A DNA stretch of 64,000 nt from Planctomycetota bacterium (lineage in GTDB: Bacteria > Planctomycetota > MHYJ01 > JACPRB01). The translations under genes were made by a program, and so were the position numbers. Below are positions 1 to 64,000 of this stretch, in pieces. The notes below the pieces were generated by a model. That model had not been told where the DNA came from, did no database searches, and saw only the letters and a program-made list of their open reading frames with translations. Numbering within the stretch: position 1 is the stretch's first letter; each line of letters starts with the position of its first letter. The stretch lies in contig JACPRC010000202.1 of the NCBI GenBank assembly GCA_016190175.1, positions 11,750-75,749 on the forward strand, in the 5' to 3' direction.

Positions 1-1
1 G

Positions 2-307
2 GCGCTGGAGCGGCTGGCGGGCTACGCCTGGCCCGGGAACGTACGCGAGCTGCAGAACGTCCTGGAGCGGCTCGTCGTCCTCTCGGGCGGAGGCGTCATC
101 ACGGCGGAAGAGACGGCGGCCTGCCTCCCGGCCGGCGCAACCGCCCCCGCCGGCGGCGGCCTCGGCTCCGCCCGCGCCGAGGCGGAGCGCCACGCGATCG
201 AGCGCGCCCTCCGGGAGACCGACGGCAACCGCACCCGCGCCGCGAAACTCCTCGGCGTCAGCCGCCGCACGCTGCACAACAAGCTCAACGAATACGGCAT
301 CGAATGA
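2..307 (+). CDS. Sigma-54-dependent transcriptional activator, C-terminal fragment (gene begins upstream of the window)
   Basis: Translation ALERLAGYAWPGNVRELQNVLERLVVLSGG...RAAKLLGVSRRTLHNKLNEYGIE*. GAFTGA-like WPGNVRELxN is the end of the sigma-54 interaction domain, followed by a Fis-type HTH. Confidence 0.8.
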   Translation, partial: ALERLAGYAWPGNVRELQNVLERLVVLSGGGVITAEETAACLPAGATAPAGGGLGSARAEAERHAIERALRETDGNRTRAAKLLGVSRRTLHNKLNEYGIE

Positions 308-318
308 AGGCGAGCTTT

Positions 319-402
319 CAGCCATCAGCGATCAGCCCTCAGCAAGACCGACGAAACGCCCTTCTTGCTGATAGCTGATAGCTGATTGCTGACGGCTGAT
401 CG
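319..402. repeat. REP-like imperfect inverted-repeat element (copy A of the GCTGAT/CAGCC family) between convergent genes; probable bidirectional terminator
   Basis: cagcgatcagccctcagcaag ... cttgctgatagctgatagctgattgctgacggctgatcgcttg. Both arms are complementary. Related copies at about 19186 and 29478 share catcagcc..tcag and gacggctga cores. Confidence 0.5.
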
Positions 403-414
403 CTTGCACGGCGG

Positions 415-2286
415 TCATTTCCCTTCCAGCGCCTTGAGCGCCTTCTCGATGTCGATGCCGGGACCGAGGGGGGCGTCGTCGCCGAGCCCGCCCCCGAACA
501 TCATCCGCAGGAGTTCCTTCGGCTTCATCCCGAGGGCCGGAAGCGCCTGACGGAGGTTGGCTGCGACCTCGGGCGCGAAGATCGTGTCGAGCACGAAATC
601 CCCCGAGTCGTCCACCCCGAGGTCCTCGTCCCCGTGCGTCTCCTCGAACCAGCGGCGGAAGACCGCCTTCGCGCCGATCGCCTCGGTCCATTCCCGGGGA
701 GAGACGAGGCGGAAGCGGAACCGCGCGACCGCTTCGCGGATCGCCCCGTGCAGTCGCCCGTCGCCGAGCGACTTCCGGAGTTCGACGTAGGCGTAGGGGG
801 CCTTTCCGTAGACGAGTCCCGCGTACTCGATCGGCGAACGGAACGTCGCGGCATCGCGCAGGACCGGCCGGTCCGGACCGTCGAGAAGGCGGTAGAGCGC
901 ATAGTTCAGCTTCACGTTCATGTCCATCAGCGCCCGCGCCGCGGCCGCGCCGTGACGGTCCTCCATCGCCAGACCCGCCGCGTACTGCGCGAGCGGCTCG
1001 TCCAACGCGGGGCCGCGCCGGCTGTCCCCGCCGACGATGCCCGCGAAGTACTGGTGCGCCACCTCGTGCGCGACCGTGAACTCCAGCGCCGGATCCAGCG
1101 AGACCGCCGGCTTGTCCGAGTCGCCCGATGGCCCCAGCAGCTTCGCCAGCCCGCCCCACATCTTGAGGAGCGTCGCGAGCGGGCTCGTCGACTCTTCCGG
1201 CGGCCGATACAGCATCCCGGCGATCAGCACCATGGAGCAGAACTCCACCCCGCCCGCGCCGCCGACGAGCGAGGCTTCGACCACATCGAGTTCCGTGTAG
1301 GGATACGGGCCGAACCGCTTCTCGAACGACGCCAGCGCGGACGTCGCCGCGTCCAGCGCGGCCTTCCCGCCCCGCGCGTCCCGCTTCCGGAAGACGCTCG
1401 TCACGCGCGTCTCTCCGACCGTCCGGGACGCCCGTTCCAGGTCCCGGCCCGCGACGAGCACGAGGTCGCGAACCAGGGCGCCGGCGGACTCCGTCACCCT
1501 CGTCCCCTCCGGGCCGTCCGCAGGCGCGCCGTCGACGAGGTTGGTGACGATCGACAGGCCCGCGGGAACGGCGGTCCTGACGCGGAAGATCGCCACGCCG
1601 TTGTACGCGAGGTCGCCCACCCGCGCGGGAAGCCCCGTGTCGAACTCCCCGTCGCGGTACGGCGCGGCCATCGGGTACGCGCTCGCCATCGTGAGGAGGC
1701 CGTCCCCCTTCGCAAGCAGGCCATAGTCCGCGACGCCGACGGACCCGAGCGAACCCAGCGAGGCCATGCCCTGCGCGTACGGGTCGTTCGCGTTCGCCTG
1801 CAGCACGCGGAAGCGACCCGAGTAGCGCACGGCGAGCGTCACGCGTTCGCCGGGGGCGACCGGCTTCCCGAATCCCACGAGGACCATGCCCGGCCGGGCC
1901 GCCTCCCACCGGGACGCGGGCCCCTCGAGCGTCTCCACGGAGGACACGGCCATCGCGCCCGCTCCGGGCTGCGCCGAACCGAGATCGGCCGCGTCGTTCG
2001 GGTGGAGCAGGAGCGGCAGCTTCTCGATCGGTCGTCCGGTGAGATTCGCGTACCGCAACGTCATCCGGGCGGAGAAGGTCCCCGTCACGTCGTCCACCGC
2101 CTGGCGGATGTCGTAGAGCGGCAGGTCTTCGAGGCGGCGGATTCCGAGATGCCGTTCGATTCCGTCCCGAGCCTCGGGCCGCAAGAGTTCCAGGCCCGGC
2201 ACCTCGTCCGTCGCGGGCGGCGCCGGCGGGCGCGGGAGCGCGCATCCGATCGTCAGGGAAAGCGCCAGCAGGGCCGCATTTCGCAT
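415..2286 (-). CDS. Lipoprotein zinc metallopeptidase (HEXXH gluzincin, M1-like aminopeptidase family)
   Basis: Start at MRNAALLALSLTIGC (signal peptide plus LTIGC lipobox; M115 of ORF 415..2628). Contains the HEVAHQYF zinc-binding motif. The ORF N-terminal extension overlaps the divergent gene and is rejected. Confidence 0.6.
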   Translation of the reverse strand: MRNAALLALSLTIGCALPRPPAPPATDEVPGLELLRPEARDGIERHLGIRRLEDLPLYDIRQAVDDVTGTFSARMTLRYANLTGRPIEKLPLLLHPNDAADLGSAQPGAGAMAVSSVETLEGPASRWEAARPGMVLVGFGKPVAPGERVTLAVRYSGRFRVLQANANDPYAQGMASLGSLGSVGVADYGLLAKGDGLLTMASAYPMAAPYRDGEFDTGLPARVGDLAYNGVAIFRVRTAVPAGLSIVTNLVDGAPADGPEGTRVTESAGALVRDLVLVAGRDLERASRTVGETRVTSVFRKRDARGGKAALDAATSALASFEKRFGPYPYTELDVVEASLVGGAGGVEFCSMVLIAGMLYRPPEESTSPLATLLKMWGGLAKLLGPSGDSDKPAVSLDPALEFTVAHEVAHQYFAGIVGGDSRRGPALDEPLAQYAAGLAMEDRHGAAAARALMDMNVKLNYALYRLLDGPDRPVLRDAATFRSPIEYAGLVYGKAPYAYVELRKSLGDGRLHGAIREAVARFRFRLVSPREWTEAIGAKAVFRRWFEETHGDEDLGVDDSGDFVLDTIFAPEVAANLRQALPALGMKPKELLRMMFGGGLGDDAPLGPGIDIEKALKALEGK

Positions 2287-2395
2287 GGGTCTTCCTCCAA
2301 TCGGGATGTTGGACGCTCCCGGCCGCCCGCGGGTTCCCGGAACGGATGCGCCGCGCCGCGTGTTACAGTTCCGTGTTCGATTCGGAGGGCCGACG

Positions 2396-4771
2396 ATGCG
2401 CGCGTTCTCGCTTCTTCTGTTGCTCGGTTCGACTTTCGTCCCCGTCCCGGCCGCGGGAGGCCCCGACCTCGTCTCCGACGCCTCGCAGTACGACGGCCAG
2501 CCCGCGCTCGCCGTCGACGCCGCCGGCGCGCCGTGGGTCGCGTGGGTCGGGTTCGCGAAGGACAAGGGCGACCAGGTCTTCTGCGCCCGGCGCGCGGACT
2601 CCGGCTGGTCCCGCCCCGTCGCCGTCACGACGAAACCCGGGAACTACGTCCGCCCCGCGATCGCCTGCTCGGGCGAGACGGCGCACGTCTTCTGGACCGC
2701 CACGACCGAGGAGAAGACCTCGATCTGGATGTCGCGCTGCGCGGCGGGGAAATGGTCCGAGCCCGCGCGCGTGTCGCCCGCCGACGGCTATCACCAGAAC
2801 CCCGAGGCCTGCGTCGATCCGCAAGGGCGGGTCTGGCTCACGTGGCAAGGGTTCGTTCGCGGCAACTACGACATCTTCCTCGCCTCGTTCGACGGCGCGC
2901 GGTGGTCCGATCCCGCGACCGTGACCGCCGATCCCGGCAACGACTGGGACCCCGCGATCGTGTGCGACTCGACGGGCAAGATCACCGTTGCGTGGTGCTC
3001 GTTCCGGGAGGCGGACTACGACCTCTACCTGGCGTCGTACGCCGACGGGAAGCTGTCCGGCGAGACGCGCCTGAGCGATCACGGCGGCTATGACCTCCAC
3101 CCGTGGCTCGCGGTGGACGCGAAGGACCGCGTCTGGTGCGCGTGGGACCGCATCGCCATGCCGTACCACGGCGACTCCGGCGGCACGATGGAGGACCGCG
3201 ACCGGAGCGGCGAGCGCAAGGAGCGGCCGAAGGCGGAGATCGTCCTACGCTGCTTCGACGGATCGAAGTTGCTGCGTCCCGTGCGGGCGCTCCCGGATCT
3301 CCCGAAGGGCTACACGCTCCAGCACTGCGGTTACCCGAAGATCGCGGTCGATCGCGCCGGGACCGTGTTGCTCTTCCATCGCGCCCTGATGCACGAGGCG
3401 GGAGGGAAACCGAGGGAGCGGCGCGGGACGGGCTACTGGTGGGACGTGATCGCGACGCGACTCGACGGCGACCGCTGGAGCGCGCCCCTCGTGCTGGAGA
3501 AGAGCGACGGCTATCTCGAGGAACCCGCCGTCGGCCTCGGCGCCGACTCCGTCTGGATCGCGTACCAGATGGAGCACCGCGGCCTGCCGGACGACGACGA
3601 CGACGGGGACCACCACGTCGGGATGAGGCCGCTCGGCGAGAACGGCGACATCTACGTCACGAAGCTCGCCGCCGGGCGCGCCGCGGAACCCGCGCTGGAG
3701 GCCGCGCCCGCGCTCTCGAAGGAGCCGAGCGCGCTCTCGAGGCGATTCGTCCCCCGCAGCGCGGCGAAATACGAGATCGAGTACGGCGGCACGAAGTACG
3801 CCGCCCTCTTCGGCGACCTCCACAAGCACTCGAACATCTCGCGCTGCTCGTCGGGCACCGAACCGTCGCTCGACGACCACTACCGCTACTCGCACGACGT
3901 GTGCCGCTACGACTTCATGATGATGTCGGACCACTCGCAGCACACGACGGACTTCAACTGGTGGAAGCTCCAGAAGAGCGCGGACCTCTACTACATCCCC
4001 GACTACTTCGTGACGCTGTTCGGTTACGAGGCGTCGAACCGCCACCCGATCGGCCACCGCAACATCGTCTTCCCGGCGCGGCCCGCGCCCATCATCCGCA
4101 GCACGCTCGACGGCGGCCGGACGGGCCGCGAGATCTGGAAGGCCCTCGACGGCGTGCGCGCGATCACGATCCCGCACACGTCGGCCGACCCGGGCATGGG
4201 CACGGACTGGCGCGAGCACGACCCGAAGTTCGAGCGGCTCGTCGAGATCTTCCAGGCCTGCCGCGGCTCCTACGAGTCCGACGGCTGCCCCCGGCAGCAC
4301 TCGAAGGCCACCGCGAAGGGCGGCTTCGTGCAGGACGCGCTCGCGAAAGGCTACAAGCTCGGCATCATCTCCTCGACCGACCACGGCTACGGCGTCTCGT
4401 ACGCGATCGTCTACGCGAAGAGCGCAACGCGCGAGGACGTCTTCGACGCGCTCTACAACCGGCGGTGCTACGCCTCGACGGCGTACGGGATCGTCCTCGA
4501 CTTCCGCGCGGACGGGCACCTCATGGGCGAGGAGATCGCGACGGACAAGGACGTCGCGCTGTCGGTCTTCGCGCGCGGCTACGCGAAGATCCGGAGCGTC
4601 GAGATCATCCGCGACGGCAAGGTCGCGCACTCGTGGAAGCCGGAGCGGGCGGAGGCGAAGTTGGAGTGCCGCGACGACGCGGCGAAGGGCGCGCACTACT
4701 ACTACGCGCGCGTCATTCTCGAGGACGGCGAGATCGCGTGGTCGAGCCCGGTGTGGGTGGACGTCAAATAG
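2396..4771 (+). CDS. Secreted protein: Asp-box (BNR-like) β-propeller N-domain plus C-terminal PHP-domain-like metal-dependent phosphoesterase
   Basis: Start MRAFSLLLLLGSTFVPVPAAG (signal peptide; M38 of the ORF). Repeated xDGxRWSxP Asp-box-like motifs (ADSGWSRP, AAGKWSEP, DGARWSDP, DGDRWSAP). C-terminus has GDLHKHSNISRCSSG...DFMMMSDHSQH, resembling the PHP DLHxHS motif. Confidence 0.5.
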   Translation: MRAFSLLLLLGSTFVPVPAAGGPDLVSDASQYDGQPALAVDAAGAPWVAWVGFAKDKGDQVFCARRADSGWSRPVAVTTKPGNYVRPAIACSGETAHVFWTATTEEKTSIWMSRCAAGKWSEPARVSPADGYHQNPEACVDPQGRVWLTWQGFVRGNYDIFLASFDGARWSDPATVTADPGNDWDPAIVCDSTGKITVAWCSFREADYDLYLASYADGKLSGETRLSDHGGYDLHPWLAVDAKDRVWCAWDRIAMPYHGDSGGTMEDRDRSGERKERPKAEIVLRCFDGSKLLRPVRALPDLPKGYTLQHCGYPKIAVDRAGTVLLFHRALMHEAGGKPRERRGTGYWWDVIATRLDGDRWSAPLVLEKSDGYLEEPAVGLGADSVWIAYQMEHRGLPDDDDDGDHHVGMRPLGENGDIYVTKLAAGRAAEPALEAAPALSKEPSALSRRFVPRSAAKYEIEYGGTKYAALFGDLHKHSNISRCSSGTEPSLDDHYRYSHDVCRYDFMMMSDHSQHTTDFNWWKLQKSADLYYIPDYFVTLFGYEASNRHPIGHRNIVFPARPAPIIRSTLDGGRTGREIWKALDGVRAITIPHTSADPGMGTDWREHDPKFERLVEIFQACRGSYESDGCPRQHSKATAKGGFVQDALAKGYKLGIISSTDHGYGVSYAIVYAKSATREDVFDALYNRRCYASTAYGIVLDFRADGHLMGEEIATDKDVALSVFARGYAKIRSVEIIRDGKVAHSWKPERAEAKLECRDDAAKGAHYYYARVILEDGEIAWSSPVWVDVK

Positions 4772-4848
4772 ACCCCCAGCGCCATTCCTGAACCGCGGAT
4801 TCAGCGGCGAGAATCCAGCGGAGGCCGGAGCGGGTCGGCGCTAACCCG

Positions 4849-5068
4849 GCCTATTCAGGGAGGTTCTCGGCCGCAGGCCGAGAACTCGTGAATAGGCCGC
4901 CCGCGGCGCCACCCTGACGAGCAATAGTGCGCCGCGGGCCGCCCGTCGCGCGAGACACGGAGTGTCGAGCGCGATGGAGCGGGGTTGTCCAGCGGAATCG
5001 GCCCGCGGGGCCGATGGAACTGCCCGGAGGGTGCCTTATTCATCCGGGCGGCGGAGCCCGGATGAATA
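4849..5068. terminator. Two GC-rich stem-loops between convergent genes (candidate bidirectional terminators)
   Basis: 4849-4900: gcctattcagggaggttctcggcc/ggccgagaactcgtgaataggc, about a 20-bp stem. 5038-5068: cttattcatccgggc-ggcgga-gcccggatgaataag, a perfect 15-bp stem. No U-tract, as expected at this GC content. Confidence 0.4.
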
Positions 5069-5075
5069 AGTCAGG

Positions 5076-6662
5076 CTAACCGCACCCCTCCGGGAGTTCC
5101 AGACGCGCGAGCGGAATGGGAGGATCGTCGCGGTGGCGCCACTCCGCGGTATGGAGATCCTGCGCGTAGTCCGCCGCCCACCGCCGCCAGTTCTCGGCGA
5201 TGTCGGGGACCGCCCGGAGGAGAACGCCGAAGTCCTCCTCGCTCACCGTGGGCCCGAGCGTGATCCGGACCCAGCCCGGCTTCGCCGCGGCCTCGCCGCG
5301 ATCGAGCGCCCGGCGGATGGCCTCCGATTCCTCGCGCTCGATCCCCAGGAGATCATGCCCATAGGTGCCCGCGCACATGCAGCCTCCGCGCACCTGGATG
5401 CCGTAGAGGTCGCTCAAGAGGCGCACCGCGAGATGGTGGTGCACGCGACCGCCGTCCAGGATGACCGAGAGGATGGCGAGGCGCTCGGCTTCGAGGGAGC
5501 CCAGGATGCGGATCTTCGGATGGTCTCGCCAGGCGGCGATGGCGCGCGCGACGTAGTCCTTCTCGATCGCCTGGATCCGGGAGACTCCGACGGCGCGCTT
5601 GAGATCGAATACGAGCCCCGCCCGGATGATCTGCACGATCGGCGGCGTCCCCCCTTCCTCGCGATGCTGGAGATCGTCGAGGTAGCGGTATTCCCATGGC
5701 GACGTGTAGAGAACCGTGCCTCCGCCGGGTTCGACCGGCGCGCGGTTCTGGAAGAGGGCGCGATTGACGAGGAGAAGGCCGGGGGTCTGCGGACCTCCCA
5801 GAAACTTGTGCATGGAGAGGAAGACCGCGTCTTTCCGAAGCCGGTCGTCGGGATCGGGCGGGTGAAGGTCCACGTCGACGTAGGGCGCCGCGGCGGCGAA
5901 ATCGAAACAGGCGTAGCCCCCGTGCTCGTGCATGACGCGGGCGAGGGCGTCGCAATCCGATCGGATGCCGGTCACGTTGGAGGCCGCGCTGAACGTGCCG
6001 ATCTTGAGCGGCCGATCGCGGCAGGACGGGAGCGAGAGCAGACGATCGAGGTCCCGCCAGTCGGGTCGGCCGTGCGCGTCGTAGCCGATCGTCTGGTTTT
6101 CGGCGATCGTCTCGCGCCACGGAAGATCGTTCGAGTGATGCTCCATGCGCGTGCGCACGACGAGCGGCCGCTTCTCGGGCGGGATGCGCTCGTCGAGACG
6201 AAGTTCCTTCGCCAGGGCATCGGCCACGCGAAGCCCGAGGATGCCGATGAACTTGTTCACCGCGCCCGTCGCGCCCGATCCGGTGAAAATGACGACGTCG
6301 TCCTCGCGGGCGTTCACCGCCTCCCGCGCCTTGCGGTGGGCCTCGTCCACCTGGGCGGTCATGAAGCGGCCCGTCGCGCTCGCCTCGGTATGCGTGTTCG
6401 CCATCATCGGGAGGATCGCGCCCCGGATGATATCTTCGATCGGGCCGAAGGGCAGGCCGGAGGCGGTCTGGTCGAAGTATCGCTTGCGCTGAGGGCCGTA
6501 GGGCGTGACGAAGCCGGTGTCGCGACCGATCACGTGATCGCGCATCCACCGGAGCACCGCATCCTTCGCGAGATCGAACGCCATCGGCCCGTCACTATAG
6601 TGGAATTCGCCCCTCCCGACAATCTCGAGTCCGCCGCAAAAAGTCTCTTCCTTTTCCCGCAT
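5076..6662 (-). CDS. Aminotransferase class V fold PLP-dependent enzyme (cysteine desulfurase-like)
   Basis: Start MREKEETF... The SMHKFLGGPQTPGLL PLP-lysine motif and overall length fit class V aminotransferases or cysteine desulfurases. The ORF-track extension to 8318 is antisense to the kinase gene and is rejected. Confidence 0.7.
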   Translation of the reverse strand: MREKEETFCGGLEIVGRGEFHYSDGPMAFDLAKDAVLRWMRDHVIGRDTGFVTPYGPQRKRYFDQTASGLPFGPIEDIIRGAILPMMANTHTEASATGRFMTAQVDEAHRKAREAVNAREDDVVIFTGSGATGAVNKFIGILGLRVADALAKELRLDERIPPEKRPLVVRTRMEHHSNDLPWRETIAENQTIGYDAHGRPDWRDLDRLLSLPSCRDRPLKIGTFSAASNVTGIRSDCDALARVMHEHGGYACFDFAAAAPYVDVDLHPPDPDDRLRKDAVFLSMHKFLGGPQTPGLLLVNRALFQNRAPVEPGGGTVLYTSPWEYRYLDDLQHREEGGTPPIVQIIRAGLVFDLKRAVGVSRIQAIEKDYVARAIAAWRDHPKIRILGSLEAERLAILSVILDGGRVHHHLAVRLLSDLYGIQVRGGCMCAGTYGHDLLGIEREESEAIRRALDRGEAAAKPGWVRITLGPTVSEEDFGVLLRAVPDIAENWRRWAADYAQDLHTAEWRHRDDPPIPLARLELPEGCG

Positions 6663-6725
6663 CGGGCCCTCCGCGGCGCGCATTCGCACCCACCCCCCCG
6701 CAGTCTTGGGATACAATCCTGCCGC

Positions 6726-9676
6726 ATGGACACGCCCGAGGACTCCGACCTCCTCTTCGGTCGGCTCGTCGTCGAGCAGAAGCTCGTCCGGCCGGAACAC
6801 GTCCGGGAGTGCCTGGGCGTGCAGGCCGCGCTCGCCGCGCAGGGCGCCTCCCCCCTCCCGCGGTTGGGCGAGCTGCTCGTCCAGCGGGGCTACCTCACGC
6901 CCGCCCAGTTCGGGCAGACGATGGGCGCTTCCGGAGCCGCCCCCTCCTCCTCCCCGCCTTCGGACACCCCCGAGGGCGAGCGCTTCGGCAAGTACGTCAA
7001 GACGAGGAGGCTCGGCGAAGGCGGGATGGGCGAGGTATGGAAAGCGTGGGACGGCGGCCTTCGCCGTTGGGTCGCCCTCAAGCTCCTCAAGAACGACGAC
7101 GCCAGCGACATCGCCCGCTTCAAACGGGAGGCCCAGACCGCCGGCGCCCTCAACCACCCGAACATCGCGGCGGTCTACGAAGTCGGCGAGGTCGCCGGCA
7201 AGCACTTCATCGCGATGCAGTTCGTCGAGGGGCAAACTCTCTGCGACTACCCGCGCCGCGACCGGCGGCGGCTCGTCGGGTTCATCCGCGACGCGGCCCT
7301 GGCGGTCCACGCGGCGCACCGGCAGGGAATCCTCCACCGGGACCTCAAGCCGGCCAACCTGATGGTGGGCGAGCCGGGCCGCCGGGTCTACGTGATGGAC
7401 TTCGGGCTCGCCAAATCCATGGACCTCCACAGCCCTCTCTCCGTCTCCGGAGCCGTCGTCGGCACGCCCGACTACATGAGCCCCGAGCAGGCGCGCGGGC
7501 TGGTCCACCGGCTCGATGCGCGCTGCGACGTCTACTCGCTCGGCGCGACCCTGTACGAGCTCCCGGCGAACCGCAAGCCGTTCGACGAGTCCGACGTCTT
7601 CGAGCTTCTTCGGAAGGTGGTCGACGTGGACCCCGAGCCGGTGCGGCGGGTCGAGCCGAAGATCGATCGCGATCTCGAGACGGTCGTGATGAAGTGCATG
7701 GAGAAGGACCCCGCGCGGCGATACGCGACGGCGCTGGAGCTGGCGAAGGACCTGACGCGGTACATCGACGGCCGCCCCATCCTTGCCCATCCGCCGTCGG
7801 TGACCTACCGGGTTTCGAAGTTCCTCGCGCGAAGGAAGGGGATCGTGGCGGCGGGCGCCGTGGCGTGCGCGGGGCTCCTCTTTGCCGCAGGCTATTGGCT
7901 GGCCCTCCGGCGCCAGGCGCAGGGCTGGGCGCGTGAGGGGGAGGCGAAGGCGCGGGCCGGAGAGTATGAGGAGGCGAAGCGCCTCTTCGACCGGGCGAGC
8001 GCGCGCATCGCGGTGAACGAGGACCTCTACCGGCAATGCGAGGCAAAGCTCTCGGAGCGCCGCGCCCAGGCGGAGGCGAAGAGACGCGAGGACGCGATCC
8101 TCGGGCCCCTCCGCGCGCGTCTGGCGCAGCTCCCCGAGAGTCCGGACGGATGGAGTCGCGGGCTCCGACTGCTGGAGCAGGCCCTGAGGGAGTTCGACGG
8201 CTCCAGCGAAACCTGGATGCTCAAGGGCACGCTTCACCAGAGGCTCTTCGAGTGGGACGACGCCTTGGAATCGTACCGGCGGGCCCTGGCGCTGAATCCG
8301 CGTCTCGGTGCGGCGCATTACCGGAGAGGGATGATCCTGCTCGAGGCGAAGGAGCGCCGGGATGAGGCCCTCGTGGAATTCGAGCGGGCGCAGGAAGTGG
8401 AGCCCGATAACGAGTACGCGATGGCCGGGCGCGCGCGCGTCGCGAATCTCAGGGGCGATCCTGCGGGGGCACTGAAGCTGTGCGACGAGGCGGTGCGGGG
8501 GGGGGACGGGCCGCCGATCTCTACTTCATTCGGGGGTGGACGTACGGGGACCCGGCCTGCCGGTTCTTCGATCCGGACCGCGCGATCGCCTGTTACACGA
8601 AGGTGCTCGATCTCGCGCCGCACTTTTGGGCGGCCCGGTACAATCGCGGCAAGGTCCGTCACAGAAAGGCGGAACGTCTCGTCGCCGCGGGACGGACCCG
8701 GGAGGCGGCCGCCGAGTGGGACGCCGCGCTGTCGGATTACGCGGAGATCCTGAAGTCGCTTCCGCGCAATGCCCAGGTCATCGCCGCCGCAGGAGAGGCG
8801 CGACTCGCCAGAGGAGATCCGAAGGGCGCCATCGACGCCTTCACGGCCGCCATCACGGTGGGCCCCGCTCCGGCCCTCCTCTACGTCTTTCGCGGCAACG
8901 CCCAGTACGCCGCGGGCGACTATGATGCGGCCCTGGCGGACTACGGGAAAGCGGTCCAGATCGACCCGGCCTGCACCGAAGCCCTCGTGGGCCGCGGGAA
9001 CGCCCGCTACATGAAACGCGACTACGACGGCGCCGTCGCCGACTACACGAAGGCGATCGCGCTCGCCCCACGCTACGCGAGGGCCTACGCGGGCCGGGCA
9101 CTCGCCTTCAACCGGAAGCGGGACTTCGACGCGGCCCACGCCGACTTCACCCGCGCGATCGAGATCGAGCCGCGCCACCCGCGCGCGCACTTCAACCGCG
9201 GCGTCGTGAGCGCCAACAGGGGCGACCTCGCCGGCGCCATCGAGGACTACACCAGGGCGATCGAGATCGAGCCTCGCGACGCCGATGCCTACATCAATCG
9301 CGCCCAGGCGCGCAAGACGCGGGGCGATATTCCGCGCGCGATCGACGACTACACCGGGACGATCATGATCCGCCCGCGCTTCGCCGAGGCGTACAACAAC
9401 CGGGCCGAGGCGCGCCTGACCGCGGGCGACCTGCGCGGATCGCTCCGGGATTGCGTGGAAGCGATCGGGATCAACCCCCGAATGCCGGAGGCGCATGCGC
9501 TGCGGGGCCTCGTTCGCGAAGCCCTGGCCCGCCGGGAATCGTCCTGCAGACGCGAGCACCTGGTGAACGCGGCGGCCGATCTCGATACGGCCCTCCGGCT
9601 CGGGTCCCCGCGCTGGCACCTTCGCGTCCTGGCGGAGTCCGTGCTTCGGCGCGTGCGCGAGGAATCGCGGAAATGA
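6726..9676 (+). CDS. Ser/Thr protein kinase with N-terminal T2SSE_N-like helical repeats and C-terminal TPR array; frame interrupted by a -1 frameshift at a G9 homopolymer (about 8497-8505)
   Basis: Start MDTPEDSDLL. Kinase motifs GEGGMGEVWKA...VALK, HRDLKPANLMV, DFGLAK, TPDYMSPE. The kinase frame ends in Arg-rich junk after ...CDEAVRGG. With one fewer G it fuses to ...RAADLYFIRGWTYGDPAC and about 10 TPR repeats (ORF 8480..9676). Confidence 0.7.
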
Positions 9677-9686
9677 ACCTGCGGCG

Positions 9687-11126
9687 CTACGCTCCCTCCG
9701 GCCGCGCCACCCGGACGAGTTCGTCCGCAAACTCCTCGGCGGTCGCGTGCCGCTTCCGCGGGTCCTTCTCGAGTGCGCGCAGCACCAGGCGGTCGAACTC
9801 CGCCGGCAGCCCCGGCTGCCGCGAAGAGGGTCTCGGCGCCGGCGCGTTCACGATCTTCTGGTAGACCTCCATCGCCGTGGAGCCCGTGAACGGCACCTCT
9901 CCCGTCGCGACCTCGAACGCCATCACGCCCAGCGCGTAGATGTCGGAGCGCGGGCCGACCGTGGACGTGTTGCCCTCGACCTGTTCCGGGGACATGTAGA
10001 ACGGAGTGCCCAGAAAGGACCCCGTGCGCGTCAGCATGGTCGCGCCGCCCATCGTCTTCGCGAGTCCGAAGTCGAGGACGAATGCCCGCCCCGTGCGGTC
10101 GATCATGACGTTCCCCGGCTTCACGTCGCGGTGGACGATCGAGGCCTGGTGCGCGAAGTGGAGGGCGCGGGCCACCTGGCCCAGGATCCGCGCACCCTCG
10201 CGGAGACCGATCCGGTTCTGCCCGAGGAGCGCGTCCAGGCGCTCCCCCTCGATCCAGTCCATCGCGATGTAATGAAGTCCGCGCTCCACGCCGACGTCGT
10301 GGACGGCGACGATGTTCCCGTGCCGCAGCGAGGCGGCCGTCCGCGCCTCGCGGTAGAACCGCTTCACGCCGGTCTCGTCGGCCCCTTCCCCGCGGAGGAC
10401 CTTCACCGCCACGATCCGCCGGAGATCGCGATGGCGCGCCTTGAACACGACGCCCATCCCGCCGCGGCCGATCTCCTCGAGGATCTCGTACCGCCCGAGA
10501 ACCTCGCCCGGCTCGACCTGCGGAGCGGGGCCCGCCCCGAACGGCGTGACCGCCGGCTGCCCCTCCGCGCGCACGGTCGCCTCGATCTGCGTCGTGGTCA
10601 CGCCGAGCGGGCCGCCGCATACGGAACAACGGGGATCCTGGGGAGTCGCGCCCTCGTAACGCGTGCCGCATTTCTCGCACCGGAGGAGGGATCGTTCCTG
10701 CAGCTTCAGGATCTCGAGGAACCGCTCCGTCGACAGGTACCTCCGGCGCACGAGGATCTGTCCGATGGCGATCTTCGCCCCGCGCGCGGACGCCTCCTGC
10801 AGCTCGGCGATGCACTCGTCCAATTGGGCGGCGGTGATGTACCCGCGCGCGACCGCGAGCTGGCCGAAGAGATCGATCTTGCGCGCCGTCGTCACCCGGC
10901 CCGCCGGCCGCGACGGCGGCGGCGTCCATCCCCCCAATTCGAGGTACCGCTGCTTCTGCACCTCGATCACGCGGCTCACCTGCTCGAAGGTCATCGCCCC
11001 GCGCTCAAGGAACTGCTGCCCGAGCGGCTTGGACGATCCGGACCGCGCGCAGCCATCGATGTCCGCGGCCGTCACGAAGCCCAGCTCGACGGCGATCTCC
11101 GCGAACTGACGTTCTCTCGCGTCCAC
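9687..11126 (-). CDS. Ser/Thr protein kinase with N-terminal T2SSE_N-like repeats and a zinc ribbon
   Basis: GTG start (V42 of ORF 9687..11249) with aggacg SD. N-terminus has GFVTAADIDGC / GYITAAQLDEC helical repeats and a CEKC...CSVC zinc ribbon. Kinase motifs GRGGMGVVFKARH...VAVK, HRDVKPGNVMI, DFGLAK, TPFYMSPE. Convergent with the upstream kinase (10-bp gap). Confidence 0.7.
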   Translation of the reverse strand: MDARERQFAEIAVELGFVTAADIDGCARSGSSKPLGQQFLERGAMTFEQVSRVIEVQKQRYLELGGWTPPPSRPAGRVTTARKIDLFGQLAVARGYITAAQLDECIAELQEASARGAKIAIGQILVRRRYLSTERFLEILKLQERSLLRCEKCGTRYEGATPQDPRCSVCGGPLGVTTTQIEATVRAEGQPAVTPFGAGPAPQVEPGEVLGRYEILEEIGRGGMGVVFKARHRDLRRIVAVKVLRGEGADETGVKRFYREARTAASLRHGNIVAVHDVGVERGLHYIAMDWIEGERLDALLGQNRIGLREGARILGQVARALHFAHQASIVHRDVKPGNVMIDRTGRAFVLDFGLAKTMGGATMLTRTGSFLGTPFYMSPEQVEGNTSTVGPRSDIYALGVMAFEVATGEVPFTGSTAMEVYQKIVNAPAPRPSSRQPGLPAEFDRLVLRALEKDPRKRHATAEEFADELVRVARPEGA

Positions 11127-11230
11127 GTTGCGTCCTCGACCCGCGCATCCCGCCCTTCCTATTATAGCACGGGCCGCCGCGGCCGCATGGCTCCCGCCCC
11201 GTGGTTTCGGTCTCCCCCTCCCCCGTCCGC

Positions 11231-11263
11231 ACCAAAAGTTGACTGTCAACTTTTGGTGTGCTC
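11231..11263. promoter_or_regulatory. Near-perfect 33-bp AT-rich palindrome (candidate operator) in the divergent kinase / oxidoreductase intergenic region
   Basis: gcaccaaaagttgac-t-gtcaacttttggtgtgc. Flanked by CT-rich tracts (ctccccctctcc x2) and a TACAAT -10-like hexamer about 20 bp upstream of the korA-like ATG. Confidence 0.5.
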
Positions 11264-11320
11264 CCCCTCTCCTTGTCTCCCCCTCTCCCTTTCGGCTACA
11301 ATTCCCCCGTGCCCCTCTTC

Positions 11321-12406
11321 ATGGACGGCTGCGAGGCCGTCTCGCTCGGCGCCATCCACGCGGGCTGCACGTTCTTCGCGGGCTATCCCATCACCCCCGC
11401 CAGCAGCATCCTCCGCCGCATGATGGAGATGCTCCCCGCCGCGGGCGGCGTCGCCGTCCAGGGCGAAGACGAGATCGCCTCCATCGGCTTCTGCATCGGG
11501 GCCGCGATGACCGGCGCGAAGGCGATGACCGCGACGAGCGGGCCCGGCATGAGCCTCTACAGCGAGAACATCGGCCTCGCGATCATGGGCGAGGTGCCTC
11601 TCGTCATCGTGAACGTGCAGCGCATGGGCCCCGCGACGGGGGGCGCGACCACGACCGCCGAGGGCGACGTCCAGTTCTGCCGCTGGGTCACTTCGGGCGG
11701 CTACCCGCTCGTGGTCTATGCGGCGACGAACGTCGCGGACGCCTACCGCCTCACGATCGAAGCGTTCAACACCGCGGAGCGGCTGCGTACGCCCGTGATC
11801 CTCCTCAGTTCCAAGGACCTGGCGATGACGTGCGAGACCGCGGACACAGCCGAGTTCGTGCGGCCGGCCCGCGTCACGCGCACGAGCGGCGACGGGGTAC
11901 CGTATGCCTTCCGCGAGTCCACGGACGTCCCGGGGTTCCTCGCCGTCGGGGGCGACCGCCTCACGCGCTTCACCGGCTCGATCCACGACGGGCGCGGAGT
12001 GATCACGTCGGATCGGAAGAAGATCGATCGCAAGCTGACGCACCTCCGCGACAAGATCGAGTCGCGCGCGGACGAGCTCGCGATCGTCCGCGAGGATCTC
12101 CAGGAGGGCGCCGAAACGGTCGTGATCGCCTACGGAGCGGCCGCGCGGGCGGCGCGCGAGGCGGTCCGGGACGCGCGTCGCGATGGCAAGCGCGTGTCGC
12201 TCCTCGTCCTCTACACGCTCTGGCCCACGCCGGTCGCCGCGATCCGGCGCGCCCTCGGCGGCGCGAAGCGGGTCGTCGTCCCCGAACTCAACACGGGCCA
12301 GTACCTCTGCGAGATCGAACGCTTCGCGGCGGGCCGGGAACTCGTCCCGGTGCAGCGGATCGACGGCGGCCTCCTCACGCCCGCCGCGCTGGAGGCCGCT
12401 CTATGA
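11321..12406 (+). CDS. 2-oxoacid:ferredoxin oxidoreductase, alpha subunit
   Basis: Start MDGCEAVSLGAIHAGCTFFAGYPITPAS (M22 of the ORF). Conserved OFOR alpha N-terminal and TPP-proximal motifs. Stop overlaps the next start (ATGA). Confidence 0.7.
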   Translation: MDGCEAVSLGAIHAGCTFFAGYPITPASSILRRMMEMLPAAGGVAVQGEDEIASIGFCIGAAMTGAKAMTATSGPGMSLYSENIGLAIMGEVPLVIVNVQRMGPATGGATTTAEGDVQFCRWVTSGGYPLVVYAATNVADAYRLTIEAFNTAERLRTPVILLSSKDLAMTCETADTAEFVRPARVTRTSGDGVPYAFRESTDVPGFLAVGGDRLTRFTGSIHDGRGVITSDRKKIDRKLTHLRDKIESRADELAIVREDLQEGAETVVIAYGAAARAAREAVRDARRDGKRVSLLVLYTLWPTPVAAIRRALGGAKRVVVPELNTGQYLCEIERFAAGRELVPVQRIDGGLLTPAALEAAL

Positions 12407-13689
12407 ACCTGATCGACCCCGAAGAACTCCCCTACCCTTTCTGCCCCGGCTGCTCCCACGAGCTGATCTTCAAGTCCCTGGCGGCCGCGTTCGAGAAGAG
12501 CGGCCTCGACGCGCGGCGCGTCGTCGTCGTCAGCGACATCGGATGCCACGGCATTGCGGACCGGATGCTCCGGACGCACACGTTTCACGGTCTCCACGGG
12601 CGGTCGCTCACATACGCCGCCGGCATCAAGCTCGCGAACCCGTCGCTCAAGGTGGTCGTCCTCATCGGCGACGGCGGGTGCGGCATCGGCGGTGCGCACC
12701 TCGTGAACGCGGCGCGGCGCAACGCCGGGATCTGCGCCGTGGTCTTCAACAACTTCAACTTCGGGATGACGGGCGGGCAGCACTCGGTCACGACGCCCTG
12801 CGGCGGGCGCACCGCGACGACGCCGAAGGGGAACGCCGAGCGCGGGCTCGACCTGTGCCGCCTGGCCGACGCCTGCGGCGCGAACTTCGTGGCCCGCACG
12901 ACCGCCTTCGACCCCGCGCTCGTGGACGTCCTTGCCGACGGGATCGCCCACGACGGATTCGCGTTCCTCGACATCTGGGGGCTCTGCACGGCCTACTACA
13001 TGAAACGGAACGACCTCCGGAAGGCGGAGCTCGTCGACACGGCGAAGAACATGCCCGGATACGGCGTCCTGCGCCGCGAGTCGCAGCCCGAATGGGCCGC
13101 GTCGCAACCGAAAGGATCGGCGCCGGAGCCGCGACTCGACGCGAACGAGATCCCCGTGCTCTTCCGGGCGGAGCTGAAGGAACCGCTGCGGGTCGTCCTG
13201 GCGGGCAGCGCCGGGATGAAGGTGCGGACGGCGGCCTCCCTCCTCGCGAGCGCCGCGATCCTTTCCGGCCTGCGCGCCGCGCAGAAGGACACGTTCCCGG
13301 TCACCGTGACCAAGGGATTCTCCCTCTCCGAACTGATCGTCTCGCCCGAGCCGATCGAAGACCTCGAGATCGTCCTGCCGGACTGCCTCGTGATCTCTTC
13401 CGAGGACGGGCTCGACAAGACGAAAGCCCTCGTCCCGCTCGCGCGCCGGGTCGTCGCGAAGCGCGGGCTCGACGTCACACGCGATGATGCGACGCTCGTA
13501 GACCTGCCGGGCGTGCGCCCGGCCGAGCTGACGCTTGCGATGACCGCCCCGCTCCTGCGCGACGCGATCCCCGCGGAGGCGATGCGCGAGTCGGTGCTGC
13601 GGTTCGGCCACGTGGAAGAACGGGAGCGCCTTCTCGCGGCGGTCGGGAACCCGGCCGCCGCGGAGGGCGTCACAAGGAGGACAACATGA
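12403..13689 (+). CDS. 2-oxoacid:ferredoxin oxidoreductase beta (TPP-binding) subunit with a C-terminal gamma-like domain fused
   Basis: MNLIDPEELPYPFCPGCSHE...GDGGCGIGGAHLVNAARRNAGICAVVFNNFNFGMTGGQ (TPP-binding beta). C-terminal about 180 aa (LAGSAGMKVRTAASLLASAAILSGL...) resembles the OFOR gamma domain. ATGA overlap with the downstream gene. Confidence 0.65.
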   Translation: MNLIDPEELPYPFCPGCSHELIFKSLAAAFEKSGLDARRVVVVSDIGCHGIADRMLRTHTFHGLHGRSLTYAAGIKLANPSLKVVVLIGDGGCGIGGAHLVNAARRNAGICAVVFNNFNFGMTGGQHSVTTPCGGRTATTPKGNAERGLDLCRLADACGANFVARTTAFDPALVDVLADGIAHDGFAFLDIWGLCTAYYMKRNDLRKAELVDTAKNMPGYGVLRRESQPEWAASQPKGSAPEPRLDANEIPVLFRAELKEPLRVVLAGSAGMKVRTAASLLASAAILSGLRAAQKDTFPVTVTKGFSLSELIVSPEPIEDLEIVLPDCLVISSEDGLDKTKALVPLARRVVAKRGLDVTRDDATLVDLPGVRPAELTLAMTAPLLRDAIPAEAMRESVLRFGHVEERERLLAAVGNPAAAEGVTRRTT

Positions 13690-14603
13690 AATGGACGCTC
13701 GCCGCGGCCGCGACGCTCGCCGCCGCGGTGCTCTTCGTGCTCGGCGTGCGCGCGTGGCGGGCCCGCCGCCGTCCCGGATGGCGCGGCGAATTCGTCCTCG
13801 CCCTCTCGGCGGCGCTCGCGATGTTCGCCGGCGCCTCCGCAGGCGAACCGGCGAGACAGGAGGATCCCGCGGCGAAGGACCTCGAGACGCGCGTCAGGGA
13901 CGTGGAACGCGACTCCCGCTGGAAGCAGATGCGCAAGATCTTCCGCAAGCTGGCCGCGCAACTCGAGTCGAAGGATCCCGTCGCCGGCGATCCGACCGCG
14001 GAGACGAAGGAGCTCTCCGGGAAGATCACTCCCCTCGATCTGCGGGAGCCGCAGAAGGCGGACGCCCCGCTCCTCTCGCGCGAGGAGGCGCTCGGCGAGT
14101 GCCTCAAGTTCCTGGGCAGCGTCGCGTTCCACGTCCACCGCACGAAGGGCGAGGGCCGGCGCTGGACCTGCTACGACATGGCGATGCCCCGGTCGAGCGA
14201 GCACCTCCCGGCGCAGCAGGCGCTCCTCAAGAAGCAGTACGAGGAGGGCAAGGTCTCGAAGGAGGTCTACGAGCGCCTCACGAAGGTGTTCGGCGAAGTG
14301 ACGGGGATGCAATCGCTCCTGCCGTTCCTCAACGCCCGCAACACGGCGCTCGTCTTCCGCCTCATCCGCGACATGGCGGGGGCGCGGGCGATCGAGATCC
14401 CGAAGATCTCCCCCGAGGTCGAAAAGAAGATCGGCGATCTCATCGAGCAGCTCGGCGCCGACGAGATCGAGAGACGCGACGACGCGCACAAGGCGCTGAT
14501 CGAGATCGGCGAGGGAGCCATCCCGCAGCTCAAGAAGGCGCTGGAACACAAGAGCGCCGAGGTGCGGGCCCGCGCGAAGATGATCCTGGAAGAACTGGAG
14601 TGA
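13686..14603 (+). CDS. Membrane-anchored hypothetical protein with conserved Cys pair and C-terminal HEAT-like repeat (paralog 1 of a tandem pair)
   Basis: N-terminal transmembrane segment then RRRPGWRGEF. Conserved ALGECLKFLGSVAFHVHRTKGEGRRWTCYDM. C-terminal IGEGAIPQLKKALEHKSAEVRARAK (HEAT/PBS-like). About 65% identical to the next gene, with near-identical DNA stretches. Confidence 0.55.
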   Translation: MKWTLAAAATLAAAVLFVLGVRAWRARRRPGWRGEFVLALSAALAMFAGASAGEPARQEDPAAKDLETRVRDVERDSRWKQMRKIFRKLAAQLESKDPVAGDPTAETKELSGKITPLDLREPQKADAPLLSREEALGECLKFLGSVAFHVHRTKGEGRRWTCYDMAMPRSSEHLPAQQALLKKQYEEGKVSKEVYERLTKVFGEVTGMQSLLPFLNARNTALVFRLIRDMAGARAIEIPKISPEVEKKIGDLIEQLGADEIERRDDAHKALIEIGEGAIPQLKKALEHKSAEVRARAKMILEELE

Positions 14604-14607
14604 GACC

Positions 14608-15540
14608 ATGAAATCCGTGACGCTGACGATCGTCGTCGGCGCGGCCTTCGCCGCGGCGGCGCTGCTCCTCCTCTTCGGCATCCGCACGATGCGGCCGCGG
14701 CGCCGTCCCGGATGGCGCGGCGAGTTCCTCCTCGCGCCGACGGCGGCGCTCGGCTTCCTCTCGGGCGCCGGCGCGCCCGCGCGGATCGCGGCGCAGGAGG
14801 ACCCGGCGGAGAAGGACTTCGAGGCGCGCGTGAAGGAGGTCGAGAAGGACGCTCGATGGAAGAAGATGCGGAAGTTCTTCCGGGAGCTGGCCCGCGACTT
14901 CGCCGCAAAGGGGACGATCCAGCACGACCCGCAGGTCGCCGCCGAGGAGGCGACGTCCGGCATCAAGGTCGAAGCGATCAAGGAACAGCAGAAGGAGGAC
15001 GCGAAGCTCCTCGACAAGGAAGCCGCGCTCGGCGAGTGCGCGAAGTTCATCGGGGCCGCGGCCTATCACCTCTGGCGCACGAAGGGCGCCGGACGCGAGT
15101 GGACCTGCTACAAGATGGCGCTGCCCGAAAGGAACCCGCACGTCCCCGAGCAGCGGGCGCTCCTGAAGAAGCAGTACGAAGAGGGGAAGATCTCGCAGGA
15201 GGTCTACGAGCGCCTCACGCGGGTGCTGGACGAGATGGACCAGTTGCAGCGCGTGATGGCGATGCTGAACGCCCGCAACACCGCGCTCGTCTTCCGCCTG
15301 ATCCGCGACATGGCCGGCTCGCGCGCGGTCGACATCCCGAGAATCTCCCCCGAGGTCGAGAAGAAGATCGGCGAACTCATCGAGCAGCTCGGGGCGGAGG
15401 AGATCGAGAAGCGGGACGAGGCGCAGCACGCGATCCTCCAGATCGGCGAAGGCGCGATCCCGCAGCTCAAGAAGGCGCTGGAGCACAAGAGCGCCGAGGT
15501 GCGCGCGCGCGCGAAGCTGATCCTCGACGAGCTGGAGTAG
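14608..15540 (+). CDS. Membrane-anchored hypothetical protein, paralog 2 of the tandem pair
   Basis: Same architecture: RRRPGWRGEF, ALGECAKFIGAAAYHLWRTKGAGREWTCYKM, and a C-terminal IGEGAIPQLKKALEHKSAEVRARAKLILDELE identical to paralog 1. Starts 5 nt after the paralog 1 stop. Confidence 0.55.
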   Translation: MKSVTLTIVVGAAFAAAALLLLFGIRTMRPRRRPGWRGEFLLAPTAALGFLSGAGAPARIAAQEDPAEKDFEARVKEVEKDARWKKMRKFFRELARDFAAKGTIQHDPQVAAEEATSGIKVEAIKEQQKEDAKLLDKEAALGECAKFIGAAAYHLWRTKGAGREWTCYKMALPERNPHVPEQRALLKKQYEEGKISQEVYERLTRVLDEMDQLQRVMAMLNARNTALVFRLIRDMAGSRAVDIPRISPEVEKKIGELIEQLGAEEIEKRDEAQHAILQIGEGAIPQLKKALEHKSAEVRARAKLILDELE

Positions 15541-15542
15541 CC

Positions 15543-16652
15543 GTGACCGTCGTAGATCGCATCAAGCGGTGGCTCATCCCCGAGCGCCGCGAATCCCTCA
15601 TCGTCGAGGTCACGCCGCGCTGCAACCTCGAGTGCCTCTACTGCTACAACGTGTGGAAGGGGTCGCACCCGTATCCGAAGGGCGAGCTCGACACCGCGGC
15701 CATCTGCCGCCTCCTCGACAAGGTGATCCGCGAGACGCGCTGCCGCCACGTCACGCTCACCGGCGGGGAGCCGCTTATGCGCAAGGACCTCGCCGAGATC
15801 GTCCGCTTCGTGCGCGGGCGCGGCCCCGAGGTCAACGTCATCTCGAACGGCACGATGCTCACCGAGGCGCGCGCCGCGGAGCTCGTCGACGCGGGAGTCT
15901 CGCTCTTCGAACTGCCGATCCTGAGCGGCGACCGCGAGGTGCACGACGGGCTTGTCCTGCGGAAGGGCTCGTTCGATCGCGTGGTGGAAGCGATCTCGTG
16001 GATCAAGGTCCAGCGCGGCCGCGTGGTGTGCGTCTTCGTAGGGACGCGACGCAATCTCCCCGGTCTTGCGGGCGCGATCGAGCTCTCGATCGCCCTCGGC
16101 GCGGACGGCGTGATGCTCAACCGGTTCAACCCGGGAGGCGAGGGCGCGCGGCACCTGGAGGAGTTGCTCCCCGGCCGGGACGAACTGCGCACGGCGCTGG
16201 CGGAGGCGGACCGGCTCGTCGCTCGGTACGGCGTCCCGATCGCCTGCTCGATCCCGATCCAGCCGTGTCTCGTCGACCTCGCCGAGTTTCCGCATCTCGG
16301 GTTCGGCTTCTGCGCGGCGGGGACGGAGCGGGCGTACTACACGATCGATCCGCTCGGCAACCTGCGCGCGTGCAACCACACGCCGACGATCCTGGGGAAC
16401 CTCTTCGACGCGCCGTTCGACCGGCTCGCCCGCAGCCCCGGCGTGAGCGCGCTCGCGGACGGAGGTCCCGAGTCCTGCGCGGGCTGTTCGATGCGCCGCG
16501 TCTGCCGCGGCGGCTGTCCCGCGGCGGCGGAGGCGTGCGCGGGAAGCGCGACGTGCGCGGAGCCGTTCCTCGGGCGGCACGCGGGCGTACCGCGTCCCGC
16601 GCCGGAGGAACTGGCGCGGCGGACGGCGGGGGCGCGGCGCGGGGCGGATTGA
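15543..16652 (+). CDS. Radical SAM enzyme with C-terminal SPASM domain (peptide/protein-modifying maturase family)
   Basis: GTG start 3 nt after the upstream stop. Cx3Cx2C radical SAM cluster CNLECLYC. C-terminal Cys-rich SPASM-type motif CAGCSMRRVCRGGCP plus further Cys residues. Confidence 0.75.
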   Translation: MTVVDRIKRWLIPERRESLIVEVTPRCNLECLYCYNVWKGSHPYPKGELDTAAICRLLDKVIRETRCRHVTLTGGEPLMRKDLAEIVRFVRGRGPEVNVISNGTMLTEARAAELVDAGVSLFELPILSGDREVHDGLVLRKGSFDRVVEAISWIKVQRGRVVCVFVGTRRNLPGLAGAIELSIALGADGVMLNRFNPGGEGARHLEELLPGRDELRTALAEADRLVARYGVPIACSIPIQPCLVDLAEFPHLGFGFCAAGTERAYYTIDPLGNLRACNHTPTILGNLFDAPFDRLARSPGVSALADGGPESCAGCSMRRVCRGGCPAAAEACAGSATCAEPFLGRHAGVPRPAPEELARRTAGARRGAD

Positions 16653-16692
16653 GCTCCTTGTCGGCGCCCTGAGGTCGGTGTATCATCGTGCC

Positions 16693-16899
16693 ATGGAGTT
16701 CACGGTAGTCGTCACCCGCGAGGAAGGCGTGTACAACGTCTCGGTCCCGTCCCTCCCGGGCTGCCATACCTGGGGCAAGACGAAGCAGGCCGCGCTCAAG
16801 AACGCGAAGGAAGCGATCGAGTTGTACATCGAGTCCCTGACGGCCGCCGGCGAACCGATCCCCGCGGAGGAGAGTCTGCACAGGGTCCGCGTCGAGTGA
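16693..16899 (+). CDS. hicB: Type II toxin-antitoxin system HicB-family antitoxin
   Basis: MEFTVVVTREEGVYNVSVPSLPGCHTWGKTKQAALKNAKEAIELYIE: UPF0150/HicB fold signature. Alternative GTG start at 16678. Confidence 0.65.
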   Translation: MEFTVVVTREEGVYNVSVPSLPGCHTWGKTKQAALKNAKEAIELYIESLTAAGEPIPAEESLHRVRVE

Positions 16900-17114
16900 G
16901 GCCGAAGCCGTCTCGTCCGGCGGAGGTGGAGCACGTGGCTCGACGGCTCGGCTTCGTCTTCGAGCGATCCAAGGGTTCGCACAGGCTGTACCGCCATCCG
17001 GAGGGCCGGCGAGTCGTCATCGCGTTTCATCCCGGGACCATCCCCGTTCCGACGCTGAAGCGGATCATCGCCGACTTGGGGATCTCCGTCGAGGAGTTCA
17101 ATCGGACGGTGTGA
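16896..17114 (+). CDS. hicA: Type II toxin-antitoxin system HicA-family mRNA interferase toxin
   Basis: GTG start overlapping the hicB stop (GTGA). Sequence RSKGSHRLYRHPEGRRVVIAFH matches the HicA KGSH motif. Confidence 0.7.
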   Translation: MRPKPSRPAEVEHVARRLGFVFERSKGSHRLYRHPEGRRVVIAFHPGTIPVPTLKRIIADLGISVEEFNRTV

Positions 17115-17168
17115 GGGTCTCCCCATCGATTCCGTTCGCAGTCCCCGCTCCCCGATCTACCAAGGAGC

Positions 17169-18200
17169 GTGGAGCAGCGAACGCCGGTCGGCCGCGCGCG
17201 CGTCGCCGCGCAGCTCGCGCTGTACGTCGCCCTGGCCGCGCACGTCGGCGCCTGGTATCTCGGCGGCCGCCGCGAGGTCGGCACCGTCTCGGCCGCGAGC
17301 GTCTTCTATCTCCTCCAGGTCGGCCTCGTCAACGCGGGGGCGCTCCTCGTGGGCGCCGCCCTCCTCACCACGCCGCTCCTGGGCAACGCCTTCTGCGGAT
17401 GGGCGTGCCACTTCGGCGCGCTCCAGGACTTCGCCGGGTGGGCGCTGCGCAAGGTCGGCCTCCGGCCGCTCGGCTGGCACGTTCCGGCGCGCATCCGCGC
17501 GCTCCTCTTCGCGAAGCTCTTCGTCCTCAACACCGTCGCGGCGTGGTTCGCGCTCGGGAAGCTGCCGCGCCTCTTCGTGAACTGCGGCGCACCCGAGCCG
17601 CTGTTCGCGCTGGGGACCTGGCTCACCGTGGCGCTCGACGTGGGCGTCCTGGCGATCCTGTCCGTCTGGCTCTTCGGCCCGCGCGCGTTCTGCCGCGCCG
17701 CCTGCCCGGTGATCCTCGTCGCGCGGCTCGGCAATCTCGCGGCGCCGCTGCGCATGAAGCTCCGCGGGAATTGCATCGATTGCGGCGCCTGCGACCGCGC
17801 CTGCCCGATGGGGAACCCGGTCTCGCGGATGCTGAAGGAGGGAGGCTCCGTGGCGGCGCTCGACTGCGTCCGCTGCGGGCGATGCCTCGACGCGTGCCCG
17901 ACGGGCGCGATCGGCTTCGGCACCGCGCGCGGCGGGTCCTTCGCGGCGCCCGCACCCCGACGCGGCGGGGCCTGGGCGGCGCTCGCCGGAGGCGCGCTCG
18001 GCATCGTCCTGCACGAACTGCTGTTCCGCATGCGATCCGACGGCTCGCTCGCGGGCGCGTGGGTCGCCCACCTTCCCAACTGGGAACTCTTCTACGCGTT
18101 CCTCGGGCTCGCGCTCGGGGTCGCGATCCACCGTCTTCTTCGAGGAGGAAAACCATGCACGCTCTCGCCTTCGCGCTCGCGCTCGCCGCGGGCGGTCTGA
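17169..18200 (+). CDS. Polytopic membrane 4Fe-4S ferredoxin (NapH/MauN/NosR-like polyferredoxin)
   Basis: CGWACHFG and FCRAACP motifs typical of NapH-family N-terminal halves. Two ferredoxin motifs, CIDCGACDRACP and CVRCGRCLDACP. Several transmembrane segments. Confidence 0.6.
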   Translation: MEQRTPVGRARVAAQLALYVALAAHVGAWYLGGRREVGTVSAASVFYLLQVGLVNAGALLVGAALLTTPLLGNAFCGWACHFGALQDFAGWALRKVGLRPLGWHVPARIRALLFAKLFVLNTVAAWFALGKLPRLFVNCGAPEPLFALGTWLTVALDVGVLAILSVWLFGPRAFCRAACPVILVARLGNLAAPLRMKLRGNCIDCGACDRACPMGNPVSRMLKEGGSVAALDCVRCGRCLDACPTGAIGFGTARGGSFAAPAPRRGGAWAALAGGALGIVLHELLFRMRSDGSLAGAWVAHLPNWELFYAFLGLALGVAIHRLLRGGKPCTLSPSRSRSPRAV

Positions 18201-18871
18201 CGGACGCGGAGATCGACGCCATCGCGGCCGCGCATTCGTGGCCGTCCACGAGCGACCCCGACAAGATGCGCGGCTACATGCTCCACCGCGGCACGGTGCC
18301 GCGCGAGGCCGCCGCCGCGCTCGTAGCGGCGTTCATGGAGAAGCACGGGCTGCCCGCGTCGAAGGAGGCCGGCTTCGACTGGTACTGCGACGAGCTCGCG
18401 GCGGGATTCGTCTACGATCGCGGGGAGGAGAAGGTCGCCGCGTGGCGCCGCGCCGCGCGGTCGGCGGCCGTGCACTGGCGGTTGAGTGTCGAGATCGGCC
18501 GCGAGCCGGACTTCGTCGAGACGCGGCGGAGCGCCTTGCGACAGGTCGAGGCCGCGGTGGAGCGGTTCTACCTCGATCTGGCGAAGCAGTCCGCGGCGGA
18601 AAAGGTACCCCTGGACGATGTCGCGGCCGGCGTCGCCCGCGTGCGGCGCGCGCAGGAGGAGGCCGCCGCGAAGTGGTACCGCTATCGCGAGGCGCTGGAG
18701 AAGTGGATCGGGGATCCGTCGCAGGAGGAGAACGACGACCTGAAGGCGCTGCGGAAGGACCTCGACGCGGCGCGGCGCTCGCTGGCCGCGCGGCGGGAGG
18801 AGCTGCGCGCGCGCGTGACGAAGAAGGAGGAGGCGCGGCTGGTGCTGAGAGGGATTCTCGAACAGCCGTAG
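18155..18871 (+). CDS. Hypothetical secreted protein
   Basis: ggaggaaaacc SD before ATG. MHALAFALALAAGG signal-like N-terminus. No recognisable domain. Confidence 0.4.
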   Translation: MHALAFALALAAGGLTDAEIDAIAAAHSWPSTSDPDKMRGYMLHRGTVPREAAAALVAAFMEKHGLPASKEAGFDWYCDELAAGFVYDRGEEKVAAWRRAARSAAVHWRLSVEIGREPDFVETRRSALRQVEAAVERFYLDLAKQSAAEKVPLDDVAAGVARVRRAQEEAAAKWYRYREALEKWIGDPSQEENDDLKALRKDLDAARRSLAARREELRARVTKKEEARLVLRGILEQP

Positions 18872-18898
18872 CGCCCCGGAAGATGGCGCCATGGAGCG

Positions 18899-19150
18899 GG
18901 AACGCCCCGTTCACACTCGGGAACGTCCCGTTCCCGCTCGGGAATGTCCCGGTCGCACCCGGGAAGCCGGCGCATCGATCCGGGAGCCCCGCGTTCCGAG
19001 TCGGGAACGCGCCGTCCACACTCGGGAACGTCCCGTTCCCGGTCGGGAAGCCGCCGCATCGATCCGGGGACGCCGCGTTCCGAGTCGGGAACGCCCCGTT
19101 CGCACTCGGGCATCCCTTTCGCGGATCGGGCTGCGGCCCTGCCGAAAGAA
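18899..19150. repeat. Tandem array of about 12 copies of a 21-bp unit (GGGAACGNCCCGTTCNCNCTC), with a higher-order about 105-bp periodicity
   Basis: Units begin every 21 nt: gggaacgccccgttcacactc, gggaacgtcccgttcccgctc, gggaatgtcccggtcgcaccc, gggaagccggcgcatcgatcc, gggagccccgcgttccgagtc, then the set repeats. Many units contain the mini-palindrome GAACG-NCC-CGTTC. Open in all three forward frames (heptad GNxPFxL in one). Confidence 0.8.
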
Positions 19151-19185
19151 CAAAGAGCAAAGGTAACCGTTCACGGGTCGCCATC

Positions 19186-19270
19186 AGCCCTCAGAGGTCA
19201 GCTTTCAGCCGGGCCGGCGCGACTCCCATCTTGCCGAAGACTGATTGCGGACGGCTGAACGAGCAAAGAA
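19186..19270. repeat. REP-like element (copy B of the GCTGAT/CAGCC family), flanked by purine-rich GAACAAAGA direct repeats
   Basis: ccatcagccctcagaggtcagctttcagcc...gactgattgcggacggctgaacgagc. Flanks are gaaagaacaaagagcaaagg (19135) and gagcaaagaacgaagaagaaagc (19262). Confidence 0.45.
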
Positions 19271-19309
19271 CGAAGAAGAAAGCGGGCTATCGGCGAGCGG
19301 CGCATCCCC

Positions 19310-20281
19310 TCACCGCTGCACCATCCCCGTCGGGTTGATCGTGATCTCCTTCTCCTCCGCCGGGGACTTGATCTTGATCCGCAGCTGGTTCGAGTGCTTC
19401 CGCGGGTCCAGCCGCCCCTCGCCGTCGAAGTGGATCACGAATTCCGTCTGCTTCGGCGCGAGGTATCCCTGGGGCAGGTCGAACTTCGCCTCGCTCGGCA
19501 GCAGGTACCGCTCGCGCGCGAAGATGAGGCTCACGCGGAACTCGTCGAGGATCCCCTGGCAGCCGCCCTTCGACGCGCCGAGCACGAGCGCCTGCCCCTT
19601 CGTCCACTTCATCGTGACCGCTCCCGTCGCCAGGAGCGCGTCGTTGACGACGAGCTGCGCCTCGCGGCCGTTGAAGACGAGGTGGATCCGGTACCAGCGG
19701 TCCGAGCCGCGGAAGGTCACGCTCCCCGACGAGAGCGTGGCCGTGCCGATCCGCGCGACGAGCTGGCCGTTCGCCTCGATCGACATCTCGAGCTGCGGCC
19801 CGATCGCGCACAGCATCTGCCGCCGCGGCGCGTCGACACGATAGAACCAGAACTCGATCGCGACGCCCTGGTCCTCGGCGTACACCGGAAACTCCCCGCA
19901 GTCCACGGTCGTCGAGCCCGTCATCTGGAGCGCCGAGCCGACGCGGCCCGGCACGAGCACGCCGTTCGTGACGCGGCCGTTCTTCCCGAACGCCCCCGTC
20001 GTGACCGTGTCCTCGAAGTGCCACTCCCCCGCGGTCTCCTTGGTCATCGCGTAGACGGCGTTGCCGGCGACGTCGAGGACGACCCATGCGGGGCTGCGCG
20101 TGGCGCGCGCCTCGTCGCGCGCGGCGCGCAGCACGGCGACGAGATGTCCCGCGGCCGCGCGCACGCCGAGGTCGCGGTTCGCGTTGCGGTACAGGGCGAC
20201 GGAAAGCCCGAGGAGCAGGGAGATGATCACGATGACGACGACGACCTCGATGAGGGTGACGCCGGCCCGGTGGTTGGTCAT
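19310..20281 (-). CDS. Prepilin-type N-terminal cleavage/methylation domain protein (pseudopilin/type IV pilin-like)
   Basis: Start MTNHRAG|VTLIEVVVVIVIISLLLG: a short leader ending in G followed by the TLIE hydrophobic helix. The ORF-track extension upstream begins at a TTG inside the hairpin repeat. Confidence 0.65.
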   Translation of the reverse strand: MTNHRAGVTLIEVVVVIVIISLLLGLSVALYRNANRDLGVRAAAGHLVAVLRAARDEARATRSPAWVVLDVAGNAVYAMTKETAGEWHFEDTVTTGAFGKNGRVTNGVLVPGRVGSALQMTGSTTVDCGEFPVYAEDQGVAIEFWFYRVDAPRRQMLCAIGPQLEMSIEANGQLVARIGTATLSSGSVTFRGSDRWYRIHLVFNGREAQLVVNDALLATGAVTMKWTKGQALVLGASKGGCQGILDEFRVSLIFARERYLLPSEAKFDLPQGYLAPKQTEFVIHFDGEGRLDPRKHSNQLRIKIKSPAEEKEITINPTGMVQR

Positions 20282-20349
20282 TGGTGGTTGGTGGTTGGTG
20301 AAGAGGGCACGCACCCCGCACCAACCACTAACCACCAACCACCAACCAC
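20271..20349. repeat. Hairpin element E1 built from tandem heptamers (GGTTGGT)n / (ACCAACC)n
   Basis: ggtggttggtcattggtggttggtggttggtg-aagagggcacgcaccccg-caccaaccactaaccaccaaccaccaaccac. Lies between the pseudopilin-2 stop and the pseudopilin-1 start codon, and the ATG is inside one arm. Confidence 0.6.
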
Positions 20350-21056
20350 TAGAATTGCCGGAGATCGTCCTCGGTTCCGAGGATCCCGTCCGGTCCCGGG
20401 GAAACGAGCTGGTACTTGTCGGGCATCGCCCACGAGCTTCCCGCCCCCTTGAGCGGCTTGAAGGACTGCTCCTGGCCGCCCGCCGCGCCGAGGTAGGTCG
20501 TCAGGGGCGCGGGAGCCCGGGCGTAGTCGTTGTGGTGGAGATAGACCAGCGGGTTCCCGAAGAAGTCCGTGTACTCCAGGAGCGCGTACGCCCCCGACTC
20601 CGCGAGATAGGACTCCGTCGGGTTCTTGGGGAGATCGTCGCCGTCCGCGTTCGCGTACATCTCCTGCGTAGGCGGCTGGTACAGGATGCCGCCCTTCTGC
20701 TTGCTCGAGAGACTCGCGACGAGGGACTCGACTCCGTTGTTCGTGTTGTTCGGGACCTTCACCTTGTAGTCGGCGAGGGTGGACGGCGGGTAGTCGCGCC
20801 AGCGCGTGTGGTAGTTGTCGAGCGCGCCCTGCATCGTGGAGAGCATCGCCTGCGTGTTCGAGATCTTCGAGGTCTTGATCGCGTAGGTGACGCCCACCAG
20901 GGCGAGCGAGGCGAGGATGCCGATGATGACGATGACGACGAGGATCTCGAGCAGGGTGAAGCCGGCCCGGGGATACGGGGAGATGGGGGGATGAGGGGAT
21001 GGGGGGAGCGTCCGCCACTCCCCCCATCTCCCCATCTCCCGATCTCCCGATCTCAT
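20349..21056 (-). CDS. Prepilin-type N-terminal cleavage/methylation domain protein (GspG/PulG-like pseudopilin)
   Basis: ...PRAG|FTLLEILVVIVIIGILASLALVG: a canonical GspG-type N-terminus. Start is M1 (21056, overlapping the upstream stop) or M8 (21035). The leader coding region is made of GGGGATG-type heptamers. Confidence 0.65.
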   Translation of the reverse strand: MRSGDREMGRWGEWRTLPPSPHPPISPYPRAGFTLLEILVVIVIIGILASLALVGVTYAIKTSKISNTQAMLSTMQGALDNYHTRWRDYPPSTLADYKVKVPNNTNNGVESLVASLSSKQKGGILYQPPTQEMYANADGDDLPKNPTESYLAESGAYALLEYTDFFGNPLVYLHHNDYARAPAPLTTYLGAAGGQEQSFKPLKGAGSSWAMPDKYQLVSPGPDGILGTEDDLRQF

Positions 21057-21058
21057 TT
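20986..21058. repeat. Hairpin element E4 built from (GGGGATG/GGGAGAT)n heptamers and their complement
   Basis: ggggagatgggggatgaggggatgggggga-gcgtccgcc-actccccccatctccccatctcccgatctcccgatctc. Spans the junction between the TPR gene and pseudopilin-2, and contains both candidate start codons. Confidence 0.5.
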
Positions 21059-24013
21059 TCGCCTCTCGTATATCCTAACATCGTCGAGGGCCAGGGTGAA
21101 CCGGATCCTCCGCTCGCCGCGCGCCCAGAACGAGACCTTGAGCCCGCCCTTCCCCTGAAGGTTCGTGAAGGGCCACGGCATCTCGGCCACCTTCGCGTAG
21201 TCGCGCTTCGCGGGATCGTAGATCTGCACCTCGATCTGGGACGCATGCTCCTTCCTCCGGCGCTCGAGGCGCAGCCGGATCTCCTGCGGCGCGCGGTACT
21301 GCTGGTTCGCCGTCTGCCACTCCCCCTCCGTGATCTCGTGGCGGTCCTTCAGGAAGCGGTCGCTGGTCCAGGTGGAGACGCGCAGCCGCCGCGCCCGGTC
21401 GAACGCGAAGTGGAGCCCGGGCCGGGGGGCGTTCTCCTGGACGCGGGGCCCGTAGAGGGAGACCCCGAACTCGAACGAGACGGAGGGCTGCGCCTCCGGA
21501 TAGAACGTCGCCTCGAGCCTGGAGAACTTATCGATCGCCAGATTGTCCCGCTCCAGAAGGGAGGGCACCCAGTCGTCGCCCGGTTCCCCCGCGAACAGGC
21601 AGCGCTGGCCGGAGAGGACGATGGGAACGCGCGGCCGCTCGTCGACCTCGATCCACTGGTTCCGCCCGCGGCCCTGGATGCGGTCCGAATCCTCGCGGCT
21701 GAACGTCTCGTCCACGGCGTAGGAGGTGGCCGTCCACTCGTCGATCTTCTTCACCGTCTCCGCCGCCTCCTGGACGAACCGCAGGGAGACCGGATCCTCG
21801 TAGTCCTTGTCCTTGACCTCCGAAGCCGCCTTGAAGTACGACCGCGCCGCGGCCAGCCGCCCCGCGGCGTCTTCGCTCCCGAACAAGTAGTGCAGATAGC
21901 CGTAGGCGTACTCGACGATCGGGTCCGCCCGGAGGCTGGCGTCGCGCACGAGCTGCTTCGCGTGGTCGAGCCTCTTGCGCGCCGGCTCGGGCCGCCGCAG
22001 CAGCAGATCGGCGCAGGCGAGCGCGAGCTGGACGTTGATCCGGTTCTGGTCCTCGATCCGCCCGAACAGCGTGGATGCCCGGACCAGATCGGCCCGGGCC
22101 GACGCGCGCCAGGCGTCGGGGACGAGACGGATCTGGTCGCGCGCCGCCTCGCCCCACAGACGGCCCAGCGCGGGGAGCGACCGGTCCGCCGCCTCGCAGA
22201 GCGCCGCGAGGCGCGCGGCCTCCGCCGTCTGCGACTCCGCCAGCCGCAGGCACGACACGGCCACGCCCGAGCAGGCCGGCAGGAAGAGGGGCTCGCGGCG
22301 CAGCGCCTCGCGCGAACCCGCCAGCGCCGCGTCCAGGTTGCCGGACCGCAGCATCAGTTCGCCCCTGAGGTAGTTCGCGTACGCGTGGCCGGGATCGGCC
22401 GTGAGCGCCGCGTCGAGCCGCTTCGCGGCGTCCTCGCCGTTGCCCCCGAGCAGGAACGCGAGCGCCTGACAGGCGGGGACGTCGGCGTCGGCCGGGTCGC
22501 GCTCCGCGGCCTTCGCCAGCAGCGCGGCCGCCTCGGCCGGCTTGCCCGCGAGGAGGTACAGGTGCGCGAGGTTCGTCCACGCCTCGCCGGCGTACTGGTC
22601 CTGGAGGAGCGCCGCCGCGAACGCCGACGACGCGTCCTTCCAGCGGCCCTCGAACGCGTGGCAGCAGCCGAGCGCGTTCCACGCCTCGGCCGACTTCGCC
22701 TTGGACGCGGCATCCAGGTCGGGGAGCGCCTCCGCGAAGCGGCCGAGCGACAGGTGCGCGCGTCCCCGCGCCGTCAGCGCCGCCGTCCGCAGCTCCGGCG
22801 TGAAGTTCTTCTGGTCGTTCGAGTACTTCCCGAACATGTCCGTGACGATCTCCACCGTGCGGGCGGGGTCGCCCAGCTCCACGGACATCCTTGCCTGGCC
22901 GACCTTGCCGCGGAACGAGAGGGGCGAGAGCACGCTCTTCCCGTAGGCGTCGAGCGCCGACTCGAAGCAGCCCAGCTTCCGCAGGCCTTCGGCGACGCGC
23001 AGCCACAGCTCCTCGCGCATCGCGGGCGCCGCCTGAACGCACAGCTCGTAGTGCGCGAGCGCGGCGTCGAAGTCGCCCTGCTCCTCCAGGATCTCGCCGA
23101 GGAGCAGGATCGCGCGCGCATGGTCGCGCTTGAGTTCGAGCGCGCTCCGCAGATCCTGCGTCGCGGACTCGATCATCCCGCGCTGCCGGCACTCGTCCGG
23201 GGTCCCGTGGCAGAGGCGGTTCGCCTCCGCGTCGGCCTTCGGCTGGAGGGGCTCCGGTTCGTGGCACCACCTCGCGAGCTCCACGCGCCGGTCCGCCTCC
23301 TGCGGCGCGCCCGCGAGCTTCTTCCGGCGGTACGCGAGCTGCTCCGAGTTCTTCCAGCTATGCTGGATCTCCTTGATGGCGCTCTTCTTCCAGGTGTGAC
23401 TGCCCGCGCCGCCCTTCAGGCCCAGCACGAGGACGTCGGGCGCCTCCTCCTGGCGCGCGCAGCCGGCGACGCACTTCCCCTCGTCCGGCTGCTGCGCGCT
23501 GTTGAAGATCACGACGCAGAACTCGCGCTCCCGGTCGTCGCTCTGGTCCTTGAAGGGCGTGAGCGCAGGTTCCTCGATCTTCTTGAGCGCCTCCAACTGG
23601 TCGGCCGCCGGCAGGTCGGCCTCCGCGACCACGGCTCGCGTGCCCGGCGCGGGGTACTTCGCCTTCGCCTTCTCGTTGTAGATCCGCAGGGGCGGAGCAG
23701 GCCGGAAGAGCGGGACGACGGGGTTCTCGATCCGCGGCATGGGCGCGGCGATGGCCGGGACCGGCAGTTGCGTCGTGCTCTCCGTCAGGAAGACGTTGCG
23801 TCCGCCCCAGTACTTCTCGAAGTCCGCGTCCACCGGCCGGAACTGGAGCCCGGGCCAGGGGCGGTGCTCGCGGGCGCGGGACGCCGGGAAGGCGTCGTCT
23901 CCCGGGCCGCCGGGGCCGCCCGCCACGCCCGCGAGGAGCAGGACGGCCGCGACCGCGGCGCATGCGGCGAACGCGATCTGCTCGCGCGTGAGCGACTTGA
24001 GCCAGTCCTTCAT
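21053..24013 (-). CDS. Large TPR-repeat protein with N-terminal membrane anchor
   Basis: MKDWLKSLTREQIAFAACAAVAAVLLLAG transmembrane segment, then more than 20 TPR-like repeats over 986 aa. Confidence 0.7.
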   Translation of the reverse strand: MKDWLKSLTREQIAFAACAAVAAVLLLAGVAGGPGGPGDDAFPASRAREHRPWPGLQFRPVDADFEKYWGGRNVFLTESTTQLPVPAIAAPMPRIENPVVPLFRPAPPLRIYNEKAKAKYPAPGTRAVVAEADLPAADQLEALKKIEEPALTPFKDQSDDREREFCVVIFNSAQQPDEGKCVAGCARQEEAPDVLVLGLKGGAGSHTWKKSAIKEIQHSWKNSEQLAYRRKKLAGAPQEADRRVELARWCHEPEPLQPKADAEANRLCHGTPDECRQRGMIESATQDLRSALELKRDHARAILLLGEILEEQGDFDAALAHYELCVQAAPAMREELWLRVAEGLRKLGCFESALDAYGKSVLSPLSFRGKVGQARMSVELGDPARTVEIVTDMFGKYSNDQKNFTPELRTAALTARGRAHLSLGRFAEALPDLDAASKAKSAEAWNALGCCHAFEGRWKDASSAFAAALLQDQYAGEAWTNLAHLYLLAGKPAEAAALLAKAAERDPADADVPACQALAFLLGGNGEDAAKRLDAALTADPGHAYANYLRGELMLRSGNLDAALAGSREALRREPLFLPACSGVAVSCLRLAESQTAEAARLAALCEAADRSLPALGRLWGEAARDQIRLVPDAWRASARADLVRASTLFGRIEDQNRINVQLALACADLLLRRPEPARKRLDHAKQLVRDASLRADPIVEYAYGYLHYLFGSEDAAGRLAAARSYFKAASEVKDKDYEDPVSLRFVQEAAETVKKIDEWTATSYAVDETFSREDSDRIQGRGRNQWIEVDERPRVPIVLSGQRCLFAGEPGDDWVPSLLERDNLAIDKFSRLEATFYPEAQPSVSFEFGVSLYGPRVQENAPRPGLHFAFDRARRLRVSTWTSDRFLKDRHEITEGEWQTANQQYRAPQEIRLRLERRRKEHASQIEVQIYDPAKRDYAKVAEMPWPFTNLQGKGGLKVSFWARGERRIRFTLALDDVRIYERRK

Positions 24014-24032
24014 TCGACCACCAGGCTTGGTG

Positions 24033-24112
24033 GTTGGTGGTTGGTCGTTCGTGGTTGGTGAAGAGACTCTTCACCAACCACCAACCACGAACCACGAACC
24101 ACTCTCCTCATT
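24033..24112. repeat. Hairpin element E2, (GGTTGGT)n arms around a palindromic AAGAGACTCTT loop
   Basis: ggtggttggtggttggtcgttcgtggttggtg-aagagactctt-caccaaccaccaaccacgaaccacgaaccac. Fills the intergenic gap between the PilO-like stop and the TPR gene start. Confidence 0.6.
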
Positions 24113-24902
24113 CGACCGCCTTCCCCCCCTCGATGGGCTTCTCGGGATCCAGGACGAGCCCGCAGACGACGAAGTCCGCGTCGTAGTTCTCCTGTCCGCC
24201 CGTCGCCGCGCCGCCGATGGCTGCGGCGTCCACGCACAGGTACGGACTCTGCTGGAACGCGTGGGCAACCCGGAAGACGCCCTCCAGGCTCCCCGACACG
24301 CGGATGCGAACCGCCACCTTGCGGAGGAACCGCTCCCCTCCCGTCTCTTTCGGACCCTCGATCGAGATGTCGATATCGGCGAAGCGGTCCCCCGGTTTCA
24401 TCACGGCGATCGCGGAGCGCACGGCCGCATCGGCCACGGCCAGCCGGAGGAGGGCCTCCTCCGCCGCGACCTCGTCCCCCTGGATCCGCGAGATCACGCT
24501 CGCGAAGCCGAAGTCCTCCCGGAACTCCCCCAGCCCCGCCGAACCGTTCAGCGTCTTCAGCTCGTCCCGGACGTTGAGATACACGTCTTTGAAATGGTCC
24601 TCGTGCTTCCCCTTCCCCCGGAACCGGTCCGGCAGGGCGAAGCGGTGCGTCTTCACGGCGTCGCCGAGTTTCTGGCGCAGGTTCTTGAGCTCCGTGTCCG
24701 CCTGGGAGATCGCCGCGTCGCTCGGCACGCCGCCCGAGGACTGCGACCGGTAGTTCCGCTCCTTCGCCTCGCGCGTCTTCGCCTCCTTCGCGGCCCCCGC
24801 GCTGATCGGCCGATAGATCAGGACGAGATGGAGGATCACGCAGAGCGCGATCGCGCCCACGGCGATCAGGAACTTCCGGTTCTCCTTCAGCCAATACTCC
24901 AT
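24108..24902 (-). CDS. Membrane-anchored hypothetical protein, possibly a PilO-like pilus assembly component
   Basis: MEYWLKENRKFLIAVGAIALCVILHLVLIY transmembrane segment, then a coiled-coil/periplasmic domain. The PilO call rests only on its position after the PilM/N gene and its size/topology. Confidence 0.4.
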   Translation of the reverse strand: MEYWLKENRKFLIAVGAIALCVILHLVLIYRPISAGAAKEAKTREAKERNYRSQSSGGVPSDAAISQADTELKNLRQKLGDAVKTHRFALPDRFRGKGKHEDHFKDVYLNVRDELKTLNGSAGLGEFREDFGFASVISRIQGDEVAAEEALLRLAVADAAVRSAIAVMKPGDRFADIDISIEGPKETGGERFLRKVAVRIRVSGSLEGVFRVAHAFQQSPYLCVDAAAIGGAATGGQENYDADFVVCGLVLDPEKPIEGGKAVE

Positions 24903-24958
24903 GTTCTACGTTCTACGTTCTACGTTCTACGTTCCACGTTCCATGTTCTACGTTTCAC
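24903..24958. repeat. Tandem heptamer array (GTTCYAY x 8), the left arm of a long-range inverted repeat around the four-helix-bundle gene
   Basis: gttctacgttctacgttctacgttctacgttccacgttccatgttctacgtttcacg, immediately 5' of the PilO-like start codon on the minus strand. Confidence 0.75.
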
Positions 24959-25355
24959 GCTTTGATCGCGACGATCCACGATTGCGCGGATCCGGAGCAG
25001 ACGCGAGGTACCGAAGGAACCCTCCGATCAGCTCCTTGACCTTCCTGGCGTGCGAATAGAGCGAGTCGAACGACTCGCCGGAGATGTAATCCTGGTCCAT
25101 ACACAGGTACAGATGCGACTGGAGCTCGGAGGCGGACCTTCTGGCGAGCCGGAGGAAGCGAGCGAATTCGCGGTTGGAGCCCCCGTCGAAACCCTCCGCG
25201 ATGTTGGCCATGGCCGATACGGCGGCCCGACGCATCTGTCTGCGCAAGTCGGGGTCCGCGCGGAACGCGTCCGTACGGGTCGCTTCGTACACCGTCTTGG
25301 CCAGACTCCGTGCCTCCGTCCATGCCTCGATCTCCTCGAACTTCGTGATCGTCAT
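24948..25355 (-). CDS. Four-helix-bundle protein (TIGR02436 / 23S rRNA intervening-sequence protein family)
   Basis: MTITKFEEIEAWTEARSLAKTVYEATRTDAFRADPDLRRQMRRAAVSAMANIAEGFDGGSNREFARFLRLARRSASELQSHLYL: a canonical family signature (M15 of the ORF). Confidence 0.75.
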   Translation of the reverse strand: MTITKFEEIEAWTEARSLAKTVYEATRTDAFRADPDLRRQMRRAAVSAMANIAEGFDGGSNREFARFLRLARRSASELQSHLYLCMDQDYISGESFDSLYSHARKVKELIGGFLRYLASAPDPRNRGSSRSKRET

Positions 25356-25373
25356 GATCGCACGCCTCCCGTG

Positions 25374-25417
25374 ATCAGAACAGGGAACGTGGAACATGGA
25401 ACGTGGAACATGGAACG
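25374..25417. repeat. Tandem heptamer array (GAACRYG x 6), the right arm and reverse complement of the 24903-24958 array
   Basis: gaacagggaacgtggaacatggaacgtggaacatggaacgtc, between the PilM/N stop and the four-helix-bundle start. Confidence 0.75.
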
Positions 25418-25421
25418 TCCT

Positions 25422-27254
25422 TCATTCGTATCGCGCCTGGCAGATCACCGCGATCTCGAAGCGCCGCCATCCCGGACGGTCGGCGTCCGTCAGTCCGGAC
25501 GTCCGCGCGAGCTGCCCTCTCTGCTCCTTCGTCAGCCGCCGCTTGATCTCGTCGAGGATCCGGTTCGCCTTCCCCGGCGATTCGGCGCTCACCTCCCCCA
25601 CCACCAGGACGACGCGCGCGTCGCCCTCCCATTCGAGCAGGTCGGCGCAGTCCCCTTTCGGGAAGATGCGCGGTTCCGCCTGCGGGGGAAAGTCCATGCG
25701 GACCCGGAACGCATCTTCCGTGCGGTCCTCGATCTCGCCGATCACCAGCCCGGCCTCCGCGTGGCGGAAGAGGCAGCGCCGCCCGCCCTTCCCCTCGCGC
25801 GTGCGGTCCCCGGAGGGATCGACGATCTTCAGCTCGCGCAGCATGATCCCCTCCTCCTTGAGCGCGAACTGCCGCACCTCCGAATGGACGTCCAGAAGCG
25901 CGCGGGAGGCGAGGGTGGCCGTCGCGATCCGGTCGAGCCTGGCCGCGACCTCGCGCTGGTCCGCCTCGATCCGGTCGAGCTTCGCGATCCGATCGAGGTT
26001 CGCGGAGGACTGCTTTTCGAACCCCTCCCGGCGCGACGTCTGGGACGCGCGGCGCACGGCGGCGAAGCCGGTGATGACGAGGAGCGCGACGAGGAGGGCG
26101 GCCGCTCCCGCGGCGACGTAGGACCACGCCCGGAAGAAGTCGCGCCTCTTCTTGACCGCGTCCGGCAGGATCGAGAGCATGGCCTTGTCCGCCGGCAGGA
26201 GGGAGAGCTGCGCGAGACCCAGCGGCACGGCGAACTCCGTGGGAAGCGAGCGGAAGTCCTCCCCGCCCGCGGCCTCCACGCCCGAGGCGTCGACGCCGGC
26301 GATGAACGGGTCGAAGAGCTCGACGGGCACCTTGAGCGGGCTCTGCTGAAGGGAGCTCTGGAGATACTCGGGCAGCCCGCGCAACCGCGCGCCGCCGCCC
26401 GAAAGCAGGATGCGATCGACGGACAGCTCGCGGTCGCCGAGCTCCACGCGCGCGTGGTTGACGCAGGACTGGATGAAGCCGGAGAGCTGGCCCGCGGCCG
26501 TGCGGATCGCGGGCCGGATCTCCTCCTCCTTCGGATCCGCGTTGTCGGACGCGGGCAGGATGCTGCCGTAGCGGATCTTCAGCCACTCGGCCTCGTCGGG
26601 CCCCACGCCCGCGGCGGCCGCGATGTTCTGGTCGAAGATGCGGGCCCCCGTGGAGACGTTGCGCGCGTAGATGAGCTTCCCGCCCCGGACCAAGGCGACG
26701 TCCATGTTGTCCGCGCCCAGGTCCAGGACCATGTGCGTCCCGCCCGCATCGCCGTAGGCGGTCCGGAAGGCGGCGCACAGCGCGAAGGCGTTCGGCACGG
26801 CGTCCCGGACGTCCACCCCCGCCCGCCGCGCCACCTCGAGCCGCTCGTCCACGTAGGGCTTCTTGCCCACGCCCACCATGGCGAGATACTGTTTGAAGTA
26901 CGCGTCGGGCTCCCGCAGGGTGCAGAAGTCCGCATAAAGCTGCTCGTCCCCTTCGCGGCGCTGGTCCAATTCGTAGCCCATCATCGCCCGGTAGTTCGCC
27001 GGCTTCATGGCGGGCTGCTGCACGACCTGGAGGTTGATGTCGCGGCCGGAGAGTCCGACCACGCCGACGCGCCGGCCGCCCCCGTCGCCCAGCGCCTCGT
27101 GGAGGATCTTCATCAGCAGAGGCTTGCGCTCCTCGGGCTTGCCGACCCTCGGAATGCGGCGGCGGGCGACGCCGGTGACGACGAATCCACGGAGGCCGCG
27201 CTGGAGCGCGACCACCTTCACCGCGCTGTTGCCCAGATCGATCCCGAGTCCCAT
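25422..27254 (-). CDS. Type IV pilus assembly PilM-like actin-fold ATPase fused to a PilN-like transmembrane coiled-coil segment
   Basis: MGLGIDLGNSAVKVVAL (PilM N-terminal motif). Actin-like fold through about 350 aa, then a transmembrane helix (WSYVAAGAAALLVALLVITGF) and coiled coil. Confidence 0.6.
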   Translation of the reverse strand: MGLGIDLGNSAVKVVALQRGLRGFVVTGVARRRIPRVGKPEERKPLLMKILHEALGDGGGRRVGVVGLSGRDINLQVVQQPAMKPANYRAMMGYELDQRREGDEQLYADFCTLREPDAYFKQYLAMVGVGKKPYVDERLEVARRAGVDVRDAVPNAFALCAAFRTAYGDAGGTHMVLDLGADNMDVALVRGGKLIYARNVSTGARIFDQNIAAAAGVGPDEAEWLKIRYGSILPASDNADPKEEEIRPAIRTAAGQLSGFIQSCVNHARVELGDRELSVDRILLSGGGARLRGLPEYLQSSLQQSPLKVPVELFDPFIAGVDASGVEAAGGEDFRSLPTEFAVPLGLAQLSLLPADKAMLSILPDAVKKRRDFFRAWSYVAAGAAALLVALLVITGFAAVRRASQTSRREGFEKQSSANLDRIAKLDRIEADQREVAARLDRIATATLASRALLDVHSEVRQFALKEEGIMLRELKIVDPSGDRTREGKGGRRCLFRHAEAGLVIGEIEDRTEDAFRVRMDFPPQAEPRIFPKGDCADLLEWEGDARVVLVVGEVSAESPGKANRILDEIKRRLTKEQRGQLARTSGLTDADRPGWRRFEIAVICQARYE

Positions 27255-27257
27255 GTC

Positions 27258-29390
27258 CTATCCACCCGAACGGATCTGATCCAGCATCCTCCGCGCCTCC
27301 TCGCCCGTCTCCGTCGAGCCGTACGAAGCGACGATCCCGGCGAGGATCGCCTCCGCCAGCGCCTTCCGGCCCGCCTCCAGGCACTGCCGCGCCCGGTCCA
27401 GCAGTTTGCGCGGCCGGTCCGACCCACCGGGCACGGCCGTCACGTCCGCAATACGCTTGCGGAGCGTGCGGGCCTTCGAAAGGTACGGCTCCCCGGACCA
27501 GAGCCGCTCGTACCGGTCCACCTCGACACCCGCGGCCTCCAGTTCCGCCTGGAGGGCGACCAGTTCGGCGGCCAGGCCCCTCGACTCGGCGATGCGCCAG
27601 TCCTCCGACTCCCGCTGCTCCAGTTCCGAGATGAGGGCCGCGATCTCGCGCGCGGCCGACTCGTCGAGCGTCGAGTCGCCCTGCGCGGCCCGCAGAACCT
27701 GCAGCGCCCGGAACGGCTGGTCTTTCGTCAGATCCCGCGCCTCGGCCCTGGGGTCCTTCCTCGACGCGCGATCCGCCAGGCCGCGGAGGCGGAAGGCCGC
27801 CAGCACTTTCCCCTCGGTATCGGTGACGGCGAACGGCTGCACGAGACGGTTCCCTTCCCGCACCGCCGGCCGCAGGCGCCGGTCGACGTAGACGATCCGA
27901 TAGTCTTCGCCCGCCGTGAACTCCAATTGCGCAACCGGTTCCTCCGGCAAGCGCAGACGGTCCGCCCGCGGGACGACCGCCCAGAGATCGACCCGACCCA
28001 CTTGCGCCAGGTCGGACGCCTTGAATTCGTAGGCGATCCCGAGATCGTCCTTCGCGCTCCAGAAGATCGACATCTCGTACGGGACCGCGGCGCCGCTCAC
28101 CGGATGGGCCGCGGCACCCTGGACGACGATGCGTCCCTCCTCCCTCCGGACGGACGCGGGCGACAGGAGCTGGGAGGTCGCGCCCTCGAGATCGTTCTCG
28201 AGACGGAAGTGGAGGTCGGACATGACCGCGTGAGCCCCCCGGAGGATCGTGACCGCGCCGCCCCGGGCGACGAGGATGCGGAACGGCCCCGCCTCCATCT
28301 CCTCGCGCGCCTTCCCCGCGGGCTTCCCGACGATGCGCACGTCGTCGAAGTAGATGAGACCCGCGCGTCCCGCCGTCGCGAGCGCGAGTCTCAGTTCCCT
28401 CACGCCGGGCGGCACGTCGAACGTGTCGCGGATCGCGATCCAGTCGGCCCCCTTGGAGACCGGCGCGGAGAACTCCTCGAAGAGGACCGCCCCGTCGCGG
28501 AGCCACGCGACCTTCACCGCGGCGGAGCCGGCGAAGTCGCCCCACTTGGCCCATGCCGACACTTCGAAGGACTTGTGCGACCCGACGGCGATCCTCTCGG
28601 AGTACTCTACTTCCGACTGCGTCTCCGCGGGCGCGGGCCCCTTCCGCAGTTCCAGGGCCCTCTTCCCCGTGCGCGCCGCCGCCTCCGTGACGGACACGGA
28701 AGAGGAGCCCGGAGGATGAAGGGCCCAGTTCGTCGGCTTTCCGGGCGCGGCCCACTCGAAGCCTCCTTCGTCGCGCAGGAGGTTCTCTTTGTCTTCTCCG
28801 CCCCTGGTGCCGCGGCCGGGCAGAACGAGCGCGAGGACGGTCAGGCCGACGAGAGCGACGGCGACGGAGACGGCGATCAGCAGGCGCCGCAGGTTCAGGC
28901 CCGACGAGGTCCAGGCCCCGATGTCCTTCACGAGAGCGGCCGCCGTCCTGCGTGCCTCCGTCTTTTTCGGGGCGGGGGGGACCGCCGGTTGCGCGGAGCC
29001 CGACGCGGGTTTCGACCCCGAGGCTGGGGCTTCCGCCGGAGGGGCCGTCATTCGCTCCGTCTTGACTTTCGTGTCGCCGGCCGACTTCCTCGCGGCGCCG
29101 CTGTCCCGCTTCACCTCGAACCAGATGTAGGTCTGGCCGATGTGGATGCGGTCGCCCGGTTCGAGCCTGCGCTCCCAGACGCGCCCGCCGTTGAGGAGCG
29201 TACCGTTCATGCTGCCCCTGTCCACGAGCGTCACGACGCCGTTCGCCAGCACGACCTCGCAATGCTCGCGGGAGATGTTGGCGTCGCCGACGGGGACCTG
29301 GCACTTGGAGGAACGGCCGATGACGTTGGGACCTTCGCGGAGCTCGACAGTCCACTCCCGGTCCAGGTGCTGGATGATCAGCTTCGGCAT
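27258..29390 (-). CDS. FHA-domain membrane protein
   Basis: N-terminal FHA: VIGRSSKCQVPVGDANISREHCEV...DRGSMNGTLLNG...GDRIHIG. Central transmembrane helix (LLIAVSVAVALVGLTVLALVL) and a large extracytoplasmic domain. Stop is 1 nt from the PilM/N start. Confidence 0.7.
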   Translation of the reverse strand: MPKLIIQHLDREWTVELREGPNVIGRSSKCQVPVGDANISREHCEVVLANGVVTLVDRGSMNGTLLNGGRVWERRLEPGDRIHIGQTYIWFEVKRDSGAARKSAGDTKVKTERMTAPPAEAPASGSKPASGSAQPAVPPAPKKTEARRTAAALVKDIGAWTSSGLNLRRLLIAVSVAVALVGLTVLALVLPGRGTRGGEDKENLLRDEGGFEWAAPGKPTNWALHPPGSSSVSVTEAAARTGKRALELRKGPAPAETQSEVEYSERIAVGSHKSFEVSAWAKWGDFAGSAAVKVAWLRDGAVLFEEFSAPVSKGADWIAIRDTFDVPPGVRELRLALATAGRAGLIYFDDVRIVGKPAGKAREEMEAGPFRILVARGGAVTILRGAHAVMSDLHFRLENDLEGATSQLLSPASVRREEGRIVVQGAAAHPVSGAAVPYEMSIFWSAKDDLGIAYEFKASDLAQVGRVDLWAVVPRADRLRLPEEPVAQLEFTAGEDYRIVYVDRRLRPAVREGNRLVQPFAVTDTEGKVLAAFRLRGLADRASRKDPRAEARDLTKDQPFRALQVLRAAQGDSTLDESAAREIAALISELEQRESEDWRIAESRGLAAELVALQAELEAAGVEVDRYERLWSGEPYLSKARTLRKRIADVTAVPGGSDRPRKLLDRARQCLEAGRKALAEAILAGIVASYGSTETGEEARRMLDQIRSGG

Positions 29391-29477
29391 GAAAGGGCCG
29401 GAATCCCCTTGTGGTCCGCCGTCCGCTCCAACGGTCTCTGTACCTTATTCGCGCAAGGGCGGGGGGTCAAGGAAAAG

Positions 29478-29560
29478 CCTCGCGGCCGCCAATCAGCCTC
29501 TAGCCTTTGGCCATTAGCCGGAGGCCACTCGCGTCCAGCTAACGGCTGACAGCTAAGGGC
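29478..29560. repeat. REP-like element (copy C of the GCTGAT/CAGCC family)
   Basis: aatcagcctctagcctttggccattagccggagg...cagctaacggctgacagctaagggctaatcc. Confidence 0.45.
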
Positions 29561-29605
29561 TAATCCTTCCGGCTCGGAGCCTCCGCGGCCAGGCGACGAA
29601 ACCGC

Positions 29606-29633
29606 TTGACATAATCCATACGTCTACTAGAAT
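29606..29633 (+). promoter_or_regulatory. Sigma-70-like promoter candidate upstream of rny (about 300-nt leader)
   Basis: TTGACA-16 nt-TAGAAT (cgcTTGACAtaatccatacgtctacTAGAATcc). Confidence 0.35.
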
Positions 29634-29927
29634 CCGGTCAGACGTACCCGGTCCCCTTCCGCATGAGGTCCCTGTACGGCGGAAGGTTTAAGATAGATTG
29701 CGGTGGCGCGAACCCGGCCAGCGGTTGAGCAGACAGATCCGACCCCACTGGGGATGTGGAGATGGTGGGAGATACACGGACGTTCCGCGTTTCCCGTGGG
29801 GGTTTGATTTCGGGCGATCACGGCGGACGTTTCGGGGACTGAACCGCTCCGCCTCCTCGCCGTCCCGGACCGGGTGCACTTCCCGCGATCGTGGACCGGC
29901 ACTCTTCCAGCATGGGGGTGCTGAGCC

Positions 29928-31466
<1,539 letters not shown>

Positions 31467-31562
31467 GTCCCGCCAGACTCTGCACGGCGAAGTCCGCGCG
31501 GTGCCCCATGGCCGCCCGGTCTGTCTCGGAGCGTTTCCGGCGGACCGGAGGAGTCTGACGGG

Positions 31563-32363
31563 ATGAAGCTGCAGATCCTGGCCATCGGCGACGTCGTCGG
31601 AAAACCCGGGCGGGAGCTCGTGAAGCGCCGGCTCCCCGAGTTCTGCCGCCGCGAACACATCGACTTCGTCGTGGCGAACGGCGAGAATCTCTCGGACGGC
31701 GCGGGGATCATGCCCGCGGAGGCCGACGATCTCTTCGCCGCGGGCGCGCACGTCGTGACCGGCGGCGACCACGTCTGGAACCGCAAGGAGATCATCCCGT
31801 ACATCGCCCAGAAACCGACGCTCCTGCGTCCCGCGAACTACCCCGAGGAGCAGCCGGGCCGGGGCGCGACCGTCGTGGAGCTGCCGATCGGCATCAAGGT
31901 CGCGGTCGTCCATCTGCTGGGCCGCGTCTTCATGAACACGCCGGCCGCCTGCCCCTTCCGGACGGCGAAGCAGCTCGTCGACAAGCTCCGCGACGAGGCG
32001 CGGGTCATCGTCGTGGACATGCACTGCGAGGCGACGAGCGAGAAGATCGCGATGGGCTGGTGGCTCGACGGACAGGTCAGCTTCGTCTTCGGCACGCACA
32101 CCCACATCCAGACGGCCGACGAGCGCGTGCTCCCGAAGGGGACCGCCTACATCACGGACTGCGGGATGACGGGCCCGTACGAAAGCGTCATCGGCAGGCG
32201 CACCGACCGCGTGCTGCACCGGTTCACGACGGGCATGCCCGCACGCTTCGAGGTGGCCACCGGCGACGTGCGCCTCTGCGGCGCGATCGCCACCGTGGAT
32301 TCGGCGACGGGACTGGCCGAGTCGGTCCGGCGGGTCGTGCTCCGCGCCGACGACGCCCCGTGA
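31563..32363 (+). CDS. YmdB-family (TIGR00282) metallophosphoesterase
   Basis: MKLQILAIGDVVGKPGR...DFVVANGENLSDGAGI...VVTGGDHVWN...VDMHCEATSEKIAMGWWLDGQVSFVFGTHTHIQTADERVLP. Conserved synteny immediately downstream of rny. Confidence 0.8.
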   Translation: MKLQILAIGDVVGKPGRELVKRRLPEFCRREHIDFVVANGENLSDGAGIMPAEADDLFAAGAHVVTGGDHVWNRKEIIPYIAQKPTLLRPANYPEEQPGRGATVVELPIGIKVAVVHLLGRVFMNTPAACPFRTAKQLVDKLRDEARVIVVDMHCEATSEKIAMGWWLDGQVSFVFGTHTHIQTADERVLPKGTAYITDCGMTGPYESVIGRRTDRVLHRFTTGMPARFEVATGDVRLCGAIATVDSATGLAESVRRVVLRADDAP

Positions 32364-32432
32364 TCGAATCCGGATCGCCCGAAACTCATCACGGGGTATA
32401 CTCCTGAGGAACTTCTACCGGGGGACCCGACC

Positions 32433-32645
32433 ATGAAGACCGCATTCCTGCTGGCCACCCTGATCCTGCCGGCACAGGACTCCGATCTGGAGAGGGTCCG
32501 CAAGAAGATCTCGGAGCAGGTGGAGAGGAGCCTGGATTCGTTGCGCAGCTTCTCCAGGGACGCCCAGCGCTGGTGGAAGGACGCCGTCGATTCGATCCTC
32601 CAGAAGTTCGGCGGAAAGAAGAAACCGTACGGGGACGGCGGCTGA
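32433..32645 (+). CDS. Small hypothetical secreted protein
   Basis: MKTAFLLATLILPAQD signal peptide; 70 aa. Ends at a TGA that is in frame with the next ORF. Confidence 0.35.
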   Translation: MKTAFLLATLILPAQDSDLERVRKKISEQVERSLDSLRSFSRDAQRWWKDAVDSILQKFGGKKKPYGDGG

Positions 32646-32672
32646 AAGCCCCCGGCGGACAAACCCCGGCGC

Positions 32673-33185
32673 GTGGCGCCGGACGAGAAACCCGTGGAGC
32701 CGCCGAAGAGGATCGAGGACTTCCGCTACGACGCGTGGGATTCGTGGAACTCGTTCGCTCCGGGAGCCTCCGTCGAGTTCGAGATGGAGGCCGGCGGTTC
32801 GAAGATGCGGCAGGTGAAGACGCTCGACTCGAAGAGGCCGGACGCGATCACGGTCAAGTCCGTGATGATCCTCAAGATCGGCGACGACGAGAACAGGACC
32901 GAATCGGACGAGACGTTCCTGAAGTCGCGGGGCGGCCCGGCGCAGTGTCCGTCCTGCAAGAAGCCCGTGTCCTCGCACGATCCGGGGACGTTCAGCCGCG
33001 AGCGCCTCAAGATCGGCGACCGCGACCTGGACTGCGTCGTGTGGAAATCGCCCGCGCGCGATTGCTCCGGAAAAGCGACGACGCCGGTGCGGATGTGGTA
33101 CTGCAAGGACGTCCCCGGCGGGAACGTGAAGACGGAGAGCGAGCACTGGAAGATGACCGCGACGCGCTTCGATCCGAAGAAATAA
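32673..33185 (+). CDS. Hypothetical protein (Cys-containing, no signal peptide)
   Basis: GTG start. CPSCKK...CVVWKSPARDC. Same frame as the upstream small ORF, separated by a single TGA. Confidence 0.4.
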   Translation: MAPDEKPVEPPKRIEDFRYDAWDSWNSFAPGASVEFEMEAGGSKMRQVKTLDSKRPDAITVKSVMILKIGDDENRTESDETFLKSRGGPAQCPSCKKPVSSHDPGTFSRERLKIGDRDLDCVVWKSPARDCSGKATTPVRMWYCKDVPGGNVKTESEHWKMTATRFDPKK

Positions 33186-33224
33186 GTTCGCCGAACCGCT
33201 CCTTGGTTATTTCCCCCACCCCGG

Positions 33225-33252
33225 TTGCCTTTCCCGTTTTTCGGTGTATAAT
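33225..33252 (+). promoter_or_regulatory. Sigma-70-like promoter candidate for the TPR kinase gene
   Basis: TTGCCT-16 nt-TATAAT (ggTTGCCTttcccgtttttcggtgTATAATtcat), about 40 nt upstream of ATG 33289. Confidence 0.4.
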
Positions 33253-33288
33253 TCATACAATAATAGAGGAAGGGACCGGCTGGGGAGC

Positions 33289-35850
<2,562 letters not shown>

Positions 35851-35946
35851 ACCCCGTTATACTTCCATGGGTTCTCGCCGATAGCGTCCGGAAGACGGCC
35901 GCGAGGAAGGGACAAATGCGCAGGCATCCCATAGGAGTCTGACGGG

Positions 35947-37305
35947 GTGAAACGGAACTCGGGACGACGTCTGGCGCTCGGGGCCGTGTGCCTCGGCCTC
36001 CTGGGGCTGGGGAGCTGCCTCGTCGTGCGCGCGATCCTGGCGCGGAAGATCCCGCCGCCCGCGACCGACGTCACCGGCACCGGCAAGCTGCCCCTCGTCG
36101 TCCTCTCCGTCCGCGGGCGCGTCGAGGTGCTCGACCCGGGCACGCAGCAGTGGACGCGCATCCGGCCGGGGATGGTGCTCGAGGAGGGCATGATCGTCAA
36201 CGTCGGGCAGGACGGGGGCGTCACGGTCTTCTCCTCGGGCGCTTTCAGCCTCTCCGCGAGCGAGAAGTCCGTCTTCGCGATCGACCGGCTGCGCCGGCGC
36301 GGGGAACATCTCGACGTCGCGCTCGGCCTGCGGAGCGGCCGACTCGCCGCGCGGACCTCGTCCGACGTGTCCCTCGCCGTCTCGACCGACTTCGGCACCT
36401 ACACCGTCGACGGGAGCGCCGCGATCGGCACGGGCGTCCATTCCGACGACGTCGTAGTGGGGAGCGGCTCCGTGCTCGCCGATTCCGGGGACGGTTCCAC
36501 GCGCCGGCTCGGCTCCGGCAGCCGGGTGCGGCTCGGTATGGGCCGCGACGGCGACATGCAGGAGACCGCGCTCTCCGGTTCCACGGAGGGAGGACAGGCG
36601 CTGGCGGTCCATCTCAACACCGTGGGCGACACGACCGGCGAGGCGGCGGGGCGGCCGATCGACTTCGAGGCGGAGCGCCGCAGGATCGAGGACCTCATCT
36701 ACTGGGGCCTGGAGAAGCTGCGGGGCCGGCAGTTCGACCAGCTCATCGGCCATCTCGCGGGCAACTTCACGCTCCAGGGGATGCCGACGACGCCGGGCGC
36801 CTTCGGCACCGTCGTCACGAACTTCGACACGGTCCACCAGGTCCTGACCACGACGCCCGTAGGCGAGCCGAGCGTCACCATCGCGGGCGGCACCACGACA
36901 TCGACGACGACGGCGAGCACCACGACGACGACCACGACGACCTCGCCCCCGCCGGACACGAGCACTGCCGGGGGCACGACCTCGTCGTCCTCGGGCGGTA
37001 CGGGAGGGGATTCCGGTAGCGGCGGAACGACGACGCCTTCGGGGGACACAGGCGGCGGGACGGGCACCCCGACAAGCGGGACGGCGGCGACATCGCAGGA
37101 CCTCACGGCGACGGCGACGGTGACGGCGGGAGTCCTGGCCACGGAGCAGGAACCGCCGCCCCCGACCCCGGAACCTCAGCCGGAGCCGCAGCCCGAGCCG
37201 CCTCCGACGTGCGTCCTAAGCGGAACGGTGCAGTATGTCTTCACCCTGCAGTACGTGAACGGCACGTGGCAGATCGTGTCGCTGGAGGTGATTGCGAACC
37301 CATGA
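35947..37305 (+). CDS. Secreted FecR-domain protein with Thr/Gly-rich linker and Pro-rich segment
   Basis: Signal peptide MKRNSGRRLALGAVCLGLLGLGSC. FecR-like GRVEVLDPGTQQWTRIRPGMVLEEGMIVNVGQDGGVTVFSSGAFSLSASEKSVFAI. TTTSTTTASTTTTTTTTSPPP linker and PEPQPEPQPEPPP. Confidence 0.55.
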   Translation: MKRNSGRRLALGAVCLGLLGLGSCLVVRAILARKIPPPATDVTGTGKLPLVVLSVRGRVEVLDPGTQQWTRIRPGMVLEEGMIVNVGQDGGVTVFSSGAFSLSASEKSVFAIDRLRRRGEHLDVALGLRSGRLAARTSSDVSLAVSTDFGTYTVDGSAAIGTGVHSDDVVVGSGSVLADSGDGSTRRLGSGSRVRLGMGRDGDMQETALSGSTEGGQALAVHLNTVGDTTGEAAGRPIDFEAERRRIEDLIYWGLEKLRGRQFDQLIGHLAGNFTLQGMPTTPGAFGTVVTNFDTVHQVLTTTPVGEPSVTIAGGTTTSTTTASTTTTTTTTSPPPDTSTAGGTTSSSSGGTGGDSGSGGTTTPSGDTGGGTGTPTSGTAATSQDLTATATVTAGVLATEQEPPPPTPEPQPEPQPEPPPTCVLSGTVQYVFTLQYVNGTWQIVSLEVIANP

Positions 37306-38729
37306 CCACCGGAAAGAACAAAGAACAGAGAACAAAGAAGAGAGAGGGCGGGGGAAGGATCCCCCGCACCCCCTCTGCCGCCCGGGCCTTGCGAAGAGGA
37401 GGGGGCTCGGGGGAGACTTCCCGCGGCCCTTTGTTCTTCGTTCTCTGTTCTGTGTTCTTTCCGCTCTCGGCATGCGAAACCGCGGCGCCTCCCCCCCGGC
37501 GCCGCGACGCGGAACCTCCCGATCGTCCGCCCGTACGCGAAACGCGCCGCCCGCCCGCGCCCACGCAGGAGAAGACGTTCGAGGACGTCGAGCGCGAGCT
37601 CGGCCTCGCTTCGGGCACCCTCAAGGCGGACCTCGAGGCCGAGTACCAGGCGGAGACGGGCGACCTCCTGGCCGTCACCTGCCTCAGCCACAAGAGCCTC
37701 ACGCAGGAGGCCGCCGTCTCGCCGGACGGGAAGCTCGTCCTGACGGGGATCGGGAGCGTCGTCGTGCGCGGGCTGACGCTGGCGCAGGCGGAGACGGCGA
37801 TCACGGAGGCGGCCGCCGCCGCGGGCGTGCGCAAGCCGCGCTTCGCGGTCTCCGTGAAGACCCTCGGAAAGAAGTACGTCACGCTCGTCGGGCCGCAGAT
37901 GACCGGAGGCCGGCTGGAGATCCACGGCCGCGGCACGATTCTCGAGACGCTCGCCGGCGCGGGCTGGAAGCCGGACCGCCGCTCCGTCCGCCGCCTCGCC
38001 CTCGTGCGCCGCGAACGCACGAGCGTGCTCGACCTCGAGCAGATCGCCGGCACCGCCCGCGTCTCGCTCAACCTCAAGCTCCGCGCCAACGACATCCTCA
38101 TCGTCGTGGAAAAGGACCCCGTGGACGTCAAGGGGAGCGTCCAGTTCCCCGGCACCTACGCCGTGCCGCCCACCGGCGTGCTCGAGGTCCGCGACGCGAT
38201 CGCGCTCGCCGGCGGGCTGAAGTACCCGGTGGACGTGCGGACCGTGCGCGTCCTCCACGCGGACGGCCGCTCGGCCACCTTCGACCTCAACGACTACCTG
38301 TTCCGCCCGGGCGCCGCGCCGTCCTGCGTCCTCCGTCCGGGAGACACCGTCTTTTTCCCGCAGCAGCGCGAGTTCAGCGTCTTCGTGCTCGGGATGGTGA
38401 AGAAGCCCGGTCAGGTCAAGGTGCCGGGCCCGATCACCGTGAGCCGCGCTCTCGCCATGGCGGACCACGAGCGCTTCGGCGCGGTGCTCTCGCACTGCAG
38501 CCTGGTCCGCGGCTATCCCGATAAACCCGAGGTGATCGGGATCGACTTCAACGCCCTCTTCCGGGGCGACACGCGGTTCGACCTCGTGATGAACGACGGC
38601 GACGTGCTCTACGTGCCGGAGAGCGCGCTTTCGAACGTGCTGGACCTGGTGGAGCGGATCCTCCGGCCGTTCGCCGGAGCGACCCCGACGGCGGTGCAGA
38701 TCTACACGGCGACGCAGATTGGAAAGTGA
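37302..38729 (+). CDS. Polysaccharide export lipoprotein (Wza-like, SLBB-domain family)
   Basis: ATGA overlap with the upstream gene. Long basic n-region then LFFVLCSVFFPLSAC (lipobox). Polysaccharide-export and SLBB-like segments (GDLLAVTC..., ...VRPGDTVFFPQ, ...GDVLYVPES). Confidence 0.6.
   Translation: MTTGKNKEQRTKKREGGGRIPRTPSAARALRRGGGSGETSRGPLFFVLCSVFFPLSACETAAPPPRRRDAEPPDRPPVRETRRPPAPTQEKTFEDVERELGLASGTLKADLEAEYQAETGDLLAVTCLSHKSLTQEAAVSPDGKLVLTGIGSVVVRGLTLAQAETAITEAAAAAGVRKPRFAVSVKTLGKKYVTLVGPQMTGGRLEIHGRGTILETLAGAGWKPDRRSVRRLALVRRERTSVLDLEQIAGTARVSLNLKLRANDILIVVEKDPVDVKGSVQFPGTYAVPPTGVLEVRDAIALAGGLKYPVDVRTVRVLHADGRSATFDLNDYLFRPGAAPSCVLRPGDTVFFPQQREFSVFVLGMVKKPGQVKVPGPITVSRALAMADHERFGAVLSHCSLVRGYPDKPEVIGIDFNALFRGDTRFDLVMNDGDVLYVPESALSNVLDLVERILRPFAGATPTAVQIYTATQIGK
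37312..37465. repeat. About 36-nt inverted repeat (GAAAGAACAAAGAACAGAGAACAAAGAAG ... complement) around a GC-rich core, inside the Wza-like signal-peptide coding region
   Basis: Left arm ggaaagaacaaagaacagagaacaaagaagagagaggg encodes KNKEQRTKKRE. Right arm ccctttgttcttcgttctctgttctgtgttctttcc encodes LFFVLCSVFF. About 32/36 complementary. The same GAACAAAGA motif flanks REP copy B at 19.1-19.3 kb. Confidence 0.5.
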
Positions 38730-38812
38730 TTGGTGGTTTGTGGTTGGTGGTTTGTGAAGAGACAGTATCCTCTTTCTTCACTGACCACTAACCACCAACT
38801 ACGAACCACCAG
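38728..38812. repeat. Hairpin element E3, (GGTTKGT)n arms, between the Wza-like and Wzc-like genes
   Basis: gattggtggtttgtggttggtggtttgtg-aagagacagtatcctctttcttcac-tgaccactaaccaccaactacgaaccacc. Confidence 0.6.
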
Positions 38813-38823
38813 GTTGAGTTGAC

Positions 38824-40758
38824 GTGCACGGTTTCGGCCTGGTCCTGTCGGTCCTGAAGCGGCGCGCGAAGGCGGGCGCGGCGGCCTTCGTCGTCACGAC
38901 CGCCGCGGGCCTCAGCCTGCTCTGGGTGCTGCCGAAGCAGTATCACGCGACGTTCGAGATCGAGGTGCTCCAGTCCGAGCCGGGCGCAAACGAGATCGAG
39001 CGGGTCAAGAACATGCTCGGCGTCGCCAAGGGCGCCGGCGAGGTCGACGAGTTCTCGACCCTCGTCCGGAGCCACGCCGTCGTGGACTCGGCGCTCGAGA
39101 TGTCGGGGGTCGTCGACCGGGACACGCCGCCCGGGCTGCGGGACTACTACGTGTACAAGCTGCGCAACGACATCACGGTCCAGCGCGAGGGGAGCTCGAA
39201 CGTCGTCCGCATCTTCGTCCCCGCCTCGGATGCCGCGCTGGCCCACGCGCTCGCCCGGGGCCTCATGCACTCGCTCGAAAGCCACGAGAAGGAGTCTCGC
39301 ATCCACCGGCTCCGCGAAAGCCGGGACAACCTCGAGAAACTGCTGCGGGGCGTCGAAAACCGGATCCGCGAGATGCGGCTCATGCGCGACGCGTACGCGA
39401 AGGTCGCCGAGCAGGAGCGGAAGATCGCCGAGACCCAGGCGAAGATCCGGACGATCCGCGACGAGACCCAGCGCGAGATCCTCGTCCTCAAGCGCCAGCG
39501 GGAATCGCTCCTGGAACAGTACACGGCGGACTGGCACGAAGTCCGGGACATCGACGAGAAGCTCGCCTTCCTCACGAGCTTCGACGACCCGAAGGCGAAG
39601 GCGCCGGTCTCGAGCCCGGTCGTCGTGCCCTACCGGGACAAGCGGGACACGTATCTCGTCCTCCTCGACGAGGAGGCGAAGTTCCTGGAGGACTTCGACG
39701 AGATGATCCTCTCCGTGTGGAAGCGATACGCGGTCCACGACTCCGTCGCGGCGGTGGATGAGGAGCTGAAGCGGCTCCTGGAGAACGCGGAGGCGGTTCG
39801 GCGCGACATCACGCGGTACGCGACGGCGATGGAAAGCAGCCCGGCGCGCCACCGGGTGACGAAGCAGCCCGTCCGGCCGGAGTATCCCTCTTCCCCGGAC
39901 AAGCAGAAGGTCATCCTGCTGTCCATCCTCGCGGCGCTGGCGATCGCAGGGCTCGTCGTCTATTCGCTCGAGGGCTTCGACGCGTCGCTCCGGACGCCCG
40001 AGGCCGTGCAGCACTTCGCCAAGGTCGAGTCGCTCGGGACGATCCCGCATATGAACGGGTCCATCCGCAAGCGCGCGGACCATCCGATCGCGTTCGGGAC
40101 CGAGGGCGAGCTCTCGCCGTACATCGAGTCGTTCCGCGCCCTGAAGACGAACGTCCTCTACGCGATCCCGCAGGTCGTGAGCCCCGTCGTGCTCGTCACC
40201 TCCACGGACCGCGAGGAGGGGAAGTCGACGGTGGCGTCCAACCTCGCGCTCGCGTTCGCGGAGGACCGCCGGGTGCTCGTGATCGCGGCGAACCTGCGGC
40301 GGCCGACGATGCACGCGATCCTCGACGCCCCGGACGACGCCGGGCTCGTGCAGGTGCTCGAGGGAGACCTCCCGTGGACGCAGGCGGTGAGGCCGACGAA
40401 ATACCGGAACCTCTCGGTCATCACGCACGGCCGGATCGCGCCGAACTCGTCGGTGCTCCTCGGGCGCCCCGCGTTCGCGAAGATGCTCGCGGAGGCGCGC
40501 GAGCAGTACGACCTGGTCCTCATCGACTCGCCGCCGATGCTCCTCATCGTGGACGCGGCGATCGTCGCGCCGAAGGCGGACGCGACGGTGCTGGTCTATT
40601 CGCTGGGCGAGACGGAGAAGGAGTCGCTGGCGCGCGCGCTGGCGATCCTCAAGCGCGTGAAGGCGAGCTACGTGGGGATCGCGTCGAACCAGAAGCATCA
40701 GGAGGTGATGGAGCGGCGGCGGAAGCGCTACTACCAGCAGGAGGAGGAGAAGAAGTGA
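38824..40758 (+). CDS. Polysaccharide co-polymerase / BY-kinase (Wzc/EpsG-like tyrosine autokinase with N-terminal chain-length determinant domain)
   Basis: GTG start. N-terminal transmembrane segment, long coiled coil, second transmembrane segment. C-terminal Walker A (VLVTSTDREEGKSTVASNLALAFA), A' (VLVIAANLRRP) and B (LVLIDSPPML). Ends in RRRKRYYQQEEEKK. Confidence 0.7.
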   Translation: MHGFGLVLSVLKRRAKAGAAAFVVTTAAGLSLLWVLPKQYHATFEIEVLQSEPGANEIERVKNMLGVAKGAGEVDEFSTLVRSHAVVDSALEMSGVVDRDTPPGLRDYYVYKLRNDITVQREGSSNVVRIFVPASDAALAHALARGLMHSLESHEKESRIHRLRESRDNLEKLLRGVENRIREMRLMRDAYAKVAEQERKIAETQAKIRTIRDETQREILVLKRQRESLLEQYTADWHEVRDIDEKLAFLTSFDDPKAKAPVSSPVVVPYRDKRDTYLVLLDEEAKFLEDFDEMILSVWKRYAVHDSVAAVDEELKRLLENAEAVRRDITRYATAMESSPARHRVTKQPVRPEYPSSPDKQKVILLSILAALAIAGLVVYSLEGFDASLRTPEAVQHFAKVESLGTIPHMNGSIRKRADHPIAFGTEGELSPYIESFRALKTNVLYAIPQVVSPVVLVTSTDREEGKSTVASNLALAFAEDRRVLVIAANLRRPTMHAILDAPDDAGLVQVLEGDLPWTQAVRPTKYRNLSVITHGRIAPNSSVLLGRPAFAKMLAEAREQYDLVLIDSPPMLLIVDAAIVAPKADATVLVYSLGETEKESLARALAILKRVKASYVGIASNQKHQEVMERRRKRYYQQEEEKK

Positions 40759-41390
40759 CCCCCCTGCGTCGCTTCTTCCTCGCCTTCGCGCTCTCGGCGG
40801 CCGCGCTCGGCGCGATCGTCGCCGTCGCGGGCCCTGCGGTCGACGCGGCGGTGTCGCGGGCGATGGCGTTCTCGGCCGCGGCGGTCCTCGGGGGCCGGGC
40901 GGAGGGCGCGGAGGTTAGGCTGGAGGACCGCGCCGTCACCGTCGGGGCCGGCTGCACCTCGACGCACTTCGCCGCGATCTTCCTGTGCGCGCTGGCGGCG
41001 TGGCCGGCGACCTGGAGGCGGCGGCTCGCGGCGGTCGGAGCGGCGTTCGCGGTCCTCTTTCTCATGGACGTCGTGCGCGTGACCGCGCTGGTGCGGCTCG
41101 CGGGCACGCCCGCCTTCGACGCGGCGCACGTCTTCTCGGGCGCGGGCTACGTGGGCGTGCTGCTTGTCGCGTGGCTGGGTTGGATGCGCTGGTCCGGCCC
41201 GCGCGTGCGCCTCCCCCGCCTTCCGCTCGCGGGCGCCGCGGCGCTGGCGTTCGTGTTTGCGGCGGGCGAGCTCGCGCTCGCGCAGGGACCGCCCCCCCCG
41301 CCGCCGCTCGAAGTTCCGCTCGGCGGCGCGGCCTTCGCGCTGGCGGGCGTCGTCGCGTCCGCGTGGGAGCTCTTGCGGAGGCGGGCATGA
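40755..41390 (+). CDS. Polytopic membrane protein, candidate exosortase/archaeosortase-family (EpsH-like) protein
   Basis: GTGA overlap with the Wzc-like gene. About 7 transmembrane segments. VGAGCTSTHF (candidate active-site Cys) and DVVRVTALVRLAG (Arg motif). Positioned as epsH is after the tyrosine kinase in EPS loci. Short for a canonical exosortase. Confidence 0.4.
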   Translation: MTPLRRFFLAFALSAAALGAIVAVAGPAVDAAVSRAMAFSAAAVLGGRAEGAEVRLEDRAVTVGAGCTSTHFAAIFLCALAAWPATWRRRLAAVGAAFAVLFLMDVVRVTALVRLAGTPAFDAAHVFSGAGYVGVLLVAWLGWMRWSGPRVRLPRLPLAGAAALAFVFAAGELALAQGPPPPPPLEVPLGGAAFALAGVVASAWELLRRRA

Positions 41391-42100
41391 ACGGCGTGCT
41401 CATCGAACCTCCGGCGACGCGCGTGACGCAGGCGGCGCCTGTCTCGCTCTCCAGGTGCGCGCCCGTCGCCCTCCTCCTGCTCGCGACGGTGACGATCGCG
41501 CGACCCGTTCTCGATCCGATCCTCGTGCGCGTCGCCGCCGCGCTGAGCGGGAGCGGCGCCGCGATCGATCCCGCGCATCCGGACACGGTGATCACGCCGC
41601 TGCCCGGCGGGCGCGTCGCCTCGGAGCGGATGGGGTTCCGCTGGGCCGGCGGCTATTTCCTCATTCTGGTCGCCGCGGTGTGGGCGGCGGCCCGGCGACA
41701 TCCCGCCTTCTTCGCGTGTGCCGCGGCCGCGTTCGTGGCGCTCATGGCGGCGCAGATCGCGCTCATCTCGAGCGCCTCGCCGGCGGTGCGCCTCTTCGTG
41801 CGCGCGGCGGTGCCGTATCCCCACATCCTGGCCGGCGCGGCGGCGACGGTGTTCCTCGCACGGGTGCTGCGGCTGCCGTGGGTCGTCGTTCCGCTCTTCC
41901 TGATCGCGGTGCGGTTCCTGCCGGCGGAGGCGTCGGTGTGCCTGCTGCTCTTGGGCGCGGCGGCGGGCTGTCGACCTTCCGGCCTGGATGAGGCATCGAA
42001 GGGCGTCGCAGGAACCTCCGACACTTCAGCGGGCTGGAGCGATGCTCGATCGCGGTCCCGGATTCGCGATCCGCGGCCCTTACGCTCGCGCGACGCGTAG
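41387..42100 (+). CDS. Polytopic membrane protein of unknown function (co-transcribed with the exosortase-like gene)
   Basis: ATGA overlap. MNGVLIEPPATR... followed by about 5 hydrophobic helices. Confidence 0.4.
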   Translation: MNGVLIEPPATRVTQAAPVSLSRCAPVALLLLATVTIARPVLDPILVRVAAALSGSGAAIDPAHPDTVITPLPGGRVASERMGFRWAGGYFLILVAAVWAAARRHPAFFACAAAAFVALMAAQIALISSASPAVRLFVRAAVPYPHILAGAAATVFLARVLRLPWVVVPLFLIAVRFLPAEASVCLLLLGAAAGCRPSGLDEASKGVAGTSDTSAGWSDARSRSRIRDPRPLRSRDA

Positions 42101-42382
42101 GGGACGACGTTCCGTGTTCTCCATGTCCCGCAGGACCCGGGCGACAAAGGCGACGTGCCCCTTGACGGTCCGCTCAATGAGCGAGAGGTTTTCCCGGAAG
42201 GTCGCGGGTCCGCGCCGCAGGTTCGCGTGGAGTCTGCGGGAGAGCCGCTCTCTCTCCTTGTCCCGCCGCCGACAGAGTCGCTGGAAGGACTTGCTGCAAT
42301 AGCGGCGAACTTCCGCGTCGACTTCGGCTTCGCGCATGGCCTGGATGTCGCGTATTCGGCGGAGCGTCGCATTCGCGGTCAT
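42080..42382 (-). CDS. Hypothetical protein
   Basis: MTANATLRRIRDIQAMREAEVDAEVRRYCSKSFQRLCRRRDKERERL..., immediately downstream of the coiled-coil gene. Lower-GC region. Confidence 0.3.
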   Translation of the reverse strand: MTANATLRRIRDIQAMREAEVDAEVRRYCSKSFQRLCRRRDKERERLSRRLHANLRRGPATFRENLSLIERTVKGHVAFVARVLRDMENTERRPLRVARA

Positions 42383-42383
42383 G

Positions 42384-42860
42384 TCACGCCTCGGGAGCGG
42401 CGGGGCACCGCTCCTCGAGCCGGCGGAGACGCTCGCCATGAAGGTCGAGGTTCCTGCCAATCTTCTCGGAAGTGCTCGCCAGGTGATCGAGCGTCTCCGT
42501 GACGCGGCTGATGTCGTCCTTGGTTGCCATCGTCTCGCGCATCCGTGCCGTCTCCTGCTGGAGATCCACGATCGCCCGCGCGTGGGGCTTCAGGGCCTCC
42601 AGGAGGTTCGCCTTGGTGGGGTAGTTTGCGAGCGCGGCCTGGAGGTCCTCCTTGGTGGGGTAGTTTGCGAGCGCGGCCTTGAGATCCTCCCTTAGATCCT
42701 TTCTCAGATCCTTTCTCAGATCCTTCCTGAGATTCTTCCTCAGATCCTTGCTGAAGTCCCCCAGGAGTTCCTTGATCTCCTTCCGGAGACCCTCCCGGAG
42801 TTCCGCCATCTCGCTTCCGAGTTCGGCGCGGGTGACAGGGCGGCCGTTGTTCTTCTCCAC
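42384..42860 (-). CDS. Coiled-coil hypothetical protein with internal 12-bp and 42-bp tandem repeats
   Basis: DLRKNLRKDLRKDLRKDLREDL from agatccttTCtc x about 6. LQAALANYPTKEDLQAALANYPTKANL from an exact 42-bp duplication (ggcctggaggtcctccttggtggggtagtttgcgagcgcggcc). Confidence 0.4.
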   Translation of the reverse strand: MEKNNGRPVTRAELGSEMAELREGLRKEIKELLGDFSKDLRKNLRKDLRKDLRKDLREDLKAALANYPTKEDLQAALANYPTKANLLEALKPHARAIVDLQQETARMRETMATKDDISRVTETLDHLASTSEKIGRNLDLHGERLRRLEERCPAAPEA

Positions 42861-43177
42861 GGCGCGGCATCGTAGGCTCGCGCGGATGCGGCGTCAAGTT
42901 CGAATATGCGTTCAGGCATAGTTGGGCCCCCTGGAAACGCAGAGGACGCCGAGACCGCGGAGAACGGGGCCCCCGCGGGCCCCTGAGCCCCCCCCTCTCG
43001 TCCTTGGCGGCTCTCTCGGCGGGCTTCGCGGCCTCTGCGTTGAATTTCTCCCGGCGGACACCTCAACGCTTACAAGTTCGATTTCGCGTCCCGCTGCGTT
43101 CCGTCGGGGTTATACTTCATGCATCGCGAGAAACAGGGGTGGGGAGCGCCGCGCCCGCACGAATCGGAGGGAAGACC

Positions 43178-46099
43178 ATGTCCAACTACGCTCGCTGCCT
43201 GATCGCCGTCGCGGTCCTGTGCGTCGCGCCGCCCGCGGGAGCCGCGCAGGAGGGCAGCGACGACGTCTTCGTGAGGACGAAGAACTCGGCCGCCGCGGAC
43301 ACGGCGCGGCTGCGCGTGACGCGTTCGACCGCGGCGCCGGACATCGGGGGCGTGTACGTCGACAACGCGCGTCTGCGGCTGGGGTCGGCGGGGTATCTCA
43401 ACATCGCCTCATCGGCGGCCGCGACGCCGGTGGCGGGGGACGTGATGTACAACGCCGGCACGCTCCAGTACTACGACGGCGCGTGGAAGACGGTGGCGGT
43501 GGCGAGCCCGTCGGGGGCGTACGCCTGGTTCGCGCCGTCGAGCGCGCAGACGGACTCGAGCGCGAACGCGAGCATTTTCATCAACGACACCGCGGGGGGA
43601 AACCTGCTGCAACTTCAGTCCGGAGGAACCAACCGCCTCGTCGTTGGGAATGCAGGGGACGCCTCGGTCACCTACACGGCGAACCCCGCGATCGCGTCGA
43701 CCAACACGGGCCTCGCGGTTGCGATGATCGACGTCACCTCGACGCTGGCGAACACGAACCGCGGAATCTCGGGAACCGCGACCGACACGACGGTGGTGAC
43801 GACCGCGATCACCAAGACGACGCAGGGAGGCTATTTTTCGGCGAGCAAAACGGGCGCGTCGACGGCGGGGGCCTTCAACACATACGGCGTCTATGCAAGC
43901 GCGACGGGGGACGCGAACGGCGTCTCGACCGCGTACGGGATCTACGCGACGGCGAGCGGGGCGGATACGAACTGGGCGGGGTACTTCAGCGGGGCCGTCC
44001 GCGTCACCGGTCGCCTGCAGTACGGCAGCAGCGAGTATCTCGAAGATGGAGGGGCCAACACAACGACATTCGGCTTGACGAGCATCGTTCCATCGGCGGA
44101 TGCCTCGTACAGTCTCGGAGGGACGGCCAGTCGCTGGGCAAACCTGTATTTGAGCGGCGACGTCCTGACCAGCACGGGTTCCATCCGATATGTGCAGAAC
44201 CAAACCGCGGCCCTGCAAGCGGCGAGTTTCCGTGTCAGCGGAAGCGCGGAGGTCGACGGAACCGCGACGCCGCAGTTTCGTGCCGCGACGTCCAGCTCGA
44301 CGGCAGGGGCAACCGCGTTCCTAGGCTATGCGTCAAGTAGCACGGCCGGGACCGGATACGGATTGAACCAGTCCATCGCCGCCGTGAAGGGGGATCTCTG
44401 GTGGGGTGTCGCATATCACTTCGCCGTGGCCGGCTATCGGTATGACGATTCGGGCGGCCCGTCGGCCGGCGTCTTCGGCGCGGCGAGCAGAACCGACAAC
44501 CCGACCACTTGGGGAGCCCTCGGTTATCAGGACGGCGCCTCCGCCCAGTACGGCGTCTACGCGAGTTCGACCGCCAACAGCGACACGGCCTACGGATACC
44601 GCGGATACGCGAGCAGCAGCAGCGCCAAGCCGGCCTACGGACTCTGGTCGTCGGGCACAAACAGCAGCACCGGATTGGCCTACGGGACCTACTCCACCGC
44701 GGGCGCAAGCACCGGAGGCGCCTACGGAACGCTATCCACCGCAAGCGGGCCATGGGCCTATGGAACGTACTCCAGTGCAAGCACGTCTACCAGCACCGCC
44801 TTCGGAGCATACGGGTATGCCTACAGCGCGAGCGCGGGCGCGTATGGACTCTACGGCTACGGCTATTCCGGCTCGGCGACTTCGTCGGCGTACGGCCTTC
44901 GAACCTACGCGTTCAACAGCAGCGCGGGCACCTCATACGGGCTGTACTCCTCCGCGACCACAAGCAATACCTACGAAGTCGCCGCAGGCACGGGCGGAGG
45001 CACCTGGGGCGACGCCGCGACATGCAGCGGAGACAGCTACAACACGGGCTTCGACGATGCGAAGAGTCAGAGCATCTATCTCGCCTCCGACCTCACCGCA
45101 ATCGGCATGAGCGCCGGCACCATCACTTCGATCCAGTTGCGCTGCCGTCAGACCCCGGGGACCACCCTTTCCAACATCCGCATACGCATGAAGTTGACTA
45201 CCGATGCTACCCTGTCCGCCTTGGACAACACCGGACTCACCCTTGTGTACGGGCCGTTTTCCGTCTCGCCTTCCGCCGGGTTCTGGTGGAGCTTCGGCAC
45301 GTCGTTCTATTGGGACGGCACATCCAATCTCCTGATCGAGATCACGAGGGACGGCGCCTCGAGCGCGGCCAACGGCGGCATGTATGTGCGTACGGGCCTC
45401 GCCGCCGGACGCACGTGGGCCGGGTACGAGAACGCCGGGACGTATTCGGATACCTGGGCGATCGCCAATCAAGCGGGCTATGCCTTTGTCCCGGAAATGA
45501 GGTTCACCATGAGCGGGGTCGGCACCGCCTACGCCGGTTACTTCTCGGGCGACGTCACCGTGACGGGGACCCTCTCCAAGGGCGGCGGCACCTTCCTCAT
45601 AGACCATCCGCTCGACCCGACGAACAGGATCCTGCGCCATTCGTTCGTCGAAAGCCCGGAGATGATGAACATCTACAAGGGCCGCGCGAGGCTCGGCGGC
45701 GGCCGCGCCGTCATCGAACTTCCCCCCTACTTCGATGCGCTGAATGCGCCGGACGGACGGGAGATCTCGTTGACGTGCGTCGGGGGATTCTCGCCGCTGT
45801 ACGTCGACGGTCCGGTCGTGAAGAACCGCTTCACGGTGAGAACCGCGGAAGGCGGGCGGCCCGACCAGGAGTTCTCCTGGATCGTCTACGCCGTGCGCCA
45901 CGACCCCTACGCGCGGGCGCATCCCATCAAGGTCGAGGAGGAGAAAGGACGCGCGAACGGCTTCACGCGCGGGACGTACCTGCACCCGGATGCGTACGGC
46001 GTCGCCGCAGACAAGGCGGACCCGTCCGTTCGGCCGCGGGAAGAGGACCCGAAGGAGGGGCCGCATCCCCCGAACGAGAAGCCGGGAGGGAAGCGGTAG
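43178..46099 (+). CDS. Secreted Gly/Tyr/Ser/Ala/Thr-rich repeat protein (YG-repeat; fibre-like), function unknown
   Basis: ggaggg SD, signal peptide MSNYARCLIAVAVLCVAPPAGAAQ. Dozens of xYGxYxSA-type repeats. Distinct C-terminal about 150-aa domain (HPLDPTNRILRHSFVESPEMMNIYKGRARLGGGRAVIELP...). Confidence 0.55.
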   Translation: MSNYARCLIAVAVLCVAPPAGAAQEGSDDVFVRTKNSAAADTARLRVTRSTAAPDIGGVYVDNARLRLGSAGYLNIASSAAATPVAGDVMYNAGTLQYYDGAWKTVAVASPSGAYAWFAPSSAQTDSSANASIFINDTAGGNLLQLQSGGTNRLVVGNAGDASVTYTANPAIASTNTGLAVAMIDVTSTLANTNRGISGTATDTTVVTTAITKTTQGGYFSASKTGASTAGAFNTYGVYASATGDANGVSTAYGIYATASGADTNWAGYFSGAVRVTGRLQYGSSEYLEDGGANTTTFGLTSIVPSADASYSLGGTASRWANLYLSGDVLTSTGSIRYVQNQTAALQAASFRVSGSAEVDGTATPQFRAATSSSTAGATAFLGYASSSTAGTGYGLNQSIAAVKGDLWWGVAYHFAVAGYRYDDSGGPSAGVFGAASRTDNPTTWGALGYQDGASAQYGVYASSTANSDTAYGYRGYASSSSAKPAYGLWSSGTNSSTGLAYGTYSTAGASTGGAYGTLSTASGPWAYGTYSSASTSTSTAFGAYGYAYSASAGAYGLYGYGYSGSATSSAYGLRTYAFNSSAGTSYGLYSSATTSNTYEVAAGTGGGTWGDAATCSGDSYNTGFDDAKSQSIYLASDLTAIGMSAGTITSIQLRCRQTPGTTLSNIRIRMKLTTDATLSALDNTGLTLVYGPFSVSPSAGFWWSFGTSFYWDGTSNLLIEITRDGASSAANGGMYVRTGLAAGRTWAGYENAGTYSDTWAIANQAGYAFVPEMRFTMSGVGTAYAGYFSGDVTVTGTLSKGGGTFLIDHPLDPTNRILRHSFVESPEMMNIYKGRARLGGGRAVIELPPYFDALNAPDGREISLTCVGGFSPLYVDGPVVKNRFTVRTAEGGRPDQEFSWIVYAVRHDPYARAHPIKVEEEKGRANGFTRGTYLHPDAYGVAADKADPSVRPREEDPKEGPHPPNEKPGGKR

Positions 46100-46545
46100 C
46101 GGCGATCCCGCCGCGAGCTGCTCGTGGCTTCAGGACGGATTCCACCTCCTCATGGTAACGCCCGTGGGCCCCTGCGGCTGGCTTCGAGGTCGCGGAGACG
46201 AACGGCCGCACCGACGTGGAGTTCTCCTACATCGCGGTCGGGCGCCGCGTGGACGCCGGCGGCCGCCCGGCGCTCCCCGAGGCCATCGCCGCTCGGGACT
46301 TCGACGACAACCTGAAGGGCGTGACGTTCAACGAGAACAACCTCGAGCAGAGCGCGACGCCGATCTGGTGGGACGGGACGAAGCTGCGGTTCGACCAGGC
46401 GCCCGAACCGGCGTCGAGGGAGAAGAAGCAGGAACCTGAGCGTCCGCAACCCGGCCTCCGCACACGGCGCGCGCCGCCGGCGCGGAGCGGAACCGGGCTC
46501 TCTTTGATCTTCTCTCCCCCGCTTTCCACACGATATACTGAATCC

Positions 46546-46968
46546 ATGTTCGCACGCCCTCCCGCAAGGCCGTCTCTCGAGGCCGTGCGCAGCGCGGTCG
46601 AGTCCCGCGCCCCGCGCTACGGCCTGCGGCTCGCCGTCCTCTTCGGCTCCGCGGCTTCCGGCTCGGCCACGGAGCGGTCGGACCTGGATCTCGCCGTGCT
46701 TGCGGACGGCCCCATCGACTCGGACGGCCTCTACGGCGAACTCGCGGACGGTCTTGCGTACGATGCCGTCGACGTCGTGGACCTCTTCACCGCCTCGCCG
46801 CTGCTGGCCTTCAACGCGCTCCGCCGGTGCCGAGTCCTCTTCGAGGACCGTCCGGGTCGCTATCGCTCCTGCGCGTGCCTCGCCGCGCGGATGGCGGCCG
46901 ACACGGCGTGGCTCGACAAGTTCAAGGACGCCTACATCGGCCGCGTCCTGGAGAGGCTCCGCCCATGA
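46546..46968 (+). CDS. mntA: Nucleotidyltransferase-fold antitoxin (MntA-like)
   Basis: LAVLFGSAASGSATERSDLDLAV: a minimal NTase GS..D.D motif. ATGA overlap with the downstream HEPN gene. Confidence 0.65.
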   Translation: MFARPPARPSLEAVRSAVESRAPRYGLRLAVLFGSAASGSATERSDLDLAVLADGPIDSDGLYGELADGLAYDAVDVVDLFTASPLLAFNALRRCRVLFEDRPGRYRSCACLAARMAADTAWLDKFKDAYIGRVLERLRP

Positions 46969-47399
46969 GTCCGGTCGACCCGCGCACGATCCGCGACAAG
47001 CTCGCCCGGATGGCGAAGGAGCTGGACTTTCTGGCGGAGTACCGCGCCATCACGATCGAGGCGTACGTCGCGGACGGGAGGGCGCGCCGGGCGGCCGAGC
47101 GCGCGCTGGAGGTCATCATCGAAGCCGCGGTGGACATCAACCAGCACGTCGTCGTCGAGAGGGGTCTTCCGCCGCCGGGCGACTACCGTTCCAGCTTCGC
47201 CGAGGCGGCCCGGGCGGGGCTCATGGATCCGTCCCTGGCCGCCGCCCTGGCGCCCTCCGTCGGGCTCCGCCATCGGCTCGTCCACGAATACGCCGCGGTG
47301 GACGATCGCAAGGTCTTCGATGCGATCCACGAGGCGCTGCGGCTGTACGCGCAGTACGTCGCGCAAGTGCGGGAGTTCCTCGGGCAGGCCGGCGCGTAG
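46965..47399 (+). CDS. hepT: HEPN-domain toxin (HepT/DUF86-like)
   Basis: ...LRHRLVHEYAAVDDRKVF: R-x4-HxY HEPN motif. Size and pairing with the upstream NTase. Confidence 0.65.
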   Translation: MSPVDPRTIRDKLARMAKELDFLAEYRAITIEAYVADGRARRAAERALEVIIEAAVDINQHVVVERGLPPPGDYRSSFAEAARAGLMDPSLAAALAPSVGLRHRLVHEYAAVDDRKVFDAIHEALRLYAQYVAQVREFLGQAGA

Positions 47400-47611
47400 T
47401 TCCAAGGGGCGGCCTCGCCGGCTCGTCGCGGCCATGCCCGGAAACAGATCTCGGGTGCGATGATGACATTCACCGACCCCAGGGCGATGCGTCGTGTCAA
47501 GTGGTCGGAAGAGAAGCCGCAACGGCGAGCGAGTCGTCGTAGGGGGCGAAGGACAGCCGCCGATCTCCCGTCTTCATGAAGAGCGCCGACGCGTGGACGC
47601 AGGTGGACGCG

Positions 47612-48205
47612 TCACCGAGTTCCCCACTTCGCGAGAAGCTCCTCGATGCGCGCGGCCGTTCCCTGGATGCCCTGATCCTCCCAAAACCCGGCCCATTGCT
47701 TGAGGTAGGCGGCATCGAGGGTCGGGCCCATCCGGCGGAAGACCGCCTCAACGTCAAGCACGTCCTGGAGTCGTTGCGGGTTCGTCAGGGCGGAGATCGT
47801 CTTGTAGACGACGAGGTCTTCAGGCGATGCGATCTTCACCCGCCGTCCGAACAGCTCTACGTCGCGCCGGCGCTCGAAGGCGCTCCGATCGAAAGGCGAG
47901 TCGCCGAGCGTGACGTCGATGTGCCACGGCGAGTCTCTCGATTGCAGGGGGATGCGCGACCACCCGACAACCTGGATCTGCTGGATACAGAGGTCTTCTT
48001 CAACGCGGAATCCGTTCCGAGCGGCCGCGCGCAGAAAGCGGGGGAACTCCCGCTCATGGATGAAAAGGACGACGTCGACGTCCTCCGTGAAGCGGGGCTC
48101 TCCCCACACTCCGGCCGCGATCCCGCCGTAGAGCATGTAGTCCGAGCCCGCGTCGATGAGGGAGTCGATGGCCGCTCTGAAAAGGGCCTCGAGGCTATAG
48201 GACAT
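47612..48205 (-). CDS. Nucleotidyltransferase-family protein (Pol-beta superfamily; possible AbiEii-like toxin)
   Basis: YMLYGGIAAGVWGEPRFTEDVDVVLFI (GG...D.D). Confidence 0.45.
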   Translation of the reverse strand: MSYSLEALFRAAIDSLIDAGSDYMLYGGIAAGVWGEPRFTEDVDVVLFIHEREFPRFLRAAARNGFRVEEDLCIQQIQVVGWSRIPLQSRDSPWHIDVTLGDSPFDRSAFERRRDVELFGRRVKIASPEDLVVYKTISALTNPQRLQDVLDVEAVFRRMGPTLDAAYLKQWAGFWEDQGIQGTAARIEELLAKWGTR

Positions 48206-48436
48206 CTATCTCCCCGGCTTGGTGAGGCGTCCAAGGGAGACCTTGCGGGACGTGCCGGGCCCATCGCGCGGCGGGCGCGGGGGATAGGGCATGCTCCCGA
48301 GGATGCCCTCGACGAGCTCGACCGCCTGGCGGTGGGTGAGGGAGCGGAGTGCCCTGAGGCGCGCGGCCTCGTTCGCCTCGCCGAGCCGGATCAGCTTGTC
48401 TTTCCAGAGGCCCACGTCCGGATCATAGCACGCCAC
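48206..48436 (-). CDS. Small hypothetical protein directly upstream of the NTase (candidate partner/antitoxin)
   Basis: 76-aa ORF whose stop abuts the NTase start. No recognisable motif. Confidence 0.3.
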   Translation of the reverse strand: MACYDPDVGLWKDKLIRLGEANEAARLRALRSLTHRQAVELVEGILGSMPYPPRPPRDGPGTSRKVSLGRLTKPGR

Positions 48437-48551
48437 CGCAGAGGGGGCAACACGCGGCTGCGCGCTGCGGGCGGGTCATCCTGGATCCGCGGGCACTCCG
48501 GTCGAAGGCGGTCGGGCTGCGCGGTCCGCGGTCGTAGCGCGGCGCCCCCCG

Positions 48552-49151
48552 TCAGATCTCGACGCGGGTGGACGCGTCCTCGCGGTCTTCGACGATGAGG
48601 CGCGGTTTCTCGCCGGCCACGAGCCGGAAAGGGACGGCGAGGATCTCGGAGACGACCCACCCGTCCCGGTCCGCCGCGATCGCGAGGTACTGCGATCCCG
48701 CGAGGCGATAGACCTCGGGTTTCTTGGTGTCGCGATCGACGACGACGACCTCGCGGACGCCGAGAGCGGCGAAGAAAGGGAACTTCTCGTAGGTCTCGTC
48801 TTCGGGCGAGCGGATCTCGATCACCGCGTCCGGTCCGCCTCCGCGGATGCCGTCGGGGGCCATGATCCTCTCGCGCCCGGCCGCGACGAACGTGAGGTCG
48901 GGAATGCGATAGTCGGGCTCGAACGCGGCTTCGTTGAAGACGTTGATGCCCAATCGCAACGTGCCTCTCTTCTTGCCTCTCAGCAGCGCAAGGAGGAACG
49001 CGAACAGTTCGCCCGTCATTCTCTGATGCTCGTCCGCCGGCGCCGGACTCATGTGCAGCACCCCCTCCCACATCTCGTCCCAGCGATCGTGTCCGAGGCG
49101 CTTCCGTCGGGCGATCTCCTGTGGGCTGACTTCCCGCAGCACGGCTTTCAT
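48552..49151 (-). CDS. Uma2-family (DUF820) putative restriction-endonuclease-like protein
   Basis: MKAVLREVSPQEIARRK...GELFAFLLALLRG...YRIPDLTFV...PDAVIEIRSPEDETYEKFPFFAALGVREVVVVD: the Uma2 D...E.K core (M28 of the ORF). Confidence 0.65.
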   Translation of the reverse strand: MKAVLREVSPQEIARRKRLGHDRWDEMWEGVLHMSPAPADEHQRMTGELFAFLLALLRGKKRGTLRLGINVFNEAAFEPDYRIPDLTFVAAGRERIMAPDGIRGGGPDAVIEIRSPEDETYEKFPFFAALGVREVVVVDRDTKKPEVYRLAGSQYLAIAADRDGWVVSEILAVPFRLVAGEKPRLIVEDREDASTRVEI

Positions 49152-49273
49152 TGGTGCATTGTACCGCCCCGGTGAGGGCGGCGCAAGAAAGGGCCCGGCG
49201 CTCGCCGGAATTTCCTCTCCTGCCGCCCGCACCGCGGTATAATGTATGGGTCAGCCGTCGACGGATCGATACG

Positions 49274-52200
49274 ATGAAGACCGGCCTCCTCCCGGCCCTG
49301 GTCGCCGTTTGCGTTTGGCCCCTTGCGGCCGCGGCGCAGGGCATCAGCGCCGACAACGGCGCGCGCATCGAGGTGGCCAACGGCGCCGGCATCGAGGCCG
49401 TCTCGAGCGGCCTCTCCGCCGCCGGCGGAACCGTCGCCCTCACCGGCTCCGGCAGCACCCTGACGAGCGGAACCTCCACAATCGTCGACTCCTCCGGAAC
49501 GTTGTCGTTGTCGGGCGCCTGCACGCTCAAACCCGGCGCGTCCCTCTCGGTCGCGGGCGCCTTCTCCGCGGGCGGGACCGACCCGGACTTCCCGACGATC
49601 ACCTGGGACGGCGTCATCCGCTACGCCTTCACCCTGGGCGGCACGGTCGCCGTGGACGGCCTCCGCGTCTCCTACACCGACGCGGCCGGCATGAAGATCG
49701 ACACGACCGCGACCGTGAACGCGAACCGGCTCAAGAACGTCAAGTTCTCGAACGCCGCCAGTCCGGGCGTCTGGCTCAACTTCCGGGCCTCCGCCGCCGC
49801 CACGTACAGGGTCATCGACTGCGATTTCCCCACGGGGCTCGGCGCGGGTCAGTACAACGTTCGCACGCCGGCGGGATATCTCAATACGGTCAACGTGCGG
49901 GCGTTCACCGGCGGCTCCGCGGGCGAGACGAAGGAGGACGACACGGAGGTCGGGACGGTCTCGCCCGGCACGATCGTGTGGGCCGCCTCCTTCACGTGGA
50001 CCGGGGCCGTGAACACGAGCTGGACCACCGCCGGCAACTGGAGCCCGAGCGGTCCCCCCGGAGCGACCGACGACGCCGTCATCCCCGACGTCACGAACGA
50101 TCCCGTCATCAGCTCCGCGGTCTCGTGCAACTACTTGACGGTGCAGTCCGCGGCAGTCGTGACCCTCTCCTCCGGCGGGGCGCTGACGGTGAACGGAGAC
50201 CTGTCCAACAGCGGCACCTTCAGCTTCGCCGCGGGAACCTCGATCACCTTCGCCGGAACCGCCGCGCAGCTCTTCACGCCCGGCTCCACCAGCTACCTGA
50301 ACCTCGCCGTCAGCAAGTCGGCGGACGCCGTCACGCTCGCCGGAAACCTCACCGTGACGAACAACATGACCGTCTCGGCGGGCACGGTAACCCTGGGGAC
50401 CCGCACCGTCACTGTGAACGGGACGTTCGACGCCACCGGCGGGTCCGTGACCTTCACCGGCGCGGGCTATCTGACGCTCGGCGGCGCCGTCACGAGCCTC
50501 GGCACGTTCACCGCGTCCACGAGCACCGTCGACTATGCCTCCGCCTCCAGCCAGACCGTTCAGGACGTCATCTACTACAACCTTACGGTCAGCGGCGGGC
50601 AGACGGCAACGGCGGGGTTCAACATCACTCCCACGAAGCTCGGCGGCACGCTCACCATCTCCGGCGCCTCCATCCTGGACGTGAACGGCTCGTTCGACGC
50701 CACGGGCCGCGCCGTGACCTTCGGCGCGAACGGCACGCTCCGGCTCGGCGGCGCCGTCACGAGCCTCGGCGGCTTCACGGCGGGCACGGGGACCGTCATC
50801 TATGACGATACGGGAGCAAACCAGACGGTCGATCCGACGGCCTCCTACTACAACCTGACGATCGACAAGACGTCACGGACCGCCAACGTTCCCAACGGAG
50901 CCACGCTGACCCTGAGCAACGACCTCACGATCTTGAGCGGCACCCTCAGTGCCCCCAGCGCAGCCGCCATCAACGTCGGGCGAAACTGGACCAACAACGG
51001 CACCTTCTCCGCCGGAACGGTCGTCGTCACCCTGACCGGTACGGTCGCCGCCGCGATCACGGGCTCCTCGAACACGACGTTCAACGTCCTCAACATCGGC
51101 ACGACGCTGGGCGCCGGGGAGAGCAAGACCGTCGGCATCGGACACTCGACGCCTGCGTCGTCGCTCACGATCACCGCCAACGTCTTGACCATCGGTTCCA
51201 CGACGCAGACGACGGGCTCGACGCTCGTCTATCTCGGCAGCTACGGCGCCGGGAACAACTCCGTGGCCCAGACCCTGACCGTGAGCGGCAGCGTCACGAT
51301 CAACGTAGGCACCACGGGTGGCGGACAGCTTGCCTCCGTCGGCGCCCTCGCCCACGCCATCAACGTCGGCGGAACCTGGACGAACAACGGCTGGTTCGTT
51401 GCGGGCTCCAGCGTCACCACCTTCACTACGGCGGGGACCGCCGCCATCACCGGCTCCGCGAACACGACATTCAACATCCTCAACCTCGGGACGACGCTGG
51501 GCGCCGGCACCAAGATCGTCAACATCGGTCACTCGACCGCCGGCTCCGCGTTGACGATCACCGCCTCGACGCTGAACGTCGGCGCGACGACGGGCGGCAC
51601 CACAACCACCGTGAACCTCGGCAACAACGGCACCGCGGACAACACCGTTGCCCAGACCCTCACCGTCACGGGCGCGCTGACGATCAACGGTACGGGCACG
51701 AACACCCTGGCGGTCGGATCGAACGGCAGCCTCGCCCACGCGATCAACGTCGGGGGCAACTGGACCAAGAACGGCGCCTTCAGCCCCGGATCGGGCACCG
51801 TGACGTTCAACGGCGGTGCGCAGGCGATCCAGGGCTCGACGGCCACGGCCTTCTACAATGTCGCGATCGCGGCCTCCTCCACGACGACGCTCGGTCCGAG
51901 CATCGCCGCCAACACCCAGGTCGGCGGCTCGCTCACCGTAAGCGGCATCCTCCAGATCGGGGCCGCCAGCGGGCTCCTGGGCCAGGACTTGAGCGTCACG
52001 GGCGCGTTCACGATCAACACAGGCGGGACCGTGCAGCATACGAACGCGCAGAACCAGGTACACACCATCTGGATCAACGGAGATCTGGCGAACTCGGGAA
52101 CTCTCGACACCTATGCGGCCGCCAACCGCACGATCTGGCTGGAGTTCGTCGGAAGCGCGGGCACGACCATCACCGGGAACGGGACCTACGATCTGTGGAA

Positions 52201-55200
52201 GGTGGAGTTCGGCAAGGGCACCGCCGCCCTCACGGTAACGAACCAGTCGACGACCTTCTGGACGACCGGGGCATGGACCGACCCCTTGCCGGTCCGGTTC
52301 TATGCGGGCATCTACGTCCATGACAACTCCTCCACATGGGCCGCGACGAAGAATAACAGCGATTCCTTCGCGATGATCGAGAAAGACGCGGGCATCCGGG
52401 TCCTGCAAGGGACCGTCGCGTTTTCCACCCTGGGAACCCCGTCCATCCTCTACCTGCGCGGCAAACTCGAAATCCAAGGCGGCGCCGTCACGGTCGGCGA
52501 CGCCGCGGACGAGAGGATCCTCTACGACCTCACTACCGGCGCCACCCCCCAGTTCACGATCTCCTCCGGATCGCTGACGTGCGCCGGCAGGTTCTCGAGC
52601 AATGCGGGCACGGACACCGTCACCTGGAACCAGAGCGGCGGGACCGTCACGCTCGTCACGATCGGATCCACCAGTGCGACCGAAGCCGGCCTGAATATCG
52701 GCAACACCGGCTCCTCCTTCACCATGTCGGCCGGGACGATCGTTTTCCAGCGCGCGACGAGCAACGCGTCGGACGTCACGCTCCTCGCCGCGACCTCCAG
52801 CGTCACCGGCGGCACGTTCCAATTCGGCAACGCGAGCACGCCGAACGCGACGACGTTTCGCGTCAATTCCACCGTCCCGCTCCCGAACGCGGTCGTCAAC
52901 GGCACCGCGGCCGTGGGGACAAAACCCAAGCTCACGCCCGTCGCGGCCCTGAGCGTCAAGTACGACCTGACGATCCAGTCGGACTGCGAGCTCGCTTGGA
53001 ACAGCTACGCCATCGCCGTCGGCGGCAACTGGACGAACGACGGCACCTTCACCCCCGGGGCGACTGGCACGGTCACCTTCAACGGCACGACGCAGGCGAT
53101 CCAGGGCGCCGCGAGCACGGTCTTCCAGAACCTCACGATCGGCGGCACCTCCACGACGACGATCAACCCCGGCTCGGGCATCAACACGGACGTCCGCGGC
53201 ACTCTTTCGGTGAGCGGCGTGCTCGTCCTCGCGAATTCGAAGACCCTGCGGATTGGCAGGTCGATCGCCTCCGGCACCGCCTCGATCTCCGGCACCCTCC
53301 GCACGACCTCCGGCACCGGCCTCCGCCCCGCGATCGCCGCGGTCGACAGCGTGAACTGGCGCCACTCCTTCACCGTGACCGGCACCATCGACGTGAACGG
53401 GCTGGACTTCTCGGGGGCGGACGCGAACGGCCTCTACCTCAACGGGGCAACCATCACAAGCCTCCAGAACGTGATCTTCCGCGACGTCGCATCCGGGGGC
53501 ACCCACCTCCGCGTCTCGCTCGCCGCGGGCAACGCATCCTGCCGCGGCTGCTTCTTCGACACCCTCACCGGCGGCGCGAAGAACGTCACCGCCGCCGACT
53601 CCGGCGGAGCCTCCGACGTCTTCCTTCGTTTCGAACAGCACAACTCCAAGACATCCGCGTCCGACCTTTCCACCACGGCGGCAAGCGCGATCGTGACCTC
53701 AGCAACCGCCGCCTTCGTCACGAACGGCGTCGCGGCGGGCGATTCGCTCCTCATCGTCAGCGGGCAGAATCAAGGGCTCTACAGGATTTCGAGCGTGGAC
53801 AGCGCGACGCAGCTCACGCTGACGACGACCGTCGCGAACACGGCAGGCTCGCAGTACTTCCATGTCGCGACCGGCCCGCCCACCGGCCCCGGCGCGGGCG
53901 AGGCCAACGACGCGGACAACGACAACACGCCGCAGGACGGCGTCGCGGACGTGATCCCCGGCGCGGTCGTCCAGTGGATCTCCGGCGCGGGTGACGCGCT
54001 TCAGGGGACGCTCCAGGGCATCCCCACCGCGGCGTGCGATCCGGTGACTTGCGCCTACTACGCGACCTACGTCGTCACGCGCGACGCGGTCGCGGGGACC
54101 GACCGCATATGGGCACTCGACCGCCTCGGCCGGGTCCTCTACTCCTACGATGTCGCGAGCGGCTACGGCGACATCGTCGGCACCCCGGCATGGACGCGCA
54201 TCGGCAGCGACCACGTCGTCTTCTTCGGAACGACGGGCGGCTATCTCTTCTACCTGAAGGACACGGGAAGCGCGCTCGTGGACTTCAACGGCAGTTGGCC
54301 CTTCAAACCCGCCGCCGTCGACGAGGTGACCTCGCCGGTCGTCACCGACGGGACGAACCTCTACTTCGGAGGGTTGGAGCTGGGCACGCCGAAGCTGTTC
54401 GCCTACGCGATCTCCGACAAGGCGCAGGCGATGGCGCGCCTCTCGACGGGCGCGATTCGCGGTCGCCCCACGGTCTCCACGATCTCCGGCACGAAGTACG
54501 TCTTCGCCGCGACCGATTACACAGGTGTCAACGCGGTAGCGTGGCGCTTCGACGTCGTGACCCCAGCCAACGACGTCTCGAACACGGATTCCAAGCTGTA
54601 CCACATCCGCGCCGACACGCTTCTCGTCGCGGGCAAGCTCTACCTCGCCGACTGGGGCGGTCGCGTCCACATGATCGCCGCCGGCGGCACGTTTGCGGCC
54701 AACGATTGGAGCTACTACGACGCGATCCACGACCCGCCGGCAGCGAGTCCGGGGCCGGACAACGGGGCCATCTCCGCGCCGCCTTTCGTCAACGTCAACA
54801 ACGGCGACGTCTTCTTCGGCGACGCCGACGGCCACGTCTATCGGCTCACCTCCGCGGGCGGTTTCGGCTGGCGCGTATCGCCGGACGGGACCGCCATCAC
54901 GACCTGCCCCAAGCTCGTCGCGGGGAGTGTCTGGGTCGGCAGCTTCGGCGGGACGCTCTACCGCCTCAACATGGCCGACGGCGCCATCATCGAGAGGTGG
55001 AACCTCGGCACGACGCCGGTGTACGGCCTCGACTACCAGTCCTGCATCGGCAAGCTCTTCGCCTACGCGGGCGGCCGCGTCTACTCGTTCGACGTCGCCG
55101 CCAACAGCGCGCCCCTCGCTCCGACCGGACTGACGACGGAAGGCGCGATCAACCCTTCGGGCGTCACCGACGGGACCCCCGACTTTTCCGCGACGCACAA

Positions 55201-57613
55201 CGACCCGGACGGCGATGCCGCCATCGCCTACCGCATCCAGGTCTCGACGGACAACACGTTCGCGAGCGTGACCCACTGGGACTCGGAGCGCACCGACATC
55301 GCGCCGCTTCCGTCGGGAAGTCCCAAGGCGATCGTCTACGCCGGCTCCACGCTCTCCTGGTACACCACGTACTACTGGCGCATCCAGTTCTTCGATTCGT
55401 ACTGCCCCGAGGGGGCGTGGAGCGCCACGGCGCAGTTCACCACGGCGACGCCGTCCGCCGCGCTCCCCAACGAGGGTTCCGGCACCGACGGCTGGAACAT
55501 GATCGTCATGCCGACCGACACGCCGGTGTCGGCCGGCCAGCTCGCCGACGACATGCCGAGCTGGGTCGTGTACCAGTGGAACGAAGAGACGCGCAACTAC
55601 GAGTGGATGCCCTCCGGCGGAACCCTCCTGGCGGGCCGCGCCTACTTCGCATGGAACGACGCCGCGCCCGACACGGTCACGGTGGGAGCGGGCGTCGTGT
55701 CGATGAGGCAGCCCATCGACCGGCAGTACAACTACACGCGAAGCCAGTTCATCCTGCTCTCGAGCCAGATCGGCACGGGCATGGTCATCGACAAGATCCG
55801 CTTCGCCGAGAACAGCTCCCCCGGGGCCAACATCGACATCGACAACCTCCAGGTCCGGCTGAGACACACGAGCTCCGCGACCATTGCGTCCTTCGACACG
55901 TCGGGCGACCTCGTCTATAACGGCCCCTATACCCTCGTCGTCGGGACCGGAGTGGTGGAGATCGACATCACGAACTGGAGCTACAACGGCACGGACAACC
56001 TGGAGATCTATGTCTATTCGAGCGACCCCTGGGTCGCCGGCTATCCGACCTGGAATCTCACGGACACCGGCGCGAACCGCCACATCTACGCCTACGACGA
56101 CGTCGTGGACCCTCCTACGAACACGACCACGACGACCAACGTCCCCAACGTGACGCTCGTCTCCACCTTCGGCACCACGACCGTAGACCTGTCCACCGGC
56201 ACCGCGCGCAAGGGCGACTTCAGGATCAGCACATCCGCAAACGCCGTCGCCGGCGACAGCAATGCGACGTTCCCGCTCCGGTTCGACACGTACGGCGGGC
56301 CGATCGGGCCCTACGAATCCGCCGCGAATCAGTTCCGCGGCTGGCATCTCGTCGGCCATCCCTTCGCCGACACCGTGAGCTGGGACACCGGCGTGGCCCG
56401 CGTGAACGTGGACGCGACCTCCTACTACTGGGACGGGTCGATCCAGCAGTACCGCGGGTGGAACGCCGCGACGCACACGGCCTACAACGGCGGTACGGCA
56501 AACATGGGACCCTACGCCGGCCGCTGGATCCTCGTCTCCTCCGACACGAACTCGGTCACCTTCGCCGATCCCACGCTCTCGTCCGCCCCCGACCCGCTGC
56601 CGCCGCCGTTCGACGCGAACTGGTGGCTCCTCCGGATCAAGGTCGATTCCGGCGGCACCGGAGACTGGGGCAACGACGCCGGCGTCCACCCCGGGGCCGC
56701 CGACGCGTGGGACGAGCGCGACGCGCGCGACCCGGGCACGATGGCGAACCCGTGGGTCAAGGCGTACTTCCCCCACCCCGAGTGGGCGGATCCCCGCAAC
56801 GCGGACTACGCCATGGACGTGCGCAAGACGCCGTTCACGCAGGGCTCCGTCGTGACCTGGACCCTGCGCGTCGACACCAACACCGGCGCTCCGGTGACGC
56901 TCGCGTGGCCCAATCTCGGCGACCTCCCGCCGAACTGGACCTTCACGATCACCGACACCGCGACGGCCGTGACGATGCCGCTCACTCCGGGCGGCTCCTA
57001 CACCTACACCGCCGCGTCCCGCGACTTCACGATCGCGGCGACGCGCGACGACACCGCCGTGGGGATCCTGGAGATCAATGCCGTGCCCGTCCCGCACAGC
57101 ACGCTGCCGCCCGGCACGCCCGGCATGAAGATGCTCGAATTCACCACGAAGGCGTATCTCGAGGGCATCGCGATCTCGCAGGTCGCGATCCGCGGGAGCG
57201 GCTCCGGGAACGAGATGACCGTGGCCTCGGCCTACCTCATCCTCGACGCCGACGGGAACGGGACGTACGACCCCGGCGACCTCGTCGCGGGGACGGGCGT
57301 CTTCGCGGCGGACGACGGCACGGTCACCTTCGCGGTGAACGTCACGGTCCCCCTGGGCGAGACGAAGCACTGGTACGTCGTCTACGACTTCGGCTCGTCC
57401 GCGGGCACCTTCGTCGCGTCGCTCGATCCCGCCGACATCGCCGCGACGGGCACGTTGACCTCCCTGGCTCCGTCGAAGCTCGGCGCCGTCGTCACAGGCG
57501 GCACGAAGACCGTGCAGGCGCCGGACGAGCCCGAGGGCGGCGGCTGCGGCACGGTCGGTCTCGAGGCGCTCCTGCTCCTCGGAATCCTTGCGCTGCGCCG
57601 CCGCCGCAGGTAG
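49274..57613 (+). CDS. Giant (2779 aa) secreted β-helix / β-propeller surface protein with C-terminal PEP-CTERM sorting signal
   Basis: Signal peptide MKTGLLPALVAVCVWPLAAAAQG. Hundreds of residues of T/G/S/N-rich YNLT(V/I)-type β-helical repeats, a PQQ-like β-propeller stretch (about 54.0-55.1 kb) and an FN3-like module. C-terminus PDEPEGGGCGTVGLEALLLLGILALRRRRR* is a PEP-like motif, transmembrane helix and Arg cluster. Confidence 0.8.
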   Translation: MKTGLLPALVAVCVWPLAAAAQGISADNGARIEVANGAGIEAVSSGLSAAGGTVALTGSGSTLTSGTSTIVDSSGTLSLSGACTLKPGASLSVAGAFSAGGTDPDFPTITWDGVIRYAFTLGGTVAVDGLRVSYTDAAGMKIDTTATVNANRLKNVKFSNAASPGVWLNFRASAAATYRVIDCDFPTGLGAGQYNVRTPAGYLNTVNVRAFTGGSAGETKEDDTEVGTVSPGTIVWAASFTWTGAVNTSWTTAGNWSPSGPPGATDDAVIPDVTNDPVISSAVSCNYLTVQSAAVVTLSSGGALTVNGDLSNSGTFSFAAGTSITFAGTAAQLFTPGSTSYLNLAVSKSADAVTLAGNLTVTNNMTVSAGTVTLGTRTVTVNGTFDATGGSVTFTGAGYLTLGGAVTSLGTFTASTSTVDYASASSQTVQDVIYYNLTVSGGQTATAGFNITPTKLGGTLTISGASILDVNGSFDATGRAVTFGANGTLRLGGAVTSLGGFTAGTGTVIYDDTGANQTVDPTASYYNLTIDKTSRTANVPNGATLTLSNDLTILSGTLSAPSAAAINVGRNWTNNGTFSAGTVVVTLTGTVAAAITGSSNTTFNVLNIGTTLGAGESKTVGIGHSTPASSLTITANVLTIGSTTQTTGSTLVYLGSYGAGNNSVAQTLTVSGSVTINVGTTGGGQLASVGALAHAINVGGTWTNNGWFVAGSSVTTFTTAGTAAITGSANTTFNILNLGTTLGAGTKIVNIGHSTAGSALTITASTLNVGATTGGTTTTVNLGNNGTADNTVAQTLTVTGALTINGTGTNTLAVGSNGSLAHAINVGGNWTKNGAFSPGSGTVTFNGGAQAIQGSTATAFYNVAIAASSTTTLGPSIAANTQVGGSLTVSGILQIGAASGLLGQDLSVTGAFTINTGGTVQHTNAQNQVHTIWINGDLANSGTLDTYAAANRTIWLEFVGSAGTTITGNGTYDLWKVEFGKGTAALTVTNQSTTFWTTGAWTDPLPVRFYAGIYVHDNSSTWAATKNNSDSFAMIEKDAGIRVLQGTVAFSTLGTPSILYLRGKLEIQGGAVTVGDAADERILYDLTTGATPQFTISSGSLTCAGRFSSNAGTDTVTWNQSGGTVTLVTIGSTSATEAGLNIGNTGSSFTMSAGTIVFQRATSNASDVTLLAATSSVTGGTFQFGNASTPNATTFRVNSTVPLPNAVVNGTAAVGTKPKLTPVAALSVKYDLTIQSDCELAWNSYAIAVGGNWTNDGTFTPGATGTVTFNGTTQAIQGAASTVFQNLTIGGTSTTTINPGSGINTDVRGTLSVSGVLVLANSKTLRIGRSIASGTASISGTLRTTSGTGLRPAIAAVDSVNWRHSFTVTGTIDVNGLDFSGADANGLYLNGATITSLQNVIFRDVASGGTHLRVSLAAGNASCRGCFFDTLTGGAKNVTAADSGGASDVFLRFEQHNSKTSASDLSTTAASAIVTSATAAFVTNGVAAGDSLLIVSGQNQGLYRISSVDSATQLTLTTTVANTAGSQYFHVATGPPTGPGAGEANDADNDNTPQDGVADVIPGAVVQWISGAGDALQGTLQGIPTAACDPVTCAYYATYVVTRDAVAGTDRIWALDRLGRVLYSYDVASGYGDIVGTPAWTRIGSDHVVFFGTTGGYLFYLKDTGSALVDFNGSWPFKPAAVDEVTSPVVTDGTNLYFGGLELGTPKLFAYAISDKAQAMARLSTGAIRGRPTVSTISGTKYVFAATDYTGVNAVAWRFDVVTPANDVSNTDSKLYHIRADTLLVAGKLYLADWGGRVHMIAAGGTFAANDWSYYDAIHDPPAASPGPDNGAISAPPFVNVNNGDVFFGDADGHVYRLTSAGGFGWRVSPDGTAITTCPKLVAGSVWVGSFGGTLYRLNMADGAIIERWNLGTTPVYGLDYQSCIGKLFAYAGGRVYSFDVAANSAPLAPTGLTTEGAINPSGVTDGTPDFSATHNDPDGDAAIAYRIQVSTDNTFASVTHWDSERTDIAPLPSGSPKAIVYAGSTLSWYTTYYWRIQFFDSYCPEGAWSATAQFTTATPSAALPNEGSGTDGWNMIVMPTDTPVSAGQLADDMPSWVVYQWNEETRNYEWMPSGGTLLAGRAYFAWNDAAPDTVTVGAGVVSMRQPIDRQYNYTRSQFILLSSQIGTGMVIDKIRFAENSSPGANIDIDNLQVRLRHTSSATIASFDTSGDLVYNGPYTLVVGTGVVEIDITNWSYNGTDNLEIYVYSSDPWVAGYPTWNLTDTGANRHIYAYDDVVDPPTNTTTTTNVPNVTLVSTFGTTTVDLSTGTARKGDFRISTSANAVAGDSNATFPLRFDTYGGPIGPYESAANQFRGWHLVGHPFADTVSWDTGVARVNVDATSYYWDGSIQQYRGWNAATHTAYNGGTANMGPYAGRWILVSSDTNSVTFADPTLSSAPDPLPPPFDANWWLLRIKVDSGGTGDWGNDAGVHPGAADAWDERDARDPGTMANPWVKAYFPHPEWADPRNADYAMDVRKTPFTQGSVVTWTLRVDTNTGAPVTLAWPNLGDLPPNWTFTITDTATAVTMPLTPGGSYTYTAASRDFTIAATRDDTAVGILEINAVPVPHSTLPPGTPGMKMLEFTTKAYLEGIAISQVAIRGSGSGNEMTVASAYLILDADGNGTYDPGDLVAGTGVFAADDGTVTFAVNVTVPLGETKHWYVVYDFGSSAGTFVASLDPADIAATGTLTSLAPSKLGAVVTGGTKTVQAPDEPEGGGCGTVGLEALLLLGILALRRRRR

Positions 57614-57622
57614 GTTGCGATC

Positions 57623-58537
57623 GTGCGCCGCGAGGAGATGGAACTCTGCCGCCTGGCGATCGAACGGGGCTGGATCACGCCCCGCGAGATCGATGTCGTC
57701 CTGCGCGAACGGGACGTGGAGAGCGCCGCGACGCTGGGGACGCGCAACATCAAGCCGATGGGCATCCTCCTCGTGGCCCACGGCTTCCTCACGGACGTCC
57801 AGCTCCGCGAGCTCCAGGAGCAGCTCAGGAACCGCGGCGTGCGGCCGATCTTCGATCGCACGCTTCTGGGGCAACTCCTGCTCGAGGACAAGCTCATCAC
57901 GCGCGAGGCGCTCGACCAGGCGCTGGAAGCGCAGCGGAACCACGCGGCGCAGGGACGACGCAGGAGGATCGGCGAGATCCTCGTCGAGATGAAGTGCGTC
58001 GAGGCCTCCGCGGTCATCGCCGCCCTGCGGAAGCAGCGCAAGGAGATCCTCGAGTGCCCGGGATGCAGCGCGCGCTTCAACGTGTTCGACTACGCCTCCA
58101 CGGGCCGCTACGCGTGCCCCAAGTGCAACTCCCAACTGCGCGCCGGGACGATGCTGCTCGACGTGGACGATACGACCATCGGCATCAAGCCCGCGTCCGA
58201 GGCCGATCTCCCCGCGACCGTCGCGGCCCAGACCGGGCCGAAGGTCCATTTCGGGAAGTTCGTCGTGATGCGGGAGCTCTTCCGGTCCGCGGAGGGTCCG
58301 GTCCATCTCGGCTGGCAGAAAGACCAGGGCCGCTTCGTGGCGCTTCTCTTCCTGGCCGCCGATCCGCCCACCGGCTACGCGGGGAAGATCGCGGTGCGGT
58401 TCACCCACGAGGCGCAGTCCCACCAGGTCCGGCTGGCAGGCTTCCTCGAGTCGGGCGCCTACGAAGGGCGCCGCTACGTCTCCTGGGGCCTCCAGGAAGT
58501 TCCCGGCACCCAGGGCTCGGCCCCGACGTCGACATAG
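57623..58537 (+). CDS. Truncated paralog of the T2SSE_N-repeat Ser/Thr kinases: three helical repeats, a zinc ribbon and a degenerate kinase N-lobe stub
   Basis: LCRLAIERGWITPREIDVVLRE / AHGFLTDVQLRELQEQ / EDKLITREALDQALEAQ; CPGC...CPKC; then GKFVVMRELFRSAEGPVHLGWQKDQGRFVALLFL. No catalytic HRD/DFG motifs. Confidence 0.5.
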   Translation: MRREEMELCRLAIERGWITPREIDVVLRERDVESAATLGTRNIKPMGILLVAHGFLTDVQLRELQEQLRNRGVRPIFDRTLLGQLLLEDKLITREALDQALEAQRNHAAQGRRRRIGEILVEMKCVEASAVIAALRKQRKEILECPGCSARFNVFDYASTGRYACPKCNSQLRAGTMLLDVDDTTIGIKPASEADLPATVAAQTGPKVHFGKFVVMRELFRSAEGPVHLGWQKDQGRFVALLFLAADPPTGYAGKIAVRFTHEAQSHQVRLAGFLESGAYEGRRYVSWGLQEVPGTQGSAPTST

Positions 58538-58640
58538 CCTGCCCCCTCTTCCCCTCCCCCCCTCTCCCTATCCCCCTCGATTCCCCTTGAAGCCCCCCGC
58601 CTTCGCCGCTACTCTGTCGCACCTCTTCAGAAAGGACCCG

Positions 58641-59819
58641 ATGATCGCATCCTCCCTCGCGCTGCTCCTCGCCGCCCTCCAGGATGGCGCCACCGTCGTC
58701 GACGGACAACCCGACATGCTCGTCATCATGAATGCCGCGTCGGGCTTCTCCACCGGCCGGGGAAAGGCGACGATCCTCCTCTCGACGCCCGACGGACCTT
58801 CCGTCGCAGCCGTCCCCGCGGACACCGTCTCCGTGGCGGTCGTCGTGCGGGGCGAGGAACGGACCGTGGATCTCACCGGCGCCCCGCGCGCGAAGGAAGT
58901 CGACTCCCTCCCCGGCGTCACCGTCGCGACGTCCGGGGAGAAGCTCGTCGTCACCAATCGGGGCGAGCCGCTCGTCGCCGTCGTCTACGTCCGCAACGAG
59001 AGGAACCAGGACCGCTACATCGAGGCAACCGTCATCCGGAACGAGGCATCGTTCCCGCTCGCGGCGGACCGGCGGCTCCTGCTCGTCAGGACCGGTGCGG
59101 CGCCCCTCTGTCAGAGACTCTCCCTCGCCCCCCCGGCGTCGCGTCCCCCGGGCGACGATCCCCAGGGGTTCCGCTCCGTCTTCGACGGCTTCACTCTGCG
59201 CCCCGTCGGCCTGCGCATCGCCCCGAAGCTGTACTCGCTCTGGAACGCCGACCTGCGCGTCGACGAGATCGAGGCGACGGTACAGGACGAGATGTTCCCG
59301 AAGTCGACCCTCCAGTACACGGACCTCAAACGCCTCGGATTTCAACCCGGACTCGACCTGACGCTCGATCTCGGTTCGATCTCCTTCGGCGTGGAAGGGA
59401 CGATCGGGAGGTTCCAGGCCCGGGCCACGCAGACCCTCTTCTCCGGCTTCGTGCTCGGAGGCACGATCGAGAACGAGACCGAGATCGAGGGCAAGTCCCT
59501 CATGATCGCCGGTCACCTCGACCTCAATCTCGTCGACTACCTCGCGGGCGACTGGGACTTCGGCATCGCCGTAGGGGTCAAGGTCTCGTACGTTCGTCTC
59601 GAGCCCGACGAATCCGATCCCGACGCGTTCGCGTTTTCCGAGGATCTGAAGAAGGACCTCTCCCTCTGGTGGCTGGAGCCGCGCCTTTCGGGGAACGTCG
59701 AGTGGCGGGGCTGGACGTTCCCCATCGGCCTGGTCACGTCCGTCGGTTTCCCGATCGCCGGGGACGTCCGCGGGGGCGTGGACTGGCAGATCGACCTGGG
59801 AATCACGATCCGCTTTTGA
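58641..59819 (+). CDS. Hypothetical secreted protein, probable outer-membrane β-barrel (C-terminal F)
   Basis: aaagga SD. Signal peptide MIASSLALLLAALQDG. Alternating amphipathic β-strand pattern near the C-terminus, ending ...GITIRF*. Confidence 0.45.
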   Translation: MIASSLALLLAALQDGATVVDGQPDMLVIMNAASGFSTGRGKATILLSTPDGPSVAAVPADTVSVAVVVRGEERTVDLTGAPRAKEVDSLPGVTVATSGEKLVVTNRGEPLVAVVYVRNERNQDRYIEATVIRNEASFPLAADRRLLLVRTGAAPLCQRLSLAPPASRPPGDDPQGFRSVFDGFTLRPVGLRIAPKLYSLWNADLRVDEIEATVQDEMFPKSTLQYTDLKRLGFQPGLDLTLDLGSISFGVEGTIGRFQARATQTLFSGFVLGGTIENETEIEGKSLMIAGHLDLNLVDYLAGDWDFGIAVGVKVSYVRLEPDESDPDAFAFSEDLKKDLSLWWLEPRLSGNVEWRGWTFPIGLVTSVGFPIAGDVRGGVDWQIDLGITIRF

Positions 59820-59829
59820 CGAGGGCCCC

Positions 59830-61302
59830 ATGATTCTCCTGTTGGTCGCGCTGCTTCCGGCAAACGACGACGCCGTCTCCCGTTTCGCCGCGTGGCTCGA
59901 GGGCCTGACGCCCGACGAGTACGAGTTCGTCGAGGGGCGCGCGGTCAGGCAGGCCGGCGAGGCGGCCGCCGAGTTCGTCGATTCGGGCAAGGACCTCCTC
60001 GCCGCCGTGCGCGCCGCGTTTCGGACCGCGAGACGCCCGCACACGCAGGTCAACCTCGTGCGCCTCGCCTCCGTGATCGAGACGAAAGAGGCGTGGACGT
60101 TCGTCGCATCCAAGGCCGCCGACCGCAAGCTCGACACGAGCGTGCGCGTCGAGGCCGTGCGCGCGCTGGCGTCGGGCGGCTCGCCCGATTCCGCGCCGCT
60201 CCTGCGCACGTTCCTCGTGGACCCCTCGTGGCAGGTGCGCAAGAACGCCGCCTGCGGGCTCGCCCGCGAGGGCGGCCCCCAGGACGTCCGCATCCTGATC
60301 GCGAGCAAGGACCCCTTCCTGCGGTGGGGCGCCGCGCTCGGACTCGCGACCCGGAGCGGGCGCGCGTCCGACGACCTCGCCCCCCTTCTCCTGGAATGGT
60401 GCGTGCGCGAGACCGACCCGCAGGTGATCGCGTGGGTCCCCGCCGCGGCGCGGAACGTCGTCTCTGATCCGCGCTCGCTGGTCCATCCCTTCCTCAGCGC
60501 GCTCGCGCGGCGCGACACGGACGCCGAAAAGGCGTTCCACGTCCTCTCCGCCGCGTTCGACGTGGAGCCGTCCGTCGTCCTCGATGTCTTCGCGGCGTGC
60601 TACGAGAGAGGCACGAACGACGGGATCACGATCCCGACGGGCACCGTCCCTTGGGCGGCCGTGGCCGGGATCCTCGAACTCGCGGTCACGCCCGCGTGCG
60701 CCCGCGCGATCCGGTGCGTCCTCGACGACGACAGGCTCCTCGCGTGCGGCGCGACCCTGCCCGAGACCTCCGCGCCGAATTGGCTCCACGCGTCGCTGAA
60801 GTCGGCCGCCGCGCGCATCGTCGCGGTCCGCGGCAACGTCAAGGCGGCCGGGCTCCTCCGCCGGGAACTCGAAGACGGCGCTCCGGCGGGCCATGCCGCG
60901 GAAATCGTGGATCTCCTGCTCGCGCTCGTTCCCACCGCGGACTCGGCGGGCTTTCTCAAGGGGCTCGCCGCGGACGCCGCGCGTCCCGCGGAAGTCCGTA
61001 CGGCGGCGCTCGCCGGTTACGCCGCGGCGTCGCGCGAGGTGGGCCTCCCCGTCCTGACCGCGGCGTTGAAGGATCCGCGGGAGAAATTCCGGGAGCGCGC
61101 CGCGTCCCTCCTCGCGCTCTCGGCCTACTGCCTCGGCCGCGACGCCGAGGCCGTCCGCGCCCTCGAAGCCGCCCTCAAGACGGAATCCTCCGCTGAAACT
61201 CGGCGCGCGATCCAAAGATCCCTCGCGATGCTCCGTACGGTATCGAAGGAGGAGTCCGACCGCCGAGAGTACGCCGCCCGGTTCTTCGTGAAGCTGAGGT
61301 GA
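59830..61302 (+). CDS. HEAT/PBS-lyase-like repeat protein
   Basis: Repeated ...VRxxAxxALxxxGxxxAxxxL... units (for example DTSVRVEAVRALASGGSPDSAPLLRTFLVDPSWQVRKNAACGLAREGG) across the protein. Confidence 0.55.
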   Translation: MILLLVALLPANDDAVSRFAAWLEGLTPDEYEFVEGRAVRQAGEAAAEFVDSGKDLLAAVRAAFRTARRPHTQVNLVRLASVIETKEAWTFVASKAADRKLDTSVRVEAVRALASGGSPDSAPLLRTFLVDPSWQVRKNAACGLAREGGPQDVRILIASKDPFLRWGAALGLATRSGRASDDLAPLLLEWCVRETDPQVIAWVPAAARNVVSDPRSLVHPFLSALARRDTDAEKAFHVLSAAFDVEPSVVLDVFAACYERGTNDGITIPTGTVPWAAVAGILELAVTPACARAIRCVLDDDRLLACGATLPETSAPNWLHASLKSAAARIVAVRGNVKAAGLLRRELEDGAPAGHAAEIVDLLLALVPTADSAGFLKGLAADAARPAEVRTAALAGYAAASREVGLPVLTAALKDPREKFRERAASLLALSAYCLGRDAEAVRALEAALKTESSAETRRAIQRSLAMLRTVSKEESDRREYAARFFVKLR

Positions 61303-61306
61303 TCCG

Positions 61307-62638
61307 GTGAACACCGTTCTCGCGTGGTTCGTCGTCGCCTTCCTTGCGCCGGCCGACGACACGGCCGAGCGGCAGAGGGCGCTCCTCAAGAAGGCCCTGG
61401 AGAAGGCGGCCGAAAAGAACGCGAACCTCAAGGCGATGGAAGGAGACTTCGACAAGCTCATCGACCTCCTCGAGCCGCTCGCCAAGGGCGCCGACGGCCT
61501 CGACGACCTCAAGAAGGACCTCCTGAAGAACCCGGCGTACTGCGGCGATTTCAAGGAGAAACTCAAGAAGCTCCTGCCCAATCTCGACGCCCTCAAGGGC
61601 CTCGTCAACGCGCTTACGTCGGCGCTCGAGGAGATGACGCCCGAAGAGGCGGACAAGCCGGCGCACCAGGCGCTGCTGGACAAGTTCAAGTCGCTCCGGG
61701 ACGCGCTCGACACGTCGAAGCTCAAGATCAAGGAGAAGATCAAGCAGGCCGCCAAGCTGAAGCTCTACTGGATGGTCTTCTCCGGCATGCTGGACGACCT
61801 CTGCAAGGGGCTCCGCGTCGAGCCTCCCGCCGGCGGGCCGCCCGTGGCGCCCCCGAAGTCTCCCGACGCGAAGAACGAAGAGATGGGACAGCTCCCCCGG
61901 CGCAAGGTCGAGGACGGATTCAGGACCCTGCGCGATGCGCTGGCCAAGCAGGCCACGGATCTCACGCAAGGCCGCCTCGCCCCGATCGGACCCGGCACGG
62001 TCACGATCCCGCCGGGAAAGACCGCGGTCATCCGACTCGACGGCGCGATGTGCCTGCAGCCGGACGTCCCGCTGAAGAACGGCGAGTACGCGCTCCGCGG
62101 AGCGCCCTACTACCGCGCGAAGATCGTGGAACGCGGCGATGTCGGAAAGCCGGAGATTCACATCGCCAATCCCGGGGCCGATGCGATCCAGTTCCGAGGG
62201 AGCGACAAGCCGCACCTGATCGCGCCCGGAAAGGACGGCTTCGAGTTCGTCCCGCTGGAGAAGGTGGTCCCGGACCCCTCCATCCGACAGTTCACCGACC
62301 TTGCCGCGATGCGCGTGGAGCAGATCGTCCTCACCGATCCCGTGATGAGCCGCAATCCGGAGTACTTCCGCGCACTCATCAACCAGGCCATCCTCACGGC
62401 GAAGACCTACGCGCTCCCGAAGGACAAGCTGCAGGAGTATGTCCGCGCCCAGGTCGCGCTCCAGATCCCCAAGGAGACGAAGGACGCCGACAAGCTCGTC
62501 CAGAGGATCACCGCGATCGTCGTGGAGGCGGTGGACGAGACCTGCAAGGACGTCGAGAACGACCGCTTCGATCCGGACACGCTCGATGCGGTGCGGACGT
62601 TCGTGCCGGGGCGGAAGGCGAGGGTGGAGGTCAAGTAG
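61307..62638 (+). CDS. Hypothetical secreted protein
   Basis: GTG start. Hydrophobic N-terminus MNTVLAWFVVAFLAPA. Lys/Leu-rich coiled-coil N-half. No recognisable domain. Confidence 0.45.
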   Translation: MNTVLAWFVVAFLAPADDTAERQRALLKKALEKAAEKNANLKAMEGDFDKLIDLLEPLAKGADGLDDLKKDLLKNPAYCGDFKEKLKKLLPNLDALKGLVNALTSALEEMTPEEADKPAHQALLDKFKSLRDALDTSKLKIKEKIKQAAKLKLYWMVFSGMLDDLCKGLRVEPPAGGPPVAPPKSPDAKNEEMGQLPRRKVEDGFRTLRDALAKQATDLTQGRLAPIGPGTVTIPPGKTAVIRLDGAMCLQPDVPLKNGEYALRGAPYYRAKIVERGDVGKPEIHIANPGADAIQFRGSDKPHLIAPGKDGFEFVPLEKVVPDPSIRQFTDLAAMRVEQIVLTDPVMSRNPEYFRALINQAILTAKTYALPKDKLQEYVRAQVALQIPKETKDADKLVQRITAIVVEAVDETCKDVENDRFDPDTLDAVRTFVPGRKARVEVK

Positions 62639-62647
62639 GGCCGCGAC

Positions 62648-62692
62648 GTTACGTTTCGTAACATGCCGCGTTACCATTCGTAACATGCCCGA
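62648..62692. promoter_or_regulatory. Two adjacent palindromic sites (GTTACG-ttt-CGTAAC and GTTAC-cattc-GTAAC), a candidate operator
   Basis: cgacGTTACGtttCGTAACatgccgcGTTACcattcGTAACatgcc. This is a direct repeat of a 19-bp unit, each unit internally palindromic, in a lower-GC intergenic region. Confidence 0.4.
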
Positions 62693-63029
62693 CCCCGCGC
62701 GTTGGAAATGCACCGCGAACCCGCGTGGCCCGCGCCTTGCTCTATCCCCTCCGACTGCGGAGGGCGAAACCGCACGGCGCGGTCGTGGATTGACACTCCG
62801 TCGGTCGCCTGATGAAGGTGATGAGGTTCGACTCCTCCGCCCTCCGCCGTCATTGATTCGAGACGCGGATGTGCTATCCTATGGTCGAGTGTCATTCCGC
62901 GCGCAGCTTGACGCTGCGTTCGCCCCGGGCTCCGATCTGCGTCGGAGCCCGCTTTGTATCCGAGACCGCCGCCCGGCGACCGCGCCCACGTCTTGACGGG
63001 AACCCCCGGTGAGGGAGCGGGCGCGATCG

Positions 63030-63860
63030 CTACTTCCCGCGCAGGCGCTCCAGCTCGCGGTTGAGCTGCCGCTGCGCTTCGAGCATCCGCCGGACCGTGC
63101 GGACGACCTCCTGGTAGCCGGCCCACTTCTCGACCGTCCTGCGCGCCAGCAGAATGCGCGAGATCGACGTGCTCATGGCGTCGAGCGCGGCGCGGAGCCT
63201 CTTCGACCGGCCGGCCCTCCCCTCCGCGGACGCGGCGTCCCCGAGCGCCCGCATGGCCGCCGGCGCGGGGCCGAGCCGTCTGCGGTCTCCGACGAGCTCG
63301 TCGAGCATCCGCAAGGCGGCGCGGAGATCCGCCCCCGCTTCCTCGCTGAAGAGGCGGTTGGAGATCCCACGCCGCTGCGCGCGGGCGAGGTCGTCCCGTA
63401 CCGCCACCAGATTGTCGGCGATCTCTCCTTGCTCGATCCGCAGGCTGCGCAGGCGGGAGCGCTGGTCGGCGCTCAGCTCCTCGGCAGCGGCGAAGTCCCG
63501 CTCCAGGCGGCCGGCCAGCGCGTAGGCATGCTCCTGTTTCTTGGCAAGTTGGTCGAGGCTCCGGAGGACGCGCTCGATCTCGTCCTTCAGCGCGGCCTCG
63601 ATGCGGGAGAGCGAGAGGAGCGCGATGCGCACCGTCCGCGAGATCGCAACGTTCCGTCCGCCGACGTCCTTCCGGTCCGCGGCACGGAAACGCACCTCGA
63701 TCTCGTCTCCCGCGCGGAGCCCGAGGGCGCGCGGATCCAGGATCCAGGCGACCAGCACGCTGCGCGCGCCGATTTCCCCTTTCACGATCATCGAGGGCGT
63801 GACGGGGGCCGACCGCCATTCGCCGCCCCCGGTCCGGCGCTCGATGGCGACTTCGGACAC
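63030..63860 (-). CDS. Hypothetical protein (coiled-coil/Arg-rich)
   Basis: 276-aa ORF MSEVAIERRTGGGEWRSAPVTPSMIVKGE... with no recognisable domain. A further minus-strand gene probably continues beyond 63864 to the window edge. Confidence 0.45.
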   Translation of the reverse strand: MSEVAIERRTGGGEWRSAPVTPSMIVKGEIGARSVLVAWILDPRALGLRAGDEIEVRFRAADRKDVGGRNVAISRTVRIALLSLSRIEAALKDEIERVLRSLDQLAKKQEHAYALAGRLERDFAAAEELSADQRSRLRSLRIEQGEIADNLVAVRDDLARAQRRGISNRLFSEEAGADLRAALRMLDELVGDRRRLGPAPAAMRALGDAASAEGRAGRSKRLRAALDAMSTSISRILLARRTVEKWAGYQEVVRTVRRMLEAQRQLNRELERLRGK

Positions 63861-64000
63861 GCCGTGGTCGTCCTCGACCTCGGCGAGGAACGGCCGGATC
63901 CCGGACTCGGCGAGATCCTCGCTCTCCCCCGGGGGATCCCAGATGCGAAGCGCGGGCGCCGCATCCGCCTCACCCGCGATCGCGAAGCGGAGCGGTTCGC

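Follow-up and report, generated by a model that had tools for sequence, protein, structure and literature searches.

MshEN_N-like helical repeats on Hanks-type Ser/Thr kinases of a planctomycetal locus: candidate c-di-GMP sensor modules beside a separate FHA–pilus-like operon

A 64,000-nucleotide stretch of a Planctomycetota bacterium genome (contig JACPRC010000202.1; hereafter the window) carries three Ser/Thr kinase genes (K1-K3) and a kinase-less relative (K4) whose products begin with helical repeats, and also an operon encoding an FHA-domain protein and pilus-like components. What are these repeats, and do they tie the kinases to the pilus-like operon, as the initial annotation had proposed? 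The four genes and their domains are located as follows.

6726..9676, + strand: K1, with an MshEN_N-like unit, a Hanks kinase domain, a TM helix and a long periplasmic TPR array
6993..7727, + strand: K1 kinase domain (Pfam Pkinase, residues 90-334)
9687..11126, - strand: K2, cytoplasmic, 479 aa, with (MshEN_N)2, zinc ribbon and Pkinase
9735..10490, - strand: K2 kinase domain (Pfam Pkinase, residues 213-464)
10617..10682, - strand: K2 zinc ribbon (RCEKC...CSVC; weak zinc-ribbon Pfam matches; AF2 beta strands 147-175)
33289..35850, + strand: K3, 853 aa, with a degenerate N-terminal remnant, Hanks kinase, TM helix and TPR repeats
57623..58537, + strand: K4, 304 aa, with (MshEN_N)2, zinc ribbon and only a non-catalytic kinase N-lobe
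58055..58126, + strand: K4 zinc ribbon (CPGC...CPKC; AF2 strands)
58247..58492, + strand: K4 kinase N-lobe remnant (beta1-3, alphaC, beta4-5)

The three kinases were confirmed by Pfam (Pkinase E = 1e-38 in K1, 5e-51 in K2 and 2.6e-45 in K3), which also detected TPR repeats in K1 (TPR_1, E = 4e-56) and K3, and the VA(L/V)K, HRDxKPxN, DFG and SPE motifs were all present in the translations of K1, K2 and K3. K1 is split by a frameshift within a G9 run (8497-8505); when the frameshift is read through, the 982-aa product comprises the kinase domain, a single TM helix (residues 371-389) and TPR repeats, and aligns colinearly with single proteins such as P0074. The distance from the K1 unit to its kinase domain is ~20 residues. 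The K2 gene is convergent with K1, the stop codons lying 10 bp apart; no TM helix was found in K2, and its sequence is identical to that of the cluster representative P0020, confirming the chosen start. The K3 kinase domain carries a ~50-aa insert and is accompanied by a TM helix at residues 450-468. Judged from their translations, K1 (frameshifted), K2 and K3 are intact Hanks-type Ser/Thr kinases.

K4, which starts 9 nt downstream of a 2820-aa ORF, had been described as a decayed paralog. Alignment with hhalign showed that it is colinear with K2 up to residue 248, and positions 5-61 of the kinase HMM matched it with 15.7 bits; the Gly-rich loop and catalytic Lys are lost (VALL replaces VAVK), and the C-lobe is missing. 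Moreover, the AF2 model displayed N-lobe topology (pLDDT 85-92), and the best 50 Foldseek matches in the PDB were all protein kinases. K4 does not qualify as a Hanks-type kinase, having the N-lobe alone, in non-catalytic form. The gene is conserved and is therefore neither a pseudogene nor a decaying gene, so that the description was right about the missing kinase but not about decay. The zinc ribbons reported for two of the proteins were recovered in K2 (CEKC...CSVC) and K4 (CPGC...CPKC), all 4 Cys being invariant among 10 K4 family members.

The repeats occur as two motifs (one unit) in K1 and as four motifs (two units) in each of K2 and K4, and K3 retains a remnant.

6753..6932, + strand: K1 MshEN_N-like unit (motif I LFGRLVVEQKLVRPEHVRECLGVQ, 12-aa spacer, motif II RLGELLVQRGYLTPAQFGQTMGAS)
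10956..11108, - strand: K2 unit 1, degenerate (motif I QFAEIAVELGFVTAADIDGCARSG, motif II PLGQQFLERGAMTFEQVSRVIEVQ)
10698..10871, - strand: K2 unit 2, near-canonical (motif I LFGQLAVARGYITAAQLDECIAEL(Q), motif II AIGQILVRRRYLSTERFLEILKLQ)
33310..33459, + strand: K3 degenerate repeat remnant (LYCRIAVEFGLLTEADVDDF...PHLYFLARRKLTQTDADRV)
57641..57826, + strand: K4 unit 1, degenerate (Cys at the motif I Gly position)
57863..58036, + strand: K4 unit 2, most canonical (motif I LLGQLLLEDKLITREALDQALEAQ, motif II RIGEILVEMKCVEASAVIAALRKQ)

When each protein was searched with a leave-one-out HMM, the E values were 1e-14 for K1, 3e-29 for K2, 5e-22 for K4 and 0.022 (just 10.6 bits) for K3, and a unit HMM run against the six-frame translation of the window matched the K1-K4 ORFs only. 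Scored against the relaxed MshEN motif, the motifs of K1, K2 and K4 reached 9-11 of 11 (9/11 and 11/11 in the K1 unit) and those of K3 fewer than 9; K4 unit 2 scored 9/11 and 7/11 even against the strict motif, and the domain E value of K2 unit 2 was 3e-19. The K3 remnant matched K2 unit 1 by BLAST (E = 2e-4, in a small search space). In addition, the K1 unit has orthologues at the N-terminus of the second kinase in each of two metagenomic loci (L010 and L014; E ~1e-10). The repeat signal thus appears strong in K1, K2 and K4 and marginal in K3; repeats are present in all four proteins, as first noted, but unevenly so.

MshEN_N consists of pairs of 24-residue helix-turn-helix motifs folding into a four-helix bundle, and in the ATPases MshE, PilB and PilF this bundle binds one c-di-GMP. 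A profile built solely from the six window units was searched against the PDB by hmmsearch and matched PilF (6f8l, E = 8.7e-11), MshE (5htl residues 9-61, E = 4.9e-5), PilB (5zfr) and the c-di-GMP domain of PilF (8pe0). K4 unit 2 alone, used as a single phmmer query, also matched 6f8l (E = 1.2e-4), 5zfr and 5htl. Alignment to solved MshEN_N segments by hhalign gave a probability of 97.8% (E = 8e-13, 56 columns in register; 98% for K2 unit 2). Furthermore, the AF2 model (pLDDT 78 overall, 85-95 in the two four-helix units) superposed on 5htl_B at 0.9 Å over 59 columns with a Foldseek probability of 1.00, although the whole-chain Foldseek E value of this two-domain model was not significant (0.23). 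The entry 7lkm was among the matches of both the PDB profile search and the Foldseek search.

The Pfam model named in the initial annotation, PF05157 (T2SSE_N), had no match at E ≤ 1 in K1-K4 and was absent from the families matched by 50 relatives of the module. It did match the T2SSE ATPase of locus L020, indicating that the model works in this setting. The suggested likeness to GspE/MshE N-termini is thus upheld by profiles and fold, though not by PF05157. Partial matches to DUF4388 (profile positions ~34-78) were obtained for the window proteins and for 38 of 50 family members. In PATAN, the domain that DUF4388 denotes, the alpha-clip insert is the repeat that opens T2SS/T4P ATPases (bioRxiv 10.1101/2021.06.11.447907), so these matches are consistent with MshEN_N homology. 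The alpha/beta N1/MshEN_C subdomain that follows the bundle is absent from K1-K4, which have the N-terminal subdomain only. Taken together, profiles and predicted structure identify the N-terminal repeats as homologous to the MshEN_N ("alpha-clip") four-helix bundle of MshE, PilB and PilF.

The MshEN motif, RLGxx(L/V/I)(L/V/I)xxG(L/V/I)(L/V/I)xxxxLxxxLxxQ, occurs as two 24-residue copies in tandem, has a published relaxed form, [RKPN]hGxxhhxx[GAS]hhxxxxhxxxhxx[QNKRYWST], and is known to bind c-di-GMP (PMC5013675), a function that the initial annotation had overlooked. Among 149 family representatives, Gly was found at motif position 3 in 91-99% and Gln at position 24 in 87-98%, with hydrophobic residues at positions 2, 17 and 21; these correspond to G11/G40, Q32/Q61, L10 and L54/L58 of MshE. 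The G11I substitution abolishes binding in MshE, and XpsE, which does not bind the ligand, adopts this fold although it lacks these residues, indicating that the fold alone does not require them (PMC5013675). Within the window, K4 unit 2 has complete Gly and Gln equivalents in both motifs; K2 unit 2 is nearly complete, with one Gln displaced by one residue, as is the K1 unit, with Ser at the last Gln position. The essential equivalents are missing from K2 unit 1 (motif I Gly to Ala and Gln to Gly), K4 unit 1 (Cys, Arg) and the K3 remnant (Cys and His at the Gly positions). Across the family, motif I of both units has Leu, outside the relaxed set [RKPN], where MshE has the guanine-stacking Arg9. 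The inter-motif spacers (3, 10, 12, 14 and 10 residues) differ from the 5 residues of MshE; those of PilF and PilB are also longer, and the 5-residue spacer is therefore a feature of MshE and not of the family.

The (MshEN_N)2 plus zinc-ribbon module matched 7,674 representatives of 50%-identity clusters (E ≤ 1e-3), including 160 at E ≤ 1e-30. A kinase HMM matched 41 of the best 149 representatives, mostly directly after the module, and ~65 of these 149 were shorter than 300 aa; stand-alone ~170-aa relatives of the K2 module (P0005-P0008) were also found. The (MshEN_N)2-zinc-ribbon composite is a widespread self-contained signalling cassette, seen both as a stand-alone protein and in fusions with kinases, histidine kinases and other outputs. 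Its gene neighbourhoods repeatedly place a module protein beside a signalling kinase, as for K2/K1 in the window: L010 and L014 each have a K2-like kinase with two units and, next after it, a K1-like kinase with one unit; L033 and L035 also contain kinase pairs; K4-like genes adjoin kinases in L041 and L045; and genes for stand-alone modules converge on those of PAS histidine kinases. That two-unit cytoplasmic proteins are repeatedly paired with TPR-bearing membrane kinases suggests that the partners act together. GGDEF was not among the recurrent neighbour families at module loci and PilZ occurred just twice; the window itself has no GGDEF, EAL or HD-GYP gene and no c-di-GMP riboswitch.

The pilus-like operon lies between K2 and K3 on the - strand.

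27258..29390, - strand: FHA-domain membrane protein, the operon's first gene (FHA domain, TM helix, large C-terminal region)
25422..27254, - strand: PilM-domain protein (PilM_2, E = 1e-17, residues 4-319; TM helix 375-393; periplasmic tail)
24108..24902, - strand: PilO/GspM-like bitopic protein (weak T2SSM_b, E = 0.015; N-terminal TM helix)
21053..24013, - strand: TM + TPR protein, 986 aa (TPR families; syntenic)
19310..21056, - strand: two pseudopilins with prepilin N-methylation motifs (syntenic)
20349-21056, - strand: GspG-like pseudopilin
19310-20338, - strand: GspH/LamG-like pseudopilin

The FHA domain (residues 23-85, nt 29136-29324; Pfam E = 1e-16) is followed by one TM helix (residues 165-183). 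Its IGRSS, ISREH and SMNGT segments align to IGRGQ, VSRRH and STNGT of M. tuberculosis FhaA (3po8, E = 1.4e-11) with the canonical GR, SxxH and NG present, so the membrane protein stands as first described and its FHA domain seems capable of phospho-Thr recognition. Only 3 nt separate the FHA stop codon from the ATG of the PilM-domain protein, in agreement with the proposed coupling; no PilN Pfam match was found in this protein, and the putative PilM-PilN-like fusion is read from topology, that is, the TM helix plus a ~215-aa tail. The pseudopilins matched N_methyl (E = 2e-7 and 4.5e-6) and Laminin_G_3 (E = 2e-8). The FHA gene is conserved in loci L001-L005, the PilM-domain protein is 42-64% identical in MAG loci, the PilO-like gene is syntenic in L001, L002 and L004, and the operon is kept with the divergent RNase Y/YmdB pair in three full-length Planctomycetota MAG loci. 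No extension ATPase (GspE/PilB), GspF/PilC, secretin or prepilin peptidase was detected in the window or within ±10 kb at the syntenic loci. Conserved among Planctomycetota, the FHA-PilM(N)-PilO-like-TPR-pseudopilin operon constitutes a gene set of its own.

The initial annotation had the kinases phosphorylating targets that the FHA protein reads, thereby controlling the PilM/N pseudopilus, and docking on a secretion ATPase through the GspE-N-like module. With its phospho-Thr-binding residues intact and its gene heading the operon, the FHA protein probably receives signals from some Ser/Thr kinase; K3 lies 3.9 kb from its gene, the stand-alone module of L020 adjoins the single T2SSE ATPase seen beside module genes across 16 loci, and PATAN/alpha-clip domains bind PilB in cyanobacteria (bioRxiv 10.1101/2021.06.11.447907). 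However, no kinase domain or repeat unit occurs within ±10 kb of the operon in L001, L002 and L004, and FHA, PilM and N_methyl are absent from the 25-family lists (lowest entries: 2 members) compiled from the 149 proteins encoded around the module at 16 metagenomic loci. K3, the kinase closest to the operon, is also the one whose module has degenerated furthest, and unrelated genes intervene: 2-oxoacid:ferredoxin oxidoreductase, radical SAM and Fer4 genes between K2 and the operon, and RNase Y and YmdB between the operon and K3. Speaking against docking, the window encodes no secretion ATPase, and K1-K4 lack N1/MshEN_C, the region of the ATPase N-terminus presumed to contact membrane partners. 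Planctomycetota genomes encode 20-140 Ser/Thr kinases each (PMC11032199), making proximity to the operon weak evidence; in so kinase-rich a genome it is no evidence of coupling. The proposed link of K1-K4 to the pilus operon is thus unsupported, and this whole scheme is improbable.

More improbable still is a chance similarity of amphipathic helical repeats, with nothing specific shared among the four proteins. The short hydrophobic motifs, the lack of a PF05157 match and the weak whole-chain Foldseek E value would fit it, but the best PDB profile matches were in-register N-termini of MshEN-type ATPases, the leave-one-out E values reached 1e-14 to 3e-29 with window matches limited to four ORFs, and the superposition on the ligand-bound MshE structure was at 0.9 Å. 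Chance is effectively refuted for K1, K2 and K4 and is possible for K3 alone. A stronger competitor, though with the odds against it, holds that the modules are nucleotide-blind alpha-clip bundles for interaction or dimerisation, tethering kinases to one another or to partners such as other alpha-clip proteins, PilZ-type adaptors or, as with PATAN regulators, pilus-motor components. Such a role fits module genes repeatedly adjoining kinases, the degeneration of several window units at ligand positions together with the Arg-to-Leu change at motif I position 1, the PilZ protein bound by the X. citri PilB N-terminus (7lkm being among the structure matches), and the binding of PilB1 and PilC by alpha-clip PATAN domains (bioRxiv 10.1101/2021.06.11.447907). 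It accounts poorly for the 87-99% conservation of Gly3 and Gln24 in all four motifs of 149 diverse representatives, residues that MshE uses for ligand contact and that non-binding XpsE lacks; in any case, ligand binding and interaction are not mutually exclusive.

We therefore favour, at a probability of about one in two, the reading that the modules are c-di-GMP-responsive, or degenerate, sensor modules on kinases. The intact units (unit 2 of K2 and of K4, and the single K1 unit) would be receptors for c-di-GMP or a related dinucleotide; the bound ligand would change either the activity of the kinase or how a module protein associates with its partner kinase, and the level of the second messenger would thereby be coupled to Ser/Thr phosphorylation. 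The bolder proposal that (MshEN_N)2-zinc-ribbon is a true cyclic-dinucleotide receptor gating Hanks kinases, either in cis, as for K2 and K1, or in trans, with N-lobe-only adaptors such as K4 docking on a membrane TPR kinase, is tentative and on balance unlikely.

The Hanks-kinase module is a new architecture of the known MshEN_N domain. The window proteins share with MshE, PilB and PilF (5HTL, 8PE0, 6F8L; Wang et al. 2016, PMC5013675) the tandem 24-residue hLGxxhhxxGhhxxxxLxxxLxxQ motif, the four-helix bundle and the Gly/Gln residues, but they lack MshEN_C/N1 and the ATPase and are joined to a zinc ribbon and Hanks kinases. Cyanothece cce_1044, a stand-alone (MshEN_N)2 protein, likewise duplicates the four-helix unit in tandem without N1; 'MshEN_N only' architectures are listed in Supplementary Table 4 of PMC5013675, whereas the K2/K4-type family adds an invariant CxxC...CxxC ribbon and, in 41/149 best representatives, a Pkinase fusion, a module-ribbon-Pkinase combination absent from that table. 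The sole kinase fusion listed, PKN11 of Stigmatella aurantiaca (Pkinase-MshEN-UNK-REC), from which a link between c-di-GMP and protein phosphorylation was inferred by those authors (PMC5013675), also joins a Hanks kinase to an MshEN-type domain; in contrast to the window kinases, it has the reverse domain order, full MshEN and a REC output, and is from Myxococcales. PATAN/DUF4388 regulators of the PatA type share the helix-hairpin repeat and target PilB/PilC, whereas the window proteins lack the PATAN core and have no such partner evident. In PpkA-Fha1 control of type VI secretion and in other FHA-gated envelope machines, the gene cluster includes the kinase. In the window, too, the FHA protein is encoded with an envelope-spanning machine and presumably reads a phospho-Thr mark, but the conserved operon lacks a kinase in 3/3 full-length related loci.

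Missed at Pfam gathering thresholds, the module is invisible to routine annotation. The accessible portions of published planctomycetal kinase surveys do not report it, and one of them may count module kinases under "Pkinase only" (PMC11032199). The conserved, N-lobe-only K4, together with the repeated pairing of module proteins and kinases, suggests that pseudokinase fragments could regulate kinases in trans. Networks of c-di-GMP contain many synthesising and degrading enzymes and few identified receptors. The bolder proposal, if true, would provide the first direct relay from c-di-GMP to Ser/Thr phosphorylation and would fill in a large missing class of c-di-GMP receptors in Planctomycetota; for Isosphaera pallida of this phylum, Supplementary Table 5 of PMC5013675 lists no receptor type other than MshEN. 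If the cassette binds nucleotide, its 7,674 clusters would represent thousands of new receptors. Among its closest relatives, roughly one in four (41 of the best 149) is a Ser/Thr kinase, so that such binding would bridge two signalling systems whose connection has until now come solely from inference on domain architecture.

The genes were called by third-position GC throughout the window, because its G+C content is approximately 69%. Three Hanks-type Ser/Thr kinases (K1, K2, and K3) and a kinase-less relative (K4) are encoded as follows:

6726-9676, plus strand: K1, with ATG at 6726; kinase, TM helix, and TPR repeats
9687-11126, minus strand: K2, 479 aa
33289-35850, plus strand: K3, kinase and TPR
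57623-58537, plus strand: K4, no Pfam kinase

The Pfam scan assigned Pkinase to K1–K3 (E 1e-38 to 5e-51) and TPR to K1 and K3, and found no kinase domain in K4. One TM helix follows the kinase domain in each of K1 and K3, and K2 and K4 have none. K1 and K2 are convergent, with stop codons 10 bp apart, and the start of K2 was confirmed by identity with the cluster representative P0020. The frame of K1 is lost within a nine-G run (8497-8505), and the TPR array resumes in the next frame up to 9676. Single proteins elsewhere align colinearly with both halves of the fused K1 (982 aa). The frameshift is due to a sequencing error in the homopolymer, or else the gene has been inactivated recently or in a phase-variable manner. 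Planctomycetota genomes encode 20–140 Ser/Thr kinases each, and the kinase–TM–periplasmic TPR architecture is common among them (PMC11032199); three kinases in 64 kb, two of them a linked pair, are only a mild excess. K3 and a 452-aa protein rich in Thr, Ser, and Gly (35947-37305) are directly followed by a polysaccharide export pair on the plus strand (37209-40758), Wza-like (Poly_export/SLBB) and Wzc-like (AAA_31). The window also holds a 1031-aa ORF (43004-46099) with no Pfam match, atypical codon-position GC (GC1 < GC2), and an ambiguous coding strand, and a toxin–antitoxin/defence-type cluster (46216-49232) comprising a nucleotidyltransferase/HepT (MNT-HEPN) pair, an AbiEii-like gene, and a Uma2 endonuclease.

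The initial annotation had likened the N-terminal repeats of these four proteins to the N-terminal domain of GspE/MshE and proposed PF05157 as the check. The Pfam scan at E ≤ 1 gave no PF05157 match for K1–K4, only sub-threshold matches to DUF4388, FumaraseC_C, and zinc ribbons. Model boundaries account for the missing match, which is not counter-evidence. The DUF4388 matches are no rival fold: DUF4388 is the PATAN domain, whose alpha-clip insert is stated to be the same repeat that starts T2SS/T4P ATPases (bioRxiv 10.1101/2021.06.11.447907). A single-sequence phmmer search of the PDB with the K2 N-terminus found nothing relevant; residues 78-140 of K4 alone matched Thermus thermophilus PilF (6f8l, E 1.2e-4), PilB (5zfr/5tsg), and the N-domain of MshE (5htl). 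With the six units of the window, each a pair of 24-residue helix-turn-helix motifs, as its sole input, a profile matched PilF at E 8.7e-11 in the PDB and residues 9-61 of MshE at E 4.9e-5, the latter being the 53-residue c-di-GMP-binding stretch. In addition, profile–profile comparison against aligned MshEN_N segments of known structure gave a probability of 97.8% (E 8e-13) with the register kept, and the G(F/Y/W)(I/V/L)T core first noticed in the repeats corresponds to positions 10-13 of the MshEN motif RLGxx(L/V/I)(L/V/I)xxG(L/V/I)(L/V/I)xxxxLxxxLxxQ (Wang et al., 2016; PMC5013675).

The AF2 model of K2 residues 1-176 (mean pLDDT 78) contains two four-helix units (block pLDDT 84-95), along with a linker that is disordered and a beta-ribbon. 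One unit fitted the structure of MshE with bound c-di-GMP (5htl_B) to 0.9 Å over 59 aligned columns, at a Foldseek probability of 1.00; the match was judged by this local superposition and probability, as the whole-chain Foldseek E-value of the two-domain model was not significant. Together, the PDB profile matches, the profile–profile comparison, and the superposition support the proposed resemblance, indicating that the homology of the repeats to MshEN_N is real.

The units are unevenly distributed, and the view that all four proteins share the repeats held clearly for three of them and marginally for K3. In leave-one-out HMM searches, K2 (E 3e-29), K4 (E 5e-22), and K1 (E 1e-14) were recovered, and K3, which carries a degenerate remnant of the repeat, reached only E 0.022; no other ORF of the window matched the unit HMM. 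In K2 and K4, a CxxC...CxxC zinc ribbon comes after a pair of units, in agreement with the ribbon reported on two of the four proteins, and the single unit of K1 corresponds to unit 2 in two-unit proteins. The canonical unit is the second one of K4, and unit 2 of K2 and the K1 unit come close to it; the essential Gly is missing from unit 1 of both K2 and K4 and from K3.

K4 had been described as a decayed paralog. Its family profile is colinear with K2 over residues 4-248, reaching kinase strands beta1–3, and residues 209-267 correspond to positions 5-61 of the kinase HMM. The AF2 model showed beta1–3, alphaC, and beta4–5 at residues 205-290 with pLDDT of 85-92, and the best 50 Foldseek matches in the PDB were all protein kinases. 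K4 thus keeps an N-lobe, without Gly-rich loop, catalytic Lys, or C-lobe. Moreover, its orthologs (54-57% identity) retain the same length and architecture, and P0139, P0071, and P0151 are remoter N-lobe-only relatives. These findings argue against decay or a pseudogene, and K4 is a conserved non-catalytic derivative. The ORF 3′ of K4 was considered as a missing C-lobe and rejected, as it had neither a Pfam nor a kinase HMM match. A 2820-aa ORF (49151-57613, plus strand) that ends 9 nt before K4 has only an Ig_Rha78A_N match and a weak beta-propeller match. In the segment after K4 (58587-62638), a 410-aa ORF that could not be annotated and a 443-aa ORF flank a HEAT-repeat protein. This gene order recalls the 'MshEN-UNK-HEAT' arrangement of Myxococcus xanthus FrgA (PMC5013675), here as separate genes. 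A tRNA-Val(GAC) gene lies at 62759-62848 (plus strand).

The wider family was collected by searching exhaustively with an HMM of the two units plus ribbon, word-indexed homolog searches having given only 4-5 matches. At E ≤ 1e-3 it comprised 7,674 cluster representatives, of which 160 reached E ≤ 1e-30. Among the best 149, 41 had a kinase HMM match, mostly straight after the module (approximately residues 200-470), and about 65 were shorter than 300 aa; other relatives carried FGE-sulfatase, amidase, HisKA/HATPase, TPR, or HEAT domains. Across these 149 representatives, position 3 is Gly in 91-99% and position 24 is Gln in 87-98% in all four motifs, and at position 1 of motif I the family has Leu and MshE has Arg. 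The conserved Gly and Gln positions are ligand contacts in MshE, where G11I abolishes binding, and XpsE, which does not bind, folds into the bundle while lacking these residues (PMC5013675). The Rfam scan of the whole window found no family at gathering score and no c-di-GMP riboswitch.

The initial annotation further proposed that the kinases control pseudopilus assembly through an FHA–pilus operon. The genes, all on the minus strand, are as follows:

27258-29390: FHA-domain protein (FHA E 1e-16); one TM helix, then a large C-terminal region
starting 3 nt past the FHA stop: PilM-domain protein; TM helix, then a periplasmic tail
downstream of PilM: PilO/GspM-like protein
downstream of the PilO/GspM-like gene: 986-aa TPR protein
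downstream of the TPR gene: two pseudopilins (Pfam)

The noted coupling of FHA to PilM corresponds to this 3-nt spacing, and the pThr-binding residues (GR, SxxH, NG) align with Mycobacterium tuberculosis FhaA; the module lacks an ATPase, a platform protein, and a secretin. The six-gene operon and a divergent RNase Y–YmdB pair are kept in three Planctomycetota MAG loci (L001, L002, and L004; PilM(N) identity 42-64%), in which neither a kinase domain nor a repeat unit was found within ±10 kb. In the reverse test, 16 metagenomic loci with module genes yielded 149 neighbour proteins; the recurrent families listed were Pkinase (14 proteins), Response_reg (8), TPR, and PilZ (twice), with FHA, PilM, N_methyl, and GGDEF absent from them. 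Furthermore, the RNase Y and YmdB genes, together with a small ORF, separate K3 from the operon, and between K2 and the operon lie a 2-oxoacid:ferredoxin oxidoreductase, a pair of paralogous membrane proteins, and genes for a radical SAM enzyme and a ferredoxin-like protein. Region 11258-15540, considered as the FHA/PilM module, was rejected, as it encodes the oxidoreductase and the two membrane proteins. The latter (13686-14603 and 14608-15540, plus strand; 192 identical residues in 312 alignment columns) each carry a TM helix at the N-terminus and are HEAT-like at the C-terminal end, with no Pfam match. Docking of the kinases onto a secretion ATPase through the module fared no better: the only such neighbour in the 16 loci is a T2SSE-family ATPase with its own PF05157 (MshEN) match, divergent from a stand-alone module (L020, 6638-8615). 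The pilus-control and ATPase-docking proposals are therefore unsupported.

The conserved feature is instead that module proteins adjoin signalling kinases. At L010 and L014, a kinase with two units like K2 precedes one with a single unit like K1, and kinase pairs also occur at L033 and L035. An N-lobe-only K4 ortholog is convergent with a K1-like kinase–TPR gene, 55% identical to the K1 C-lobe (L041, 446-3500), and a K4-like N-lobe-only gene has a kinase gene in tandem 70 nt downstream (L045, 155-1342). Stand-alone two-unit modules are also convergent, a few nt apart, with PAS-HisKA-HATPase kinases (L038, 7974-11123; L043, 709-3743), suggesting that the cassette of two units and ribbon may partner with both Ser/Thr and histidine kinases.

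MshEN fused to a Ser/Thr kinase was already noted by Wang et al., the example in their table being Pkinase-MshEN-UNK-REC from Myxococcales; (MshEN_N)2 is among their 'MshEN_N only' entries, and the arrangement of K2, an N-terminal (MshEN_N)2-ribbon-Pkinase, is not (PMC5013675). No experimental work on such module-bearing kinases was found in the literature searched. The observation behind the initial annotation was largely right, its homology being real, and the pilus and docking roles lack support. The better reading is of putative c-di-GMP-type sensor modules, some degenerate, on Ser/Thr kinases and a pseudokinase fragment, and therefore of a new architecture for a known receptor domain.

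Follow-up and report, generated by a model that had tools for sequence, protein, structure and literature searches.

A Planctomycetota operon pairing a PqqE-like radical-SAM/SPASM enzyme with duplicated envelope proteins as its candidate substrates

Five tightly packed genes on the plus strand (positions 11321-16652 of the window, that is, the whole 64,000-nucleotide stretch of Planctomycetota DNA that was analysed) join a 2-oxoacid:ferredoxin oxidoreductase (OFOR), two paralogous proteins (Par1 and Par2) and a radical-SAM enzyme (rSAM), which raises the question of whether all five serve one pathway and of what the radical-SAM enzyme acts on. A sequence-only reading had treated the block as a candidate new modification system with the OFOR as a possible electron supplier, protein-sized tandem substrates and a conserved Cys pair. 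We consider it probable that the operon holds two units: a local OFOR, and a PqqE-like radical-SAM/SPASM enzyme with a duplicated envelope partner that is most likely its substrate. The description as a candidate new modification system is still fair because neither partner nor enzyme falls into a curated family, and the pair is conserved; the OFOR as a part of it, the Cys pair as its target and the tandem arrangement as its defining trait were not supported.

Operon layout and the oxidoreductase genes

The genes and the promoter-like sites around them are as follows.

11273-11302, +, sigma-70-like promoter match TTGTCT-18-TACAAT just 5' of the OFOR alpha gene (consensus match only)
11321-12406, +, OFOR alpha gene, 361 aa
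12403-13689, +, OFOR beta gene with gamma-like C-terminus, 428 aa
13686-14603, +, par1, 305 aa
14608-15540, +, par2, 310 aa
15543-16652, +, rSAM gene, GTG start, 369 aa
16658-16686, sigma-70-like site after the rSAM gene, the last of the block

ATGA overlaps join the stop of OFOR alpha to the start of OFOR beta and the stop of OFOR beta to the start of par1, as had been reported; the two remaining gaps, between par1 and par2 and between the par2 stop and the rSAM GTG start, are 4 and 2 nt rather than the 5 and 3 nt given earlier. A consensus scan of 11000-17300 returned three sigma-70-like matches versus 0.1 expected from shuffles, with none inside 11321-16652, and the site at 11273-11302 is a possible operon promoter. 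The GC content of the host genome is 70%.

OFOR alpha matched POR_N (3.7e-52) and PFOR_II (3.3e-15) in Pfam and NF006412 in NCBIfam (371.8 bits versus a cut-off of 411), and it carries no gamma domain. OFOR beta, the TPP-binding polypeptide, matched TPP_enzyme_C (4.8e-30), POR over residues 275-339 (6.7e-4) and NF007207 (173 bits), with a gamma match at its C-terminus (NF006211, 1.1e-6, residues 263-377). By these profile matches the first two genes specify an ordinary OFOR of two polypeptides, in which the beta C-terminus is extended by a gamma-like domain. Neither a ferredoxin gene nor an OFOR delta subunit was found in the operon. Contrary to the idea that the OFOR belongs to the system, no homolog was present in 89 other related loci (all-against-all clustering of neighbourhood ORFs), and the two closest relatives carry the pair of paralog-type gene and rSAM gene without it; upstream of the pair, L001 has a CBM_21 gene, which runs on the opposite strand, and L003 has a TPR/AhpC-TSA gene. 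By this distribution the OFOR is a local operon neighbour that is tied to the pair only in this lineage and stands outside the conserved module.

The radical-SAM/SPASM enzyme and its partner proteins

The features of the last three genes are as follows.

13689-13826, +, par1 N-terminal hairpin of two hydrophobic helices joined by the basic loop RAWRARRRPGWRGEF
14124-14306, +, par1 conserved core: AFHVHR...W-T-C-Y-DMAMP...QQALLKKQYEEGKVSKEVYERL
14166-14174, +, par1 TCY (Cys162, Tyr163)
14418-14600, +, par1 C-terminal HEAT-like (alphaRep-type) repeat pair
14617-14766, +, par2 TM hairpin, architecture as in par1
15061-15243, +, par2 core
15103-15111, +, par2 TCY
15355-15537, +, par2 HEAT-like tail
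15621-15644, +, CX3CX2C (CNLECLYC, residues 27-34), the radical-SAM [4Fe-4S] cluster motif
16245-16538, +, SPASM region with eight Cys including CX2CX5CX3C (C235, C242, C257, C277, C312, C315, C321 and C325, then C332)

The rSAM enzyme matched Radical_SAM of Pfam (6.1e-25), its start agreed with the NCBI call, and 928 homologs were retrieved at E<=1e-30. In 22 homologs the three Cys of CX3CX2C were invariant, as were C242, C257, C277, C312, C315, C321 and C325, while C235 and C332 were nearly so; the full radical-SAM and SPASM Cys set was kept at 50-57% identity across phyla, and two auxiliary Fe-S clusters are predicted for the SPASM region. The Pfam SPASM model did not match the window protein, and the assignment was made because of the Cys pattern, the fold and the many homologs that match PF13186. 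The AlphaFold2 (AF2) model (pLDDT 88, pTM 0.88) resembled SkfB, PqqE, SuiB and anSMEcpe in Foldseek (TM 0.64-0.70). The enzyme reached no Pfam or NCBIfam family cut-off; its best curated match was PqqE (NCBIfam, 111.5 bits versus a cut-off of 381), followed in a second tier by the heme-pathway enzymes AhbD and NirJ (85-90 bits; cut-offs 500 and 515). No RRE domain was found in the protein, in which only 26 residues precede CX3CX2C, so that there is no room for one. An identity as anaerobic sulfatase maturase, which the sequence-only reading had named as one result that would refute its proposal, was rejected, since PqqE was the best match, an anSME structure scored 44 bits and aligned over the N-terminal half only, and the window yielded neither a sulfatase fold nor a sulfatase signature.

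Par1 and Par2 share 62-64% identity (BLASTP 64%, E 3e-125), and neither reached a Pfam or NCBIfam cut-off. Par1 opens with a TM-basic-TM hairpin, followed by a helical central region, the TCY loop and a HEAT-like tail, and its AF2 model was all-alpha (pLDDT 79.5). Two hydrophobic windows at the N-terminus coincide with AF2 helices 2-27 and 32-47, and hairpin helix 2 ends in a signal-peptide-like ASA-G; the membrane topology of both proteins is predicted from hydropathy and charge, and neither was recognised as a Tat substrate by TIGR01409. RRRPGWRGEF, ALGEC and WTCY are present in both, although RRRPGWRGEF, earlier called invariant, varies across the wider family. An HMM of the conserved core recognised both (Par1, 9e-23; Par2, 1e-24). 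The Par1 tail scored 18.3 bits with HEAT_2 of Pfam, under the cut-off, and matched alphaRep structures with probability 0.99 and 36% identity over 59 residues. A Par1-family profile matched 3367 library proteins, and most of the 150 matches listed aligned only to profile positions of about 245-306; the HEAT-like repeat pair is a common module and is not specific to the rSAM-partner system. The two tails, once described as identical, agree at 79% of residues in the final 97 columns of the alignment. A recent duplication or gene conversion had also been suggested, of which we saw no sign because the longest exact DNA match was 26 nt and identical residues had identical codons at a frequency of 0.63-0.77, versus 0.61 predicted by codon usage, without a rise in the tail.

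Conservation of the gene pair and the TCY motif

In a scan of species-representative genomes, an adjacent same-strand partner with the CY motif was present at 17 of 18 loci with rSAM identity of at least 43% and a usable flank (L010-L019, L021-L025 and L028), against a CY dipeptide background of 10.7% of other ORFs; L020, with an rSAM 48% identical, had no adjacent partner. Most loci at 28-38% rSAM identity also had one (L027, L030, L031, L035-L042, L045, L048, L049, L052, L053, L059 and L063). The partner was absent from a Chloroflexota group at 26-31% identity (L064-L072, L074-L078, L082, L084, L085 and L088), in which L086 had a single non-motif CY. Carriers included Chloroflexota, Planctomycetota, Bacteroidota, Desulfobacterota, Patescibacteria and Acidobacteriota, and the co-occurrence asked for by the sequence-only reading was therefore borne out by a pair conserved in many genomes and several phyla. 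The two genes often overlap or abut (e.g., L006, L017, L018, L030 and L036). In L001 a par-like gene is followed by the rSAM gene 3 nt on, and a 27-nt overlap joins L003 and L002 into the order par-like, rSAM, par-like; this relative has a partner on each side of the rSAM gene and most genomes have one partner, so that the tandem arrangement is not a defining trait. The same core occurred in proteins without Pfam matches directly 5' of 49-57% identical rSAMs. All-against-all clustering of neighbourhood ORFs found only partner and rSAM to recur, and no protease, transporter, PqqD or OFOR recurred beside them. Such adjacency shows linkage rather than an enzyme-substrate relation.

The partners range from 110 to 570 aa, and their few common features are an export or anchor N-terminus and the CY motif. 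The TM-basic-TM module was alignable across Planctomycetota, Bacteroidota and Desulfobacterota partners. A Tat-type motif, RR[DEQ]F[MI][KQR], opened all 11 Chloroflexota partners read, and the partner in L028, the only one scanned at full score, passed TIGR01409 (24.6 versus 16.7). The C-terminal domains vary, being HEAT-like in Par1 and Par2 and a periplasmic TonB_C domain in Bacteroidales.

The motif reads Φ-T-C-Y-[E/D/A]-[P/M]-x-x-P and occurs in one to three copies per protein. Around 69 CY sites in 48 partners, T stood at -1 in 39 and P at +3 in 34, with V/I at -2 and E/D/A at +2, and in a 16-sequence family alignment Cys162 never varied, while Tyr163 was kept in at least 90%. In the Par1 AF2 model the motif falls in a low-confidence loop: residues 162-167, which lie between helices 132-159 and 174-186, have pLDDT values under 50. 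Several CY sites lie in Pro/Thr-rich linkers (partners in L025 and L035), and L025, L035 and L037 carry the motif two or three times per protein. Of the Cys pair once taken as the target, only the TCY Cys is conserved beyond the closest relatives; the first Cys is Leu in P0004, one of the five closest, and is missing from all more distant ones. Some 13 residues ahead of the Cys, the close family and the Chloroflexota partners (YHVWR...TCY) keep a His that most partners of Planctomycetota and Bacteroidota lack. In a sister set (L043, L044, L047, L050 and L051), T-R-M-[MIV]-P replaces T-C-Y-x-P, and the L047 partner has no Cys anywhere; another relative, P0137, has KCRMM where TCY is expected. 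Either the thiol is not needed by the chemistry or the chemistry differs between branches in these TRMMP variants.

Proposed function, alternatives and closest known systems

Partner and rSAM constitute a widespread, undescribed gene pair; most likely they are substrate and enzyme of a new protein modification system. In the proposed mechanism, the cytoplasmic rSAM would act on the CY site before or during export of the partner, binding the unfolded motif segment directly, without an RRE or a PqqD-type helper. It would cleave SAM reductively, take a hydrogen atom from the motif and, via the auxiliary clusters, alter the invariant Cys-Tyr covalently; our preferred guess is a thioether-type crosslink from the Cys sulfur to a carbon of the adjacent Tyr or of a downstream residue. 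The modified partner may then work in the periplasm or envelope, delivered by a twin-arginine signal in Chloroflexota and by the TM-basic-TM hairpin elsewhere, including in Par1 and Par2.

The Tat signals imply that the Chloroflexota partners fold, or are loaded with a cofactor, in the cytoplasm, and these signals, the upstream His, the second-tier matches to AhbD and NirJ and the Cys-free TRMMP variants would also suit a membrane-anchored accessory subunit or small-molecule cofactor recipient that has His...Cys-Tyr as ligands or attachment and is exported by Tat after loading. We regard this as unlikely, because a motif repeated in evidently unstructured linkers (L025, L035 and L037) and placed in a low-confidence loop of Par1 does not resemble a cofactor pocket, the His is missing from most partners of Planctomycetota and Bacteroidota, the scores for AhbD and NirJ are of a generic SPASM level and far under their cut-offs, and no further biosynthetic gene recurs nearby. 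An anSME-like reaction, in which the enzyme would convert the motif Cys of an unfolded, exported protein to formylglycine by oxidation, is quite improbable. The invariant Tyr would be left unexplained, T-C-Y-x-P has no Arg at +4, multiple linker sites are unlike a catalytic residue, some variants are free of Cys, no sulfatase fold or signature was seen, and the sequence relation to anSME is weak; these points outweigh a size and architecture like those of anSMEcpe (TM 0.66-0.70 over about 380 columns) and the protein-sized exported substrates whose short linear motif holds one conserved Cys and has a Pro nearby.

Radical-SAM enzymes require a low-potential reductant, and the OFOR might reduce a ferredoxin that feeds electrons to rSAM, making the five genes one dedicated pathway; the ATGA coupling of OFOR beta to par1 and the block interior free of promoter-like sites agree with this. 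We hold it very doubtful, since the OFOR linkage is not conserved, the closest relatives have other upstream genes, neither ferredoxin gene nor delta subunit accompanies the OFOR, and tight packing is usual in a genome of such high GC. That adjacency of partner and rSAM reflects operon packing alone, with rSAM acting on an unrelated substrate, would fit L020; it is hardly credible for genes kept adjacent, mostly with overlapping or abutting codons, in at least six phyla while other neighbours change, and whose partners have only anchor and motif in common.

Taking the partner as the probable substrate, the enzyme can be compared with four known systems. Like anSME, it is cytoplasmic, has about 370 aa, combines radical-SAM and SPASM domains and lacks an RRE; its proposed target is a short linear Cys motif of a full-size, later exported protein, and its predicted fold superposes on that of anSME (TM 0.66-0.70). 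It differs in the weak sequence relation (44 bits), in a partner that is not a sulfatase and has T-C-Y-x-P in place of C/S-x-P/A-x-R, and in gene order, as rSAM and partner are adjacent and co-inherited whereas anSME usually serves several dispersed sulfatases. PqqE is the closest sequence relative (TIGR02109, 111.5 bits over full length; PDB 6c8v, E 3e-14 and 56 bits with the single rSAM sequence, E 7.1e-21 and 77.9 bits with the family profile), and its site contains a Tyr, the residue that is invariant in the partner motif. However, the score is far under the family cut-off of 381, the loci lack pqqA, B, C and D genes or a PqqD-like helper, and a 110-570-aa envelope protein with C-Y takes the place of the ~25-aa PqqA peptide with E-x3-Y.

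QhpD, also a radical-SAM/SPASM enzyme, makes Cys thioether crosslinks in an adjacently encoded, finally periplasmic subunit, QhpC, the gamma subunit of quinohemoprotein amine dehydrogenase; the rSAM loci lack the qhpA, B, E and F context, the partner conserves a single Cys in contrast to a Cys-rich small subunit, and rSAM matches no curated family, with QhpD absent among its 25 best NCBIfam matches. The sactipeptide and ranthipeptide synthases (SkfB, CteB, PapB and relatives) are likewise SPASM enzymes, they link a Cys sulfur to the carbon of a nearby residue, their genes abut those of their substrates, and SkfB was the best Foldseek match of rSAM (E 7.6e-15). Here, by contrast, the enzyme has no RRE and starts its CX3CX2C at residue 27, the locus has no protease or exporter, and the partners lack a leader and core peptide, the putative substrates being anchored envelope proteins rather than secreted peptides.

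The five-gene block and its borders

The block lies in a region of ~70% GC content and begins with two genes for a 2-oxoacid:ferredoxin oxidoreductase (OFOR), followed by the tandem paralogs par1 and par2 and by a radical-SAM/SPASM gene (rSAM).

Genes of the block and its surroundings
9687-11249, - strand: Ser/Thr kinase ORF, divergent upstream neighbor
11321-12406, + strand: OFOR alpha
12403-13689, + strand: OFOR beta with gamma-like C-terminal domain
13686-14603, + strand: par1, 305 aa
14608-15540, + strand: par2, 310 aa
15543-16652, + strand: radical-SAM protein, GTG start, 369 aa
16678-16899: hicB-like antitoxin, directly after rSAM (HicB_lk_antitox, 1.9e-13)
16896-17114: hicA-like toxin, after hicB (HicA_toxin, 4.5e-15)
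17169-18200: NapH-type membrane polyferredoxin (Fer4_5 and dicluster domains), ~500 nt downstream of rSAM

Within the block, the first two junctions are ATGA overlaps and the next two are gaps of 4 and 2 nt, and sigma-70-like matches were found just 5' of the first gene and just past the last stop (one each), with none inside the block. The block described in the sequence-only reading was largely confirmed, its extent included; on its upstream side is a divergent Ser/Thr kinase gene, and on its downstream side are hicB/hicA and then a NapH-like gene. The hicB stop overlaps the hicA start, and the pair has its own promoter-like site at 16658-16686. Toxin-antitoxin pairs border the module in two unrelated genomes, with hicBA downstream in the window and a MazE/PIN pair just upstream of the rSAM homolog and its paired gene on an Anaerolineae contig (L006, 5624-6204; also L007). 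A perfect palindrome at 11230-11258 (14 + 14 nt, arms CACCAAAAGTTGAC and GTCAACTTTTGGTG, 1 nt between) covers the first 20 nt of the divergent kinase ORF just ahead of the OFOR operon and could be an operator site. L004 (802-1782) also encodes a Fer4_5 protein, ~5 kb 5' of its rSAM homolog, and the presence of a membrane polyferredoxin near rSAM at both loci is possibly a coincidence.

The OFOR had been proposed as part of a modification system. The domains encoded by the first two genes (POR_N and PFOR_II in alpha and a TPP-binding domain in beta) are those of an OFOR, and their layout is unusual: alpha is without a gamma domain, beta carries a weak gamma (POR) domain as a C-terminal fusion, and a delta ferredoxin subunit was not found for the window OFOR. 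The NCBIfam equivalog scores were all under the cutoff (alpha, 371.8 versus 411; beta, 173 versus 364), and no equivalog-level substrate (2-oxoglutarate, pyruvate, etc.) was reached in that database. Direct BLAST of the neighborhood ORFs detected no OFOR homolog at any other related locus; this result, together with neighborhood clustering, ruled out the OFOR as a conserved component of the system.

The par1 and par2 proteins are 64% identical, and in a related genome, which likewise has two paralogs, these are also 64% identical to each other. Nucleotide identity between par1 and par2 is 0.60-0.72 over the first three quarters and 0.84 in the tail and tracks amino acid identity. At identical residues, codon identity is 0.63-0.77 throughout, near the 0.61 expected from codon usage, and the longest exact DNA stretch common to the two genes is 26 nt. 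On these values gene conversion was rejected for want of evidence, and the recent duplication that had been suggested was not borne out either; as judged from these comparisons, the duplication is old.

No significant match to par1 or par2 was found in Pfam or NCBIfam, save for a sub-threshold HEAT_2 similarity in the last 50 residues (18.3 and 15.2 bits, respectively; cutoff, 27.7); a relative, P0129, reaches HEAT_2 at 42 bits. The last 59 residues of par1 match alphaRep structures (probability, 0.99), and the fold search returned no other solved structure resembling par1. AlphaFold models par1 with a mean pLDDT of 79.5 and places residues 162-167 in a loop (pLDDT under 50) flanked by two confident helices. 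Each protein contains just two Cys residues and begins with two hydrophobic stretches and a strongly basic loop between them, an arrangement referred to here as TM-basic-TM. A Tat signal was not detected in either protein with Pfam (PF10518) or NCBIfam (TIGR01409), and helix 2 is Tat-like by eye.

Partner genes beside rSAM homologs

On three long contigs, the rSAM homolog is immediately preceded by a gene without a Pfam match, and the proteins so encoded carry the core of par1 (...H..R...[T/V]-C-Y-x-P...), which continues ~18 residues after the CY motif (Q..LL.K...EGKI...VY.K.). Such proteins, par1 and par2 included, are called partners here. The L004 partner (Planctomycetes, 487 aa) has two core units and a HEAT-like tail as in par1, and the L006 partner (Anaerolineae, 227 aa) has the N-terminus SRRDFMK. 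A word-indexed search for close homologs of par1 had returned five proteins; the view of par1 as an orphan family was overturned by reading the genes beside rSAM homologs.

For a census of the pairing, species-representative genomes were scanned with an rSAM alignment, which gave 80 loci, and the same-strand ORFs abutting each rSAM were listed and searched with a core-motif HMM. This HMM and motif reading replaced a close-family HMM that was too narrow for the neighborhood ORFs; a 75-residue core profile (397 candidates through the word index, 2 matches) was uninformative on family size.

Motif proteins adjacent to rSAM homologs, by rSAM identity
≥43%, usable flank: adjacent CY-motif protein at 17 of 18 (L010-L019, L021-L025, L028; not L020)
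28-38%: adjacent CY protein at L027, L030, L031, L035-L042, L045, L048, L049, L052, L053, L059, L063
26-31%, Chloroflexota group (L064-L072, L074-L078, L082, L084, L085, L088): no adjacent motif protein

The pairing of paralog and rSAM, proposed from the window alone, thus recurs almost without exception at the higher identities. The background frequency of the CY dipeptide was 10.7% in other ORFs of ≥80 aa, and at L086 one CY was found, outside the motif context. Carriers of the pair include Bacteroidota, Desulfobacterota, Kapaibacteria, Patescibacteria, and Acidobacteriota. In all-against-all clustering of the ORFs, the recurrent neighborhood families were those of rSAM and the partners alone. 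HEAT-type proteins were also seen near rSAM homologs. In a Nitrospira MAG (L034, 2223-3737), the gene immediately 5' of a truncated rSAM match (53% identity) encodes a 504-aa protein made up nearly entirely of PBS-lyase-type HEAT repeats. At L004 (3976-5313), a secreted-looking protein of 445 aa is encoded ahead of the partner; it has the HEAT-like module of the par proteins in mid-protein, and the par family HMM matches it there and nowhere else (1.5e-10).

Among the close relatives, a second Planctomycetes MAG (L001) has a par-like gene followed 3 nt on by a 72% identical rSAM, with the gene upstream on the opposite strand. Two contigs of sample SRR33230280 (L003 and L002) share a 27-nt overlap inside rSAM, and the joined order is TPR/AhpC-TSA protein, par-like protein (298 aa), rSAM, par-like protein (305 aa), and TM protein. 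An OFOR was not found at either of these loci. The TPR and AhpC/TSA (thioredoxin-fold) protein, encoded at 409-1479 of L003, the closest multi-paralog relative, is 22 nt ahead of the par-like gene, in the position that the OFOR has in the window. In the alignment of close relatives, RRRPGWRGEF varies, one sequence has Leu in place of the first Cys (ALGEC), and the TCY Cys is invariant. The close-family profile, searched against the full library, returned about a dozen more full-length relatives, almost all with xCY and none with the first Cys. The conserved Cys pair of the sequence-only reading is therefore reduced to its second member. The same search gave 3367 matches in total; nearly all others among the best 150 were tail-only, which argues that the HEAT-like tail is a common module and not a signature of the system.

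In 48 partners, 69 CY sites were found, with the consensus [V/I]-[T/S/L]-C-Y-[E/D/A]-[P/M]-[M/A/V]-x-P. At 242 aa on average, the partners combine a membrane anchor or signal peptide with a folded C-terminal domain. All 11 Chloroflexota partners that were read start with a twin-arginine signal; for TIGR01409 (Tat), the L028 partner is above the cutoff (24.6 versus 16.7) and the L012 partner is just below it. The TM-basic-TM module is alignable across Planctomycetota, Bacteroidota, and Desulfobacterota partners, and its helix 2 ends with a lipobox-like G/S-C in Bacteroidota partners and with ASA-G in par1. Several partners (L025, L035) have repeated CY sites in Pro/Thr-rich linkers. The C-termini vary widely, being HEAT-like repeats in the window and L004, helical domains in Chloroflexota, a ~110-aa domain without assignment in a 175-aa Bacteroidota family, and TonB_C in Bacteroidales partners (L037, 5034-5765; L039, 3085-3978, from the cultivable Dysgonomonas sp. 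Marseille-P4677, with CarboxypepD_reg besides; L053, 3269-3970; and L063, 3284-3841 and 4913-5569). Searches of the partners in Pfam, NCBIfam, and fold libraries found nothing but the Tat signal, TonB_C, CarboxypepD_reg, and the HEAT-like tail. In the TonB-like partners, the CY sites lie within the linker and TonB_C is C-terminal. TonB_C is periplasmic, and the segment behind the anchor, CY sites included, would therefore end up outside the cytoplasm.

The rSAM enzyme and its proposed substrates

The rSAM protein has CX3CX2C at residues 27-34 and the full SPASM cysteine set, in agreement with the superfamily pattern (CX3CX2C plus 7-8 C-terminal Cys, including CX2CX5CX3C); PF13186 matches rSAM homologs and not the window protein itself. 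Its best curated match is PqqE (TIGR02109), at 111.5 bits against a cutoff of 381.35, and among solved structures PqqE 6c8v is the closest to it in sequence. The AlphaFold model (pLDDT, 88; pTM, 0.88) superposes on SkfB, PqqE, SuiB, and anSMEcpe with TM scores of 0.64-0.70. Because there are 26 residues ahead of the first cluster motif, rSAM is without an RRE domain. At least 928 homologs were found at E ≤ 1e-30, typically 50-57% identical and from Chloroflexota, Planctomycetota, and Phycisphaerae. Membership in TIGR04133, the "rSAM with lipoprotein" family, was rejected, as the Bacteroidota enzymes score 44-63 bits (cutoff, 425). Neither rSAM nor its partner reaches any Pfam (2025) or NCBIfam (June 2026) cutoff, and a description of the pair was not found in the literature searched, the full texts of which were incompletely covered. 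The novelty claimed for the system was upheld to this extent, and the pair is classed as a radical-SAM/SPASM maturase with an adjacent putative protein substrate, outside every named family.

All that the partners have in common is a device for export or anchoring and a short, exposed motif. Since the sole cotraveling gene encodes a SPASM radical-SAM enzyme, and enzymes of this class modify peptides and proteins, the two are read most simply as an enzyme-substrate pair; beyond the linkage itself, we infer that rSAM is probably the enzyme and the partner its substrate. The CY site would be modified in the cytoplasm and the protein exported afterwards, an order that fits the Tat signals because Tat transports proteins already matured in the cytoplasm. 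Given an enzyme-substrate relation, sulfur-carbon crosslinking is a tentative choice of reaction, with somewhat less than an even chance of being correct. The favored product is a thioether-type link made through the Cys sulfur, because the Cys is invariant, because enzymes that form sulfur-to-carbon crosslinks are among the nearest relatives of rSAM by fold, and because the invariant neighbor is Tyr, the residue on which PqqE acts. Beside 35-38% identical rSAMs are partners in which T-R-M-[M/I/V]-P replaces T-C-Y-x-P, with the same downstream helix (L043, 3068-3976; L044, 2826-3992; L047, 2988-3977; L050, 2774-3985; and L051, 3059-3973). The L047 protein has zero Cys, those at L044 and L050 also have the N-terminal TM-basic-TM module, and the relative P0137 has KCRMM at the motif position. 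Either these branches undergo a different reaction or the reaction of the whole family is not thiol-dependent.

The enzyme-substrate relation extends to a fuller reading, to which we give even chances: a new multi-phylum system in which a dedicated PqqE-like radical-SAM/SPASM enzyme would covalently modify T-C-Y-x-P in Tat- or Sec-exported, membrane-anchored envelope proteins, with TM-basic-TM replacing an RRE-recognized leader. Among its substrates would be the TonB-like partners of Bacteroidales and the HEAT-tailed ones of Planctomycetota. To our knowledge, radical-SAM/SPASM enzymes are best known for acting on small secreted peptides (RiPPs), and the protein substrates described for them are of two kinds, sulfatases and QhpC. 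A third system with protein substrates, if true, would bring this chemistry to ordinary cell envelope proteins, with its own motif and no need of a leader-peptide recognition domain, in hundreds of mostly anaerobic, uncultured bacteria of several phyla. The motif Φ-T-C-Y-x-P beside an rSAM gene is a sequence signature that can be converted into family models for annotation. Speculatively, modification of TonB-like partners in Bacteroidales might touch outer-membrane transport.

Comparison with known systems

PqqE is nearest to the window rSAM by sequence, yet the protein fails its cutoff, and neither a pqqA peptide (E-x3-Y) nor pqqB/C/D was found in the window block or the related loci. Sacti- and ranthipeptide RiPP systems have short leader-core precursors, whereas the partners are long and anchored or signal bearing. 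RiPP maturases have an RRE (PqqD-like) fused or nearby; here the N-terminus is too short and there is no recurring third gene, and ORF clustering detected no recurring leader protease or exporter in rSAM neighborhoods.

The window rSAM also falls outside the anaerobic sulfatase maturase (anSME) family, the known enzyme that the new system proposed in the sequence-only reading had to be told apart from: anSME is not among its best 25 NCBIfam matches, which PqqE leads, and anSMEcpe matches the rSAM family profile at 44 bits over residues 11-161 only. The anSME substrate motif is C/S-x-P/A-x-R in a sulfatase domain, whereas the partners have Φ-T-C-Y-[EDA]-[PM]; a sulfatase domain was not found in the partners, nor was a sulfatase signature in the window ORFs. 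Membership was thus rejected on motif, substrate, and sequence, and anSME was kept as a mechanistic analogy. The two enzymes are alike in having a radical-SAM core and a SPASM Cys pattern for two predicted auxiliary clusters, without an RRE, and the anSME structures 4k36-4k39 superpose on the rSAM model with TM scores of 0.66-0.70. By architecture and type of substrate, rSAM would work most like anSME, and the proposed order of events would share the logic of anSME and its sulfatases, in which the site is changed in the cytoplasm and the protein is exported later.

Follow-up and report, generated by a model that had tools for sequence, protein, structure and literature searches.

The hairpins at the joints of a pseudopilus operon in a Planctomycetes MAG are, in our judgement, probably tolerated selfish palindromic elements and not regulators specific to that operon. 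In the window, by which we mean the whole 64-kb stretch of this MAG that was analysed, the hairpins E1 to E4 are ORF-less members of a widespread palindromic class whose arms consist of tandem 7-nt, occasionally 8-nt, units. In its ORF-bearing form, the class encodes a four-helix-bundle (4HB) protein of the PF05635/TIGR02436 family, and a cassette within the same operon is such a form. Members of this protein family are also found inside 23S rRNA intervening sequences (IVS).

Palindromic elements with tandem-repeat arms

Repeat periods were determined with TRF and a purpose-made detector covering periods 5 to 10. Paired inverted arrays in the window comprise six pairs at period 7 and one at period 8, with none at periods 5, 6, 9 or 10, and in 890 kb of control DNA from unrelated loci such pairs are likewise confined to periods 7 and 8. 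Inverted tandem arrays are also present in Chloroflexota, Acidobacteriota and Gammaproteobacteria. The control loci were drawn from a scan of a genome collection with the 15-mer GTGGTTKGTGAAGAG, which returned 120 loci, nearly all of them chance coding matches and two of them true relatives (L036 and L062). Both TRF and the detector confirmed period-7 units for E1, E2, E3, the cassette and the elements at 313–404 and 37310–37463 (Table 1); E4, initially taken for a (GGGGATG) heptamer array, has a period of 8 nt (GGGGAGAT/ATCTCCCC).

Folded as RNA, E1 to E4 reach −49 to −70 kcal/mol, a stability equalled by none of 200 dinucleotide shuffles, and z-scores for the window hairpins range from −4.6 to −9.7 (E1, −69.9 kcal/mol, z −8.4; E2, −58.7 kcal/mol, z −7.7). 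The hairpins with tandem-repeat arms reported in the preliminary description are therefore real, including the GGTTGGT-type copy E3 between the Wza-like and Wzc-like genes, and the flanking genes are as described there: PilM_2, TPR and N_methyl prepilins were all matched, the 'pilO-like' gene through a sub-threshold GspM match only. Its statement that every junction of the operon carries a hairpin breaks down at FHA/PilMN, a 3-nt gap without one, and it overlooked the elements at 313–404, 19180–19262, 29488–29560 and 37310–37463 as well as the array at 18897–19110, the window holding at least five further elements of this type. Four of the five consecutive junctions are occupied, which could reflect targeting or function and not survivorship.

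By position, E1, E2, E3 and the cassette lie at junctions of co-oriented genes, E4 and the 37310 element inside ORFs, and the 313–404 hairpin between convergent genes. The hairpin at 19180–19262 is nested between direct AAAGAAC-like half-arrays (19135–19290).

Known RNA features were rejected as identities. An Rfam 15 scan of 18500–39500 gave no family at the gathering threshold, its matches being generic eukaryotic miRNA-precursor hairpin models (24–42 bits against thresholds of 40–105). A 23S IVS location was likewise dismissed, the window copies all lying between or within protein genes and the same scan containing no rRNA match. No terminator-like site coincides with any hairpin in 18800–30000, where the 3′ flanks read GGGCCGG, CGGGCC and GGTCGAA in place of a U tract, and Rho-independent terminators were discarded.

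Table 1. Palindromic elements of the window and the features associated with them (positions are those of the window; complementarity is that of the two arms)
Feature	Position	Strand	Properties
(TCAGCCA)n...(GCTGATA)n hairpin between convergent genes	313–404		
21-nt palindromic-unit array	18897–19110		
Degenerate TCAGCC-type hairpin downstream of pseudopilin-1	19180–19262		
E1, (GGTTGGT)n...(ACCAACC)n hairpin	20270–20349	−	31-nt arms, 90% complementary
E1 relay mini-ORF	20278–20349	−	23 codons
E4, octamer-repeat hairpin GGGGAGAT/ATCTCCCC	20970–21048	−	38-nt arms, 79%
E2 target-site duplication, copy with TPR start codon	24010–24019	−	TCATTCGACC on + strand
E2 relay mini-ORF	24010–24111	−	33 codons
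E2, (GGTTSGT)n GTGAAGAG-T-CTCTTCAC (ACSAACC)n hairpin, pilO-like/TPR junction	24027–24102	−	36-nt arms, 89%; inverted repeat at 24030–24102
E2 target-site duplication, copy with pilO-like stop codon	24108–24117	−	
ORF-bearing cassette, (GTTCYAC)n arms around 4HB gene	24898–25418	−	
4HB protein ORF, TIGR02436/PF05635	24948–25355	−	135 aa
Degenerate (NNNAGCC)n...(GGCTNAN)n heptamer inverted repeat, divergent region upstream of FHA gene	29488–29560		
(AAAGAAC)n...84 nt...(GTTCTNT)n element	37310–37463	+	−112 kcal/mol, z −9.7
E3, GGTTGGT-type hairpin, GTGAAGAG...CTTCAC inner stem	38726–38811	+	26-nt arms, 88%; inverted repeat at 38731–38811
E3 relay mini-ORF	38730–38822	+	30 codons

Empty sites in orthologous operons

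Two orthologous operons (L121, 56% identity; L122, 46%) keep the order FHA-PilMN-PilO-TPR-pseudopilin-2-pseudopilin-1, and their junctions are gaps of 0–4 nt or overlaps, with neither hairpin nor cassette. The Wza/Wzc junctions of a further locus (L203) are also tight and free of hairpins, and no orthologous copy of any window hairpin was found. Because the orthologous operons retain their gene order without hairpins or cassette, the elements at these junctions are lineage-specific insertions. The dedicated role in operon-internal processing or translation control that had been suggested for them is thus not supported; such an absence, if without effect on expression, had been listed in the preliminary description itself as counting against that role. 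Members of the same hairpin families located between convergent genes or in the promoter region of divergent genes also speak against it.

The most serious competitor to selfish insertion keeps a form of that role, with the hairpins as adaptive RNA elements that tune the relative expression of adjacent pseudopilus genes, either as sites of RNase III processing or by controlling translation. Long, near-perfect double-stranded stems of 26–38 bp would suit it, as would the E1 start codon, buried in the stem and facing the nucleotides that follow the upstream stop, the occupation of four junctions in succession, the RNase III cleavage of a heptamer-containing IVS stem in Coxiella (PMC4990558) and the recurrence of 4HB cassettes at the DUF1592-family/DUF1552 junction in many contigs of the Planctomycetes-Verrucomicrobia-Chlamydiae (PVC) group. 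We nevertheless consider it unlikely: besides the empty orthologous junctions and the copies outside operon joints, a single operon holds four different sequence families, and cleavage within E4 or the 37310 element would inactivate the gene by cutting off its start codon, since both elements lie downstream of it.

Target sites and shared sequences

A 10-nt sequence that includes the ancestral ATGA is directly duplicated on the two sides of E2. Among 29 cassettes and 27 further elements tested (8 from the window and 19 hairpins of other loci), E2 alone has a target duplication above mismatched-pair controls. A clean duplication at E2 only does not establish classical transposition, and the window yielded neither a transposase nor any other mobility enzyme.

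A second competing explanation dispenses with mobility and has the structures generated locally, from arrays that arise by slippage in place and become palindromes through fold-back or template-switch synthesis. The five unrelated unit sequences in 64 kb, the lack of a target duplication at most elements, and paired arms with unequal numbers of units and differently ordered unit variants all fit such an origin. So does the resemblance of units to the adjoining target, as with GAACATG at the cassette/pilO start and GAGACGGG for E4, or with the ATGAAC starts of L149, L176 and L180. It would not, however, give the three unrelated sites of E1, E2 and E3 a common unit and a common GTGAAGAG/CTCTTCAC inner stem, place the same core in an Acidobacteriota MAG (L036), duplicate the 10-nt target of E2 or bring in a complete foreign gene with the cassette, and we hold local generation to be quite improbable.

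REP/REPIN-type elements moved by a RAYT (IS200/IS605-like) transposase are comparable in size, hairpin shape and extragenic habit, but we judge this identity very unlikely: the conserved GTAG/CGTC head is missing (the arms end in TGGTTGG, GGGGAKA, ACGTTCC and TCAGCC), the arms are tandem repeats of many unrelated unit sequences, and the sole associated ORF in the window encodes a 4HB protein and not a Y1 transposase. RAYT/IS200-type insertion is not known to make a target duplication such as the 10-nt one at E2. G-quadruplex-forming regulatory repeats, as proposed for the Xanthomonas and Nostoc GGGNATC arrays, were set aside as implausible, for although the GGTTGGT and GGGGAGAT arms are rich in G tracts and related heptamers form G-quadruplexes in vitro (Rehm et al., PMC4692102), most units have no such tracts (GTTCYAC, AAAGAAC and TCAGCCA families), and the G-rich arms are all paired in cis with complementary C-rich arms at −49 to −70 kcal/mol, which a two-tetrad quadruplex would not outcompete.

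Translation across and through the elements

Every ORF-less junction hairpin in the window is crossed by an ORF. E1 extends from the pseudopilin-2 stop (TAG, 20349–20351) to the pseudopilin-1 ATG (20279–20281), which is located in the 3′ arm, inside a unit with two mutations. A start codon within the 3′ arm had been proposed for both E1 and E4; it holds for E1 only, the ATG of E4 (21056) lying at the 5′ foot of the hairpin. The mini-ORF of E1 opens with a GTG that overlaps the upstream TAG (TAGTG, the same in the orthologue L122) and closes with a TGA that overlaps the downstream ATG (ATGA). That of E2 runs from an ATG in the first duplication copy, overlapping the pilO stop as ATGA, to a TGA in the second, overlapping the TPR start as ATGA. 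E3 separates the stop codon of the Wza-like gene from the GTG of the Wzc-like gene (38824), and its mini-ORF begins with a TTG directly after the 3-nt Wza stop codon (38727–38729) and ends with a TGA 1 nt short of the GTG. In all three mini-ORFs the start is at the upstream stop or at most 3 nt from it, and the end falls on the downstream start or immediately before it.

Open frames through the stems are partly automatic, since arms of only G and T, or only A and C, cannot hold stop codons; what is informative is the frame and the end positions only, each with a chance expectation of about 1/3. Relay ORFs as a general rule were ruled out by the junction hairpins of L036 and L066, where they are missing and the downstream genes have strong Shine-Dalgarno sites.

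Because the pseudopilin-2 ATG stands at its 5′ foot, the whole E4 hairpin falls within the pseudopilin-2 ORF (20349–21056), where it is in frame and accounts for most of the 32 residues of a prepilin leader (MRSGDREMGRWGEWRTLPPSPHPPISPYPRAG/FTLLE). The overlap of this ATG with the TPR stop (ATGA), present in the orthologues, has been retained. The 37310 element is likewise read in frame, from an ATG at 37302 that makes ATGA with the upstream stop, its 5′ arm providing the basic n-region of the Wza-like protein and its 3′ arm the hydrophobic h-region and the lipobox LSAC. In the orthologues of L149 and L178 a hairpin is read as a signal peptide, and in a Caldilineaceae polyketide synthase (L066) five hairpins are read as inter-domain linkers with no stop codon. 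E4, the 37310 element, the L149 and L178 copies and the L066 linkers are all in-frame palindromic insertions with an open frame and an intact protein.

The deposited Wza-like protein starts at a GTG within the 3′ arm of the 37310 element.

A four-helix-bundle gene associated with heptamer arrays

The cassette has arms of 49 nt, 82% complementary and 399 nt apart, and is inserted at exactly the 2-nt stop/start spacer between pilMN and pilO. Its ORF matches the TIGR02436 'four helix bundle protein' model (E 5.6e-28; 97 bits, cut-off 24), with PF05635 among the precomputed annotations of its homologues; it has its own GGGAGG Shine-Dalgarno sequence, and its stop codon is inside the 3′ arm.

This arrangement recurs widely. 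Among 62 metagenomic 4HB genes whose two flanks were both available, 53 have a period-7 array within 200 nt, and complementary pairs of arrays bracket the ORF in 29 of these 53 at period 7 and in 4 more at period 8. On finished plasmids (Calothrix, Pseudanabaena, Nostoc and Riemerella) such arrays bracket all six 4HB genes, identified by matches at E 0.01 (none at E 1e-8). In Xanthomonas, a GGGAATC array spans the start codon of the 4HB gene XCC0516 (PDB 2GSC), and the Coxiella 23S IVS, whose ORF belongs to the same protein family, has GACAGAT heptamers in its stem. Neighbouring genes are mostly co-oriented with the cassette (27/30 upstream and 30/34 downstream), and the array edges fall a few nucleotides from the flanking stop and start codons.

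A GTYC core is common to 102 of 130 period-7 arrays, and this core, typical of cassette arms, is also present in the arms of E2 and of the 37310 element. ORF-less hairpins adjoin cassettes with an identical unit, and tblastn found no 4HB remnants in ORF-less elements or control loci. The earlier suggestion that the hairpins are miniature relatives of the cassette gains support from these data, hairpins and cassettes sharing one architecture, and often one unit, in many organisms.

Discussion

Comparison of filled and empty sites identifies the elements as insertions at stop/start overlaps, one of them with a 10-nt duplication. We envisage that in this lineage the elements inserted into ancestral stop/start overlaps (ATGA) or just within cleavable N-terminal leaders, which in tightly packed operons may be the sole places where an insertion is survivable. 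Elements co-transcribed with the operon would form stems of 26–38 bp, and expression would persist as long as ribosomes stay on the message throughout: at E1, E2 and E3 a relay mini-ORF would carry translation across the stem to the downstream start, whereas E4 and the 37310 element would be translated into the prepilin leader or lipoprotein signal peptide of the downstream protein. Translation through the stems probably maintains coupling and limits attack by RNase III, which may cleave the stems by analogy with 23S IVS stems (PMC4990558). The elements themselves are presumably mobile and selfish or near-neutral, and the 4HB protein may have a role of its own.

The physical tie between the 4HB gene and heptamer arrays, found across at least five phyla, offers a protein-family handle on unexplained repeats. 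The window also suggests a route by which genes survive such insertions, with the stem translated through a relay mini-ORF or made part of a linker, a signal peptide or a leader that is cleaved off. For annotation, junctions with these elements invite start-codon mis-calls, the deposited GTG start of the Wza-like protein being an example.

A wider proposal, which we find doubtful enough to advance only tentatively, is that PF05635/TIGR02436 proteins are cognate partners of heptamer arrays with a subfamily-specific unit, and that STRRs, Xanthomonas repeats, 23S IVS and ORF-less hairpins form one selfish system. Each 4HB subfamily would move together with its own unit and recognise it: GTYCNNN for the PVC type, RGGGNNN for Nostoc, GGGAATC for Xanthomonas and GACAGAT for Coxiella. 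These proteins (S23p) are relatives of the DGR accessory protein Avd. If true, the proposal would put selfish palindromes in sites that are permissive at the RNA level (joints between operon genes, the tips of rRNA helices, leader peptides and linkers) and would account for the period-7 excess in prokaryotic intergenic DNA.

Relation to known systems

A preprint (bioRxiv 10.1101/309039) describes tandem heptamers as the commonest repeat of prokaryotic intergenic DNA and sees 'no clear clue' to what they do. The GGGAATC repeats of Xanthomonas and GGGGAYT repeats (STRR) of Nostoc-Anabaena have 7-nt units in arrays of about 3–6 copies, enriched in the gaps that separate co-oriented ORFs and close to their stop and start codons, and 70–75 cases of convergent inverted pairs occur in Xanthomonas (PMC4692102). 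The window arms resemble them in having at least three tandem 7-nt units and convergent pairs close together, but the window mixes several unrelated unit families, most of them unable to form G-quadruplexes, one of its elements is octameric and some are translated. Heptamer arrays are a known kind, whereas their link to the 4HB gene, not found in the accessible literature searched, looks new; a table in the Xanthomonas/Nostoc heptamer papers themselves places a GGGAATC array over the XCC0516 start codon.

The 23S rRNA IVS with an S23p ORF (Coxiella and Leptospira) share terminal inverted repeats, a long stem and an ORF of the same family, the last of which applies in the window to the cassette only and not to E1 to E4. 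The Coxiella IVS stem contains tandem GACAGAT heptamers whose copy number varies by strain, and RNase III cuts within it (PMC4990558). The window elements, in contrast, reside in mRNA operon junctions and ORFs and not in rRNA helices, most are without an ORF, and cleavage would harm the genes that contain E4 and the 37310 element.

Bacterial MITEs, among them Correia (CREE) and ERIC, are palindromes of about 80–150 nt that lie between genes and are co-transcribed; Correia hairpins are RNase III substrates, and MITE insertion gives a target duplication, a feature present in the window at E2. MITEs have fixed terminal inverted repeats matched to a transposase, whereas the arms in the window are tandem heptamers of many families and most copies are without a detectable duplication. 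REP, BIME and REPIN (RAYT) elements are similar as extragenic hairpins that are plentiful between co-oriented and convergent genes; the window elements differ in their tandem-repeat arms and 4HB ORF and in having neither the GTAG/CGTC head nor, within the window, a RAYT.

Rickettsia palindromic elements (RPE) are selfish palindromes that sit in frame in protein genes at structurally permissive positions. They belong to an unrelated family without tandem-unit arms, so that the likeness is one of behaviour and not of sequence homology, and the elements described here find their permissive positions in leaders that are cleaved off, in signal peptides and in linkers between domains.

Repeat-arm hairpins of the window

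The window has a G+C content of ~69%, and its TPR protein is identical to GenBank HYY17_14965 from a Planctomycetes bacterium MAG, encoded on an 84-kb contig. Inverted repeats with tandem-array arms were confirmed for E1, E2 and E4, the ORF-less hairpins of the minus-strand pseudopilus operon, and for E3, between the Wza-like and Wzc-like genes, although the arms of E4 proved to be octameric and not, as first described, heptameric. A hairpin had also been claimed for every junction of the operon, which holds for the E1, E2, E4 and cassette junctions but not for that between FHA and PilMN, a 3-nt gap. In transcription sense, the four hairpins have RNA folding energies of -69.9, -58.7, -68.0 and -49.3 kcal/mol (z scores, in the same order, of -8.4, -7.7, -4.6 and -5.0), and no shuffled sequence folded as well as any of them. 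The minimum-energy structure accounts for merely 4-32% of the ensemble and the E3 centroid is unlike its minimum-energy structure, which fits the earlier suggestion that the arms are able to pair in several registers.

Five further elements or arrays were found in the window beyond those first noted. A custom detector for paired, mutually complementary arrays, covering periods 5-10, returned six pairs at period 7, one at period 8 and none at periods 5, 6, 9 or 10, despite common period-6 and period-9 arrays.

Features of the window, with positions where assigned
Feature	Position	Source or detail
Operon gene 1, minus strand		FHA protein
Operon gene 2, minus strand		PilM-like fusion protein
Operon gene 3, minus strand		264-aa protein; sub-threshold GspM match only
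Operon gene 4, minus strand		986-aa TPR protein
Operon genes 5 and 6, minus strand		Two prepilin-type proteins
E1, inverted repeat with tandem-array arms	20270-20349	Repeat finders
E2, inverted repeat with tandem-array arms	24030-24102	Repeat finders
E4, inverted repeat with tandem-array arms	20970-21048	Repeat finders
E3, inverted repeat with tandem-array arms	38731-38811	Repeat finders
49-nt inverted repeat bracketing an ORF	24898-25418	Repeat finders
One-armed C-rich period-8 arrays (CTCCCCCT / CCCCCTCT)	11261-11289 and 58542-58587	Very short intergenic gaps; may be half-elements related to E4
21-nt unit (CGGGAACGCCCCGTTCCCACT) x ~10	18897-19110	Super-period 84 nt; directly downstream of the operon's final gene; each unit a mini-palindrome, GGGAACG-N3-CGTTCCC, resembling the cassette unit GTTCCAC
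Degenerate TCAGCC-type hairpin (19180-19262) between two direct AAAGAAC-like half-arrays	19135-19290	Nesting looks as if one element had inserted into another's array
39-nt unit x ~2.2, then 12-nt unit (AGATCCTTCCTC) x ~5.7	42602-42749	In or beside a small minus-strand ORF
Single 2820-codon ORF, plus strand	49151-57613
22-nt direct repeat (CGTTACCATTCGTAACATGCCG) x2	62647-62689	Intergenic gap; TTACG...CGTAA palindrome within; may be an operator-like site

Filled and empty junctions

In the two contigs encoding TPR homologues (56% and 46% identity), the gene order is as in the window, with neighbouring genes directly adjoining or sharing 4 nt, and neither contig holds a hairpin or cassette. Around a 54%-identical Wza homologue, both export-cluster junctions are tight (gaps of 8 and 4 nt) and likewise free of either. 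On this comparison, the hairpins are insertions. The preliminary description had considered operon-internal hairpins for processing or translation control; the hairpin-free orthologues argue against a dedicated function in the operon, which nothing in these data indicates, and an adaptive role in processing is a less likely alternative.

Alignment of filled and empty sites places the cassette (repeat arms around a four-helix-bundle, or 4HB, gene) precisely in the 2 nt that separate the stop codon of PilMN from the ATG of the following gene. Around E2, 10 nt are directly duplicated (GGTCGAATGA, mRNA sense), one copy on each side; the duplicated string contains the ancestral overlapping ATGA, the stop codon coming from copy 1 and the start codon from copy 2; no match as long as these 10 nt occurred among mismatched-flank controls shorter than 12 nt. 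The proposal that the downstream start of both E1 and E4 lies inside an arm survives for E1, which sits between TAG and an ATG within an arm unit two substitutions from consensus (CCAACCACC to CCAATGACC), but not for E4, which follows codon 2 of pseudopilin-2. The ATG of that gene overlaps the TPR stop codon, as in orthologues, and E4 lengthens the prepilin leader by ~27 codons (MRSGDREMGRWGEWRTLPPSPHPPISPYPRAG/FTLLE vs MRRG/FTLLE in the orthologous operon L122).

A 12-nt string, CGAATGAAGGAC, occurs at two minus-strand sites, the PilMN stop codon and left edge of the cassette (25410-25425) and the reconstructed pilO/TPR junction (24005-24017); this could reflect target preference, copying or chance.

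Reading frames through the elements

We tabulated ORFs beginning at the upstream stop codon. At E1, such a relay ORF has 23 codons: it starts at a GTG overlapping the TAG, the TAGTG arrangement being the one that supplies the start codon in L122, spans the entire hairpin and ends in a TGA overlapping the pseudopilin-1 ATG. That of E2 runs for 33 codons from the ATG of duplication copy 1 to the TGA of copy 2, with an ATGA overlap with each neighbour, and that of E3 (30 codons) follows the stop codon of Wza without a gap, leaving 1 nt between its own end and the GTG of Wzc.

At the start of the Wza-like gene, an (AAAGAAC)n...(GTTCTNT)n palindrome (the 37310 element) is preceded by an ATG at 37302 that overlaps the upstream stop codon (ATGA), and the frame is open across all 154 nt. 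Its translation, MTTGKNKEQRTKKRE...PLFFVLCSVFFPLSAC/ETAAP, has a basic n-region from the A-rich arm and a hydrophobic h-region from the complementary T-rich arm, followed by the lipobox; in the Wza orthologue of cluster L203, the signal peptide is of the usual lipoprotein kind, MSRGCAFLAAGLLLSC. For the window protein, the deposited version (425 aa) begins at GTG 37452 in the 3' arm, with just 7 residues before the lipobox cysteine. Across 37302-37474, the apparent start of the lipoprotein is ATG 37302, the whole palindromic element being read as its signal peptide.

Since G/T-only and A/C-only arms cannot hold stop codons, a frame that stays open across a stem is in part expected from composition; only the frames and end points are informative, at a chance of about one-third each. 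Each of the five ORF-less junction elements would nevertheless be crossed by ribosomes starting on the preceding stop codon or right beside it. We infer that insertions may be survivable when translation stays continuous, which would open up the stem, free the start codon that follows and leave RNase III less access. Relay ORFs are not universal: they are absent at the junction hairpins of comparison loci L036 and L066, where a strong Shine-Dalgarno sequence precedes the downstream genes.

Elements are also read within genes. In L066 (963-5524) of a Caldilineaceae MAG, five heptamer/octamer hairpins lie within the ORF of a polyketide synthase (2314 codons or more), which crosses them without a stop codon and translates them as Pro/Gly-rich linkers between tandem carrier-protein domains; the loop of one of these hairpins contains a further array, the one-armed (GGTTGAT)4. 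In orthologous genes downstream of DUF1552 (L149, 4773-4893; L178, 1962-2070), whose start codons lie in ATGA overlaps, a (GTTCTTG)n...(CAAGAAC)n hairpin is read as a signal-peptide h-region and hydrophilic N-terminus.

Four-helix-bundle cassettes

The cassette ORF encodes a TIGR02436 four-helix-bundle protein (E 5.6e-28), with solved relatives 2GSC (Xanthomonas XCC0516) and 2RLD, each deposit holding five chains. We sampled 80 metagenomic loci encoding homologues with 48-63% identity. Flanks of 200 nt were available on either side of the 4HB ORF at 62 loci; in 53 of these a period-7 array lies no more than 200 nt away, against a background of one such array per 20 kb, and a complementary pair brackets the ORF at period 7 in 29 and at period 8 in 4 more. 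A GTYC core, with three variable positions after it, is common to 102 of 130 period-7 arrays at 4HB loci and fits the window cassette (GTTCYAC), the 37310 element (GTTCTNT) and half of the E2 units (GTTCGTG).

These cassettes fill co-oriented gene junctions (upstream neighbour co-oriented in 27/30, downstream in 30/34), with array edges a few nucleotides from the flanking stop and start codons. They recur in sugar-nucleotide operons and between DUF1592-family and DUF1552 genes, which are typical of PVC bacteria; this second junction, next to a DUF1592/DUF1588/DUF1585 cytochrome-like gene, is occupied in the metagenomic contigs L146, L149, L167, L170, L176, L180, L183, L188, L194 and L197, and either one insertion there is ancient and has been inherited or the junction is a hot spot.

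In finished sequences of cultured strains, the six plasmid 4HB genes examined (two Calothrix, one Pseudanabaena, two Nostoc and one Riemerella) all have inverted heptamer arrays on both sides, the unit being particular to each gene. The gene on Pseudanabaena galeata plasmid pPg_01 (L206, 1004-1654) lies between cas6 and cas4, with a (TTAGCTT)n/(AAAAGCT)15 hairpin before it and an (AAAAGCC)n array after it. Metagenomic contigs with 4HB genes are mostly ~1-3 kb long and often end within arrays, which suggests that short-read assembly fails at the heptamer repeats and that MAGs probably contain more of the elements than are counted.

The same element class is present in control loci of unrelated genomes. 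A Blastocatellia MAG carries (GTGGTTA)n GTGAAGAG...CTCTTCAC (TAACCAC)n, the core of E1-E3, and further members occur in one Peristeroidobacter genome and three Chloroflexota MAGs. The suggestion that the hairpins are relatives of the 4HB cassette is supported by metagenomic loci in which ORF-less hairpins adjoin cassettes and share their unit. The best reading of the hairpins is as ORF-less representatives of a class of heptamer-repeat palindromes, the ORF-bearing form of which contains a 4HB gene; the hairpins would have inserted recently where stop and start codons overlap and within N-terminal peptides that can be cleaved off. Local generation by slippage and fold-back synthesis is a less likely alternative.

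Relation to known heptamer repeats

In the openly searchable literature, we found no paper that ties heptamer arrays, as a general class, to the 4HB family; an earlier report in a subscription journal is possible. Tandem heptamers are described as the commonest intergenic repeat across prokaryotes, without a clue to function (Mori et al., bioRxiv 10.1101/309039). Rehm et al. (PMC4692102) reported Xanthomonas GGGAATC heptamers (70-75 inverted pairs, enriched between aligned ORFs) and Nostoc GGGGAYT arrays, reading both as G-quadruplex motifs; in their supplementary table, the start codon of XCC0516, whose product is the 4HB protein in PDB 2GSC, is covered by one array, on which they make no comment. 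In Coxiella, the 23S IVS carries an S23p ORF, and its 28-bp stem, in which RNase III cleavage has been shown, contains tandem, strain-variable GACAGAT heptamers (Warrier et al., PMC4990558).
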